NCBI GenBank assembly: GCA_013202725.1 | Contig: JABMRH010000192.1 | Span: 1 to 33,480 of the forward strand | DNA: 33,480 nucleotides | Source: Desulfobacteraceae bacterium | GTDB lineage: Bacteria; Desulfobacterota; Desulfobacteria; Desulfobacterales; ETH-SRB1 | Reading direction: 5' to 3' | Part shown: piece by piece, positions 1 to 33,480 of the stretch | Numbering within the stretch: the first letter of the stretch is position 1 | How the letters are laid out: each line of letters begins with the position of its first letter | Translations under genes and position numbers: made by a program | Notes under the pieces: model-generated | Databases searched by the model: none | What the model was told of the DNA's origin: nothing | What the model saw: only the letters and a program-made list of their open reading frames with translations

Positions 1-48
1 TACCTTAACTTTAGGCACTTTAGCTCACTTATAATTTAAGGATGATGT

Positions 49-1152
49 ATGTTTGATCGACGTCTTATACAGTACTTTGATTGGGTTTTATTAGGGCTGA
101 CCATTATATTTGGGTTTGTGGGCATTGTGCTTCTTTACAGCGCTGTAATGGCAGGAGCTCCCGGCCCGCAAAAGATACTGTGCATAAAGCAGTTGGTCTG
201 GTATTTTATCGGATTGGTTGCAATGGCAGTTTCCTTTTTGTTTAATTATAAAATGCTGGAACGATGGGCCCATGCAATTTATGTGATATGCATCATGCTT
301 TTGATTGTGGTCTTATTTTTCGGAAGTTATGCGGGAGGGGCAAAGCGCTGGCTGATATTGGGGCCGGTTTCAATTCAACCGTCCGAGATGGTTAAAATAG
401 CAGTGATAATTATTCTGGCTCGGTATTATTCAAAACATGCAAACACTGGTGGTTTAACATTGCGTGAACTAATAACGCCGTTAATATTAACATTAATCCC
501 TTTTTTATTGATAGTTAATCAGCCCGATTTAGGGACAGCTATTCTGCTTATATTGATTGCCGGCTCAATGACCATTTTTGTAAAAATTGAAAAGCGTTCG
601 TATATATATATAACCGCTTTTTGTTCTATATTGATTCCAGTTATATGGTTTTTGCTTAAAGAATACCAAAAACAACGAATATTAACATTTTTGAACCCTG
701 ACCGCGACCCGCTTGGCGCCGGTTATCATATTATTCAATCCAAAATCGCCGTAGGTTCCGGCATGATTTTTGGAAAGGGGTTTTTGCATGGAACTCAAAA
801 CATACTTGCTTTTTTACCTGAACAGCATACAGATTTTATATTTTCAGTGCTGGCCGAGGAGTGGGGTTTTGTGGGCTCTTTAGTTGTGCTTCTTTTTTTT
901 CTACTGCTTGTTATTCGGGGTTTGACTATTGCCTATGGGTGCAGAGATACTTTTGGCACCATACTTGCCGGCGGAATTACTATGTTGATATTTTGGCAGA
1001 TTGTTATAAATACCGGTATGGTTATGGGATTAATGCCGGTTGTAGGAATCCCTCTGCCGTTTATCAGTTATGGCGGTTCATCAATAATAACTGTAATGAT
1101 CTGCATTGGTATCTTAATGAATATAAGCATGAGGCGGTTTATTGCTGAGTAG
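49..1152 (+). CDS. rodA: Rod shape-determining SEDS protein RodA (FtsW/RodA/SpoVE family)
   Basis: 367-aa polytopic membrane ORF. Family blocks are visible in the translation: QPSEMVKIAVIIILARY, NQPDLGTA, PEQHTDFIFS, GIPLPFISYGGSS. An AAGGA Shine-Dalgarno lies just upstream. Confidence 0.9.
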   Translation: MFDRRLIQYFDWVLLGLTIIFGFVGIVLLYSAVMAGAPGPQKILCIKQLVWYFIGLVAMAVSFLFNYKMLERWAHAIYVICIMLLIVVLFFGSYAGGAKRWLILGPVSIQPSEMVKIAVIIILARYYSKHANTGGLTLRELITPLILTLIPFLLIVNQPDLGTAILLILIAGSMTIFVKIEKRSYIYITAFCSILIPVIWFLLKEYQKQRILTFLNPDRDPLGAGYHIIQSKIAVGSGMIFGKGFLHGTQNILAFLPEQHTDFIFSVLAEEWGFVGSLVVLLFFLLLVIRGLTIAYGCRDTFGTILAGGITMLIFWQIVINTGMVMGLMPVVGIPLPFISYGGSSIITVMICIGILMNISMRRFIAE

Positions 1153-1189
1153 GGACACCTAACACTTAACACCTGCATTTGAGGTATGT

Positions 1190-1600
1190 ATGAAAAAAGG
1201 AAAGAAGGCAGACTCGATAAACACATTTTTGGGTCCTGATACCTGTATTGAAGGAAAAATCGAATTTCGGGGTACTATAAGGATAGATGGAAAGGTTAAA
1301 GGAAAGATTTGTAGCAATGGAGGTACGGTCATCGTAGGAGAAAAGGCCGTTGTTGATGCAGAGATTGTTGTTGATAAGGCAATCATCATGGGTGAGATTA
1401 ACGGCAGTATAAATACAAACAACAGGATTGAAATTTATCCTCCTGGCCGTGTTATCGGCGATATTCAGACAAATGTTATTTTAATTGAAGCCGGTGCTGT
1501 GTTTAATGGAAAATGCAGCATGAAAAACAGGGGAATTTCATCAGAAAAGCCGATAGATTCCGCTAAAAAACTTAATAATTTAAAGACAAATAAAACCTGA
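1190..1600 (+). CDS. Bactofilin (polymer-forming cytoskeletal protein, DUF583-type beta-helix)
   Basis: 136 aa. Repetitive short beta-strand pattern: IEGKIEFRGTIRIDGKVKGKI, VIVGEKAVVDAEIVVDKAIIMGEINGSI, RIEIYPPGRVIGDIQTNVILIEAGAVFNG. Lies directly after rodA. Confidence 0.8.
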   Translation: MKKGKKADSINTFLGPDTCIEGKIEFRGTIRIDGKVKGKICSNGGTVIVGEKAVVDAEIVVDKAIIMGEINGSINTNNRIEIYPPGRVIGDIQTNVILIEAGAVFNGKCSMKNRGISSEKPIDSAKKLNNLKTNKT

Positions 1601-1609
1601 AAAAAACCT

Positions 1610-1639
1610 TTGACAATATGCTGTTGCAGGTGCTATAGA
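1610..1639 (+). promoter_or_regulatory. Candidate sigma70-type promoter for the atp operon (TTGACA-N18-TATAGA)
   Basis: TTGACA at 1610-1615 and TATAGA at 1634-1639, about 70 nt upstream of the first atp gene. Motif match only. Confidence 0.4.
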
Positions 1640-1711
1640 GCGCCGGGGTCATAGAAACGATTTTTTATTAAAATACAGCTCTAATTATAATAATGTGATG
1701 GAGGATTTCTT

Positions 1712-2140
1712 ATGGTTAGTCTTGATGGATCACTTTTTATACAGATCGTCAATTTCATCTTTTTAATATGGATTTTAAATGTCGTTTTATATAAACCGAT
1801 CCGGAAGATTCTGATCCAAAGAAAGGAAAAAATTGCCGGTCTCGATCAGAGAATCGATACGGTCGGGAAGGATATAAAGGAAAAAGATGATGCATTTAGC
1901 CTGGAAATTAAGGAGGCAAAGGCCAAGGGATTGAATGAAAAAGGGGTTTTGTTGCAGGAAGCCGCTGATGAAGAAAGAGAGATAATTGAAAAAATAAATA
2001 AAAAGGCTCAGGCAGACTTGGCGGAGATTCGCGCAAAAATTGTGAAAGATGTTGAAGTCGCCAGTGAGTCGTTGCGGCAAGAACTTGATTTATTTGCGAA
2101 TGCTATTGGTAAAAAAATTCTGGGGAGGGCTTTTGAATGA
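1712..2140 (+). CDS. F-type ATP synthase Fo subunit b' (second b-type stator subunit)
   Basis: 142 aa. N-terminal TM helix (FIQIVNFIFLIWILNVVLYKPI) followed by a long charged coiled coil. Its stop overlaps the next b-type gene (ATGA at 2137-2140). Confidence 0.8.
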   Translation: MVSLDGSLFIQIVNFIFLIWILNVVLYKPIRKILIQRKEKIAGLDQRIDTVGKDIKEKDDAFSLEIKEAKAKGLNEKGVLLQEAADEEREIIEKINKKAQADLAEIRAKIVKDVEVASESLRQELDLFANAIGKKILGRAFE

Positions 2141-2745
2141 AGCTGTTTAATAAAAAAGAGCCTGGTATTAGCCGGAAGCGTAATTTAATTACAGTTATTA
2201 TGATTGTCGTTGCGGTTTTAATATTTTCCGGAGTTGCCTGGAGTTCATCCGGAGGGGAGCACGGGACAAAAGGTTGGGTGGCTACAGATACTTATAAAGT
2301 CATGAATTTTACTGTTTTAATCGTAGGCCTGTTTTTCCTTTTACGGAAGCCTGTGGCTCAGGCGCTAAATGCGCGCATTAAAGGGATAAAGGATCAGCTA
2401 AATGAGCTGGAAGTTAAGAAAAAAGAGGCTGAGAAGAGGCTGGCCGAATATAACGAAAGGCTTTTGCTGTTAGACAAGGAGGCCGAGGAGATAATTGCAG
2501 GATACATTAAGCAGGGGAATGAGGCCAAGGCAAGAATACTTGAGGAGGCTGAATCAGAAGCTAAAAAACTTGAAGAGCAAGCCAGTAGAAATATTGATAG
2601 TGAATTTAAACAGGCGAAATCAAAGCTACAGAAAGAGACCTTTGCAAATGCCCTCATAAAGGCTGAAGAGATTATAAAAAGTAAAATTAACAGCAAAGAT
2701 CAGGACAGACTTATAAACGAATATTTAGAGAAGGTGGTGGCATAA
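2137..2745 (+). CDS. atpF: F-type ATP synthase Fo subunit b
   Basis: 202 aa. One TM segment plus the b-subunit motif FLLRKPV and a K/E-rich coiled coil. Translationally coupled on both sides. Confidence 0.85.
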   Translation: MKLFNKKEPGISRKRNLITVIMIVVAVLIFSGVAWSSSGGEHGTKGWVATDTYKVMNFTVLIVGLFFLLRKPVAQALNARIKGIKDQLNELEVKKKEAEKRLAEYNERLLLLDKEAEEIIAGYIKQGNEAKARILEEAESEAKKLEEQASRNIDSEFKQAKSKLQKETFANALIKAEEIIKSKINSKDQDRLINEYLEKVVA

Positions 2746-3278
2746 TGAAAAATTTGGCTATAGCGCGGCGTTATGCCAAGGCGCTTCTACTTATAGGTAA
2801 AGATGACGGCCAGGCTGAAATCTATAGGGAGGAGCTGGATAACATCGCGGGTTTAATTGATAAAGAGCCGGAGCTTGAGCAGGCGATTTGTAATCCTCTT
2901 TATGATCTTTCAAGTCGGAAACAGGTTTTGCAGGCAATTATCGGCAAATTGAATCCTTCTAAAATTATGACATCATACCTCCTGTTGCTTTTTGATAAAG
3001 GAAGGATTAGATTCCTGCGAAGTATCAATGAGTTTTATCACAAGCTTGCTGATGAATTAAAAGGGATTGCGCGTGCCGAGCTGGTTTCGGCTACTGAGCT
3101 TTCATCCGAAACCGTTGAAAAGATAAGCAATGCCCTGTCAAAAAGAACTGGTAAGGATGTTATTCTTGAGGTAAGGCAGGACCCTGAGCTTATCGGGGGA
3201 ATTGTCACGAGGATTGGGGATCTTGTTTTAGATGGCAGTGTTAAAACACAATTACTCAACATGAGAGAATCTTTTTAA
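2745..3278 (+). CDS. atpH: F-type ATP synthase F1 subunit delta (OSCP)
   Basis: 177 aa. Begins IARRYAKALL; C-terminal ELIGGIVTRIGDLVLDGSVKTQL is typical of delta/OSCP. Correct operon position. Confidence 0.9.
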   Translation: MKNLAIARRYAKALLLIGKDDGQAEIYREELDNIAGLIDKEPELEQAICNPLYDLSSRKQVLQAIIGKLNPSKIMTSYLLLLFDKGRIRFLRSINEFYHKLADELKGIARAELVSATELSSETVEKISNALSKRTGKDVILEVRQDPELIGGIVTRIGDLVLDGSVKTQLLNMRESF

Positions 3279-3297
3279 AAAGGGGTGAGAGTGTATA

Positions 3298-4815
3298 ATG
3301 GAACTAAAAGCTGAAGAAATAAGTCAAATAATTAGGGAGCAGATCACAGATTACGACAAGAAGGTTGAATTAAGTGAGACAGGAATCGTGTTGTCGGTAG
3401 GTGATGGTATTGCCAGGATATATGGTCTTGAAAAAGCCATGGCATTGGAACTTGTTGAATTTACGGGCAATATTCTGGGGCTTGTGTTGAACCTCGAAGA
3501 AGATAATGTGGGTGTCGCCATTATGGGTGAAGATATCCATATTAAAGAGGGTGATATGGTCAAGCGTACCGGACGTATTGCCCAGGTTCCTGTGGGTGAT
3601 GCTATGCTGGGACGCGTGGTGTCAGCAGTGGGCGAACCTCTTGATGGTAAAGGGCCCATTGATGCAAAAGAGTTCCGCAGGGTTGAGATGGTTGCGCCCG
3701 GCGTTATTGAGCGAAAGGGTGTGCATGAACCATGTTATACCGGTTTAAAAGCCATTGATTCTATGACACCTGTCGGCCGTGGCCAGCGCGAACTTATCAT
3801 CGGTGACCGGCAGATCGGCAAGACAGCAATCGGAGTCGATGCCATCATTAATCAGAAAGGGCAGGATGTATATTGCATTTATGTCGCATGCGGCCAGAAA
3901 AAATCGACAGTTGCCCAGGTCCATGCTATTCTTGAAAAGCATGGAGCTATGGAATACACAACCATAGTAGCTGCATGCGCCAGTGATCCGGCGACATTGC
4001 AATATGTTGCTCCTTATGCGGGATGCGCCATGGGGGAATATTTCCGGGACAACAAAATGCATGCGCTGATAATTTATGATGATCTTTCAAAACAGGCTGT
4101 TGCATATCGTCAGGTTTCTTTGCTTTTGAGGCGACCTCCGGGACGCGAGGCATTTCCCGGCGATATTTTTTATAACCATTCTCGACTCCTTGAGCGTGCT
4201 GCCAAGCTAAACGACGAGCTTGGAGCAGGCTCCCTGACAGCATTGCCGATTATTGAGACCCAGGCCGGTGATGTGTCCGCCTATATCCCGACAAATGTTA
4301 TTTCCATTACCGATGGGCAGATATACCTTGAACCTGCTCTGTTTTTTGCCGGTGTCAGGCCGGCGATTAATGTCGGACTTTCTGTTTCACGGGTTGGAGG
4401 GGCAGCCCAGGTTAAGGCTATGAAGCAGGTGGCAGGTTCTCTTCGACTCGATCTGGCCCAGTACCGGGAACTGGAGGCGTTTGCAGCATTCGGCAGCGAT
4501 CTGGATAAAGCAACACAGGCCCAGTTAACAAGGGGCGCAAGGCTGGTTGAAACATTAAAACAGCCGCAATATCAGCCTTTGTCGATGGAGAAGCAGGTGT
4601 CGATACTTTATGCAGGAACAAAAGGATTCCTTGACAAGTATCCTCTCGATGTTCTGGCAAAATATGAAGCAGGTCTTTACACATTCTTAGAGGAAAGATA
4701 CCCCAAAATATTTACCGAGCTTGCAGAGAAAAAGGAAATTTCAGACGATCTGGACAAGACAATGGCAGAGGCATTTAAGGCTTACGGCGAAGAGTTTAAA
4801 GATACAATAAAATAA
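3298..4815 (+). CDS. atpA: F-type ATP synthase F1 subunit alpha
   Basis: 505 aa. Walker A GDRQIGKT. Highly conserved alpha blocks: [30 protein letters not shown]. Confidence 0.98.
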
Positions 4816-4827
4816 AGGCTGGGCTCT

Positions 4828-5721
4828 ATGGCGACTTTAAAAGAAGTTAAAACAAAGATATCAGCAGTTAAAAAGACAAAGCAAATAACAAAGGCCATGA
4901 ATATGGTGGCCACTTCCAAGCTGCGCGGCGCCCAGCAGAAGATGAATGCGTTTAGGCCATATGCCTTAAAATTTGCTGATGTTCTGGGGAGCCTTGCAGA
5001 AAAGGCAGGGGAGGAAGCAAGCCCGTTGTTGATACCCCGAGAGGAAGTTAAGAAAATACATGTTATTTTGTGTACTTCAGACAAGGGATTATGCGGCGGC
5101 TTTAATTCACATCTTATTTCAATGGCTGAAAAATTTGCAAAGGAAAAATCTGAGCAAAACATAGAAGTCGTATTTACCAATTTTGGAAAAAAGGGACGTG
5201 ACTGGTGCCGTAGAAGCGGTTTCCAGATTTTAGGTGAACATCTTGGGATCGTGGGGGCAAAATTTGGATTTAACATCGCAACTGTTGCCGGGCAGAGGGC
5301 TGTTGATGGGTTTTTAGATGAAGAATATGATGAAGTTTACATGGTTTATTCAGAATTTATTAGCATGGCAAGACAGACCCCGGTAATGCAGCAGATTTTG
5401 CCGATACAGCCTATTGAATCGGGTGAAAAAAAGGCTGAAGACGAGGAAACGCCGTATCTGGCAGAGCACATCTGCGAGCCTTCAACAAATGAGCTGCTTG
5501 GCGATATGCTTCCAAGGCATGTTTATGTTCAATTATACGGCGCACTTCTGGAAACATCCACAAGCGAACATGCAGCGCGCATGAACGCTATGAATAATGC
5601 AACAAAAGCCTGTGATGACATGGTTGATGCTTTAACGCTTGCATATAATAAGGCCAGGCAGTCGTCAATTACTGCTGATTTGATGGATATTGTCGGTGGC
5701 GCTGAAGCGCTAAAAGGGTAA
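4828..5721 (+). CDS. atpG: F-type ATP synthase F1 subunit gamma
   Basis: 297 aa. N-terminal KEVKTKISAVKKTKQITKAMNMVATSKLR and C-terminal ITADLMDIVGGAEAL are hallmark gamma termini. Confidence 0.97.
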   Translation: MATLKEVKTKISAVKKTKQITKAMNMVATSKLRGAQQKMNAFRPYALKFADVLGSLAEKAGEEASPLLIPREEVKKIHVILCTSDKGLCGGFNSHLISMAEKFAKEKSEQNIEVVFTNFGKKGRDWCRRSGFQILGEHLGIVGAKFGFNIATVAGQRAVDGFLDEEYDEVYMVYSEFISMARQTPVMQQILPIQPIESGEKKAEDEETPYLAEHICEPSTNELLGDMLPRHVYVQLYGALLETSTSEHAARMNAMNNATKACDDMVDALTLAYNKARQSSITADLMDIVGGAEALKG

Positions 5722-5764
5722 AACTGGAAAACAGTTAATATATAATAAATTTGGAGGTCTATAG

Positions 5765-7180
<1,416 letters not shown>

Positions 7181-7203
7181 AAATATAAGAAAGAGGGTAA
7201 ATT

Positions 7204-7614
7204 ATGGCTGGAAATATTCGATTAGAAGTAGTTACACCGGAAACATCTGTTGTGAGTGAAGACGCTCAAATAGTTGTAGCGCCAGGTGCCCTTGGAGAGT
7301 TTGGTGTCTTGATAGGCCATACCCCTTTTTTGACAACCCTTAAATTGGGTACGCTTCGTTATAAAGATGCTAATGGGGTTGAAAAGTGCGTTTTTATCAG
7401 CGGTGGATTTGCAGAGGCGCTTCCTGATAAGGTTACTGTATTAGCCGAGTCTGCCGAAAGAAGACGCGATATTGATGTTGAACGGGTTAAACAGGCAATA
7501 AAACGAGCAGAGGAGCGTTTGGCCTCAAAGAAACCGGATATTAATTATGAAAGAGCCAGAGCCGCTTTGCTAAGGGCTCTGCATCGTCTTAAGATTACTG
7601 AAATAAGAAGATAA
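7204..7614 (+). CDS. atpC: F-type ATP synthase F1 subunit epsilon
   Basis: 136 aa. LEVVTPE start, GEFGVLIGHTPFLT block, C-terminal helical hairpin. Last gene of the operon. Confidence 0.95.
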   Translation: MAGNIRLEVVTPETSVVSEDAQIVVAPGALGEFGVLIGHTPFLTTLKLGTLRYKDANGVEKCVFISGGFAEALPDKVTVLAESAERRRDIDVERVKQAIKRAEERLASKKPDINYERARAALLRALHRLKITEIRR

Positions 7615-7686
7615 GGGTGTAATAATTGATATAAAACCTGTTTTTGGTCTGAAATAGCAGGTCAATTCTTTTATAAATGTTGCAAC

Positions 7687-7720
7687 AAGGGCGGACCATA
7701 ATATGGTTTGCCCTTTTTTA
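7687..7720 (+). terminator. Rho-independent terminator of the atp operon
   Basis: GGGCGGACCAT (7689-7699) pairs with ATGGTTTGCCC (7703-7713), including two G-U pairs, around a 3-nt loop. A T6 run follows at 7714-7719. Confidence 0.7.
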
Positions 7721-7740
7721 TTAATTAAAGCCGGTGATAG

Positions 7741-8511
7741 ATGCAAAATATTATTAAAAATGTTGCTGTTATTATTCTTGCGGCAGGAATGGGTACACGC
7801 ATGAAGTCCGGCAAGGCCAAGGTGCTGCATAAAATTCTTGGCAAACCCATGGTCATGTATGTTGTTGAAACAGCAAAAAGGGTTGCCGGAAATAATGTGA
7901 TACTGGTTGTAGGCAACCAGGCTGATGAGATACGTGAAATAGTATCAGCAAAGGGAAATGATGAGTTGATTTATGCTGTGCAGAAAGATCAGCTCGGAAC
8001 AGGTCATGCTGTTTTGTGTGCGTTGCCTTATATACCTGAACATATAGAAGATGTGGTTATATTATGCGGTGATGTGCCGCTGCTTAGTTCAGATACCGTT
8101 ATACGGCTTATAGATGATCATATTAAGGCAAAACGCGACATATCCCTTTTAGCGGTTGAGATCGACAATCCTACAGGTTACGGCAGGCTTATATTGGATG
8201 AAGACTTGCACGTTTCCAAAATAGTTGAAGAAGCGGATGCAACAGATGAACAAAAAAGGATAAAGACTATAAATGCAGGCATCTATTGCGTAAAAAAGGA
8301 ATTTTTATTAGATTCTTTGGGAAAGATAAAATCGGATAATGCTCAAGCCGAACTTTATCTTACAGATATAGTCGAAATAGGATATAGAGAAAAAAAGGTT
8401 GTCGGCGTATTGGCGGGTAGAGATTATGAAGAGGTTATAGGTGTTAATACCTGTCAGGATTTAATAATGGTTGAGGCTATCATGCATAAAAGGTTGGGTA
8501 AAATATCTTGA
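7741..8511 (+). CDS. GlmU-like N-acetylglucosamine-1-phosphate uridylyltransferase, nucleotidyltransferase domain only (no C-terminal LbH acetyltransferase)
   Basis: 256 aa. Contains LAAGMGTRMKSGKAKVLH, QLGTGHAV, LCGDVPL and NAGIY. The ORF stops right after the linker helix. The next gene starts 46 nt later and is unrelated. Confidence 0.8.
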   Translation: MQNIIKNVAVIILAAGMGTRMKSGKAKVLHKILGKPMVMYVVETAKRVAGNNVILVVGNQADEIREIVSAKGNDELIYAVQKDQLGTGHAVLCALPYIPEHIEDVVILCGDVPLLSSDTVIRLIDDHIKAKRDISLLAVEIDNPTGYGRLILDEDLHVSKIVEEADATDEQKRIKTINAGIYCVKKEFLLDSLGKIKSDNAQAELYLTDIVEIGYREKKVVGVLAGRDYEEVIGVNTCQDLIMVEAIMHKRLGKIS

Positions 8512-8556
8512 CTTTAGCTTATAAAAAAGATTGAATATAAATAATGAGGTGTAAGA

Positions 8557-8796
8557 TTGGATAACGAGTTTATTTTGCGACAGTTTGAAGAAATTGAAGA
8601 AAAAGTTGTAAGATTGATTGATGTCTGCAAGTCACATGAACCGACTAATGCAGAACTTAGAAAAACGATTGAAAAGTTGGAACAGGAGCTTCAAGGTAGG
8701 GTTGAGGCGGAAGAGAGTTATTTAGAAGAAAGGGATTTGGTACGGTCAAAGGTTGATGGTTTGTTGGTTAGATTAAATAATGTCATAGAATCTTAA
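8557..8796 (+). CDS. Small coiled-coil protein, ZapB-like (cell-division associated)
   Basis: 79 aa, TTG start with a GAGGTG SD. Almost entirely a charged heptad coiled coil. Sits immediately upstream of zapA. The assignment rests on context and composition. Confidence 0.5.
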   Translation: MDNEFILRQFEEIEEKVVRLIDVCKSHEPTNAELRKTIEKLEQELQGRVEAEESYLEERDLVRSKVDGLLVRLNNVIES

Positions 8797-8836
8797 TACC
8801 AGCGGCCAACAAGATGAAAGGAAGAATACTTATTCA

Positions 8837-9130
8837 TTGGAACAACTTGTAACAATAGAGCTATTTGGGCAGCCTTATTCATTTAAAACTGAATCAGAAA
8901 TCACAGAGGCAAAAGAGGTCGCTGAATCGCTGGTAAAAGAGATCGCCAGGGTTGAAACTCAGCAATCAGGTAAAGCATCTGATATTACGAAACTGGCGAT
9001 ATTGATTTCAGCTGCTCTAAACATTGCTAATGAAAATTTTGAGCTAAAAAGGAATTATTCGAATTTATTACAGGAGCTTTCTGAACGTTCAGCAAGCTTA
9101 ATACGTACATTAAGCGCTAATATGCAATAA
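8837..9130 (+). CDS. zapA: Cell division protein ZapA
   Basis: 97 aa. N-terminal VTIELFGQPYSFKTE followed by a helical tail, as in the ZapA family. A 6S RNA candidate follows, as in the enterobacterial zapA-ssrS arrangement. Confidence 0.7.
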   Translation: MEQLVTIELFGQPYSFKTESEITEAKEVAESLVKEIARVETQQSGKASDITKLAILISAALNIANENFELKRNYSNLLQELSERSASLIRTLSANMQ

Positions 9131-9185
9131 TATAGGCAGCTATCAGGTTGCAACCAAATGAATAAGCGGATCGCTTTTAAAAGGT

Positions 9186-9368
9186 ACGGCCCCTGCCGTG
9201 TTCGTGATTAGAAGATGTTCTTTGACCCAACATTCATATTTAAGGGAGCTTTCACTGGTTTTGGTGAGCATGTTCTGCTTGTACAGAAAAGCCTAAAAAA
9301 ACTATAAGGCGCCCACTTTGAGCTTTGGCTCAAAGACCTTCTAACACGGCTATTTGGCGGGGGTCTTC
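9186..9368 (+). ncRNA. ssrS: Candidate 6S RNA
   Basis: About 180 nt of non-coding sequence directly after zapA. The 5' segment 9188-9214 and 3' segment 9338-9365 form an interrupted closing stem of about 20 bp: 9188-9195/9358-9365, 9196-9201/9344-9349 and 9209-9214/9338-9343. A perfect 8-bp hairpin (CTTTGAGC TTTG GCTCAAAG, 9316-9335) lies on the 3' side next to the stem. An apical TTCTG/CAGAA hairpin is also present. Ends are approximate. Confidence 0.6.
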
Positions 9369-9494
9369 CTTAATTACAGATAGGATGTTAACCCTACGTA
9401 AAGAATATATTGTCAATCCAATTCAGCTTTTCGAACATCTCATCCAAAATCCACCTCACAGCAGATTATTTTTTGGTCTTCTAAACTTGATGAA

Positions 9495-9623
9495 CTCGTA
9501 AAAAGTCCCTCTTGCCTGTCATTTCGAGTGAAACGAGAAATCTTTATTCTGCAACCTATTGAAAAAATAAGATTTCTCCATGCTGTCGAAATGACATATT
9601 CGACGAATCTGACTTTTTACGAG
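9495..9623. repeat. Composite imperfect palindrome of about 129 nt (REP/MITE-like structured element)
   Basis: Three nested perfect arm pairs: CTCGTAAAAAGTC (9495-9507) / GACTTTTTACGAG (9611-9623); GTCATTTCGA (9518-9527) / TCGAAATGAC (9586-9595); GAGAAATCTT (9535-9544) / AAGATTTCTC (9569-9578). Confidence 0.65.
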
Positions 9624-9663
9624 ACCATCAGTATTGATGGCTTTATAAAGGGAGATTTAAGGT

Positions 9664-10647
9664 ATGATACTTGCCTGGGCTTTATTTGTTATAGGATTAT
9701 TGATGCTTTACTATGGGGCAGGGTGGCTTGTAAAAGGTGCATCCAGTCTCGCGCGAAGTCTTGGTTTAACGCCTATGGTTATAGGCTTGACGGTGGTTGC
9801 ATTCGGCACTTCGGCGCCAGAGCTCGTTGTAAGTGTTATCTCTTCTTTGCAACAAAAAAGCATGATCGCTGTGGGAAACGTTGTAGGAAGCAATATTTGC
9901 AACATCGCTCTTGTCCTCGGACTTGTTTCCTTATTTATGCCCATTAAAAGTAATAAATCTGTAGTTAAGCGGGATATACCTATTATTATAGTGGTTTCAT
10001 TGTACCTCTTGCTTATTTCTCTTAATTCTAAAATCGGGCGCTTCGAGGGTGTTACCATGCTGTGTGGAATCGTCCTTTACACCTGGTTTAACTATCGCTT
10101 TGCTGTGAAAGAAACAAAATATACAGCAAGCAAAGAAAACTATACTTCAGAGCTTGCAGGTGATGAAATTGAATATATTCCCTCAAAGGTAAAACAAATC
10201 ACACTTATTTTTGCAGGGATTGTATTTGTAGTATCAGGCGCGGAGATACTGATTGATTCAGCAGTAAAGATAATGAAAATATTTGGGGTAAGTGAAAAGT
10301 TTATCGGTCTGACGATGGTTGCTTTCGGGACTTCGCTGCCTGAACTTGCCGTTTCTGTTGTTGCAGCGATAAGAAAGGAGATGGATATCAGCCTTGGCAA
10401 CCTTTTGGGGAGTAACATTTTCAATATACTTGGAGTACTTGGAGTTGCATCGTTGGTTAGGCCTATTTTGATTCCAGGCGGTTTTATTCAGAGCGGTTTA
10501 CTAATTGATTACCTGGTTATGATGTTCATCAGTTTTTTACCCTGGCTAATGATGAGAAAGAAATACATGCTTATGAAAAAGGATGGAGTTGTCCTTTTAT
10601 CAGGATATGTTGGATACATCGCTTATCTGACAATTAACGCATTGTAA
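9664..10647 (+). CDS. Ca2+/cation antiporter, CaCA (YrbG-type) family
   Basis: 327 aa, about 10 TM helices. Both alpha-repeat signatures are present: GLTVVAFGTSAPEL and GLTMVAFGTSLPEL. Confidence 0.9.
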   Translation: MILAWALFVIGLLMLYYGAGWLVKGASSLARSLGLTPMVIGLTVVAFGTSAPELVVSVISSLQQKSMIAVGNVVGSNICNIALVLGLVSLFMPIKSNKSVVKRDIPIIIVVSLYLLLISLNSKIGRFEGVTMLCGIVLYTWFNYRFAVKETKYTASKENYTSELAGDEIEYIPSKVKQITLIFAGIVFVVSGAEILIDSAVKIMKIFGVSEKFIGLTMVAFGTSLPELAVSVVAAIRKEMDISLGNLLGSNIFNILGVLGVASLVRPILIPGGFIQSGLLIDYLVMMFISFLPWLMMRKKYMLMKKDGVVLLSGYVGYIAYLTINAL

Positions 10648-10652
10648 TCAGC

Positions 10653-13283
10653 CTATCCACCTGGTTGTGGAAACCAGAAGCTGATGTCTTTCAGTAATTT
10701 TTCCTTGTAATAAGCTACTCTGGCAGGGTTGCCCATTATCATATCAAGTTGCCTTGTATGCATTGTAAGATATCCAAGTATCTTAAGACGGTTTATTGTA
10801 GAAAATTTATCATATCCCTCGATATTGGCATTCATATAATCTTCATTGATTTCAACCTGAAAATCATGTCTGGCTAAGATTTCTTCTATAAGCTTCATCC
10901 TGCGGAATTTTCTGTTATGATCTGCCGCACCACCCTTAAAACAAAACCTTATGTAATTTTCTCTGGACTTATCGCTGACAAAGGTCTGTACAATCAAATA
11001 ATGATAGCCAAATCGGCAACTGAGATTGCAAAAGTTTTTTGAAATAATAGCGCAGTTGTTCTGCGTATAACTGGACTGACTCGATGCGCATAGATCACGA
11101 TTCATGGTAGATTCAACCATGATGGACATAAACCCTCTGGTATCTATCGGAGGGGGGCCATCCCATTCTACCGCTGTCATTCCCTCCCAGAGGGCTAACA
11201 TTGGGGCCGACGCTATATTTTCGAGTCTTACATTATCTTTTCCCTTCGATCCTTTTAAGCCATCGCCCAAGTCAACAATCAACCACTGTGTCGGCACATC
11301 ATTTATAACCAGTCTTTCCCCCGCGCTGATTTTCCTGTTGTTTTTGCCGGAATCAAACATTTCTTTTACAGCCTTTTCATGGCAAAATCGGGTGATATCA
11401 TGATATGTGTGGCAGCCATCAGGCGTAAAATTATCACCTTTTGGATCAATAAGATTTAGCGGGGTGATATGCTTTAGTATTCTTTTAAGCGTTATATAAA
11501 CAGGGCTCCCTTTAATTGTACTGATGCCTCGCGCAGAAGACTCTCTTAATAATGCCTCTGCTTTTCCCTCATAGACTTTCCGTGCATAGGTATCAACTGT
11601 GATTATGTTTTCATTTTTAATTCTGTCTGTAGCTACGAGAGTATCAAAAAGCGCCGGGATACCGAATTCTCTTGAAACTGTGGCAAGATGCCCTGCAATT
11701 CCTCCACGGTCGGTTACAACGGCAGCAGCCCGGTTTAATAGTGCAGCCCACCGGGGTAAAGAGTTTTTTGCTACTAAAACAGCCCCTTTAGGAAATTGTT
11801 TTGTTTCATCTGCTGAGGTGAGTATAAATGCAGGGCCGCAGGCTACACCGGGGCTGGCTGCAATACCTCCATTTAGTATTATTTTGTTTTGAACTTTTAT
11901 GTTGAAGGTATTTTTAATATTGCTATCTTCTTTATCTAACTGTTTCAAGGGACGGCTTTGCAGTATTTTGACTGAACCATCTTTTCCTATAGCCCATTCA
12001 ATGTCTTGAGGCATTTTAAAGTGATTCTCAAGAATAACGGCTATCTTTGATAGAGAGAGGGATTGATAATCTGTGATTGCCGGCTTATCCTGTTCTTCTC
12101 TATCTAATTCAATAAAATGTAATTCTTTATTTGAAAATGATAAAATTTTCTGATTTTTAACATGAATTTCTTTTTTAACAAGTCGAATCGTATTTCCCTT
12201 GGAGGTTACAAACAAATCAGGTGATGTGCTGCCCTCAACCACTGATTTTCCCAATCCAGGCACTGCATTTATAAATATCAGGTCATTGTGAATATCTCCC
12301 GGGTCTTTCGAATACATAACTCCGCTGGAAACAGATTCAACCATGGCCATGCATCCGACGCACATAACAATATCTTCGTCACGAAAGCCCTTGTTAAAGC
12401 GATATATAATAGCCTGAGGAGAATACTTGCCGGCAAGAATTATTTTATATGAGTTAATCAGTGTGTTATAACTGACATTCAGTTCTGTGTGGTATTGACC
12501 TGCAAAAGAGGAGTCCTGACTATCTTCACCTAAGGCGCTGCTGCGCATAGAAACTTTTACACCTTTTTCTGTTTTTTCTTCCAGACGTCTGTATTCTTCA
12601 AGTATTGCTCTTTCAAGTTCTGGAGGAATGGGTGATTGCATGATAAGTTTTTGTATATTTGAACTGGCCATTTCCAGCATTTTTATGTCTTCAATATCAA
12701 CAGATTGGAGCTGCTGGTTGATATTTTTTTGAAGGACGCTATGATCTATGAATAGATTATATGCAGTGGCAGTAACAACAAAACCATGCGGAACATTAAG
12801 ATCTGTCATGTTCATAATTTCGCCTAAATTAGCCATTTTGCTGCCGGTGTGGTTTGAGCTGTCTTTATTTATCTCTTCAATTGACAGTACCAGCTCACCC
12901 TCAATTGATTTTCCCCTCTCCTCCAGTGTTTGATTTATTTTATATTGAATATCAGCAAAAGCATGATAGAGCGTTTCATAACGATGGTCGGAAATATCGT
13001 TCATTTTTTCAATTAGTTTATATATATTTACTGAGATGGATGTGCAGTTCGCACGAATGAATTCCATGCCGAATCTTTGATTCCCACGCAAAGCAAGTTC
13101 CATTTCCGACATGATCTCAAGGATTGTGTTATTAATGCTTAGAAGACTTTTAAAGTTCCAGTACTTTGTTTTGAAGAGGGAACGTATGACATCGTCGTGC
13201 GATTTTTCGGAAGTTGGGCTTTTTTGCTTTTTACCCCAAAATATTTTTTTTATTGCCTGCCTTAATCCAAACATAATTAACAA
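10653..13283 (-). CDS. PEP-utilising enzyme family protein. ATP-grasp PPDK_N-type domain plus swivelling phospho-His domain, with a non-canonical C-terminal domain
   Basis: 876 aa. Contains GSKMANLGEI, VSMRSSALGEDSQDSSFAGQYHTELNV, DIEWAI..ILQSRP and the mobile-domain motif TDRGGIAGHLATVSREFGIPA. No GTNDL-type TIM-barrel signature is recognisable in the last ~290 aa. Confidence 0.85.
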   Translation of the reverse strand: MLIMFGLRQAIKKIFWGKKQKSPTSEKSHDDVIRSLFKTKYWNFKSLLSINNTILEIMSEMELALRGNQRFGMEFIRANCTSISVNIYKLIEKMNDISDHRYETLYHAFADIQYKINQTLEERGKSIEGELVLSIEEINKDSSNHTGSKMANLGEIMNMTDLNVPHGFVVTATAYNLFIDHSVLQKNINQQLQSVDIEDIKMLEMASSNIQKLIMQSPIPPELERAILEEYRRLEEKTEKGVKVSMRSSALGEDSQDSSFAGQYHTELNVSYNTLINSYKIILAGKYSPQAIIYRFNKGFRDEDIVMCVGCMAMVESVSSGVMYSKDPGDIHNDLIFINAVPGLGKSVVEGSTSPDLFVTSKGNTIRLVKKEIHVKNQKILSFSNKELHFIELDREEQDKPAITDYQSLSLSKIAVILENHFKMPQDIEWAIGKDGSVKILQSRPLKQLDKEDSNIKNTFNIKVQNKIILNGGIAASPGVACGPAFILTSADETKQFPKGAVLVAKNSLPRWAALLNRAAAVVTDRGGIAGHLATVSREFGIPALFDTLVATDRIKNENIITVDTYARKVYEGKAEALLRESSARGISTIKGSPVYITLKRILKHITPLNLIDPKGDNFTPDGCHTYHDITRFCHEKAVKEMFDSGKNNRKISAGERLVINDVPTQWLIVDLGDGLKGSKGKDNVRLENIASAPMLALWEGMTAVEWDGPPPIDTRGFMSIMVESTMNRDLCASSQSSYTQNNCAIISKNFCNLSCRFGYHYLIVQTFVSDKSRENYIRFCFKGGAADHNRKFRRMKLIEEILARHDFQVEINEDYMNANIEGYDKFSTINRLKILGYLTMHTRQLDMIMGNPARVAYYKEKLLKDISFWFPQPGG

Positions 13284-13440
13284 TTTAGCATATTAATCGT
13301 AAATAGTCAAAGTTCCATGGTTCACGGACTTATCAACTATCTCAAGCAATATGAAAAATGTTACCCCGCCGCAGGCGAAACAACAGTGAGCCATAACCGG
13401 TGTTTGTGTTTGTACTCTTAGAGGAATATTGGCGGGATAT

Positions 13441-13469
13441 TTGTTTTTAATTGACAGTATCGTTATAAT
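13441..13469 (+). promoter_or_regulatory. Candidate sigma70-type promoter (TTGTTT-N17-TATAAT)
   Basis: Consensus -10 TATAAT at 13464-13469 with TTGTTT 17 nt upstream, about 45 nt before the response-regulator start. Motif match only. Confidence 0.3.
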
Positions 13470-13512
13470 TTGATTAGCTTTTTTTTTATGAATTTATAAT
13501 CAGGAGTGGACA

Positions 13513-13944
13513 ATGAAGCACAAGATATTACTTGTTGATGATGAAGAAATAATGCTTAAGTACCTTTCAAGATTCTTGATAAAAAAGGATTTTGATATCA
13601 GTACGGCAATGAACGGCAATGAAGCCCTGGAAATAATTAAGAAACAGGATTTTATTGTAGTGCTGCTTGATGTACTGATGCCGGGAATGGATGGTATAGA
13701 AACCCTCAGAGAAATAAAGAAAATCAAGCCAATGACAGAGGTAATAATGCTTACCGGCCATGCCTCAGTTCAAGTCGCCATCAAAGGTATGAAGTTGGGG
13801 GCTTTTGACTATCTTATGAAGCCTTTTAATCAAGATGAACTTATTGAAAAGTTGCGGTTGGCTTGCGAAAAAAGAATATTTAATGAAAAAGGCATAGACG
13901 CTGTCGATATACCGGAAATGATATCGAATAATAAGATAAAATAA
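13513..13944 (+). CDS. Single-domain (CheY-like) response regulator receiver protein
   Basis: 143 aa. Contains ILLVDDEE, VLLDVLMPGMDG (phospho-acceptor Asp), MLTGH and KP. No output domain. Confidence 0.9.
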   Translation: MKHKILLVDDEEIMLKYLSRFLIKKDFDISTAMNGNEALEIIKKQDFIVVLLDVLMPGMDGIETLREIKKIKPMTEVIMLTGHASVQVAIKGMKLGAFDYLMKPFNQDELIEKLRLACEKRIFNEKGIDAVDIPEMISNNKIK

Positions 13945-14330
13945 AAACTCGTCTTTTTTACATGTTAAATAATATTTTTCCCTTCCGGGTATTTTCCTTT
14001 CCGGGCGCAACGTTAATTCCAAAATGAAACATAGTCCCAAAATAAAACACAATTCCAAGTATCTGCCCAAATAAGACTCGGATTAGGCTGAAATATAATT
14101 AATGCATTTTAAAAAGTTTCACATTGAAACATTGATCAATTGCTTCTAAACGCCCTTAAAAATATAACTATTTATAATTATTGAATAAATGCATCCGGCA
14201 TATTTTTTGAATATAGATTTAATAAAGAAAAATATATCTTTGCTGGTTCAGATGACGTCATGCCGTATATTGACTGTAAAGGAAAAAGAGAAAGAAAATT
14301 AAATGTGACAAAAAAGGAGATTGAGTATTT

Positions 14331-16145
14331 ATGGGAGCTAATGCGTTAACAACAGAAATGATTTTAGTTATGTTTATGATTGGAGTGGCGGTATTCCTTT
14401 TTATTGTCGAATGGATTCGCGTTGATATGGTAGCTATACTAATGACGATTACACTTCCTTTGCTTCATTTAGTTACACCTAAAGAGGCGTTTTCCGGTTT
14501 TAGCAGCAACGCAGTTATTTCCATCATTGCAGTTATTATCATAGGCGCCGGCCTTGACAAAACCGGTGTTATAAACAGAGTGGTTAAGCCTGTTATGAAA
14601 ATAGCCGGCAACAGCTCATCGCGTATTATTATAGCAATGGGCGCCACTGTAGCTGGAATTTCAAGTTTTATGCAGAACATCGGAGCTGCGGCTCTTTTTC
14701 TTCCCGCTATTAAGCGCGTGAGTAAATCAATGAACATATCGCTTTCCCAGATGCTCATGCCTATTGGTTTTTGCGCAATTCTGGGGGGAACTATCACCCT
14801 GGTTGGATGCAGTCCGTTGATTCTTCTCAACGATTTACTGGCGCCCTTTAATCTTAAGCCCTTCGGACTTTTTGATGTGTCGCCTATCGGCCTGGCGCTG
14901 GTCGGGTCAGGAATTGCATTCTTCATCCTTTTCGGGCGGTTTGTGCTGCCTAAAGGAAAAGTTGGTGATGGTGTTTCTTCTGATAAATCTATAGGTTTAG
15001 AAAGTTCCTACGAAGATATTGGTGATGCTTTTGAATTAAAAGTGCCTGGTGATTTCACCGATTTCAGGGACCCGCTGACTATTAAAGATATCAGAGAAAA
15101 ATATTTGGTGAATGTGGTTGCAATTGCCGGAAGGGACGGTTTTAAGGTCCTTTCCGCTGCCCCGGACACGGAGATAAGGTCTGACAGCGATATAGCGGTT
15201 TATGGGCTGAAGCAAAATGCCGAAAAAATGGCTAAAGAACTGGGCATGCAAATTAAAAGCTCATTAGATGTATTTCAGAATGAAATGTCAGAAGCTGTAT
15301 CCGGAACAATTGAGGCGGTTGTTGCCCCACGTTCCGATCTAATCGGCAAAACCCTCAGAAAAGCCCACTTCTGGGAACAATTTCAGGTGAATCCCCTGGC
15401 GATTTACCGCTCAGACAAAGCTTTTTATTCCGGACTGTCAGATTTTGTATTACGCTCAGGTGATTCAATACTGCTTCAAGGCACCTGGGAACGGTTTAAT
15501 ATTTTACAGGAAAGACATAATTTTATTTTTACGACTCCGGTAAGTGAAGTTCTTAAACCAGAGAAGGCTTTAATATCTGGTTTTTGGCTGGCGGTAGCTC
15601 TTGTAATGATAATTATATTCAAAATTCAGTTGTCTGTATGCCTTATGACCGGAGCCTTTGGAATGATTGTTTGCCGAGTTCTGACGATTGACGAAGCATA
15701 CAAATCTGTTGACTGGCGAACGATTTTTCTTTTGGCCGGCCTGATACCCCTTGGCATTGCAACCGAGAAGACCGGTACTGCAGCATGGATTGCTTACACT
15801 ATTCTTAATTTAATAGGAGATGTTTCTCCTATTGTGCTTCTGACAGCGATAGCAGTACTTTCCACTTTTTTTACTCTCGTTATTTCGAACGTGGGCGCCA
15901 CAGTACTTCTTGTACCGCTTGTGGTTAATATGGCTATGGCTGCGGGCACAGATCCCAGGATGGCTGCACTTGTGGTAGGCCTGGCGACTTCAAATTCGTT
16001 TATGCTGCCGACACATCAGGTTAATGCGCTTTATATGGGGCCCGGCAGGTATAGGAGTGTAGATTTTATAAAAGCCGGCGGGATTATGACTGTATTATTT
16101 ATAGTAGTATTAATCGGCATGCTTTATTTATTTTACGGCGTTTAA
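14331..16145 (+). CDS. SLC13/DASS-related anion permease with two central TrkA-C (RCK-C) domains
   Basis: 604 aa. Two multi-TM halves flank a ~200-aa soluble insert with a duplicated TrkA-C-like pattern (LVNVVAIAGRDG.., VAPRSDLIGKTLRKAHFWEQFQVNPLAIYR). Confidence 0.8.
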   Translation: MGANALTTEMILVMFMIGVAVFLFIVEWIRVDMVAILMTITLPLLHLVTPKEAFSGFSSNAVISIIAVIIIGAGLDKTGVINRVVKPVMKIAGNSSSRIIIAMGATVAGISSFMQNIGAAALFLPAIKRVSKSMNISLSQMLMPIGFCAILGGTITLVGCSPLILLNDLLAPFNLKPFGLFDVSPIGLALVGSGIAFFILFGRFVLPKGKVGDGVSSDKSIGLESSYEDIGDAFELKVPGDFTDFRDPLTIKDIREKYLVNVVAIAGRDGFKVLSAAPDTEIRSDSDIAVYGLKQNAEKMAKELGMQIKSSLDVFQNEMSEAVSGTIEAVVAPRSDLIGKTLRKAHFWEQFQVNPLAIYRSDKAFYSGLSDFVLRSGDSILLQGTWERFNILQERHNFIFTTPVSEVLKPEKALISGFWLAVALVMIIIFKIQLSVCLMTGAFGMIVCRVLTIDEAYKSVDWRTIFLLAGLIPLGIATEKTGTAAWIAYTILNLIGDVSPIVLLTAIAVLSTFFTLVISNVGATVLLVPLVVNMAMAAGTDPRMAALVVGLATSNSFMLPTHQVNALYMGPGRYRSVDFIKAGGIMTVLFIVVLIGMLYLFYGV

Positions 16146-16201
16146 TCAGGTCATGGGAAATATATAAAAAACTTTAAAACATATTTTGAGGAGGGGCAAA
16201 A

Positions 16202-17035
16202 GTGTCCATTATAACTATTACCGCAGGTTCTTACAGCAATGGAAGGCAAATAGCCAAAAGCGCTGCCAAAAGATTGAATTACGAGTACATAGATAGTGAA
16301 AATATTTCATCACTGGTTTCCAAGGAATTCGGTGTTCCTGAATCAAATATTATGAGAGCTCTTAAAGAAACACCATCAAGCGTTGGTATGTTTTCTAAGG
16401 CTAAGCCCGAATACATAATATTTATTGAGACTTTGATCGCAGAATATTTGTTAAAAAATAATATAGTATATTATGGAGTCGTCGTACTTCCACTTATCCA
16501 GGAGGTTTCCCATGTTCTCAAAGTTCAGATTATCGCTGATTTAGAGAGCAGAATAAAAAATAGAATGAAGCTGGATAATGTATCTCAGGACAAGGCATGT
16601 AAAACACTTGTCAAGGAAGATAATCAGCAAAAGAAATGGGCTGAAGCTGTTTACAATATAGACCTTACAGATCCGAACTTATATGATCTGGTAATAAATA
16701 TCGGACATATACAGGATGATGATGTGGAAGGTGCTCTGGAGACCATTATTGGTACTGTAAAACACAAAAAATTTCAGCCCATGACATATTCATTAAGATG
16801 CATGAAAAATGTTGCGATGTCATGTCGTGTTAGGGCGACTCTGGCTGATATAGATTCAAAAATGCAGGTAAAATCCGATGAAGGAACCGTATATACATAT
16901 ACCAAAGCAATAAAGAAAAAGGCGCAGGATAAGGTATTAGAAATGAAACAAAAGGTAATGAGAATCGAAGGGGTCAAACACATTGAAGTTTTTATAGATT
17001 ATGATTTATTTACAACGGTTGCCCATGGGCAGTAA
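16202..17035 (+). CDS. Cytidylate-kinase-like family protein (degenerate P-loop) with C-terminal extension
   Basis: 277 aa, GTG start after a GAGGAGGGG SD. The N-terminus ITITAGSYSNGRQIAKSAAKRLNYEYID resembles the cytidylate_kin2-type family. Function unknown. Confidence 0.55.
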   Translation: MSIITITAGSYSNGRQIAKSAAKRLNYEYIDSENISSLVSKEFGVPESNIMRALKETPSSVGMFSKAKPEYIIFIETLIAEYLLKNNIVYYGVVVLPLIQEVSHVLKVQIIADLESRIKNRMKLDNVSQDKACKTLVKEDNQQKKWAEAVYNIDLTDPNLYDLVINIGHIQDDDVEGALETIIGTVKHKKFQPMTYSLRCMKNVAMSCRVRATLADIDSKMQVKSDEGTVYTYTKAIKKKAQDKVLEMKQKVMRIEGVKHIEVFIDYDLFTTVAHGQ

Positions 17036-17065
17036 TCTATTTTAAGATATATGGAGGGTAAAAAA

Positions 17066-17464
17066 ATGAAAGAAAATTTAGAGATCCTGTTACTGGATGA
17101 TGAAGCTATAGTTGGAAACAGGTTGGGACCTGCGATTGAAAAAGTTGGTTATGATGTAGAAGTATTTGAAGATCCCAAAAAAGCTCTAAACAGGATCAAT
17201 GAAAAGGAGTTTGATATTGTTGTTACCGATATAATGATGGGTGATGTTAACGGTATACAGATTCTGGAAGAAGTGCGAAAAAAATCAGACAAAACCAAAG
17301 TTATTATTATTACAGGCTATGCAACAGTAACTCTGGCTCGTGAAGCAATGGACAAAGGCGCTTTTGATATGATTGCCAAGCCATTCACGCCTGATGATCT
17401 TCGTTCTGTAATAGCAAAAGCAGCTGATTCACTTGGCTATAAAAAAATTATAGCAAAAGCATAA
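17066..17464 (+). CDS. Single-domain response regulator receiver protein
   Basis: Contains ILLLDDEAIV, VVTDIMMGDVNG, IITGY and KPF. The start is moved from 17051 to the ATG at 17066, which has a GGAGGG SD 7 nt upstream. Confidence 0.88.
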   Translation: MKENLEILLLDDEAIVGNRLGPAIEKVGYDVEVFEDPKKALNRINEKEFDIVVTDIMMGDVNGIQILEEVRKKSDKTKVIIITGYATVTLAREAMDKGAFDMIAKPFTPDDLRSVIAKAADSLGYKKIIAKA

Positions 17465-17568
17465 AAATTGCTGGAATGGAAAAATCTATTGCTTGATATT
17501 TCAAGATTATCGTGAAATATATTAAATTTTAAATTCTGATTAATATAAAAATCGATTAGATACATGTT

Positions 17569-19104
17569 ATGACAAATTCTCTTGAATTTAAATCCAGCTT
17601 TATAAACAATTCAGAAAAAAAACCTGCACTCGATACCGAAGGGCGGAACCTGCTTGCACGGCCACGTTTTAGCCTTCGGCTACATATATTGCTGTTGTTT
17701 ATTCTTTTCTCCTTTTTGTCGATGGCTATTATTATTGGTTCCGTTATAGTCATAAACTGTATACAAAAAAAGATTTCCTTCGTTCAAACCACTGAAAGAT
17801 ATCTTTTTTATATAGAGCAAGCCAGAAGGTGGGAAAAAAACTATTTTCTGTATGATACAAATCTCGAAGACGCAATTCAGATCACCGGTAATGCAAAAAC
17901 TCTTTTATCCCAAAACCTGAAAAAGCTCATGACTGTTTTATCAGCAGAAGAGACAGCAAACATGATTGAGAACCTTGAGAAATACAGGAGCCTTCTGCAA
18001 GAGCTAACGGTGTTAAAAAAAAATGGGATTGTGAATGCTGGAAAAAAACACAAGATCGAAACTTCCTTGCGAAAACACGGCGCTGAGATGGTTAAAGTAG
18101 CGGCTGCTCTGGTTTATAAGGAACAGAATTCCATGAATGCTATGCTCCGCCTTATTCAGAGGATACCTATTTACTGTTTTGCAGTTGTTTTGTTGTTAAC
18201 AATTTTTTTGGTACATTTTCTTTCAAAAAGGTTGATAAAGCCATTTAATCTCCTTATTGAAAGCACTCAAAGAATAGCAAAAGGAGACTTTTCTCTGGTT
18301 CCGCCAATATGCAGATACCGTGGTGAATTTACAGCAGTGGAGGTGGCTATCAACCAAATGCTTAAAGAGCTTAAATCACATGAATTAACGATGGTGGAGT
18401 CACACAAACTTAGAGCAGTCGGAACTTTAACAGCCGGTGTGGCTCACGAATTGAACAATCCGCTAAACAATATAATGCTCACAGCACATGCCATGCTTGA
18501 GGATCATAATGGCCTGTCTGAAGATGAGCTGCTTGAAATGATAAACGATCTCATTAACGAAGCAGACAGGTCTCGCAGCATAGTGCGCAATCTGCTGGAT
18601 TTTGCAAGAGAAAGCGAGTCTGTCTCCGAACCTCTTGATCTGGGAATGCTGGTTAGCGAAACAATTAAATTAACGCTGAATCAAGCTAAAGTATCCGGAG
18701 TGAAAATAGAAACTCAAATTCAGCCCGACCTTCCTCGTATACGCGGGGATAAACAGCAATTGAAGCAGGTTTTTTTAAACCTGATTCTTAATGCCTTAGA
18801 TGCTGTCGAAAAAGGGGGAAATATTAAAATAAATCTTAAAAAAGCCGATAGTCCTGGATTTTTGGCTGTTCAGGTAGAAGACAATGGCTGCGGAATACCC
18901 TCTCATATTTTGCCTAATATATTTGATCCGTTTTTCACTACAAAAGGGTCGGGAAAGGGCACTGGACTGGGTCTTTCTGTTTCACATGGAATCATTACAA
19001 TGCACGGTGGACAGATCAATCTTGAAACCGAAGAAGGAAAATATACAAGATTTACCGTAATTCTCCCCTCTAGAAACATTCCTGCGGATTTTAATAAAAC
19101 CTAA
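17569..19104 (+). CDS. Sensor histidine kinase (two TM helices, periplasmic loop, HAMP, HisKA, HATPase_c)
   Basis: 511 aa. H-box AHELNNPLNNI, N-box LNLILNALDA, G1 DNGCGI, G2 GTGLGLS. Confidence 0.9.
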   Translation: MTNSLEFKSSFINNSEKKPALDTEGRNLLARPRFSLRLHILLLFILFSFLSMAIIIGSVIVINCIQKKISFVQTTERYLFYIEQARRWEKNYFLYDTNLEDAIQITGNAKTLLSQNLKKLMTVLSAEETANMIENLEKYRSLLQELTVLKKNGIVNAGKKHKIETSLRKHGAEMVKVAAALVYKEQNSMNAMLRLIQRIPIYCFAVVLLLTIFLVHFLSKRLIKPFNLLIESTQRIAKGDFSLVPPICRYRGEFTAVEVAINQMLKELKSHELTMVESHKLRAVGTLTAGVAHELNNPLNNIMLTAHAMLEDHNGLSEDELLEMINDLINEADRSRSIVRNLLDFARESESVSEPLDLGMLVSETIKLTLNQAKVSGVKIETQIQPDLPRIRGDKQQLKQVFLNLILNALDAVEKGGNIKINLKKADSPGFLAVQVEDNGCGIPSHILPNIFDPFFTTKGSGKGTGLGLSVSHGIITMHGGQINLETEEGKYTRFTVILPSRNIPADFNKT

Positions 19105-19136
19105 GATAATAAAAGCAAATTGCTGCTGGAGAAAAT

Positions 19137-19355
19137 TTGTCGTTGAAAAAAAACGATGAAAACATATTGATACGTATTGCGATTATTGAGAACAAAGATT
19201 TGCTTCCTCTTTATGAAGAAGAAAAAGCTCATATAATCAGGGTGCTTGAGGCCACTAATTATAATAAGGTAAGGGCTTTAAAAATTCTTGATATCCCAAG
19301 AACGACTCTATGGAGAAAGATAAAAAAATATGATATTATAGAATCTTTGGGATAA
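19137..19355 (+). CDS. Stand-alone Fis-type (HTH_8) DNA-binding protein
   Basis: 72 aa. TTG start 5 nt after a GGAG SD. EEEKAHIIRVLEATNYNKVRALKILDIPRTTLWRKIKKYDI resembles the C-terminal HTH of NtrC-family activators. Confidence 0.6.
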   Translation: MSLKKNDENILIRIAIIENKDLLPLYEEEKAHIIRVLEATNYNKVRALKILDIPRTTLWRKIKKYDIIESLG

Positions 19356-19452
19356 TGCCGGTATATTTACAAGAAATTAACCAGCATTTCATAAAAATTC
19401 TTTTCGCTTATCTGCATAAATTTTCTTCTGTAATCCAACCCAGCCATTTTCG

Positions 19453-19494
19453 AAATGGCAAACATTTATCCGTTTTGGCAAAATCTTGCCGAAA
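19453..19494 (+). promoter_or_regulatory. Upstream activator sequence, module A (half-site plus 8-6-8 palindrome)
   Basis: AAATGGCAAACATTTATCCG TTTTGGCA AAATCT TGCCGAAA. Near-identical blocks occur at 29596-29637 (minus strand) and 32582-32623. GGCA cores are 20 nt apart. Confidence 0.6.
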
Positions 19495-19543
19495 TCGAAT
19501 CCCTGAAATTATTCTCATGCAGAGAATGCAGATCTTTAAATCT

Positions 19544-19563
19544 TTATATATCAATAGGTTGCA
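19544..19563 (+). promoter_or_regulatory. IHF-like box, module A
   Basis: TTATATATCAATAGGTTGCA contains TATCAATAGGTTG, matching WATCAA-N4-TTR. The 20-mer is identical to 29527-29546 on the minus strand and lies at the same offset from the palindrome. Confidence 0.45.
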
Positions 19564-19590
19564 TTTGATTAATATAATTTTTTTGTTATT

Positions 19591-19606
19591 TGGTATGAAC
19601 ATTGCT
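19591..19606 (+). promoter_or_regulatory. Sigma54 (-24/-12) promoter, module A, for the CBS-DASS operon
   Basis: TGGTATGAACATTGCT has GG-N10-GC spacing and a TTGCT -12 box. It lies about 130 nt upstream of the CBS gene. Confidence 0.65.
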
Positions 19607-19735
19607 CTATTGCTCTGTGTTCAGGATAAGATAGGAAGCTTCAATTTATATTAATTTAATAACTTGATCTTATATAATTCAACAACATTATTCAAATTTA
19701 TTGCAAAGATTTTAATAAGATAGAGGGAGGTGTGC

Positions 19736-20260
19736 ATGACAAATACAAAAAAGGTGAAGGAACTCATGGTTAAGATAACCGATTATCCGCACATTCCTTA
19801 TTGGATGAGCATTCGGGATGCGATTGCCATGATGCACAGCGTTTATGACAAAGAATCAGGCCTGGGCGAAAATCGTATGGTTCTGGTTTTTGATGAAAGT
19901 TATCAGCTTATGGGTGTCTTAAGGCTAAGAAACCTGCTCATCGGCATAGAACCTAAATTTCTCAGGAAGGACGAAAAATCGCCTTACCAGGGCCTTAAAC
20001 ATGCTGATTATGCAGGTTTATCTGCACTTGTTGAAGGAACCTTTACGTCAAAATGTAAAGAAGAAGCAGCAAAACCTGTTAGCGAAGTCTTAACACCCAT
20101 AATAGCGACAGTTGATGCAAATGATTCTGTTTCAAAGGCGGCTTTTATAATGCTCCAGGCAGACATCAACCTGGTGCCCGTGATGGATGGTGACAAGGTG
20201 GCAGGTGTCTTACGCATGAGCGATGTCTTTAATGAACTTACTAAAATTGTAATAGAATAA
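19736..20260 (+). CDS. Stand-alone CBS-pair domain protein
   Basis: About 174 aa. Two CBS-like repeats (VKELMVKI...IRDAIAMM and VSEVLTPIIATVDANDSVSKAAFIMLQADINLVPVMDGDKVAGVLRMSDV). The ATG at 19736 is preferred over the GTG at 19730 because a GAGGGAGG SD lies 5 nt upstream. Confidence 0.8.
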   Translation: MTNTKKVKELMVKITDYPHIPYWMSIRDAIAMMHSVYDKESGLGENRMVLVFDESYQLMGVLRLRNLLIGIEPKFLRKDEKSPYQGLKHADYAGLSALVEGTFTSKCKEEAAKPVSEVLTPIIATVDANDSVSKAAFIMLQADINLVPVMDGDKVAGVLRMSDVFNELTKIVIE

Positions 20261-20272
20261 GGGAGGTGAACT

Positions 20273-21802
20273 ATGGCTGAAAAAGCAAAACCAATTGCAA
20301 AAGGTGAAGGCCTCCCTGAGATGCCGGATGAGATTATCCTTTCTCCTGAGAAGCCTCCATTAGACTGGAAGAGACTGCTTTTTATGTCAATAGGGATTAT
20401 CCTGTTTTTAGTTATCTATTTTGCTCCACCATGGCCGGATGCTATTGATCCTATGGGGGAGCATTTTGTCTTATCAAAAGCGGGCAAGGGAGCTCTGGCT
20501 GTTTTTGCGCTGGCCGGCACCTGGTGGGTATTTGAAGTCGTGCCTATAGGCGTAACCAGCATAATGATAGGGGTGCTGCAGGCCCTCTTTCAGGTCAGAT
20601 CCGCCAAAGTAGCCTTTAAGGATTTCATGGACCCCTCTGTTTTGTTTATCTTCGGTTCAATAGTCATTGGCATGGTCTTTACCAAGACAGGGCTGACCAA
20701 GCGTCTCGCGTATAAAATGCTGGAGATTGTAGGAGAAAAGACCAGCATGATCTATCTCGGCTGTTTTGTGGTGACAGCAGCCATGACTCACATCATGGCC
20801 CACACCGCAGTAGCCGCTACCATATTCCCTTTGCTTATGGCTATTTATGCCCTGTACGGAGAAGGTGACAAACAAACCAAGTTCGGCAAGGGGCTTTTTA
20901 TAGGCATGGCCTATGTGGCCGGCGCCGGCAGTATCGTGACCCTTCTTGGTGCGGCACGCGGGGCTGTGGCCATAGGTTTTTATAATGATATTATGAAACA
21001 GGATATAAGCTTTTTCCAGCTTACATATTACATGTTTATCCCGGGCTGGCTGATGACCTTTGCCTTGTGGGGATATTTCATGGTTGTCCTAAAACCCGAG
21101 AAAAAAACCATTCCAGGACTCCGCGAGAAAGCGAAAAAACTCAATGCCCAGTTGGGAAAGATTACCAAGGATGAGATTATGGCCATAGTCATCGTTGCTG
21201 CGGTGATTATTTTCCTGGCACTGCAGTCCTTTATACCGGAGTTGAAGATATTTAATAAAACGGCAGTTATTTTAGTTTCAACCGTAATATTTTTCCTTGT
21301 AAAAATCCTGGATATCAATGACCTCGAAGCAGTACCCTGGAATATTATACTGCTTTTTGCCGGAGCCATGAGCATTGGTTTTTGTCTCTGGGAAACAGGT
21401 GCTGCAAAATGGATGGCAGTAAACTGGCTGGTGATGTTCAAGGAGTCATCCGCGTTGGTGTTTGTAATGAGTATAGCCTTTTTTGTCATGATTATGACCA
21501 ACTTTATCATGAATGTCGCGGCTATTGCCATATCACTTCCAGTGGCTCTGGTTATCGCCCCATATCTTGGCGTGGCTGGAGAGGTGATACTCTTTGCGTC
21601 ACTGGTCGTAGCCGGCATGCCATTCCTCCTGCTGGTGGGTGCGGCTCCTAATGCAATAGCTTATGAATCAAAGCAGTTTTCAACAGGTGAGTTCTTTCTG
21701 TACGGTATTCCAGCCAGCATCCTTCTGATTGCGTGTGTGGCTCTGAGCGTAGGGGTGATCTGGCCGATTCTGGGAATGCCGATTAGTATACCGACACCAT
21801 AA
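20273..21802 (+). CDS. DASS (SLC13) family anion:cation symporter
   Basis: 509 aa, polytopic. Internal duplication typical of DASS carriers. Starts 12 nt after the CBS gene with a GGGAGGTG SD. Confidence 0.8.
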   Translation: MAEKAKPIAKGEGLPEMPDEIILSPEKPPLDWKRLLFMSIGIILFLVIYFAPPWPDAIDPMGEHFVLSKAGKGALAVFALAGTWWVFEVVPIGVTSIMIGVLQALFQVRSAKVAFKDFMDPSVLFIFGSIVIGMVFTKTGLTKRLAYKMLEIVGEKTSMIYLGCFVVTAAMTHIMAHTAVAATIFPLLMAIYALYGEGDKQTKFGKGLFIGMAYVAGAGSIVTLLGAARGAVAIGFYNDIMKQDISFFQLTYYMFIPGWLMTFALWGYFMVVLKPEKKTIPGLREKAKKLNAQLGKITKDEIMAIVIVAAVIIFLALQSFIPELKIFNKTAVILVSTVIFFLVKILDINDLEAVPWNIILLFAGAMSIGFCLWETGAAKWMAVNWLVMFKESSALVFVMSIAFFVMIMTNFIMNVAAIAISLPVALVIAPYLGVAGEVILFASLVVAGMPFLLLVGAAPNAIAYESKQFSTGEFFLYGIPASILLIACVALSVGVIWPILGMPISIPTP

Positions 21803-21830
21803 GCAAGTATGAGAGCCGGATTTTATGATT

Positions 21831-21870
21831 AAATTGTCTAAGGGGAGTTGTTCTCCCCTTAGACAATTTT
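21831..21870 (+). terminator. Rho-independent terminator of the CBS-DASS operon
   Basis: Perfect 17-bp stem AAATTGTCTAAGGGGAG (21831-21847) / CTCCCCTTAGACAATTT (21853-21869), 5-nt loop, T-rich tail. Confidence 0.8.
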
Positions 21871-21980
21871 GGCCCCGGAAAAATTTAGCATTTCTTAATT
21901 AATTCCTGAAGTTTCTTCATCTTTTCCCATTCGACGTTCGATGTTCATTTTTTTTCAGTCCCTCATTCTCCAACCATAAA

Positions 21981-22026
21981 AAAATTAAAGGCAGTTTCAA
22001 AACGTTTTGAAACTGCCTTTAATTTT
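21981..22026. terminator. 46-nt perfect palindrome, likely a bidirectional terminator (serves the minus-strand operon)
   Basis: AAAATTAAAGGCAGTTTCAAAAC|GTTTTGAAACTGCCTTTAATTTT, symmetric about 22003/22004. Flanked by an A7 run (21978-21984), which reads as a T-run on the minus-strand transcript. Confidence 0.75.
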
Positions 22027-22037
22027 AGTCCATTTCC

Positions 22038-22064
22038 CCGGCGGACCCTTCAGGGGGAGTCCGG
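22038..22064. repeat. 3' UTR arm of a 27-nt perfect inverted repeat (partner at 22182-22208)
   Basis: CCGGCGGACCCTTCAGGGGGAGTCCGG is the exact reverse complement of 22182-22208, which lies inside the last gene of the operon. Confidence 0.9.
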
Positions 22065-22074
22065 TCTCAATACT

Positions 22075-22818
22075 CTATTTGAAAAATTTCAGAAAGGCAT
22101 GCAGATTGGCCATGGGGTGGGAAGGACAGCCGGGTATATAAAGATCCACGGGAAGAAGGCTATCCAGACCCTCAGTTATTTCCGGACTCCCCCTGAAGGG
22201 TCCGCCGGAGATAGAACAACTGCCGACGGCAATAACCACTTTAGGATCAGGTACTGCTTCATATGTCTGTAACAGGGCTGTTTTCATGTTTCTTGAAATA
22301 GGTCCTGTTACAACAATGCCGTCTGAATGACGGGGGGATGCCACAAAGTTGATGCCAAAACGTGCTAGATCAAAGAAGGGGGTGGCCAGAACGTTCAAAT
22401 CTGCTTCACATGCATTACAACCGGCAGCAGAGACTTGACGCAGTTGCAAAGAACGACCAAACAGCTTTTTAAAATGCTGCCTTGCATGGTCGGCCAGAGA
22501 TGGAATCTCACCATCGGTTAACAAATGGTCTTTCTCGGCAACAGAATATCCAAAATCTCTGGTAAAGGAGATAAACCGTCCCTCTGAGATCCTCTCGCAT
22601 ATTCCGCAAAAAACGCAGCGCCCCATATTGATTAACTTTCGATCTATATCAATTGCATCCTGGGGACATGCTGCAGCGCATTTCACCACCAGATCGGACG
22701 GTGCATTTTTATGGACCTGGGGTCGTCCCCGGTACCGGGGCACCAATTCTACCGTCTTTTTTGGATAGGTGCTTGTCCGGTATCCCTGTTCAAATCTGTT
22801 TTTCAGTGTATTGAGCAT
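22075..22818 (-). CDS. NuoB/HyfI/HycG-like small subunit with an N-terminal degenerate ferredoxin-like segment (EhrS-type)
   Basis: 247 aa. NuoB-type ligand blocks: GCNACE, SPRHSDGIVVTGP, GSCSISGGPF, IPGCPSHP. The N-terminal part carries KCAAACP and CVFCGIC. Confidence 0.85.
   Translation of the reverse strand: MLNTLKNRFEQGYRTSTYPKKTVELVPRYRGRPQVHKNAPSDLVVKCAAACPQDAIDIDRKLINMGRCVFCGICERISEGRFISFTRDFGYSVAEKDHLLTDGEIPSLADHARQHFKKLFGRSLQLRQVSAAGCNACEADLNVLATPFFDLARFGINFVASPRHSDGIVVTGPISRNMKTALLQTYEAVPDPKVVIAVGSCSISGGPFRGSPEITEGLDSLLPVDLYIPGCPSHPMANLHAFLKFFK
22182..22208. repeat. Coding arm of the 27-nt perfect inverted repeat
   Basis: CCGGACTCCCCCTGAAGGGTCCGCCGG. On the minus strand it encodes SGGPFRGSPE of the small subunit. 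Confidence 0.9.
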
Positions 22819-22854
22819 TGTATCTCACTTTGGCAGTTAATAGGTTGTTGATAT

Positions 22855-24363
22855 TTATAGATCAAACCCGCAATAAGACAGGTTATAGCTCTTATTGTTC
22901 AGGGGAAAATCTGAAATTTCCGTATTTCTCAGCGACATGGCAAGGCCGTTCCAATTATGAAAGGAAGGGTCCTTTATCTTGTAACGGAGAATTTTTCCCT
23001 CTGCATCGGTAATAATGCAGTGGGAGAGTTCTCCGCGCCATGCTTCATTGACCGTGACTACAAAGGATGATGAAGGCAGGTTAAAAACTTCTGAATCAAC
23101 ACAGTTTGTTTCAATGGTGTCCTTTAAAAGAGATTTTATTATACTGATTGATTGCAGGATTTCTTCTGCTCTCATTTTTGCCCGGGCATAAACATCACCG
23201 GTTGTTTTTGCATTTTCAGGTATATCAATGCCGGGATAATATTCCGTAGCAAAAGTACGCCTTGCATCATAGGGCAGACCGCAAGCACGTCCGGCCGGCC
23301 CCACAAGACCAAGGTGGTTAGCGTCGGAAGTGCTTACTATGCCGCAGTCTTCAAAACGGGCTCTTACGCTGGAAGTGGAAAAAATCAAGTCGATGACATG
23401 TTCCACCTGGGGTTCAAGTTCATTAATTCGTCTCATTAATTCTCTGCTTATTTCATCATCAATGGAAAAACGGACACCGCCCGGGCGAACAAGTCCTTTT
23501 CCCATCCGGTTTCCGCAGATCAAAAGAGACATATTCAGGAAATCACCGCGCATCCTGCCGCAATAATTGGCAGGGGGCAAAAATGCCACATCACCGCTCA
23601 AGGCGCCAAGATCGCCAACGTGATTGGCAATTCGCTCAAGTTCCAGTCCTATGATTCTTATGATACGGGAGCCCTGGTCGGTTTGAATGGATGTAAGGGC
23701 TTCTACAGCCTGGGCAAAGGATACTCCATTTGCAACTGTAGTGTCGCCGGCAATACCTTCGATGATAATTGGAAGACGTTTTGAATCTGCCTTTAATATT
23801 AGATTTTCGATGCCCCGGTGCTGATAACCAAGCTGGATTTCAAGATGCAGCACCCGTTCTCCAATACAATTGAATCTGAAATGACCTGGTTCAATGATAC
23901 CTGCATGGACCGGACCTACAGCCACCTCATGAATTTCGTCCCCTTCGACTGAATAGTAAGGGTAGTTTCCAGGGATATCTTCCGTGTAATCATTGCCAAA
24001 AACGTCTTTTTTGCCTTGGCTGTTGGGATGATAACGCACCATTTTCAGCCAGGGATGATACTTGGGTACAATGCCGAACTGTTCGGCAATCTCCCGCTCA
24101 AACAATTGGAATGGTTCGCATTTATTAGAGAAAGAGGGATATTCATCAGGGGCGTCACAGCCTGCAACAAGCAGTTTGTCTGTCCTCAACACAGCCATAA
24201 GCTTGACTATGCTGTTGTCTGCATATCCAAAATATTGAACAATTTTTCCTCCGCCCCAGACAATCTTCATGGCATTTTTCTGAAAATCATCAAAAGTAAG
24301 GTGGGGAATCTGTTCTCTGGATAAAGCCTGGCCATTTGAAATTTCTAAAAAATCTGTGTCCAT
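22855..24363 (-). CDS. Fused NuoC-NuoD / HyfG/HycE-like large subunit lacking the [NiFe] cysteine ligands (EhrL-type)
   Basis: 502 aa from the ATG at 24363, which has a GGAGGA SD and a TAATG overlap with the upstream gene. The 539-aa six-frame ORF start is rejected. NuoC block FQLFEREIAEQFGIVPKYHPW. Hydrogenase/NuoD blocks GPVHAGIIEPGHFRF, LGYQHRG, IKDPSF. The ligand positions read EGIAGDTTVANG and SYNLSYCGFDL. Confidence 0.85.
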   Translation of the reverse strand: MDTDFLEISNGQALSREQIPHLTFDDFQKNAMKIVWGGGKIVQYFGYADNSIVKLMAVLRTDKLLVAGCDAPDEYPSFSNKCEPFQLFEREIAEQFGIVPKYHPWLKMVRYHPNSQGKKDVFGNDYTEDIPGNYPYYSVEGDEIHEVAVGPVHAGIIEPGHFRFNCIGERVLHLEIQLGYQHRGIENLILKADSKRLPIIIEGIAGDTTVANGVSFAQAVEALTSIQTDQGSRIIRIIGLELERIANHVGDLGALSGDVAFLPPANYCGRMRGDFLNMSLLICGNRMGKGLVRPGGVRFSIDDEISRELMRRINELEPQVEHVIDLIFSTSSVRARFEDCGIVSTSDANHLGLVGPAGRACGLPYDARRTFATEYYPGIDIPENAKTTGDVYARAKMRAEEILQSISIIKSLLKDTIETNCVDSEVFNLPSSSFVVTVNEAWRGELSHCIITDAEGKILRYKIKDPSFHNWNGLAMSLRNTEISDFPLNNKSYNLSYCGFDL

Positions 24364-25787
24364 TAATATCCTCCGCCGATGGTAGCCACCGCATCGATAA
24401 TCGTCTGGTACAAGGAGTCTGGCAACCAGAAGCACAATACAATTGAGGTAAGAAGCAGTGCATACTGGGGCCATACCATACTTGCTTTCTCTGTTATTTT
24501 AATTTCTTCGGCAGTTGTATCGTGAAAGGAGATTTTCATTACCTGATTTGCAAATCCTGCAAAAATAACGCAGAGACTTAAGATAAATATCCCTGCCACG
24601 AAAAAGTGGCCTGTCCTAAAGGCTCCGACAATAATAAATAGTTCTCCAATAAAAATTCCAAATGGGGGAAAGCCGGAGATTCCGGCAAATCCGCCAAAAA
24701 ACGCCACAAAACTTTTGGGCATAAGCTTTGCCAATCTACCTGTCTTTTCAATGAGTCCGCTACCATACCCCAAAAGGATATTTCCGGAAGTTAAAAACAG
24801 GGAAGATTTAATTAAACTGTGATGGATCAGGCAGATAATTGCTCCGAATGCACCAATGCCGCCGATACCTGTACCAAAGGCAATGATTCCCATGTTTTCA
24901 ACGCTTGAATAGGCAAGCATTCTTTTGTATTCAGTCTGTTTGAGGATAAAGGTGGCTGCTGCAATGATGGAGATTAAACCAAAGACAATAAGAATAGTAC
25001 CGGAAAAATCACCAAGTCCTGCTGCATGCATTATTTTGTTGGTTTTAAAAATTCCAAGGTATGCGCAGTTGAGCAATACGCCGGATAAAAGTGCAGATGC
25101 CGGGCTGGGGGCTTCACTATGGGCATCAGGCAACCAGGTATGCATGGGCGCCAGCCCCATTTTTGTACCATATCCAACAAATATAAAAACAAAACCTGCC
25201 TTGAGCCATGTGGGATCAAGCTGTTTTGCCACAGAGGTAAGGGCTGAAAAGGATACAGGAGCGTCTACCTTGCCTATATCCATGGCAAGTGTAATGAGAA
25301 CTGATCCCAGAAGCGCCATGGCAATGCCCACAGAACAGATCAGAACATATTTCCAGGTGGCTTCAAGGGAAGCTTTTGTTCTATGGGTATAAATCAGAGG
25401 AGCACTTGCAAGAGTGGTGGCCTCTATGGCGATCCACATAACCATGATATGGTCTGACATGGTCACCATTGTCATGGTTGCCAAAAAGATCAGCATGGAC
25501 CCGGTAAAAATATGTTCAGACTTAATCTTTGCCGCTTTAAGATAACCTGTTGAGTATATGGCGATCAGGAAAAAGAGCAATGAAATAACAAGCAGGGATA
25601 ACAGTCCCTCAGGTGTTACTGCAAAATAATCCGGGAAAAGAGCAACAGGTCTCTTTATCCAAATCAGAACAGAGAGTCCGAGGTGAAATGCACCAGTGAG
25701 CACCAGGAGCGCACGGCCGGATGACCTTGGAAGAAAAAACGCCATAATGCCGGTTAGAAACGGGGCCAACATAAGGATTTCAATCAT
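24363..25787 (-). CDS. NuoM/N / HyfF-like antiporter-type membrane subunit (EhrD-type)
   Basis: 474 aa, about 14 TM helices. Blocks typical of proton-conducting membrane transporter subunits: LAPMHTWLPDAHSEAPSPASALLSGVLLN, MLAYSSVENMG. Confidence 0.85.
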   Translation of the reverse strand: MIEILMLAPFLTGIMAFFLPRSSGRALLVLTGAFHLGLSVLIWIKRPVALFPDYFAVTPEGLLSLLVISLLFFLIAIYSTGYLKAAKIKSEHIFTGSMLIFLATMTMVTMSDHIMVMWIAIEATTLASAPLIYTHRTKASLEATWKYVLICSVGIAMALLGSVLITLAMDIGKVDAPVSFSALTSVAKQLDPTWLKAGFVFIFVGYGTKMGLAPMHTWLPDAHSEAPSPASALLSGVLLNCAYLGIFKTNKIMHAAGLGDFSGTILIVFGLISIIAAATFILKQTEYKRMLAYSSVENMGIIAFGTGIGGIGAFGAIICLIHHSLIKSSLFLTSGNILLGYGSGLIEKTGRLAKLMPKSFVAFFGGFAGISGFPPFGIFIGELFIIVGAFRTGHFFVAGIFILSLCVIFAGFANQVMKISFHDTTAEEIKITEKASMVWPQYALLLTSIVLCFWLPDSLYQTIIDAVATIGGGY

Positions 25788-25798
25788 GAAAGAATCAC

Positions 25799-26440
25799 CT
25801 ATTCCTTTAAAGTTCTTAAAACCGCAGTGTCAACAACATCAAACTTCTGTTTGATATTCTGAAGTATAATGGCCATGACCATTACACCGGCCAATACATC
25901 AAGAAGAATACCAAATTCCACAATATGATGGGCACGCGTGGAGAACGTCGTTCCAACAAGATAGATTCCGTTTTCCATCATAATATAGCCAAGGACCATG
26001 GCAATGGCATTTCTCCTTGCCATCAGCAGAAACATTCCGGTCACAAGAATTGTTATGGCCGTAGGTATTAACAAAGCACTTTTCATAATTAATGGTACAT
26101 TTAACTTGTAACTCACAACAGATGCGGCAACGATTAATACCAGACCTGCAAACAGGGAGGCATGATATCCGATAATAGGCTCCACCTCCCGACGGATGGC
26201 AACTCTTTTTATAACCAGATAAATGCTCAAGGGGATTACAACTCCCCTGATCCAGAGGGTGACCATGGTAAAAAGAAGACCGCCGCCTGTCATTTCATGA
26301 CCGATAAAGAAAGGCACAATAGAAACAACCACTCCCTGAAAAGCCACGAACCTGATAAGTCCTGTAAGATGGCTGGTTCCCAGGGAAAACAGGACGGACA
26401 GCAGCACAAGGGACAAGATGGTATCGACCGGATGTATCAT
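25799..26440 (-). CDS. HyfE-like (NuoK-related) membrane subunit (EhrC-type)
   Basis: 213 aa, about 7 TM helices, in the operon position of HyfE. ATGA overlap with the upstream gene. Confidence 0.75.
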   Translation of the reverse strand: MIHPVDTILSLVLLSVLFSLGTSHLTGLIRFVAFQGVVVSIVPFFIGHEMTGGGLLFTMVTLWIRGVVIPLSIYLVIKRVAIRREVEPIIGYHASLFAGLVLIVAASVVSYKLNVPLIMKSALLIPTAITILVTGMFLLMARRNAIAMVLGYIMMENGIYLVGTTFSTRAHHIVEFGILLDVLAGVMVMAIILQNIKQKFDVVDTAVLRTLKE

Positions 26441-27354
26441 TTTATAAACTCCATGATGATAACGGTTGCAAAAGAAGCCAGGGCAAAAGAAGTCAGAATA
26501 AATTTTGGCACTTTGTCCATTCTGTAACGGGCCATAACCGATTCAGTAACCCCGGCAGCAACATACACACATATAAGACTACAAATTTCCAAAGCAGGGT
26601 TGAGCGTCTCAAAAGGAAAAAACAAAGGAAAAAGCAGTCGCGAAACAATGGTTGAGTAGAAAAAGAGCTTGCAGAATGATGCTAACTCAATAAATCCAAA
26701 ATCAGGACCGCTATGGTCCAGCACCATAACCTCATGGATCATGGTCAGCTCCAGGTGAGTTGCCGGATCATCTACGGGAACCCTGGAATTTTCTGTTAAA
26801 AGAACGATAAAAAGGGCAATAACAACGAAAAGCATTGTTGAGCCTGCACTATTCCATAGAATAGCGGGATTATTTCCGCTAAAATAGGAAGCAAGGCTTA
26901 ATTCACCCGTCAGTTTGTAAAACAGGATCAGAACCATGAACATTGTGGCTTCGCATATTATGGGGAAATACGCTTCCCTGGCAGCGCCCATTCCTTCAAA
27001 AGGAGAAGCTGTATCCATTGCAGCGGCAATGGTAAAAAAACGTCCCAGTCCAAGGAGATATAAAACAAACAATACATCACCGTTAAAGGAAAAAACAGGC
27101 GCTATGCCTGCAATGGGCAGGAACATTAATGCCGTGGCAGCTGAGCTCAGGGAAATAATGGGGCCAAGCTTAAAGATAATCGTCGTGCTGGTGCTATAGA
27201 CTGATCCCTTTTTAAACAGTTTGATCAAGGTGTAATAATTGATCAGAAACGGTGAGCCTTTCCTTCCCCCAAAAAAAGCCTTGACCTTTATAATAATTGC
27301 GGAAAAGAACGGCGCCAGAAGCATGGCAAGGCACCAGATATAAATTGGTTTCAT
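26437..27354 (-). CDS. NuoH / HyfC/HycD-like membrane subunit (EhrB-type)
   Basis: 305 aa, about 8 TM helices. Loop PVDDPATHLELTMIHEVMVLDHSGP occupies the position of the NuoH/HycD charged loop. Confidence 0.8.
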   Translation of the reverse strand: MKPIYIWCLAMLLAPFFSAIIIKVKAFFGGRKGSPFLINYYTLIKLFKKGSVYSTSTTIIFKLGPIISLSSAATALMFLPIAGIAPVFSFNGDVLFVLYLLGLGRFFTIAAAMDTASPFEGMGAAREAYFPIICEATMFMVLILFYKLTGELSLASYFSGNNPAILWNSAGSTMLFVVIALFIVLLTENSRVPVDDPATHLELTMIHEVMVLDHSGPDFGFIELASFCKLFFYSTIVSRLLFPLFFPFETLNPALEICSLICVYVAAGVTESVMARYRMDKVPKFILTSFALASFATVIIMEFIK

Positions 27355-27449
27355 AGTGCATCCTCTTTCAAAAAACTCAATGTTAATACTATGCTCAAGC
27401 CCAAACGATCCTTTAGGTCAGTTAACTTTTATATGCCAAAAGAGCACAT

Positions 27450-29411
27450 TTACACAAAAAACAGCACAACAATAACGGCAAGCAGAATATATCCTATATA
27501 AAGATGAATATCTCCGTGCTGCATCCAGCGTAATTTATCAAAAAAGAACAGTACCGGACGAACTATCACGTTGTGCTGGTGAAGCTCAGCAATATCATTA
27601 ACATGACTATGATAGTGTGTCTTTCTTCTAGGCATCCGTCCACGAATTGGGGGGTGATCTTCATGCACAGGGGCAAAAGGCCTGAAAAAATCAATTATGG
27701 ATGCTGCATAAGAAGATCCTGTATACTGCATTTTAACAGTAGGCTGGGTAAATCCACAACCCCAGGTTCCTGATCGGGTAATGGATTTGCCTCTGTATGC
27801 TAACGCACGGATTATAAGAACAAAAAGAACAACGGCAAAAAATAGCGCTGCAGCCCGGGTTATGTTGCCTGTCATGCGAACGATCGGTTCAAACTGAATC
27901 CATTCGTAACCAAGGCCCAGGGAGGAAACTCCTTTCATGGCCATGAGTATAAAAAACTTGGGGTAAACACCTATGATAAGACAAAAACCTGCCAGTACCA
28001 GCATAGGGGCCAGCATGGAAAAGCCTTGCTCATCCACGTTCTCAGCTGCCGCACTTCTTGGCTCACCCTGGAAAACCACTCCCACAACTTTGGTAAAACA
28101 GGCCAGGGCCAGACCACCGATAACTGCAAGACTGATAATGGCAATAAGACTCATGGCAAAGGTCATTCTGTCCAATCCAACGCCCTTGAACCCACCTATA
28201 TAGATAAGGAACTCACTTACAAAACCGTTAAAGGGCGGGAGTCCGGAAATTGCCAGGGAGCCTATGAGAAAAGTAGTTCCGGTAATTTTCATTTTTTTGA
28301 TAAGTCCGCCCAGGATATCGATGGTGCGAGTACCGGTTTTCTTCAAAACCATTCCTGCCCCCATAAAGAGGAGTGATTTAAAAATGGCATGATTGAGCAC
28401 ATGCAAAAGGCCCCCTGAGAATCCAAGTATTGCCATGGGAACATTTCCAGATGACACACCGATCATGCCGATTCCTGTTCCAATGAGAATGATTCCAATA
28501 TTTTCCACACTGTGGTAAGCCAGAAGCCGTTTTAGGTCATGCTGACCCAGGGCATAGACTACTCCAAGGACTCCGGAAATACAACCGGCCGCAAGAACAA
28601 TGCCTCCAATGACTGGTGAATGGTAGTTTAAAAGAACATACATACGAATAATACCGTAAATACCTACCTTGATCATTACGCCTGACATAACTGCGGAAAT
28701 ATGGCTTGGAGCAGCAGGGTGTGCATGGGGCAACCAGACGTGGAAGGGAAAAACGCCGGCCTTGGAGCCGAAACCAATGAAGAATAGAATAAATACTATA
28801 AGTTTAAATGTATCAGGTAATGAAACCATTTGCCCAAACCCTAAACTGCCTGTATGGGCATATGCTACTCCAAACCCTGCAAAGATAAACATTGCACCTA
28901 CATGAGAGAAAACAAAATATAGATAACCTGCCCTGCGATTTTCAATTGCCTCATAATTAAATATGACCAGGAAAAAAGAAGAAAGGGACATGATTTCCCA
29001 AGAAAGCATAAAAGTGATCATGCCTTTAGAGGCTACTACCAGCGCCATAGACACGATAAGCAGGCTGAAAAAAAGGTAGTTTGTTGCTGTGCGAAGGGCT
29101 TTGTCAGTTTTGTCCATATAATGAAAACTGTAAATGCTTGCCAATAAAGAGATAGCGAAGATAGTGACCAGAAAAAAAGCTGACAGACCATCAATTTGAA
29201 AAGAAAGGGAAAAGGATTTTAGATATTTAAAAGAAGCAACATACTCTCCTGGACTTATCAGCTTGGATCCGGCGTCAACCAGACCCAGAATGCATCCTGC
29301 AACAATGGTAAAAACACTGAAAATCTTCATCATGAAAAATTGTCGCCTAATTAAGGGGGCAAACAGGCCCCCTGCAAATATTATCAACAGAGATAGAAAA
29401 AATAGATTCAT
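27450..29411 (-). CDS. NuoL / HyfB-like antiporter-type membrane subunit (EhrA-type)
   Basis: 653 aa. Contains FPFHVWLPHAHPAAPSHISAVMSGVMIKVG and LLAYHSVENIG. The C-terminal extension with TWGCGF..MQYTGSSYA is as in HyfB-type subunits. GAGAGGA SD upstream. Confidence 0.88.
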   Translation of the reverse strand: MNLFFLSLLIIFAGGLFAPLIRRQFFMMKIFSVFTIVAGCILGLVDAGSKLISPGEYVASFKYLKSFSLSFQIDGLSAFFLVTIFAISLLASIYSFHYMDKTDKALRTATNYLFFSLLIVSMALVVASKGMITFMLSWEIMSLSSFFLVIFNYEAIENRRAGYLYFVFSHVGAMFIFAGFGVAYAHTGSLGFGQMVSLPDTFKLIVFILFFIGFGSKAGVFPFHVWLPHAHPAAPSHISAVMSGVMIKVGIYGIIRMYVLLNYHSPVIGGIVLAAGCISGVLGVVYALGQHDLKRLLAYHSVENIGIILIGTGIGMIGVSSGNVPMAILGFSGGLLHVLNHAIFKSLLFMGAGMVLKKTGTRTIDILGGLIKKMKITGTTFLIGSLAISGLPPFNGFVSEFLIYIGGFKGVGLDRMTFAMSLIAIISLAVIGGLALACFTKVVGVVFQGEPRSAAAENVDEQGFSMLAPMLVLAGFCLIIGVYPKFFILMAMKGVSSLGLGYEWIQFEPIVRMTGNITRAAALFFAVVLFVLIIRALAYRGKSITRSGTWGCGFTQPTVKMQYTGSSYAASIIDFFRPFAPVHEDHPPIRGRMPRRKTHYHSHVNDIAELHQHNVIVRPVLFFFDKLRWMQHGDIHLYIGYILLAVIVVLFFV

Positions 29412-29484
29412 ACAATCCTCTCTAAATAATCATTTCACAGCCTTTAGTTGACGGAATGGCCTGAGTCAGCATTTTTACATAAAG

Positions 29485-29500
29485 AGCAAGGTTTATACCA
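29485..29500 (-). promoter_or_regulatory. Sigma54 (-24/-12) promoter, module B, for the Ehr-type operon
   Basis: The minus strand reads TGGTATAAACCTTGCT with GG-N10-GC spacing. It is identical to the 16-mer at 32719-32734 and lies about 75 nt upstream of the start at 29411. Confidence 0.7.
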
Positions 29501-29526
29501 AATGGTAGAAAATTATAAAAAACCAT

Positions 29527-29546
29527 TGCAACCTATTGATATATAA
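29527..29546 (-). promoter_or_regulatory. IHF-like box, module B
   Basis: The minus strand reads TTATATATCAATAGGTTGCA, identical to 19544-19563. It contains the WATCAA-N4-TTR match TATCAATAGGTTG. Confidence 0.45.
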
Positions 29547-29566
29547 AAAATTTATATAAAAAATTT
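29541..29566. repeat. Tandem A-tract 13-mer (ATATAAAAAATTT x2) between the UAS and the promoter
   Basis: Exact tandem copies at 29541-29553 and 29554-29566. Phased A/T tracts are consistent with intrinsically bent DNA. Confidence 0.8.
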
Positions 29567-29595
29567 TTGGATGATAATAATTTTTGGATGTTTAG

Positions 29596-29637
29596 TTTTG
29601 GCAAGATTTTGCCAAAACAGATGATTGTTTACCAATC
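29596..29637 (-). promoter_or_regulatory. Upstream activator sequence, module B
   Basis: The minus strand reads GATTGGTAAACAATCATCTG TTTTGGCA AAATCT TGCCAAAA. The 8-6-8 palindrome is perfect. It lies about 96 bp upstream of the -24 box and also faces the divergent LbH gene. Confidence 0.6.
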
Positions 29638-29885
29638 AGATGATAACCTTTGTCGATTTTCGGCTTGACGCATAACTATAAATATGATACATTGCAAAAT
29701 AAATTATTATTCTTTTTTTAAGAGCATTTGTTCCGGCATTTAAAGCTGTTGATAAAATCGCGATAATTCTTATCTCTACACTCCTTTTCTTACAATTCTC
29801 AACGGGTGGATTCTTTGGATAATGAATCCCGGCAAGTGTTCAGTTATTATTTATCCAGGCAGCTTATTAATACTTCAATTCTATA

Positions 29886-29915
29886 GGGGGATAAAGAATG
29901 GGGGGATAAAGAATG
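29886..29915 (+). repeat. Tandem duplication of SD plus ATG (GGGGGATAAAGAATG x2)
   Basis: Exact 15-nt copies at 29886-29900 and 29901-29915. The first ATG (29898) opens ATG GGG GGA TAA. The second ATG (29913) opens the 473-aa ORF. Confidence 0.9.
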
Positions 29916-31334
29916 GAGCAGTTAAAAAGTCTTAATGATCTTAATGATAGAATTGTAAACAGAGTAAATATAAGTTTACAAGAATTTGATTTTAACGCAA
30001 ATGCTTTTGTAACAAAAGCTATGAATCATGATAAAATGCTTAAATTTTATGCATTTTATGGAATCACTTCTCAACATCCGATTTATTTCAATTTTAGCAA
30101 TTCTAATATATCCGGCAGTTATTTTTTGGGAAAATGTTCTGTTAGAAGATCTGCAATCTATAAAAGTGATATAAGAGGAGATGAACTTAAAAGAAAAGGA
30201 AATAACAGTTTAAGATCTAACAAACTTCCGCTTGTTCAAGATGAAATAATAATCATCAGACACAGCCTGCTCTACAAAACACTTGTTCACAATAATTCAC
30301 ATAATCCTGGGACACCGGAAGAATTTCTTATCATAAACACAATGTCAACGCATTACGCTAATATTCATGGTTCTACACTTGAAGGATGTTTCTTAGGACC
30401 TTTTGCAACAGTTGATCTGATGAATCTTCATTCATGCATTATTGGTGAATTTTCATATGTTCAGGCGGGTGAACTTTTCCAGACGATTATTGATCCGGGA
30501 ACAATATGGATTAGAAATCCCAGCTTTAGTTTCAAGTATAAATTTGAAAAAAAAGTTCTGGATAAATATATTGGTGTAAACCCATCATATCAACCGCGTG
30601 GAATTATATACGATTTTGTAAAAGAAAAAGAAAGAGAATATGAATCACTTTTTGATGTTGTAGATATAATACCTGTAGAAACTCCTCCTAGTTCTGCTGT
30701 TAACAGGTATGCTGTTGTTAAAGGAAAAACCAGTATTGGTGAAAATGTTCTAATATCTCAACATGCATTTTTAGAAAATGCCGAAATGGGCAAAGGATCT
30801 AATGCTCAAGAAAATTCATATATTATTAATTCATGTTTAGCCGGTTTTAATATTACAGCACATGGAGCCAAGATTATCAATGCGGAAATAGGTCTTGAAA
30901 CATTTGTTGGCTTTAATTGTTTTTTAAATGGTAAAACAACTAAAAGACTGGTAATCGGTGATAATTGTATTGTTATGCCTCATACAATAATTGATTCAAC
31001 TGAACCGGTTGAAGTACCTGATAATCATCTTATATGGGGTTATATCGGATCTCAAAATGATCTTGATAATCACTCTATTAGTATTGATAAACTTTCAGAT
31101 TCTCGAGATATGATAACTATTGGCAAAATGACTTTTATAGGAAAAGGTTCTGTTTTTATTGGTATTTTTAAAAAAAGAATCAATCATATTCTACATTCCA
31201 ACGGTGCATTTTTTAAAGACGATGAGAACCGTGGTCATGCACAGGACGATCAAATTATTTCATTTAATACAATTCAACCATATAGAACAGGTGTTAATAA
31301 AGGAATCTATCCATCAATTAAAATTGAACCATAA
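29913..31334 (+). CDS. Hexapeptide-repeat (left-handed beta-helix) protein with two LbH segments, gamma-carbonic-anhydrase/acyltransferase-like; function unknown
   Basis: 473 aa. N-terminal LbH turns: IHGSTLEGCFLGPFATVDLMNLHSCIIGEFSYVQAGEL. C-terminal gamma-CA/PaaY-like segment: SIGENVLISQHAFLEN...NITAHGAKIINAEIGLETFVGFNCFLNG...VIGDNCIVMPHTII...LIWGYIGSQ. Visibly more AT-rich than its neighbours. Confidence 0.65.
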   Translation: MEQLKSLNDLNDRIVNRVNISLQEFDFNANAFVTKAMNHDKMLKFYAFYGITSQHPIYFNFSNSNISGSYFLGKCSVRRSAIYKSDIRGDELKRKGNNSLRSNKLPLVQDEIIIIRHSLLYKTLVHNNSHNPGTPEEFLIINTMSTHYANIHGSTLEGCFLGPFATVDLMNLHSCIIGEFSYVQAGELFQTIIDPGTIWIRNPSFSFKYKFEKKVLDKYIGVNPSYQPRGIIYDFVKEKEREYESLFDVVDIIPVETPPSSAVNRYAVVKGKTSIGENVLISQHAFLENAEMGKGSNAQENSYIINSCLAGFNITAHGAKIINAEIGLETFVGFNCFLNGKTTKRLVIGDNCIVMPHTIIDSTEPVEVPDNHLIWGYIGSQNDLDNHSISIDKLSDSRDMITIGKMTFIGKGSVFIGIFKKRINHILHSNGAFFKDDENRGHAQDDQIISFNTIQPYRTGVNKGIYPSIKIEP

Positions 31335-31388
31335 AAAAATTAATAATTGGGGATCAGGGTTTCTCAAGGATGTTGGAATGTATGCAAA

Positions 31389-32390
31389 TCATATAGGGGG
31401 TTTTGAACTTCGTTCATATTTTATGTTATATTTTTGAAGTTTGTATCTTAAAGTTCTTGGACTTATACGTAGTATTTTTGCTGTTTTTTCCTTGTCGCCG
31501 GCGAGGCGGTGTAATGTATCCATAATAGCTTTTTTTTCAGCCTCACTTCTGATTTCCTCAAGGTCCTTTATACGGTGGGGATCTTTAAAATGCCATAAAA
31601 AATCAGAGGGAAGATGTTCTACGCTTATCGTATCGTAATCGTTGAGGATAAATACTCTTTCTAAAAGATTTTTCAATTCCCTTACATTGCCGGGCCAGTC
31701 ATAACGACAGAAAAGGTCAATGACTTCAGGCTTAACAGCTGGCTTTGGTTTTTTAAAATTAATTGCCGATTGATTCAGAAAGCGGTCTACCATTTTTGGA
31801 ATAACGTTTTTCCTGTCTCTTAAGGGCGGTACATATATGGGAACTACATGAAGCCTGTAAAATAAGTCTTCTCGAAATAATCCCTTCTTGACTTCGTTTT
31901 TCAGGTCTTTATTTGTTGCCGATATAATACGGACGTCTACTTCAATTATTTCATTTCCTCCAATTCGGTGAAAGCAGAAATCTTCTAAAACACGTAAAAA
32001 ATCAATCTGATTTTCAAGAGGAAGATCAGAAACCTCGTCAAGGAAAAGGGTCCCTTTGTCAGCCATCTCAAAGCAGCCTTTTTCTTGGCAAATGGCGCCG
32101 GTAAAGGCTCCTTTTTCATGACCGAAAAGCTTGTCTTCGAACATAAGGCCTGAAAGAATGCCGGAGTTCACCGGCACAAAGGGATTTTCAGCTCTAGGGC
32201 TTTGCAGGTGAATGATTTTGGCAACCAGTTCCTTACCAGTGCCGCTTTCACCTGTAATCAGTACATTAACATCGTGTTTGGCCACTTGATTTACAGTTTG
32301 CATAATGGAGTGCATCACTTCTGCGCCCAGGATGAACTCATGCATGATTGATTCCTGGAGGTGCTTTATATAGGGAGAATGCAGTTTCAT
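31389..32390 (-). CDS. Sigma54-dependent transcriptional activator (bEBP) lacking an N-terminal sensory/receiver domain (PspF/HrpS-like architecture)
   Basis: 333 aa, or 318 aa if it starts at the ATG at 32345, which has an AGGAA SD. Walker A GESGTGKE, GAFTGA motif (EKGAFTGA), Walker B LFLDEV, C-terminal HTH KTAKILRISPRTLRYKLQKY. The AAA+ core begins within about 30 aa of the start. Confidence 0.9.
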   Translation of the reverse strand: MKLHSPYIKHLQESIMHEFILGAEVMHSIMQTVNQVAKHDVNVLITGESGTGKELVAKIIHLQSPRAENPFVPVNSGILSGLMFEDKLFGHEKGAFTGAICQEKGCFEMADKGTLFLDEVSDLPLENQIDFLRVLEDFCFHRIGGNEIIEVDVRIISATNKDLKNEVKKGLFREDLFYRLHVVPIYVPPLRDRKNVIPKMVDRFLNQSAINFKKPKPAVKPEVIDLFCRYDWPGNVRELKNLLERVFILNDYDTISVEHLPSDFLWHFKDPHRIKDLEEIRSEAEKKAIMDTLHRLAGDKEKTAKILRISPRTLRYKLQKYNIKYERSSKPPI

Positions 32391-32581
32391 ATACTTTTGC
32401 GGCTTTTCATCTCCAGAATTTTACAGTCAAATCTTTCAACCATAGCTTCTTTGTCTGTTTAGTCGCTTTAAGAAAGCAGGCCCACAGGAAGGAGAACAAA
32501 ATTCAAATATTAGTTGGGTATGCGAATATTTTCATATCTTTTAACCTGAATATATACCAGTGTCAAACAGATTCAGAATTG

Positions 32582-32623
32582 AAACGGCAAACTTTTATCC
32601 TTTTTGGCATAAATTTGCCAAAA
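32582..32623 (+). promoter_or_regulatory. Upstream activator sequence, module C
   Basis: AAACGGCAAACTTTTATCCT TTTTGGCA TAAATT TGCCAAAA. Same layout as modules A and B. Lies between the divergent bEBP and CBS genes. Confidence 0.6.
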
Positions 32624-32677
32624 CTTATACATAAAGAAGCTGTATGCAAACCGCTTATAGCAAATAAATAACAAGAA

Positions 32678-32690
32678 TATCATGTAATTA
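32678..32690 (+). promoter_or_regulatory. IHF-like box, module C (one mismatch)
   Basis: TATCATGTAATTA versus WATCAA-N4-TTR. It lies exactly 76 nt from the palindrome start, as in modules A and B. Confidence 0.35.
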
Positions 32691-32718
32691 TGTCAAGAAA
32701 AGATGATTCTTTGCCGGT

Positions 32719-32734
32719 TGGTATAAACCTTGCT
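32719..32734 (+). promoter_or_regulatory. Sigma54 (-24/-12) promoter, module C
   Basis: TGGTATAAACCTTGCT is identical to the module B promoter. It lies 117 nt from the palindrome start, the same as module B. It falls inside the 5' end of the six-frame ORF 32690-33235. Confidence 0.6.
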
Positions 32735-32746
32735 CTAAGATATTGT

Positions 32747-33235
32747 ATGTATTCAAAAAAAATAGTTAAAAACTATATGCATCCTCTTGATAAATATTGT
32801 TACATTAATGAGGATGACAGTATACATAAAGCTCTTGTCCTTATGGATGAAATAAGGAAAGAGAGTAAATCTCTATGCCTGGTTGTATTGGGAGCAGGTT
32901 CGTCTGAAAGGGAAACAATAAAGGGTTTTGTGACTCCTTCGGAACTTGTTTTCGGATTGTTATCCCACTTTTTAAAAGGGGTTCAAAGAAGCGGTCCGAT
33001 TTTTTGGGAAGGACAGTTTGAAACAGAATGCCTTGAAGGAGTGAAAAAACGTGTAGAGGAGATAATGCTTCCTATTAAGACTTATGTTAGAGGAAGCGAA
33101 ATGCTTATGGAGGCTGTTTTTTTGTTAGACAAATACAGGATGGATTTCCTGCCGGTAGTAAACAAGGATGAAGTGGTTGGCATAATTCATCTTGATGATA
33201 TTTTAGAGGAGATTTACGGCATTATACTGAAATAG
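32747..33235 (+). CDS. Stand-alone CBS-pair domain protein (start re-assigned)
   Basis: CBS-like repeats: IVKNYMHPLDKYCYINEDDSIHKALVLM and VEEIMLPIKTYVRGSEMLMEAVFLLDKYRMDFLPVVNKDEVVGIIHLDDI. The six-frame start at 32690 would place the module C promoter inside the gene. In-frame ATGs at 32747 or 32777 are more consistent. Confidence 0.6.
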   Translation: MYSKKIVKNYMHPLDKYCYINEDDSIHKALVLMDEIRKESKSLCLVVLGAGSSERETIKGFVTPSELVFGLLSHFLKGVQRSGPIFWEGQFETECLEGVKKRVEEIMLPIKTYVRGSEMLMEAVFLLDKYRMDFLPVVNKDEVVGIIHLDDILEEIYGIILK

Positions 33236-33386
33236 GTTTTGCTGTGGTGTATAGGTGTAACAATTGGGAGGTAGTATATGTAATCTAAAAACATATTGAT
33301 GATAGAATTTATATAGTATATTTTATTTTCTATAAAATAATGCGTTGGGCAGAATTAATAAGTGAATATGAACCGCAATAGCGAGC

Positions 33387-33416
33387 GCATTCCCCGTAGC
33401 TTGCTGCTGGGAATGC
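33387..33416. repeat. Hairpin repeat unit (GCATTCCC ... GGGAATGC)
   Basis: Perfect 8-bp arms at 33387-33394 and 33409-33416 around CGTAGCTTGCTGCT. The core is shared with the next unit. Confidence 0.7.
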
Positions 33417-33456
33417 GAGCGAATCTAAAAATGGCTAATTTCCTTACGGTCGAAGA

Positions 33457-33480
33457 TTCCCTGAAGCTTGCTACAGGGAA
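33457..33480. repeat. Second hairpin repeat unit of the same family (cut by the window end)
   Basis: TTCCCTG AAGCTTGCTA CAGGGAA, with 7-bp arms at 33457-33463 and 33474-33480. It shares the TTCCC.G.AGCTTGCT...GGGAA core with 33390-33413. Confidence 0.6.

Follow-up and report, generated by a model that had tools for sequence, protein, structure and literature searches.

A predicted sigma-54 regulon of CBS-domain, anion-transport and Ehr-type genes in Desulfobacterales

Results

Three control modules of the same anatomy

The window, a stretch of 33,480 nucleotides from a Desulfobacteraceae bacterium (contig JABMRH010000192.1), carries three near-identical segments in front of a CBS-DASS operon, an Ehr-type operon and a second CBS gene, and the question is whether these are working promoters under common control and, if so, which protein reads them. 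The reading that we favor, with a probability of about 0.8, is that they are the sigma-54 control regions of one small regulon, bound by the neighboring activator (bEBP).

Modules A (19456–19606, plus strand), B (29634–29485, minus strand) and C (32585–32734, plus strand) are composed of the same four parts at one fixed spacing: two tandem GGCA-N8-TGCC sites, UAS1 and UAS2, an IHF-consensus box and a TGGTAT-N5-TTGCT −24/−12 promoter (Table 1). The two sites are 20 bp apart from center to center, with their GGCA/GGTA cores 20 nt apart, and the palindrome start lies 76 nt from the IHF core in all three modules and 118, 117 and 117 nt from the TGG in A, B and C, respectively. Recomputed from the coordinates, these values agree with the initial annotation, which had recognized the three control regions and had quoted their sequences and coordinates correctly throughout. 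The IHF box TATATCAATAGGTTGCA is identical in modules A and B, and its core, TATCAATAGGTTG, is a perfect fit to WATCAANNNNTTR; the corresponding TATCATGTAATTA of module C has one mismatch, located within the conserved ATCAA. The tandem A-tract 13-mer already described in module B is indeed present, as TATATAAAAAATT repeated 2.1 times at 29540–29566, and constitutes the A/T-rich flank on the 5′ side of the IHF core. Only the left half of UAS1 is good in the window; in relatives the site forms the full GGCA-N8-TGCC palindrome.

Within the window, each of these motifs is confined to the three modules, for a chance expectation of 0.09–0.8. With up to two mismatches, TTTTGGCA-N6-TGCCRAAA matches only at 19473–19494, 29596–29617 and 32602–32623 (0.09 expected from shuffles, the observed count being reached in 0/100), and exact TGGTAT-N5-TTGCT only at 19591, 29500 (minus strand) and 32719 (0.8 expected); one mismatch brings a single extra match, which is intragenic. 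Neither rpoN nor the ihf genes lie within the window.

Table 1. Coordinates of the control elements and genes considered here.
Feature	Position	Strand	Remarks
Module A UAS1, upstream activator site TGGCAAACATTTATCC	19456–19471	+	good left half only in this lineage
Module A UAS2, palindromic activator site TGGCAAAATCTTGCCG	19476–19491	+	center 20 bp from UAS1
Module A IHF-consensus core TATCAATAGGTTG	19549–19561	+	~ −68 to −56 from predicted start
Module A sigma-54 −24/−12 promoter TGGTATGAACATTGCT	19591–19606	+	predicted start ~19617
Module B UAS1 TGGTAAACAATCATCT	29619–29634	−	
Module B UAS2 TGGCAAAATCTTGCCA	29599–29614	−	perfect palindrome
Module B IHF core TATCAATAGGTTG	29529–29541	−	A/T 13-mer x2 directly 5′
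Module B −24/−12 promoter TGGTATAAACCTTGCT	29485–29500	−	predicted start ~29474, 63 nt before first Ehr gene
Module C UAS1 CGGCAAACTTTTATCC	32585–32600	+	
Module C UAS2 TGGCATAAATTTGCCA	32605–32620	+	perfect palindrome
Module C IHF-like core TATCATGTAATTA	32678–32690	+	8/9 specified positions match
Module C −24/−12 promoter TGGTATAAACCTTGCT	32719–32734	+	predicted start ~32745
Cognate bEBP, 333 aa	31389–32390	−	AAA+ sigma-54 interaction domain (GESGTGKE, GAFTGA), lid, HTH_8; no N-terminal sensor domain
Sigma-70-type promoter of bEBP gene, TTGACA-N17-TAAAAG	32538–32566	−	−35 hexamer 18 nt from module C UAS1
CBS_A, CBS-pair protein, first gene of module A operon	19736–20260	+	GGAGG 7 nt before ATG
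DASS/SLC13 sodium-coupled anion symporter, putative Na+:sulfate symporter	20273–21802	+	75% identical to D. multivorans cluster gene
CBS_C, CBS-pair protein	32747–33235	+	ATG 14 nt after −12 C
Hexapeptide-repeat (LbH) protein, resembles PDB 3C8V	29913–31334	+	conserved neighbor of CBS-DASS/Ehr
Ehr-type six-gene operon (complex I/group-4 hydrogenase-like)	22075–29411	−	
HyfB/NuoL-like, Ehr operon	27450–29411	−	
NuoH-like, Ehr operon	26437–27354	−	
NuoK-like, Ehr operon	25799–26440	−	
Antiporter-like, Ehr operon	24363–25787	−	
NuoC/D-like without NiFe cysteines, Ehr operon	22855–24474	−	
Ferredoxin-NuoB-like, Ehr operon	22075–22818	−	

Conservation of the module and of its neighbors

The module recurs upstream of orthologous operons in related genomes: 40 distinct copies were collected from ~25 Desulfobacterales genomes, cultured Desulfococcus multivorans among them (gap 98 nt). 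Nearly all of these copies precede a CBS, CBS-DASS or CBS-dikinase operon, with an ortholog of the 333-aa activator encoded divergently on the other side. This lends computational support to the initial proposal of UAS-IHF-sigma-54 modules that form one small regulon with a neighboring bEBP. A pattern scan of the genome collection matched 115 loci, 21 of which also carry an upstream GGCAA site that had not been selected for; all 21 come from Desulfobacterales-type MAGs, with a gap of 94–99 nt. In 17 of them, tblastn mapping placed bEBP orthologs (62–97% identity) in divergent adjacency, the genes downstream being CBS_C, CBS_A-DASS or CBS-dikinase. A looser scan found additional modules in the same loci, including orthologs of module B. 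The conservation of UAS2 and of the −24/−12 promoter in pattern-derived loci is partly by construction; independent evidence is given by metagenome loci seeded with the bEBP protein, DNA motif unused, where the module is present in 9/9. UAS1 and the IHF box were outside the search pattern, yet they are positionally conserved, as the GGCAA of UAS1 is invariant in all 28 modules that were aligned, and in 37/40 modules the best IHF match falls 39–42 nt upstream of the TGG.

Such a ~150-bp unit might also lack regulatory function, being a dispersed or mobile repeat or the product of a recent neutral duplication, with at least module B, in front of Ehr, a non-functional copy. Modules A and B share 84–87% identity over stretches of 39–44 nt, and the spacer of module B is closest to those of A-type modules, from one of which it was copied; moreover, loci L080 and L119 carry a tandem duplication of the enhancer part, and the Ehr operon is absent together with module B from some strains. 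However, across species the four functional blocks alone are conserved, at fixed spacing, with spacers down to 43–50% identity; terminal repeats and target duplications are absent, the strict pattern occurs in only 1–4 copies per genome, and UAS2, the IHF box and the promoter of module B are perfect. Besides, the copies are all upstream of a gene and point toward it, barring one contig-end case, which is not the behavior of a dispersed repeat unrelated to gene starts, the case that the initial annotation had set against its own proposal. We consider this explanation highly improbable.

The predicted control of the Ehr operon through module B is lineage-specific: its place in the regulon stands for this lineage, not as a general feature. 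The target functions are not otherwise unlinked, as had been thought, since synteny of the CBS, DASS, hexapeptide-repeat and Ehr genes extends to loci of other Desulfobacterales that lack the sigma-54 module, and much of this cluster has been published (PMC11887813). In genomes further away, the neighborhood of genes is retained with sigma-70-like promoters instead, so the sigma-54 wiring is clade-specific.

The activator

The bEBP gene adjoins module C, as the initial annotation had stated, but not module B, from which it is separated by the hexapeptide-repeat gene. Its product shows the GAFTGA, Walker A and Walker B motifs, and the top 120 homologs, all of 309–406 aa, have AAA+, lid and HTH domains only, which assigns the family, as judged from its sequences, to a PspF-like architecture. 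The missing sensor domain had escaped the initial annotation. Since the activator has no such domain, its signal must arrive in trans, or its activity must be set by its abundance. The recognition helix, ISPRTLR(H/Y)K, is conserved, in keeping with a conserved UAS. The sigma-70-type promoter of the gene is identical or near-identical in nine lineages, and the leader downstream of it is indel-rich. The protein is not a PspF ortholog (TIGR02974, 243.5 bits versus a cutoff of 443.55), and FleQ, NtrC and ZraR structures outscore PspF against it; nor is it a PrdR ortholog (NF041552, 330 bits versus a cutoff of 795).

Another activator could read the UAS, as a kinase (17569–19104), a receiver protein and a 72-aa HTH_8 ORF are encoded just upstream of module A. 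A two-component NtrC-type regulator tied to the kinase would be one candidate and the 72-aa product, put forward in the initial annotation, the other; palindromes of this size are typical binding sites of HTH_8 domains. However, this ORF is the deletion relic of a decayed bEBP gene, found beside a module in few other loci (among those examined only L120, as a frameshifted fragment), the segment 10703–19417 is missing from strains that retain module A, and a bEBP ortholog stands beside the module in 17/21 pattern-derived and 9/9 protein-seeded loci. We regard a different activator as unlikely.

The CBS-pair proteins

The start of CBS_C, earlier placed at 32690, was corrected to the ATG at 32747, because the promoter would fall inside the longer ORF; as this ATG closely follows the −12 C, a leader of few or no nucleotides is predicted for the cbsC mRNA of this clade. 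In relatives, cbsC is followed by a second CBS gene, a PEP-synthase-like dikinase gene and a PAS kinase gene. The hexapeptide-repeat gene has no sigma-54 promoter upstream of it in this window, and its counterpart in locus L114 is predicted to be driven directly by a module. CBS_A shows a weak match to the N-terminal region of the PrdR model.

It is possible, if on balance doubtful, that the promoters depend on sigma-54 but the activator is constitutively active, with control exerted by its amount through the sigma-70 promoter, perhaps autoregulated at the abutting UAS, and with the CBS proteins being accessory or regulatory subunits of the adjacent transporter and dikinase rather than regulators of the bEBP. 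That promoter is conserved and abuts UAS1, each CBS gene adjoins a DASS or dikinase gene, and no CBS-AAA+ fusion was found among the near relatives of CBS_C; a CBS-pair protein is also the stimulatory subunit of the PEP-synthase-like phenylphosphate synthase. In favor of constitutive activity, the homologous DASS/CBS cluster proteins are reported as abundant and constitutive in cultured Desulfobacteraceae (PMC11887813), a poor fit to tight sigma-54 switching unless laboratory conditions keep the activator permanently on. On the other hand, CBS_C is the first gene beside the bEBP in most loci and lacks an obvious enzyme partner, a REC-CBS fusion among its relatives suggests a signaling role for this CBS type, and known sensor-less bEBPs (PspF, HrpR/S) are controlled by partner proteins.

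Discussion

Under the favored reading of one sigma-54 regulon, the 333-aa activator would be made from its own sigma-70 promoter, bind as dimers to the two tandem sites, whose centers lie ~133 and ~153 bp before the predicted start, and assemble there into an active AAA+ ring. IHF, at its consensus site centered at ~ −61, would bend the DNA so that the ring contacts the sigma-54 holoenzyme waiting on TGGTAT-N5-TTGCT, whose promoter would be opened upon ATP hydrolysis. The targets would be cbsC, cbsA-DASS and, in this lineage, the cysteine-less Ehr ion-translocating complex. The genomic comparison indicates that this activator probably co-controls small CBS sensor proteins together with a putative sodium:sulfate importer and, for this lineage, also a hydrogenase-like ion pump.

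The arrangement resembles the Escherichia coli pspF-pspABCDE region, which also combines an activator of AAA+ and HTH domains only, a divergent target operon, two upstream activator sites, an IHF site and a sigma-54 promoter, an activator-gene sigma-70 promoter beside the UAS, and a first operon product that is a candidate trans-regulator. It differs in that the activator is not a PspF ortholog, a PspA-family gene is absent and the first gene encodes a CBS-pair protein, the targets are transport and bioenergetic rather than envelope-stress genes, and the UAS motif is GGCA-N8-TGCC. A psp analogy has also been invoked elsewhere (PMC4641369), and partner proteins have been proposed as necessary for EBPs without N-terminal domains.

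In sulfate reducers, an IHF-dependent sigma-54 operon has been documented (PMC3897727). The OrpR-IHF-sigma-54 orp operons and the Desulfovibrio vulgaris sigma-54 regulome (PMC3897727, PMC8359166, PMC4641369) share with our locus sigma-54 promoters with a neighboring cognate EBP, the divergent gene arrangement and an IHF requirement, which for our modules is suggested by the consensus box; there, UAS motifs were likewise derived by comparative genomics and some EBPs lack N-terminal domains. Here, the order is Desulfobacterales, and the EBP family, motif and targets differ; unlike our activator, OrpR carries an Fe-S-cluster sensor domain.

The same gene set as here is known from the DASS-type sulfate transporter gene cluster of Desulfobacteraceae (Sci Adv 2025, PMC11887813; also PMC5840216), with a DASS symporter, CBS-domain proteins, a hexapeptide-repeat ‘transferase’ and two-component genes nearby (PMC11887813). 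Dmul_C10640 and Dmul_C10660 of its protein list appear, by annotation and locus-tag spacing, to be the RR and CBS genes of the module locus. For that cluster, cache-kinase/WalR-type and CBS-based control were proposed, whereas no sigma-54 promoter, UAS, IHF site, sensor-less bEBP or Ehr link is described (PMC11887813). The putative sulfate-transporter cluster is already published and its sigma-54 wiring is new; the predicted regulon is new but of a textbook kind.

CBS domains are known as N-terminal sensor domains of bEBPs (PMC6615313), as in the PrdR-type, CBS-containing bEBPs of Clostridiales (PMC6615313; NCBIfam NF041552), on whose model the AAA+/HTH part of our activator scores best. There, the CBS is the N-terminal sensor of the sigma-54 activator and the UAS is TGT-N10-12-ACA; here, CBS and activator are separate polypeptides and the UAS is GGCA-N8-TGCC. 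The co-induced CBS proteins are leading candidates for a trans signal to the activator. They could also be accessory subunits of the neighboring transporter or dikinase. Our preferred guess is a PspA/PspF-like feedback, in which a regulon-induced CBS-pair protein would read the adenylate/APS energy state and gate the activator. If such CBS gating holds, sulfate uptake would be tied to the ion gradient that drives it.

Anatomy of the sigma-54 control modules

The sequences of the three control regions described in the initial annotation (modules A, B and C) read back exactly as quoted, each with two UAS elements, an IHF-like box and a -24/-12 promoter. The palindrome TTTTGGCA-N6-TGCCRAAA is confined to the three modules, even with up to two mismatches (0.09 occurrences expected from shuffles), and TGGTAT-N5-TTGCT in its exact form marks only the three claimed promoters in the window, where shuffles predict 0.8 occurrences with one mismatch allowed. 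The spacing proposed for the modules holds as well: the palindrome start lies 76 nt from the IHF core in all three and 118, 117 and 117 nt from the TGG in A, B and C, respectively, and a second GGCA/GGTA core is located exactly 20 nt upstream of the palindrome. Modules A and B share one 17-mer, TATATCAATAGGTTGCA, without any difference, and the tandem 13-mer of module B is present and corresponds to the A/T-rich 5' flank of the IHF core.

All three promoters carry the GG-N10-GC signature of sigma-54 promoters within a TGGYAY-N5-TTGCW consensus, and TGG and TTGC are invariant among 28 aligned modules. Each promoter faces a gene, with 13, 74 and 130 nt between the -12 element and the start codon across the three modules, and the same placement is found in about 25 genomes. 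Between UAS and promoter, the IHF consensus WATCAANNNNTTR is matched at 9 of 9 specified positions in A and B and at 8 of 9 in C, which makes these boxes putative IHF sites by sequence. In the window UAS1 is good in its left half alone; in GC-richer relatives it forms a full palindrome. The predicted arrangement is that of a classical enhancer: a pair of dimer sites spaced by two helical turns, DNA bent by IHF around a centre near -61, and then the -24/-12 promoter.

Module A precedes a gene for a 174-aa CBS-pair protein, CBS_A (ATG 19736, GGAGG upstream), and one for a 509-aa DASS/SLC13 symporter, while module C precedes a 162-aa CBS-pair paralog, CBS_C, whose start codon, ATG 32747, was set by alignment with the CBS_A protein and orthologs. 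As this ATG lies 14 nt past the -12 C (32733), as it also does in five loci of other genomes (L016, L021, L047, L068 and L075), the cbsC mRNA is predicted to be leaderless or to have a leader of 1-3 nt in the window clade; in other lineages 30-36 nt, with a Shine-Dalgarno sequence, separate the -12 C from the start. No conserved RNA structure was detected in the 120-nt cbsA-DASS leader (0 predicted pairs).

Features of the window and of compared loci in other genomes (L numbers); consensus blocks are from the 28-module alignment
Feature	Position	Strand	Sequence or remark
Module A	19456-19606	+	palindrome at 19473
Module B	29634-29485	-	palindrome at 29596
Module C	32585-32734	+	palindrome at 32602
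Block 1, UAS1			GGCAA
Block 2, UAS2			TTGGCA-N6-TTGCC
Block 3, IHF box			ATAWCAA-N4-TT
Block 4, promoter			TGGYA-N6-TTGC
cbsA	19736-20260
Ehr operon	22075-29411	-
Hexapeptide-repeat (LbH) gene	29913-31334	+
bEBP gene	31389-32390	-
bEBP sigma-70-type promoter	32566-32538	-	TTGACA-N17-TAAAAG, 18 nt from UAS1
Palindrome next to UAS1 of module C	32567-32584	- (reading)	ATTCAGAAT
cbsC	32747-33235
6S RNA	9187-9367	+
Inverted repeat	9517-9596
Strain-level indel	10703-19417		8.7 kb
72-aa HTH_8 ORF	19137-19355	+
DASS/EhrB palindrome	21981-22026
GC-rich 30-nt sequence and complement	22035-22064/22182-22211
Palindrome copy in large-subunit gene	23773-23802
Ehr operon missing, L117	7057-9900		window ~22308-30870
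Ehr operon missing, L120	7051-8916		window ~22308-30870
HTH relic, L120	11338-11621
Module A duplication, L080	460-660
Module A duplication, L119	7435-7588
Heptanucleotide repeats, L007	1-300
Skermanella match, L098	6093-6226
Diadenylate cyclase gene, L125	11074-12510

Conservation of the module in Desulfobacterales

We scanned the GTDB collection, with one genome per species, for TTGGCA-N6-TGCCRA-N{85,110}-TGGYA-N6-TTGC. Most of the 115 resulting loci are chance matches or conserved coding sequence, such as a cluster from Alphaproteobacteria and other groups whose gap is 85 nt, and only loci with the unselected UAS1 and a CBS/bEBP context were kept. The upstream GGCAA, which the pattern does not contain, is present in 21 of the 115, with gaps of 94-99 nt; all 21 belong to Desulfobacterales-type MAGs, including Eth-SRB1 and three contigs of Desulfobacteraceae S3_36. 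Mapping of the window proteins onto these loci places the module divergent from, and adjacent to, an ortholog of the activator gene bEBP (62-97% identity) and in front of a CBS_C-type gene, CBS_A-DASS, or both; the CBS_C-type gene often has behind it another CBS gene and one for an 850-aa PEP-synthase-like dikinase. When these loci were scanned more loosely, additional modules emerged, including an ortholog of module B before the Ehr operon. Because the pattern biases UAS2 and the promoter, an independent search was seeded with the bEBP protein: the module stands beside the bEBP gene in nine of nine metagenome loci. The cultured Desulfococcus multivorans has the order LbH, REC, then DASS<-CBS<-CBS, module, ->bEBP, with a bEBP 67% identical to that of the window and a module whose gap is 98 nt and in which both UAS are complete GGCA-N8-TGCC palindromes, next to an IHF-like box and TGGTATTATGTTTGCA.

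In the alignment of 28 modules, the invariant or nearly invariant columns fall into four blocks, which are kept while the spacers between them diverge (43-50% identity across module types). Of 40 distinct modules, 37 have their best IHF match, an element absent from every search pattern, 39-42 nt before the TGG. An alternative reading, in which the module is a dispersed repeat or a mobile element, is disfavoured by this divergence of the spacers between conserved blocks and by the distribution of the module, since the three window copies are all promoter-proximal and the strict pattern gives 1-4 copies per genome.

Some loci depart from this picture. L080 and L119 carry a tandem duplication of the UAS (and IHF) portion of module A, which provides extra enhancer copies upstream of cbsA. 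In L007, long tandem arrays of heptanucleotides (runs of ACACCTG and GAACCCT) take the place of a gene at the contig end past the module, probably an assembly-end artefact or a rearrangement. A match in the alphaproteobacterium Skermanella stibiiresistens (L098) has in common with modules B and C the sequence TGGTATAAACCTTGC and also carries a TTATATCAATGGCTTGC box, with a gap of 101 nt; related genes were not found nearby, and it was set aside as chance or an unrelated sigma-54 promoter.

A sensor-less activator encoded beside the module

The 333-aa bEBP is a bona fide AAA+ sigma-54 activator, as proposed: it contains Sigma54_activat (PF00158, 2e-63), AAA_lid_14 and HTH_8 domains and the GESGTGKE, LFLDEV and GAFTGA motifs. 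The window does not include rpoN. Since residue 23 already begins the AAA+ domain, the protein is left without a sensor domain, and a search of it for an N-terminal regulatory domain (REC, GAF, PAS, CBS and others) found none. Its best 120 homologs (63-97% identity) have 309-406 aa and only AAA+, lid and HTH_8 domains, an architecture that by sequence is of the PspF/HrpRS type. The HTH recognition region is nearly invariant among the homologs, which fits the conserved UAS.

The bEBP is no ortholog of PspF, as it scores 243.5 bits against a cutoff of 443.55 for TIGR02974 and 199 against 529 for NF008622, and the divergent operon starts with a CBS protein instead of the pspA-family gene expected at PspF loci; FleQ, NtrC and ZraR structures outscore PspF as matches. 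The layout nevertheless resembles that of pspF-pspA: an activator that lacks a sensor stands divergent from an operon, and two UAS and an IHF site accompany the sigma-54 promoter. By this analogy the bEBP may work like PspF though it is not a member of that family. Nine lineages keep the sigma-70-type promoter of the bEBP gene itself, whereas indels abound in the leader that follows; the position of this promoter beside UAS1 would leave room for autoregulation. A palindrome, ATTCAGAAT, between UAS1 of module C and the bEBP -35 element is invariant in the aligned lineages and could be a site for another regulator. In D. multivorans (L125), the bEBP gene has a convergent neighbour that encodes a diadenylate cyclase (DAC domain). 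The idea that this neighbour hints at CBS proteins sensing c-di-AMP was rejected, since no other locus conserves the adjacency.

The Ehr operon, a lineage-limited member of the proposed regulon

Module B precedes a six-gene operon resembling complex I and group-4 hydrogenases, with Pfam matches to NuoB-, NuoC/D-, NuoH-, NuoK- and NuoL/M/N-like proteins. The large subunit lacks the NiFe cysteine motifs, with IAGDTT in place of CxxC and just one Cys at the C-terminus, and the NuoB-like subunit retains the cluster cysteines, which makes the label 'Ehr-type' (energy-converting-hydrogenase-related) a fair one; the NiFe and cluster motifs were located by eye at what we take to be their positions. 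The spacer of module B is 65-71% identical to those of A-type modules, which suggests that this promoter was copied. L117 and L120 lack the Ehr operon together with module B and the first two-thirds (5') of the LbH gene, and a C-terminal remnant of EhrB is all that remains of the operon in L117; the Ehr operon is a presence/absence polymorphism among close relatives. In another locus (L114), a module drives, by position, an LbH gene, an HTH-EIIA gene and an EhrL-like gene, which suggests that Ehr was drawn into the regulon more than once. Control of Ehr thus appears narrower than the CBS-DASS wiring.

The 473-aa LbH protein, which resembles PDB 3C8V, is encoded between module B and the bEBP gene. 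A sigma-54 promoter for it that shares the UAS of module B was discarded, as the plus strand offers no GG-N10-GC candidate at 29637-29913. Repeats mark the surroundings of the convergent DASS and EhrB genes. A perfect 23+23-nt palindrome separates the two, and the large-subunit gene contains a 90% copy of part of it; just 3' of ehrB, a GC-rich 30-nt sequence is 97% complementary to an ehrB-internal segment 117 nt away.

Limits of the regulon and the flank of module A

The sigma-54 control of CBS-DASS is not universal, as L130/L132 and L131 have sigma-70-like promoters. One distant genome carries CBS-DASS-LbH and then a convergent Ehr operon and another CBS gene, all behind sigma-70-like promoters, and another has CBS-DASS-LbH behind a promoter of the same type; in Desulfonema ishimotonii, REC-CBS-DASS follows a sigma-54-type promoter (TGGTAT-N5-TTGCT) without a GGCA-N8-TGCC site. 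The neighbourhood is kept there without the wiring, which indicates that the sigma-54 wiring is clade-specific. The same synteny corrects the description of the regulated functions as otherwise unlinked: CBS, DASS, LbH and Ehr are linked independently of the module.

A 72-aa HTH_8 protein had been suggested as a second UAS binder, a role we reject because its gene is a relic. The ORF fuses a sensor-I-like AAA+ stub (IRIAIIENKDL) to the HTH, and L120 has this HTH joined, through a frameshift, to a fragment that runs from Walker B to sensor I; by their sequences, both are deletion relics of an NtrC-type bEBP gene downstream of a kinase. The window segment upstream of module A is a strain-level indel: L017 and L117 lack it, and their module A borders directly on a Ca/Na antiporter gene. 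It comprises a PEP-synthase-like dikinase paralog, a receiver protein, a CitMHS/TrkA_C transporter, a cytidylate-kinase-like gene, a second receiver, the kinase and the HTH relic, and the absence of the kinase/HTH segment from strains that have module A places it outside the conserved system. Just upstream of the antiporter gene, an imperfect 38-nt inverted repeat surrounds TGCAACCTATTGAAAAA, the core of the A/B IHF box with two mismatches. A full-length 6S RNA (RF00013, 105.7 bits), the only Rfam hit in the window, occupies the long intergenic region past the ATP synthase/NTP-transferase genes.

CBS proteins as possible partners of the activator

What goes beyond sequence anatomy, conservation and linkage we infer. 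CBS domains are documented as N-terminal sensor domains of bEBPs, and the PrdR model, whose C-terminal part is the best NCBIfam match of the bEBP, gives in its N-terminal part a weak match to CBS_A. The CBS proteins, predicted to be co-induced, are therefore plausible, unproven trans-sensors for the bEBP. The CBS_C family is small (156 representatives at E<=1e-3), and nearly all its members stand alone; a fusion of REC and CBS in one relative suggests a role in signalling. A Rosetta-stone search among near relatives of CBS_C found all of them stand-alone and no fusion to an AAA+ activator, which favours a serious rival explanation: each CBS protein would serve the neighbouring transporter or dikinase, and the activator would be controlled by its abundance. 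The boldest reading, to which we assign a probability of about 0.2, is that a stand-alone CBS-pair protein, induced by the sensor-less activator, in turn gates this activator in trans, so that the adenylate/APS energy state would set transcription of the symporter and of Ehr. Such gating would be a split version of CBS-AAA+ activators with PspA/PspF-like wiring, and the Ehr complex would build the ion gradient that the Na+:sulfate symporter consumes.

Relation to known DASS clusters and significance

The gene content of the window matches that published for Desulfobacteraceae as a 'DASS-type sulfate transporter gene cluster' (Sci Adv 2025, PMC11887813), in which CBS-domain proteins and a hexapeptide-repeat 'transferase' are encoded along with two-component systems; sulfate transport by DASS is putative. 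The proteins of that cluster are abundant and constitutive, and CBS-based sensing of energy or APS status was suggested for it (PMC11887813). Identity between the window DASS and its D. multivorans counterpart is 75%, and neighbours of the latter appear in the protein list of that study: by annotation and locus-tag spacing, Dmul_C10640 and Dmul_C10660 appear to correspond to genes of the module-carrying locus. In D. autotrophicum, a sigma-54 regulator (HRM2_40310) is encoded near the DASS gene HRM2_40290, whose transcript level responds to sulfate concentration. The papers on the DASS cluster and HRM2_40290 mention no sigma-54 promoter, UAS, IHF site or sensor-less activator, and the sigma-54 regulon surveys checked do not list the regulon; Desulfobacteria are reported to be rich in EBPs.

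The interpretation of the modules as functional parts of one regulon is supported, with corrections that concern the synteny link, the lineage-limited Ehr, the HTH relic and the lack of a sensor domain in the bEBP. The sequence evidence supports a new, well-delimited Desulfobacterales sigma-54 regulon with a PspF-like, non-PspF activator, predicted to co-regulate a putative Na+:sulfate symporter, CBS sensor proteins, a PEP-synthase-like dikinase and, in one lineage, the Ehr complex. As the UAS-IHF-sigma54 mechanism class is textbook, the advance consists of a new regulon plus a hypothesis rather than a new principle; its value lies in testable links among sulfate uptake, CBS sensing and the Ehr complex, and the presence of the module in cultured D. 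multivorans makes experimental assays feasible. Control of sulfate uptake in sulfate reducers is still inferred largely from gene neighbourhoods, and for this process, as for the function of the cysteine-less Ehr complexes, the module offers a testable handle, a defined activator and a defined 16-bp site. If true, the proposed gating would add an unrecognised layer of control on sulfate uptake in marine sulfate reducers and would open, for the first time, a physiological and regulatory approach to the enigmatic Ehr complexes.

Follow-up and report, generated by a model that had tools for sequence, protein, structure and literature searches.

The six tightly packed minus-strand genes at positions 22075–29411 of the window (the whole stretch of DNA analysed, 33,480 nucleotides) are, almost beyond doubt, the ehrABCDLS operon of an Ehr ("energy-converting hydrogenase-related") complex. 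As read from the sequence, the encoded complex is a six-subunit, membrane-bound assembly with the architecture of a Hyf-type group-4 hydrogenase or of a minimal complex I, and is unable to bind a [NiFe] centre. Our overall account, to which we assign a probability of about 0.55, is that the operon encodes a redox-driven ion pump fed by ferredoxin, with menaquinone guessed as the acceptor. The Ehr class is already known and widespread, and this locus adds one more member; the rarity implied by an earlier note on this DNA did not hold, as the ehr gene order was found in at least 589 species-level genomes of many phyla and the same locus occurs in Desulfobacula toluolica Tol2. New details are the substitute motifs, the kept proton-relay residues, a HyfH-HyfI fusion with two clusters, the conservation of charged residues, and the local regulation.

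Table 1. Positions of the ehr genes, their motifs and neighbouring features in the window
Feature	Positions	Strand	Description
CBS-domain protein	19730-20260	+	followed by DASS; preceded by palindrome (19475-19492) and sigma-54 element (19591-19606)
DASS symporter	20273-21802	+	Na+:anion (putative sulfate) symporter, directly after the CBS-domain gene
Terminator-like hairpin	21981..22026	-	20-bp perfect stem and T-run, ~50 bp past the ehrS stop
ehrS	22075..22818	-	HyfH/HycF/NuoI-like domain fused to NuoB/HycG/MbhJ-like domain
ehrL	22855..24363	-	large subunit, 502 aa; NuoC-NuoD/HycE-like fusion lacking [NiFe] ligands
Former L2 [NiFe] motif and C-terminus	22858..22890	-	SYNLSYCGFDL; 22855-22890 with stop codon
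Former L1 [NiFe] motif	23725..23763	-	translates as IEGIAGDTTVANG
ehrD	24363..25787	-	HyfF/NuoM/N-like antiporter-type subunit, 474 aa
ehrC	25799..26440	-	HyfE-like (NuoK-related) membrane subunit, 213 aa
ehrB	26437..27354	-	NuoH/HycD/HyfC-like, 305 aa; joins peripheral and membrane arms
ehrA	27450..29411	-	HyfB/HycC/NuoL-like antiporter-type subunit, 653 aa; HycC-like C-terminal extension (WGCGF)
Sigma-54-type -24/-12 element	29485..29500	-	TGGTATAAACCTTGCT, 74 bp upstream of the ehrA ATG
Palindromic site	29598..29615		TTGGCAAAATCTTGCCAA, ~100 bp upstream of the sigma-54 element; putative site for an enhancer-binding protein
LbH	29913..31334	+	473-aa left-handed beta-helix protein, divergent from ehrA; 3C8V match 2.4e-152
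Enhancer-binding protein	31389-32390	-	sigma-54 type, without sensor domain
Second CBS protein	32690-33235	+	own palindrome and sigma-54 element

All six co-directional ORFs lie at the coordinates given earlier, as do both overlaps: TAATG joins the EhrD stop to the EhrL start, and ATGA joins the EhrC start to the EhrB stop. Most NCBIfam matches of the six subunits fall under the curated cut-offs, and no equivalog model attains its cut-off; the sole match over threshold is to the general NuoB subfamily model NF005012 (117 bits versus 116). Geobacter sulfurreducens GSU0739-0745 (EhrA-1, EhrB, EhrC, EhrD, EhrL, and EhrS), for which the ehrA/B/C/D/L/S naming is used (PMC7894505), has an identical subunit set and order, and its large subunit likewise lacks the [NiFe] cysteines. 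This gene order, the absent cysteine motifs and the HycE-like predicted fold of EhrL bear out the Ehr-type assignment of the earlier note.

The large subunit EhrL and the small subunit EhrS

Homologues, the majority of them also 502 aa long, support the EhrL start codon (ATG 24363-24361). EhrL matched PF00346 (Complex1_49kDa) at 1.2e-39 and Complex1_30kDa weakly, and in the PDB matched MbhL (2.6e-35), HycE (9.5e-34) and, far more weakly, MbsL (2.4e-17). The AF2 model (pLDDT 92.9) has a predicted HycE-like fold, with Foldseek TM scores of 0.89 to HycE (7Z0S_E) and 0.79–0.86 to E. coli NuoCD. HMMER alignment with MbhL (6CFW) and HycE (7Z0S) revealed that (i) A205 and T208 occupy the two N-terminal Cys positions and N212 the His position of the former L1 motif, for which the earlier note had the right motif with its end (23760) one codon short; (ii) the C-terminal S496-Y-C498-G499 aligns with HycE C531-Y-S-C534 (numbering from PMC9474812), S496 and G499 standing in place of Cys, and the C-terminal peptide translates as previously read; and (iii) EhrL ends at the HycE maturation cleavage position, as mature HycE does, with no C-terminal extension. 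In a family alignment with ~100 full-length representatives of 50%-identity clusters, all four [NiFe] Cys are likewise replaced in EhrL; the by-eye alignment behind the earlier claim of lost motifs was thus not shifted. The substitute motifs of the family are E-x-[IV]-[ASC]-G-D-[TS], in which EhrL G206 and D207 each reach 90% conservation or more, and S-F-[ND]-L-S-Y-[CSA]-G-x-D-L.

Proton-relay residues of hydrogenases (PMC7684303, PMC9474812) are kept around the old active site: E158 (MbhL E21/HycE E193), R443 (HycE R478), and H248 (HycE H284) are conserved, and N494 (HycE D529) is N or D family-wide, which suggests that proton handling persists there. The canonical complex-I quinone ligands are missing from EhrL, Nqo4 H38 corresponding to I157 and Y87 to G206.

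The NuoB-like domain ascribed earlier to the small-subunit gene is present (residues 131–245, nt 22084-22428; Pfam Oxidored_q6), whereas the HyfH/HycF/NuoI-like ferredoxin domain (residues 1–105, nt 22504-22818) had been missed, the gene being a HyfH-HyfI fusion. PDB matches are to HycG (2.4e-31) and HycF (2e-9). In the HyfH-like part, C47, C51, C68, C71, and C74 provide ligands for one [4Fe-4S] cluster. The four proximal-cluster Cys noted before are C134 and C137 (GCNACE), C201 (GSCSISGG), and C231 (PGCP), each 94–97% conserved in 70 loci. These ligands suffice for two [4Fe-4S] clusters, compared with three in MBH, MBS, FHL, and complex I; a tandem Cys of the N2 type is missing, EhrS having CxxC instead. 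All nine Cys are 91–97% conserved in the 70 loci, which points to a redox chain under selection. If the surviving cluster of the HyfH-like part were the distal one, electron transfer through EhrS would be implausibly long-range.

Relatives of the complex

E. coli Hyf and Hyc (7Z0S; group 4a) matched each subunit best, both in sequence and in fold. They share with Ehr the HyfE-/HyfF-like subunits, the beta1-beta2 Glu, the canopy Arg, the proton-path His, and a CxxC-type proximal-cluster motif; unlike them, Ehr (i) is devoid of both the [NiFe] ligands and the C-terminal maturation peptide, (ii) has HyfH and HyfI fused with one cluster gone, and (iii) lacks the HyfA/HycB, HyfD, FdhF, hyp, and hycI genes. 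The complex I/NDH-1 Q-module (NuoB, NuoCD, NuoH, and NuoI) resembles Ehr in the loss of the four [NiFe] Cys, the fused NuoCD-like fold, the NuoH-like E-channel, and the antiporter-like subunits. Ehr differs in having no H38/Y87 equivalents, no tandem-Cys N2, two rather than three clusters in the NuoI/NuoB part, and no NuoA, NuoJ, or NuoEFG. The P. furiosus MBS/Mbx complex (6U8Y) is likewise a [NiFe]-free group-4 descendant, and MBS still couples redox to ion pumping; unlike Ehr, it has a 3-Cys proximal cluster, no E21 equivalent, two vestigial Cys, three clusters, and an Mrp Na+ module.

Placement of EhrL inside a bona fide [NiFe] clade had been raised as a check on the earlier reading; in a neighbour-joining tree EhrL sits among 92 Cys-less representatives, outside the Cys-bearing clades, with weak bootstrap support. 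Four Cys-bearing sisters (P0199, P0223, P0241, and P0259; 32–34% identity) share the C-terminal context SF[EN]L-x-Y-x-x-x-D[LR] and, unlike Ehr, retain ERxCGxC...H and CYSC. They are probably putative group 4f [NiFe] hydrogenases, which are said to be closest to Ehr (PMC10284858). These sisters join Ehr apart from HycE in 36/50 bootstraps, and the bootstrap values bearing on a single Cys loss are low (14–15/50).

Nearly all of 80 retrieved loci, from many phyla including Geobacteraceae (L040, L041, and L056; EhrL 43–45% identity), keep the ehr gene order. In Geobacter-type loci EhrA is present in two copies and a regulator of the HTH+EIIA(Ntr)-like kind is frequent, whereas here EhrA is single, the operon is under sigma-54 control, and LbH, CBS, and DASS genes are the neighbours. 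By description only, the complex can also be likened to M. tuberculosis Rv0082-Rv0087 ("hyc" genes), a non-hydrogenase EHR complex regulated by Rv0081 in a host without [NiFe] maturation genes (PMC6728331); its DosR/MprA/Rv0081 regulation and host physiology differ from those of the present locus.

A candidate redox-driven ion pump and its alternatives

The role of Ehr, which the earlier note took to be unestablished, is still called unknown in the literature up to 2023. In the membrane arm, antiporter and E-channel charged residues are overall 89–100% conserved across phyla. EhrA (PF00361, 3.7e-54, and PF00662; NCBIfam "hydrogenase 4 subunit B", 567 bits, under the cut-off of 667; HycC, 4e-66, and MbhH, 5.5e-58, in the PDB) keeps E139, K217, H224, H231, K248, H337, H341, K345, and E400 at 96–100% in 57 loci. 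EhrB (PF00146, 3.2e-33) keeps E120, E127, E135, E188, R191, D195, D196, H200, E202, E208, D213, and E271 at 94–100% in 65 loci. In EhrC ("hydrogenase 4 membrane subunit", 3.7e-23, under cut-off; PF00420 weak), E156, E175, and D181 are 100% conserved in 68 loci, and in EhrD (PF00361, 7.3e-50; "Hydrogenase 4 subunit F", 7e-100, under cut-off) E142, K146, K209, H216, K327, and E382 are 93–100% conserved in 69 loci. The retention of these residues in both antiporter-like subunits, the NuoH-like E-channel, and the HyfE-like subunit argues for an intact pumping machinery.

Ehr is therefore likely to be a redox-driven ion pump. The single cluster of the EhrS HyfH-like domain would be fed by a soluble donor of low potential, with reduced ferredoxin the likeliest candidate; from that cluster electrons would pass to the proximal cluster and on to a proton-consuming acceptor in a remodelled pocket at the EhrL/EhrS/EhrB interface; acceptor reduction would drive export of H+ (possibly Na+) via EhrB, EhrC, EhrD, and EhrA. 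The complex could also work backwards, reducing ferredoxin. A Pfam census of the 244 flanking ORFs of the 80 loci found no FDH, NuoEF, CODH, or hyp genes, and no donor or acceptor enzyme is conserved near ehr in these loci; the absence of a dedicated partner gene favours a soluble carrier such as ferredoxin. Among the Ehr hosts are ferredoxin-producing anaerobes and also aerobes requiring reduced ferredoxin. The two antiporter-like subunits here, with a second EhrA in many loci, compared with one in Ech, FHL, and MBH, suggest an acceptor potential above that of H+. Menaquinone, bound in a mode unlike that of complex I, is the best guess, and the full ferredoxin-to-menaquinone route, with donor and acceptor both inferred, is tentative: it has against it the missing complex-I quinone ligands and N2 tandem Cys, and the report that Riflemargulisbacteria have Ehr but apparently no quinone biosynthesis (PMC6349859).

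The two-cluster chain counts against a redox pump as such, and would fit an Mrp-like cation/proton transporter that sets H+/Na+/K+ balance by redox or energy state, here supporting Na+-coupled anion uptake, with the Fe-S clusters serving for redox sensing or surviving as a structural relic. Rather than redox enzymes, the ehr neighbours are overwhelmingly regulatory proteins and carriers of ions or anions (DASS, CBS, CLC-CBS, TrkAH, and SulP, with a Na/Ca exchanger in the window), an HTH_17+PTS_EIIA_2 (PtsN-like) regulator occurs in 28/80 loci, and the lack of a nearby conserved donor or acceptor enzyme agrees. We consider such a transporter unlikely, because the Fe-S ligands and proton-relay residues are 90–100% conserved across phyla, beyond the apparent needs of a sensor, there is no Mrp-type Na+ module (MrpB/C/E/F/G homologues), and Mrp antiporters are known to function without a peripheral arm. 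That a remodelled pocket can reduce a non-quinone substrate is shown by MBS, the one characterised [NiFe]-free relative (PMC7684303), and reduction of polysulfide, sulfane sulfur, or other sulfur species at the pocket or the proximal cluster would suit a sulfate reducer whose ehr lies in a sulfate-transporter cluster. Such a reductase is nevertheless improbable: the EhrS proximal cluster has all four Cys in MBH-like CxxC spacing with no 3-residue deletion, the MbhL-E21 Glu missing from MBS is conserved, the Mrp Na+ module is absent, and Ehr is widespread in organisms without sulfur respiration (among them Verrucomicrobiota, Planctomycetota, Nitrospira, and mycobacteria).

Docking of an oxidoreductase whose gene lies elsewhere, such as a formate dehydrogenase, coupled to ion translocation in the style of formate hydrogenlyase, has been proposed for Margulisbacteria and Saganbacteria (PMC6349859); all Geobacter Ehr subunits are more abundant on formate (PMC7894505), and Desulfobacter hydrogenophilus has a molybdopterin oxidoreductase close to the operon. 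The HycF C-terminal extension that contacts HycB/FdhF is missing, however, since the HyfH-like domain persists in shortened form as part of EhrS; FDH, NuoE/F, and HycB-like genes were not found in the window and none recurs among the 244 nearest neighbours, so this arrangement is no more probable than sulfur reduction. The scanned ORFs of the 33-kb window also contained no hyp, hycI, formate dehydrogenase, or CO dehydrogenase gene, in agreement with the earlier note. An energy-coupled CO2/bicarbonate system, acting as a vectorial carbonic anhydrase in the manner of cyanobacterial NDH-1MS/CupA or of DabAB and using LbH or an LCIB-like protein as hydratase, is very improbable. It draws on a weak LCIB_C_CA match (23.5 bits versus a cut-off of 25) of the ORF found immediately upstream of ehrA in both L008 and L014, with an L009 ORF clustered into the same group, on the occurrence of SulP carriers at 4 loci and of DabA at 1, and on a match of the LbH-profile N-terminal beta-helix to plant complex-I gamma-CA2 at E~0.02. 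These signals are all sub-threshold or rare; moreover, LbH H147 of the gamma-CA-like HxxxxHG motif is not conserved, GlmU/LpxD acyltransferases are better PDB matches for LbH, and the LCIB-like ORF has no NCBIfam match and is unrelated to the Desulfobacterales ORF at the same position. A genuine [NiFe] hydrogenase with mis-aligned motifs, for which fold and gene order are as in Hyf/FHL, or a decaying pseudogene cluster is effectively refuted: pairwise, profile, and family alignments concur on the missing Cys, EhrL lacks the maturation extension, the replacement residues are conserved in their turn, and the six genes are intact and kept in at least 589 species.

Regulation and neighbourhood of the ehr operon

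The operon is predicted to span from the sigma-54 promoter to the terminator-like hairpin, which sits between the convergent ehr and DASS units. The 16-mer of the sigma-54 element has an identical copy at 32719-32734 (+) and a near copy at 19591-19606 (+), and the palindrome occurs at three window sites (29598-29615, 19475-19492, and 32604-32621; 6 strand matches versus 0.12 expected by chance). Both elements thus also stand before two CBS/DASS units, and this common promoter and upstream site make it probable that ehr is inducible together with the neighbouring CBS-DASS (sulfate-uptake type) genes. The arrangement is conserved only in the 96%-identical relative L001, which counts against our overall account.

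LbH belongs to the family of PDB 3C8V ("putative acetyltransferase") and lies within ~7 kb of ehr in every Desulfobacterales locus with sufficient flank (L001, L003, L004, L007, L010, L013, and L082-L088). The ehr locus falls in the Desulfobacteraceae DASS sulfate-transporter cluster (PMC11887813) and is syntenic with the published D. toluolica Tol2 genome, where by position count it corresponds to TOL2_C19480-19530; in support of inducibility, the ehr products are absent from the D. toluolica constitutive proteome, which does contain the CBS, DASS, and LbH proteins encoded on its flanks.

The ehr operon and its family assignment

All six minus-strand ORFs claimed for this region by the earlier note lie where it had placed them. 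The second and third genes overlap at ATGA, as confirmed in the sequence, and the start proposed for the 502-residue large subunit is borne out by its homologs, which are mostly 502 aa long, and by the TAATG stop/start overlap with the preceding gene. A σ54-type −24/−12 element precedes the first gene, and a perfect 20-bp hairpin with a T-run, located between the convergent DASS and ehrS genes, follows the last one; therefore, the six genes form one unit. The hairpin has A-runs and T-runs on its flanks and could serve as a bidirectional transcription terminator for DASS and ehrS.

Coordinates of the features in and around the ehr operon
Feature	Position	Strand	Remark
RodA, ATP synthase b, b', delta, alpha... 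block	1-8511		common to the window and Tol2
Na/Ca exchanger	9664-10647
PPDK_N + PEP-utilizer mobile-domain protein	10653-13283	-	876 aa
Response regulator	13513-13944
CitMHS carrier	14331-16145		two TrkA_C domains
Cytidylate-kinase-like protein	16202-17035
Candidate Fis-type ORF (by eye)	~19144-19355	+	~70 aa
Palindrome, CBS-DASS	19475-19492
−24/−12 element, CBS-DASS	19591-19606	+
First stand-alone CBS protein	19730-20260	+
Hairpin	21981-22026		between DASS and ehrS
ehrABCDLS	22075-29411	-	six genes
Codon of EhrS C47	22678-22680
−24/−12 element, ehr operon	29485-29500	-	74 bp 5' of ehrA
Palindrome, ehr operon	29598-29615
LbH	29913-31334	+	473 aa
σ54 activator	31389-32390	-
Palindrome, second CBS gene	32604-32621
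Second stand-alone CBS protein	32690-33235	+	annotated start 32690
−24/−12 element, second CBS gene	32719-32734	+

[quoted passage not shown] We use the subunit names EhrA, EhrB, EhrC, EhrD, EhrL, and EhrS (PMC7894505). Most NCBIfam scores were far below the curated cut-offs and the sole pass was to a general NuoB subfamily model (117 versus 116 bits); thus, no named equivalog covers these six proteins. NuoA, NuoJ, or an NADH- or ferredoxin-input module (NuoEFG, NdhS, etc.) had no family match among the six genes from promoter to terminator. On every feature that could be tested, the locus belongs to the Ehr class, and it fails on defining features of the [NiFe] hydrogenases, of complex I, and of the sulfane sulfur reductase MBS. 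The Ehr-type interpretation of the earlier note is correct and the finding is real; the locus is a further member of an already known, widespread class.

A pattern scan with one genome per species matched at least 600 stretches, at least 589 of which encode a relative. The matches listed include Desulfobacterota (Desulfobacterales, cable bacteria, and Geobacterales), Planctomycetota, Verrucomicrobiota, Acidobacteriota, Gemmatimonadota, Spirochaetota, Lentisphaerota, Omnitrophota, Chlamydiota, and some Alphaproteobacteria. The gene order A-B-C-D-L-S is nearly universal in the 80 loci retrieved, Geobacteraceae included, and a second EhrA is frequent in them.

Active site, cluster chain, and membrane subunits

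EhrL is homologous to the group-4 [NiFe] large subunits and NuoD (PF00346, 1.2e-39; MbhL of the hydrogenase MBH, 2.6e-35; HycE of formate hydrogenlyase [FHL], 9.5e-34). A confident AlphaFold2 model of EhrL built on the family alignment (pLDDT 92.9, pTM 0.93) had HycE as its top Foldseek match (TM 0.89), followed by the fused NuoCD of Escherichia coli complex I (TM 0.79-0.86). Comparison of EhrL with its hydrogenase counterparts revealed that (i) the L1 motif R-x-C-G-x-C-x3-H of MbhL (6CFW) and HycE (7Z0S) aligns in HMMER with G-I-A205-G-D-T208-T-V-A-N212; (ii) the L2 motif D-P-C-x-x-C-x-x-H/R is not present, EhrL reading N-L-S-Y-C-G-F-D-L and then a stop codon; (iii) the C-terminus S492-Y-N-L-S496-Y-C498-G499-F-D-L502 corresponds position for position to HycE S-L-D529-P-C531-Y-S-C534-T-D-R537 (numbering from PMC9474812), with S496 and G499 replacing C531 and C534; and (iv) C498, the lone Cys of this C-terminus, is not in register with either HycE Cys. 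The loss of both CxxC motifs, as asserted in the earlier note, is confirmed, with A205/T208 and S496/G499 at the four Cys sites, and the family alignment agrees. The end of EhrL coincides with the cleavage site of HycE, and EhrL is without a cleavable C-terminal extension. Hyp/HycI maturation genes were found neither in the 33-kb window nor among the 244 nearest neighbors of the 80 loci.

The family alignment combined the query with some 100 full-length sequences, each representing a 50%-identity cluster in a library of 1.8 billion proteins. The same Cys replacement is present in all but four of the approximately 100 representatives, and the replacement motifs are themselves conserved (E202-x-[IV]-[A/S/C]-G206-D207-[T/S] and S-F-[N/D]-L-S496-Y497-[C/S/A]-G499-x-D501-L). 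The four exceptions (P0199, P0223, P0241, and P0259) retain the full CGxC...CxxC set. In a neighbor-joining tree, these four are sister to the 92 Cys-less representatives, and 36 of 50 bootstraps separate the two groups together from HycE. Since neither group is more than weakly supported as monophyletic (14-15 of 50 bootstraps), we make no claim of a single loss of the Cys ligands.

Family-wide conservation of the hydrogenase-type β1-β2 loop of EhrL, GPVHAGIIEPGHFRF, is 90% or higher; the loop includes E158, which aligns with MbhL E21 and HycE E193, the residue that supplies protons to the active site (PMC7684303, PMC9474812). The canopy Arg (R478) and the proton-path His (H284) of HycE correspond to R443 and H248 of EhrL, each at least 90% conserved in the Ehr family, and the canopy Asp (D529) corresponds to N494, which is N or D across the family (reference residues from PMC7684303 and PMC9474812). 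EhrL Y497 is the counterpart of HycE Y532 and is ancestral, not a new quinone ligand. The polar residues D207, T208, and S496 are predicted to line the former [NiFe] site. The quinone head-group ligands of complex I are not present in EhrL, where I157 and G206, each conserved at 90% or more, align with Nqo4 H38 and Y87. In MBS, the proton-relay Glu (E21) is lost and the pocket is hydrophobic and proton-free; by contrast, E158 is conserved in EhrL.

The small subunit retains the four Cys of the proximal [4Fe-4S] cluster recognized by the earlier note (C134, C137, C201, and C231; 94-97% conserved), but it is a fusion protein, which that note overlooked. Residues 1-105 of EhrS match HyfH/HycF/NuoI (HycF, 2e-9) and residues 131-245 match MbhJ (8.5e-32) and HycG (2.4e-31); in a few loci the HyfH-like and NuoB-like parts are separate ORFs. 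Whereas cluster N2 of complex I involves two consecutive Cys in NuoB, EhrS has C134-N-A-C137 (CxxC) like MbhJ and HycG, and its alignment with MbhJ runs without gaps through the CxxC loop. The proximal cluster of MBS has three Cys, a shortened loop, and a catalytic Fe (PMC7684303), in contrast to the four conserved Cys of EhrS.

The HyfH-like domain retains just C47-x3-C51-P and C68-x2-C71-x2-C74, of which C51, C68, C71, and C74 would be enough to ligate one [4Fe-4S] cluster by the usual rule for 2x[4Fe-4S] ferredoxins; thus, the EhrS chain is predicted to hold two clusters in total. By contrast, MBH, MBS, NDH-1, and complex I have three clusters each (PMC8165549), as does the HycF-HycG part of FHL; in the group-4 hydrogenases, two of the three lie in the NuoI-like subunit and one is proximal. 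Across 70 loci of many phyla, each of the nine EhrS Cys is conserved at 91-97%; the two-cluster chain is therefore under selection in the Ehr family. C47, left over beyond the one-cluster ligand set, is position III of the first ferredoxin motif and is 93% conserved, its three ancestral partner ligands being gone. The 261-aa ORF at the EhrS position in one retrieved locus (L035) retains a complete CxxCxxCxxxCP motif.

EhrA aligns with HycC and MbhH, and the ion-translocation residues of the membrane subunits, which are defining ones for the superfamily, are 89-100% conserved in 57-69 loci. They are E139, K217, H224, H231, K248, H337, H341, K345, and E400 in EhrA; E120, E127, E135, E188, R191, D195, D196, E202, E208, D213, and E271 in EhrB; E156, E175, and D181 in EhrC; and E142, K209, H216, K327, and E382 in EhrD. 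The Lys/Glu/His relay of the antiporter-like subunits and the acidic E-channel of the NuoH/NuoK-like subunits are thus both present, as in the redox-driven ion pumps of the complex-I superfamily, a functional class and not a family.

Regulatory elements and gene neighborhood

Three units in the window (the ehr operon, CBS-DASS, and the second CBS gene) each have a palindrome TTGGCA-N6-TGCCAA about 100 bp 5' of a σ54 −24/−12 box TGGTAT-N5-TTGCT. The palindrome has 6 strand matches in the window versus 0.12 expected by chance. In two of the three composite elements, TATATATCAATAGGTTGCA lies between palindrome and promoter and may be an IHF-type site. As annotated, the second CBS ORF begins upstream of its own promoter; its true start is therefore probably an ATG near 32747-32778. 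The adjacent σ54 activator lacks an N-terminal sensor domain (its AAA+ domain begins at residue 23). In NCBIfam, it best matches the C-terminal part of the CBS-containing regulator PrdR, and the CBS region of PrdR is matched by both stand-alone CBS proteins. Together they might constitute a split regulator, in which the CBS proteins control the activator in trans. Beyond the window, a σ54 promoter with palindrome was found upstream of ehrA just in a 96%-identical relative (L001), and neither in 12 other Desulfobacterota loci nor in a stricter scan of 61 loci; thus, this wiring is lineage-specific. From the sites in the window and in L001, we infer a shared regulon of ehr and CBS-DASS. Reading by eye of the stretch that separates the histidine kinase gene from the first palindrome suggests a small ORF with a Fis-type helix-turn-helix (…RTTLWRKIKKYDI…).

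In Desulfobacterales, DASS, CBS, and two-component genes recur near ehr, and the gene of the left-handed beta-helix protein LbH lies within about 7 kb of it in all loci with enough flank, although arrangements differ. A conserved DASS-type sulfate-transporter cluster with many two-component systems and CBS proteins was described in Desulfobacteraceae in 2025, in a study that does not mention Ehr (PMC11887813). Two published genomes, those of Desulfobacula toluolica Tol2 and Desulfobacter hydrogenophilus, likewise have the ehr operon inside this cluster. The order in Tol2 is EhrC, EhrD, EhrL, EhrS, an HTH-EIIA regulator, a CLC-CBS channel, a 275-aa ORF, Peptidase_U32, LbH, MreBCD/PBP2/RodA, and ATP synthase. 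This region accounts exactly for the ten loci that separate the gene of the sodium/sulfate symporter (TOL2_C19470) from that of the hexapeptide protein (TOL2_C19580), and by locus count ehrABCDLS would be TOL2_C19480-C19530. The constitutive proteome list of Tol2 includes C19430 (response regulator), C19460 (CBS), C19470 (DASS), and C19580 (LbH) (PMC11887813) but none of the ten loci in between, which is consistent with an inducible ehr operon in Tol2.

The RodA-ATP-synthase block shared with Tol2 indicates that the window comes from a close relative of these Desulfobacteraceae. In Tol2, the block lies on the same side of the ehr cluster as LbH, and in the window about 14 kb past the DASS side; therefore, the region has been rearranged between the two genomes. 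The cytidylate-kinase-like and DASS genes are adjacent also in D. hydrogenophilus. In two other Desulfobacterales loci, a conserved 411-aa ORF lies directly 5' of ehrA on the same strand (L083:3596-4831 and L013:3621-4853; 74% mutual identity); it has no Pfam or NCBIfam match, and its N-terminus resembles by eye the nucleotide-binding part of PEP-utilizing enzymes.

Across phyla, 2574 flanking ORFs were clustered de novo and the 244 nearest neighbors (80 loci) were assigned with Pfam, which yielded regulators and transporters. A regulator combining HTH_17 and PTS_EIIA_2 (PtsN-like) adjoins ehr in 28 of the 80 loci by clustering, in several phyla, and histidine kinases, response regulators, and σ54 activators are near ehr in about 19 loci. 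The HTH_17 (excisionase-type) + PTS_EIIA_2 protein, the most widely conserved non-Ehr neighbor and a candidate dedicated Ehr regulator, is encoded on the same strand as ehr (for example in L018, L023, L042, and L086 [4165-4839], with Tol2 among the genomes) and is absent from the window. Four loci, which belong to Planctomycetota, Verrucomicrobiota, or Omnitrophota (L025, L026, L045, and L060), have SulP/STAS carriers directly 5' of ehr. One downstream neighbor matches DabA (1.8e-241); its size of about 1080 aa and an adjacent weak NuoL-like match indicate that it is probably L025:3821-7060. Small Fer4 proteins are near ehr in just about 3-4 loci. A conserved electron-donor partner gene was rejected, since neither the 2574-ORF clustering nor the census of 244 neighbors of the 80 loci contained recurrent formate dehydrogenase, NuoEF, CO dehydrogenase, or hyp genes.

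Functional interpretation

Ehr is a widespread branch of the complex-I/group-4-hydrogenase superfamily that has been called a "missing link" between the two, and its hosts of biogeochemical or medical weight include sulfate reducers, Geobacter, cable bacteria, comammox Nitrospira, verrucomicrobial methanotrophs, and Mycobacterium tuberculosis. Papers up to 2023 still term its function unknown, in agreement with the earlier note. The locus narrows this problem and does not solve it: Ehr keeps a selected two-cluster wire, a proton-delivery path, and a complete pumping apparatus without a conserved partner enzyme, and it fits none of the three characterized active-site solutions ([NiFe], the complex-I quinone site, and the open-Fe cluster of MBS). 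The locus is of value for its family-level constraints, its sulfate-uptake-cluster context, and the cultured organisms with the same locus, D. toluolica Tol2 and D. hydrogenophilus, in which function would be tractable to test.

Conservation of the electron wire, of the proton path, and of the pumping residues speaks for Ehr as a functioning redox-driven ion pump. Since no conserved partner gene lies near ehr, the electron donor would be soluble, such as ferredoxin. Ehr has two or three antiporter-like subunits where Ech, FHL, and MBH have one, which points to an acceptor of more positive potential than H+, and menaquinone would be the only near-universal candidate in the host range; in aerobes needing reduced ferredoxin, the complex may operate in reverse. 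The pocket would be a remodeled hydrogenase pocket (E158, D207, T/S208, S496, Y497, and R443) and not the His/Tyr quinone site of complex I. In Desulfobacteraceae, Ehr would have been recruited to a sulfate-uptake regulon (σ54, CBS, and DASS), supplying ion-motive force when sulfate or energy is limiting. We give a probability of about one in five to this whole reading, in which Ehr is a reversible ferredoxin:menaquinone oxidoreductase and proton pump of an uncharacterized type, with a two-cluster wire and a remodeled pocket. If true, it would give a function to a complex that occurs in hundreds of species, among them sulfate reducers, Geobacter, Nitrospira, and M. tuberculosis. However, the canonical quinone site is absent, and Ehr has been reported in apparently quinone-less Margulisbacteria (PMC6349859).

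The main rival to a ferredoxin:menaquinone pump is a redox-sensing transporter for ion homeostasis, as suggested by the regulators and transporters that surround ehr. A carbonic-anhydrase or inorganic-carbon role has a low probability. The THYANIHG stretch of LbH resembles the zinc motif of γ-carbonic anhydrases, but H147 of LbH is not conserved in seven orthologs and the LbH family profile matches GlmU/LpxD better than γ-carbonic anhydrases. Such a role also gains little from the LCIB-like ORF of the cable bacteria, which is sub-threshold in Pfam, has no NCBIfam match, and is unrelated to the Desulfobacterales ORF at the same position. This ORF of about 390-400 aa lies directly 5' of ehrA in cable bacteria/Desulfobulbaceae (L008:3509-4687, L014:3700-4869, and L009), scores 23.5 bits against PF18599 (cut-off 25), and contains FCSDEN.

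LbH itself, encoded divergently from ehrA, is a family member of the uncharacterized PDB entry 3C8V, which is labeled a "putative acetyltransferase" (2.4e-152). It has two β-helix segments; H126, H130, and H152 are invariant in the N-terminal one, and the C-terminal one is acyltransferase-like (GlmU/LpxD). LbH also has a conserved NRGHAQ...Q-P motif at its C-terminus. In one retrieved locus (L082), two LbH paralogs lie on either side of a CBS gene.
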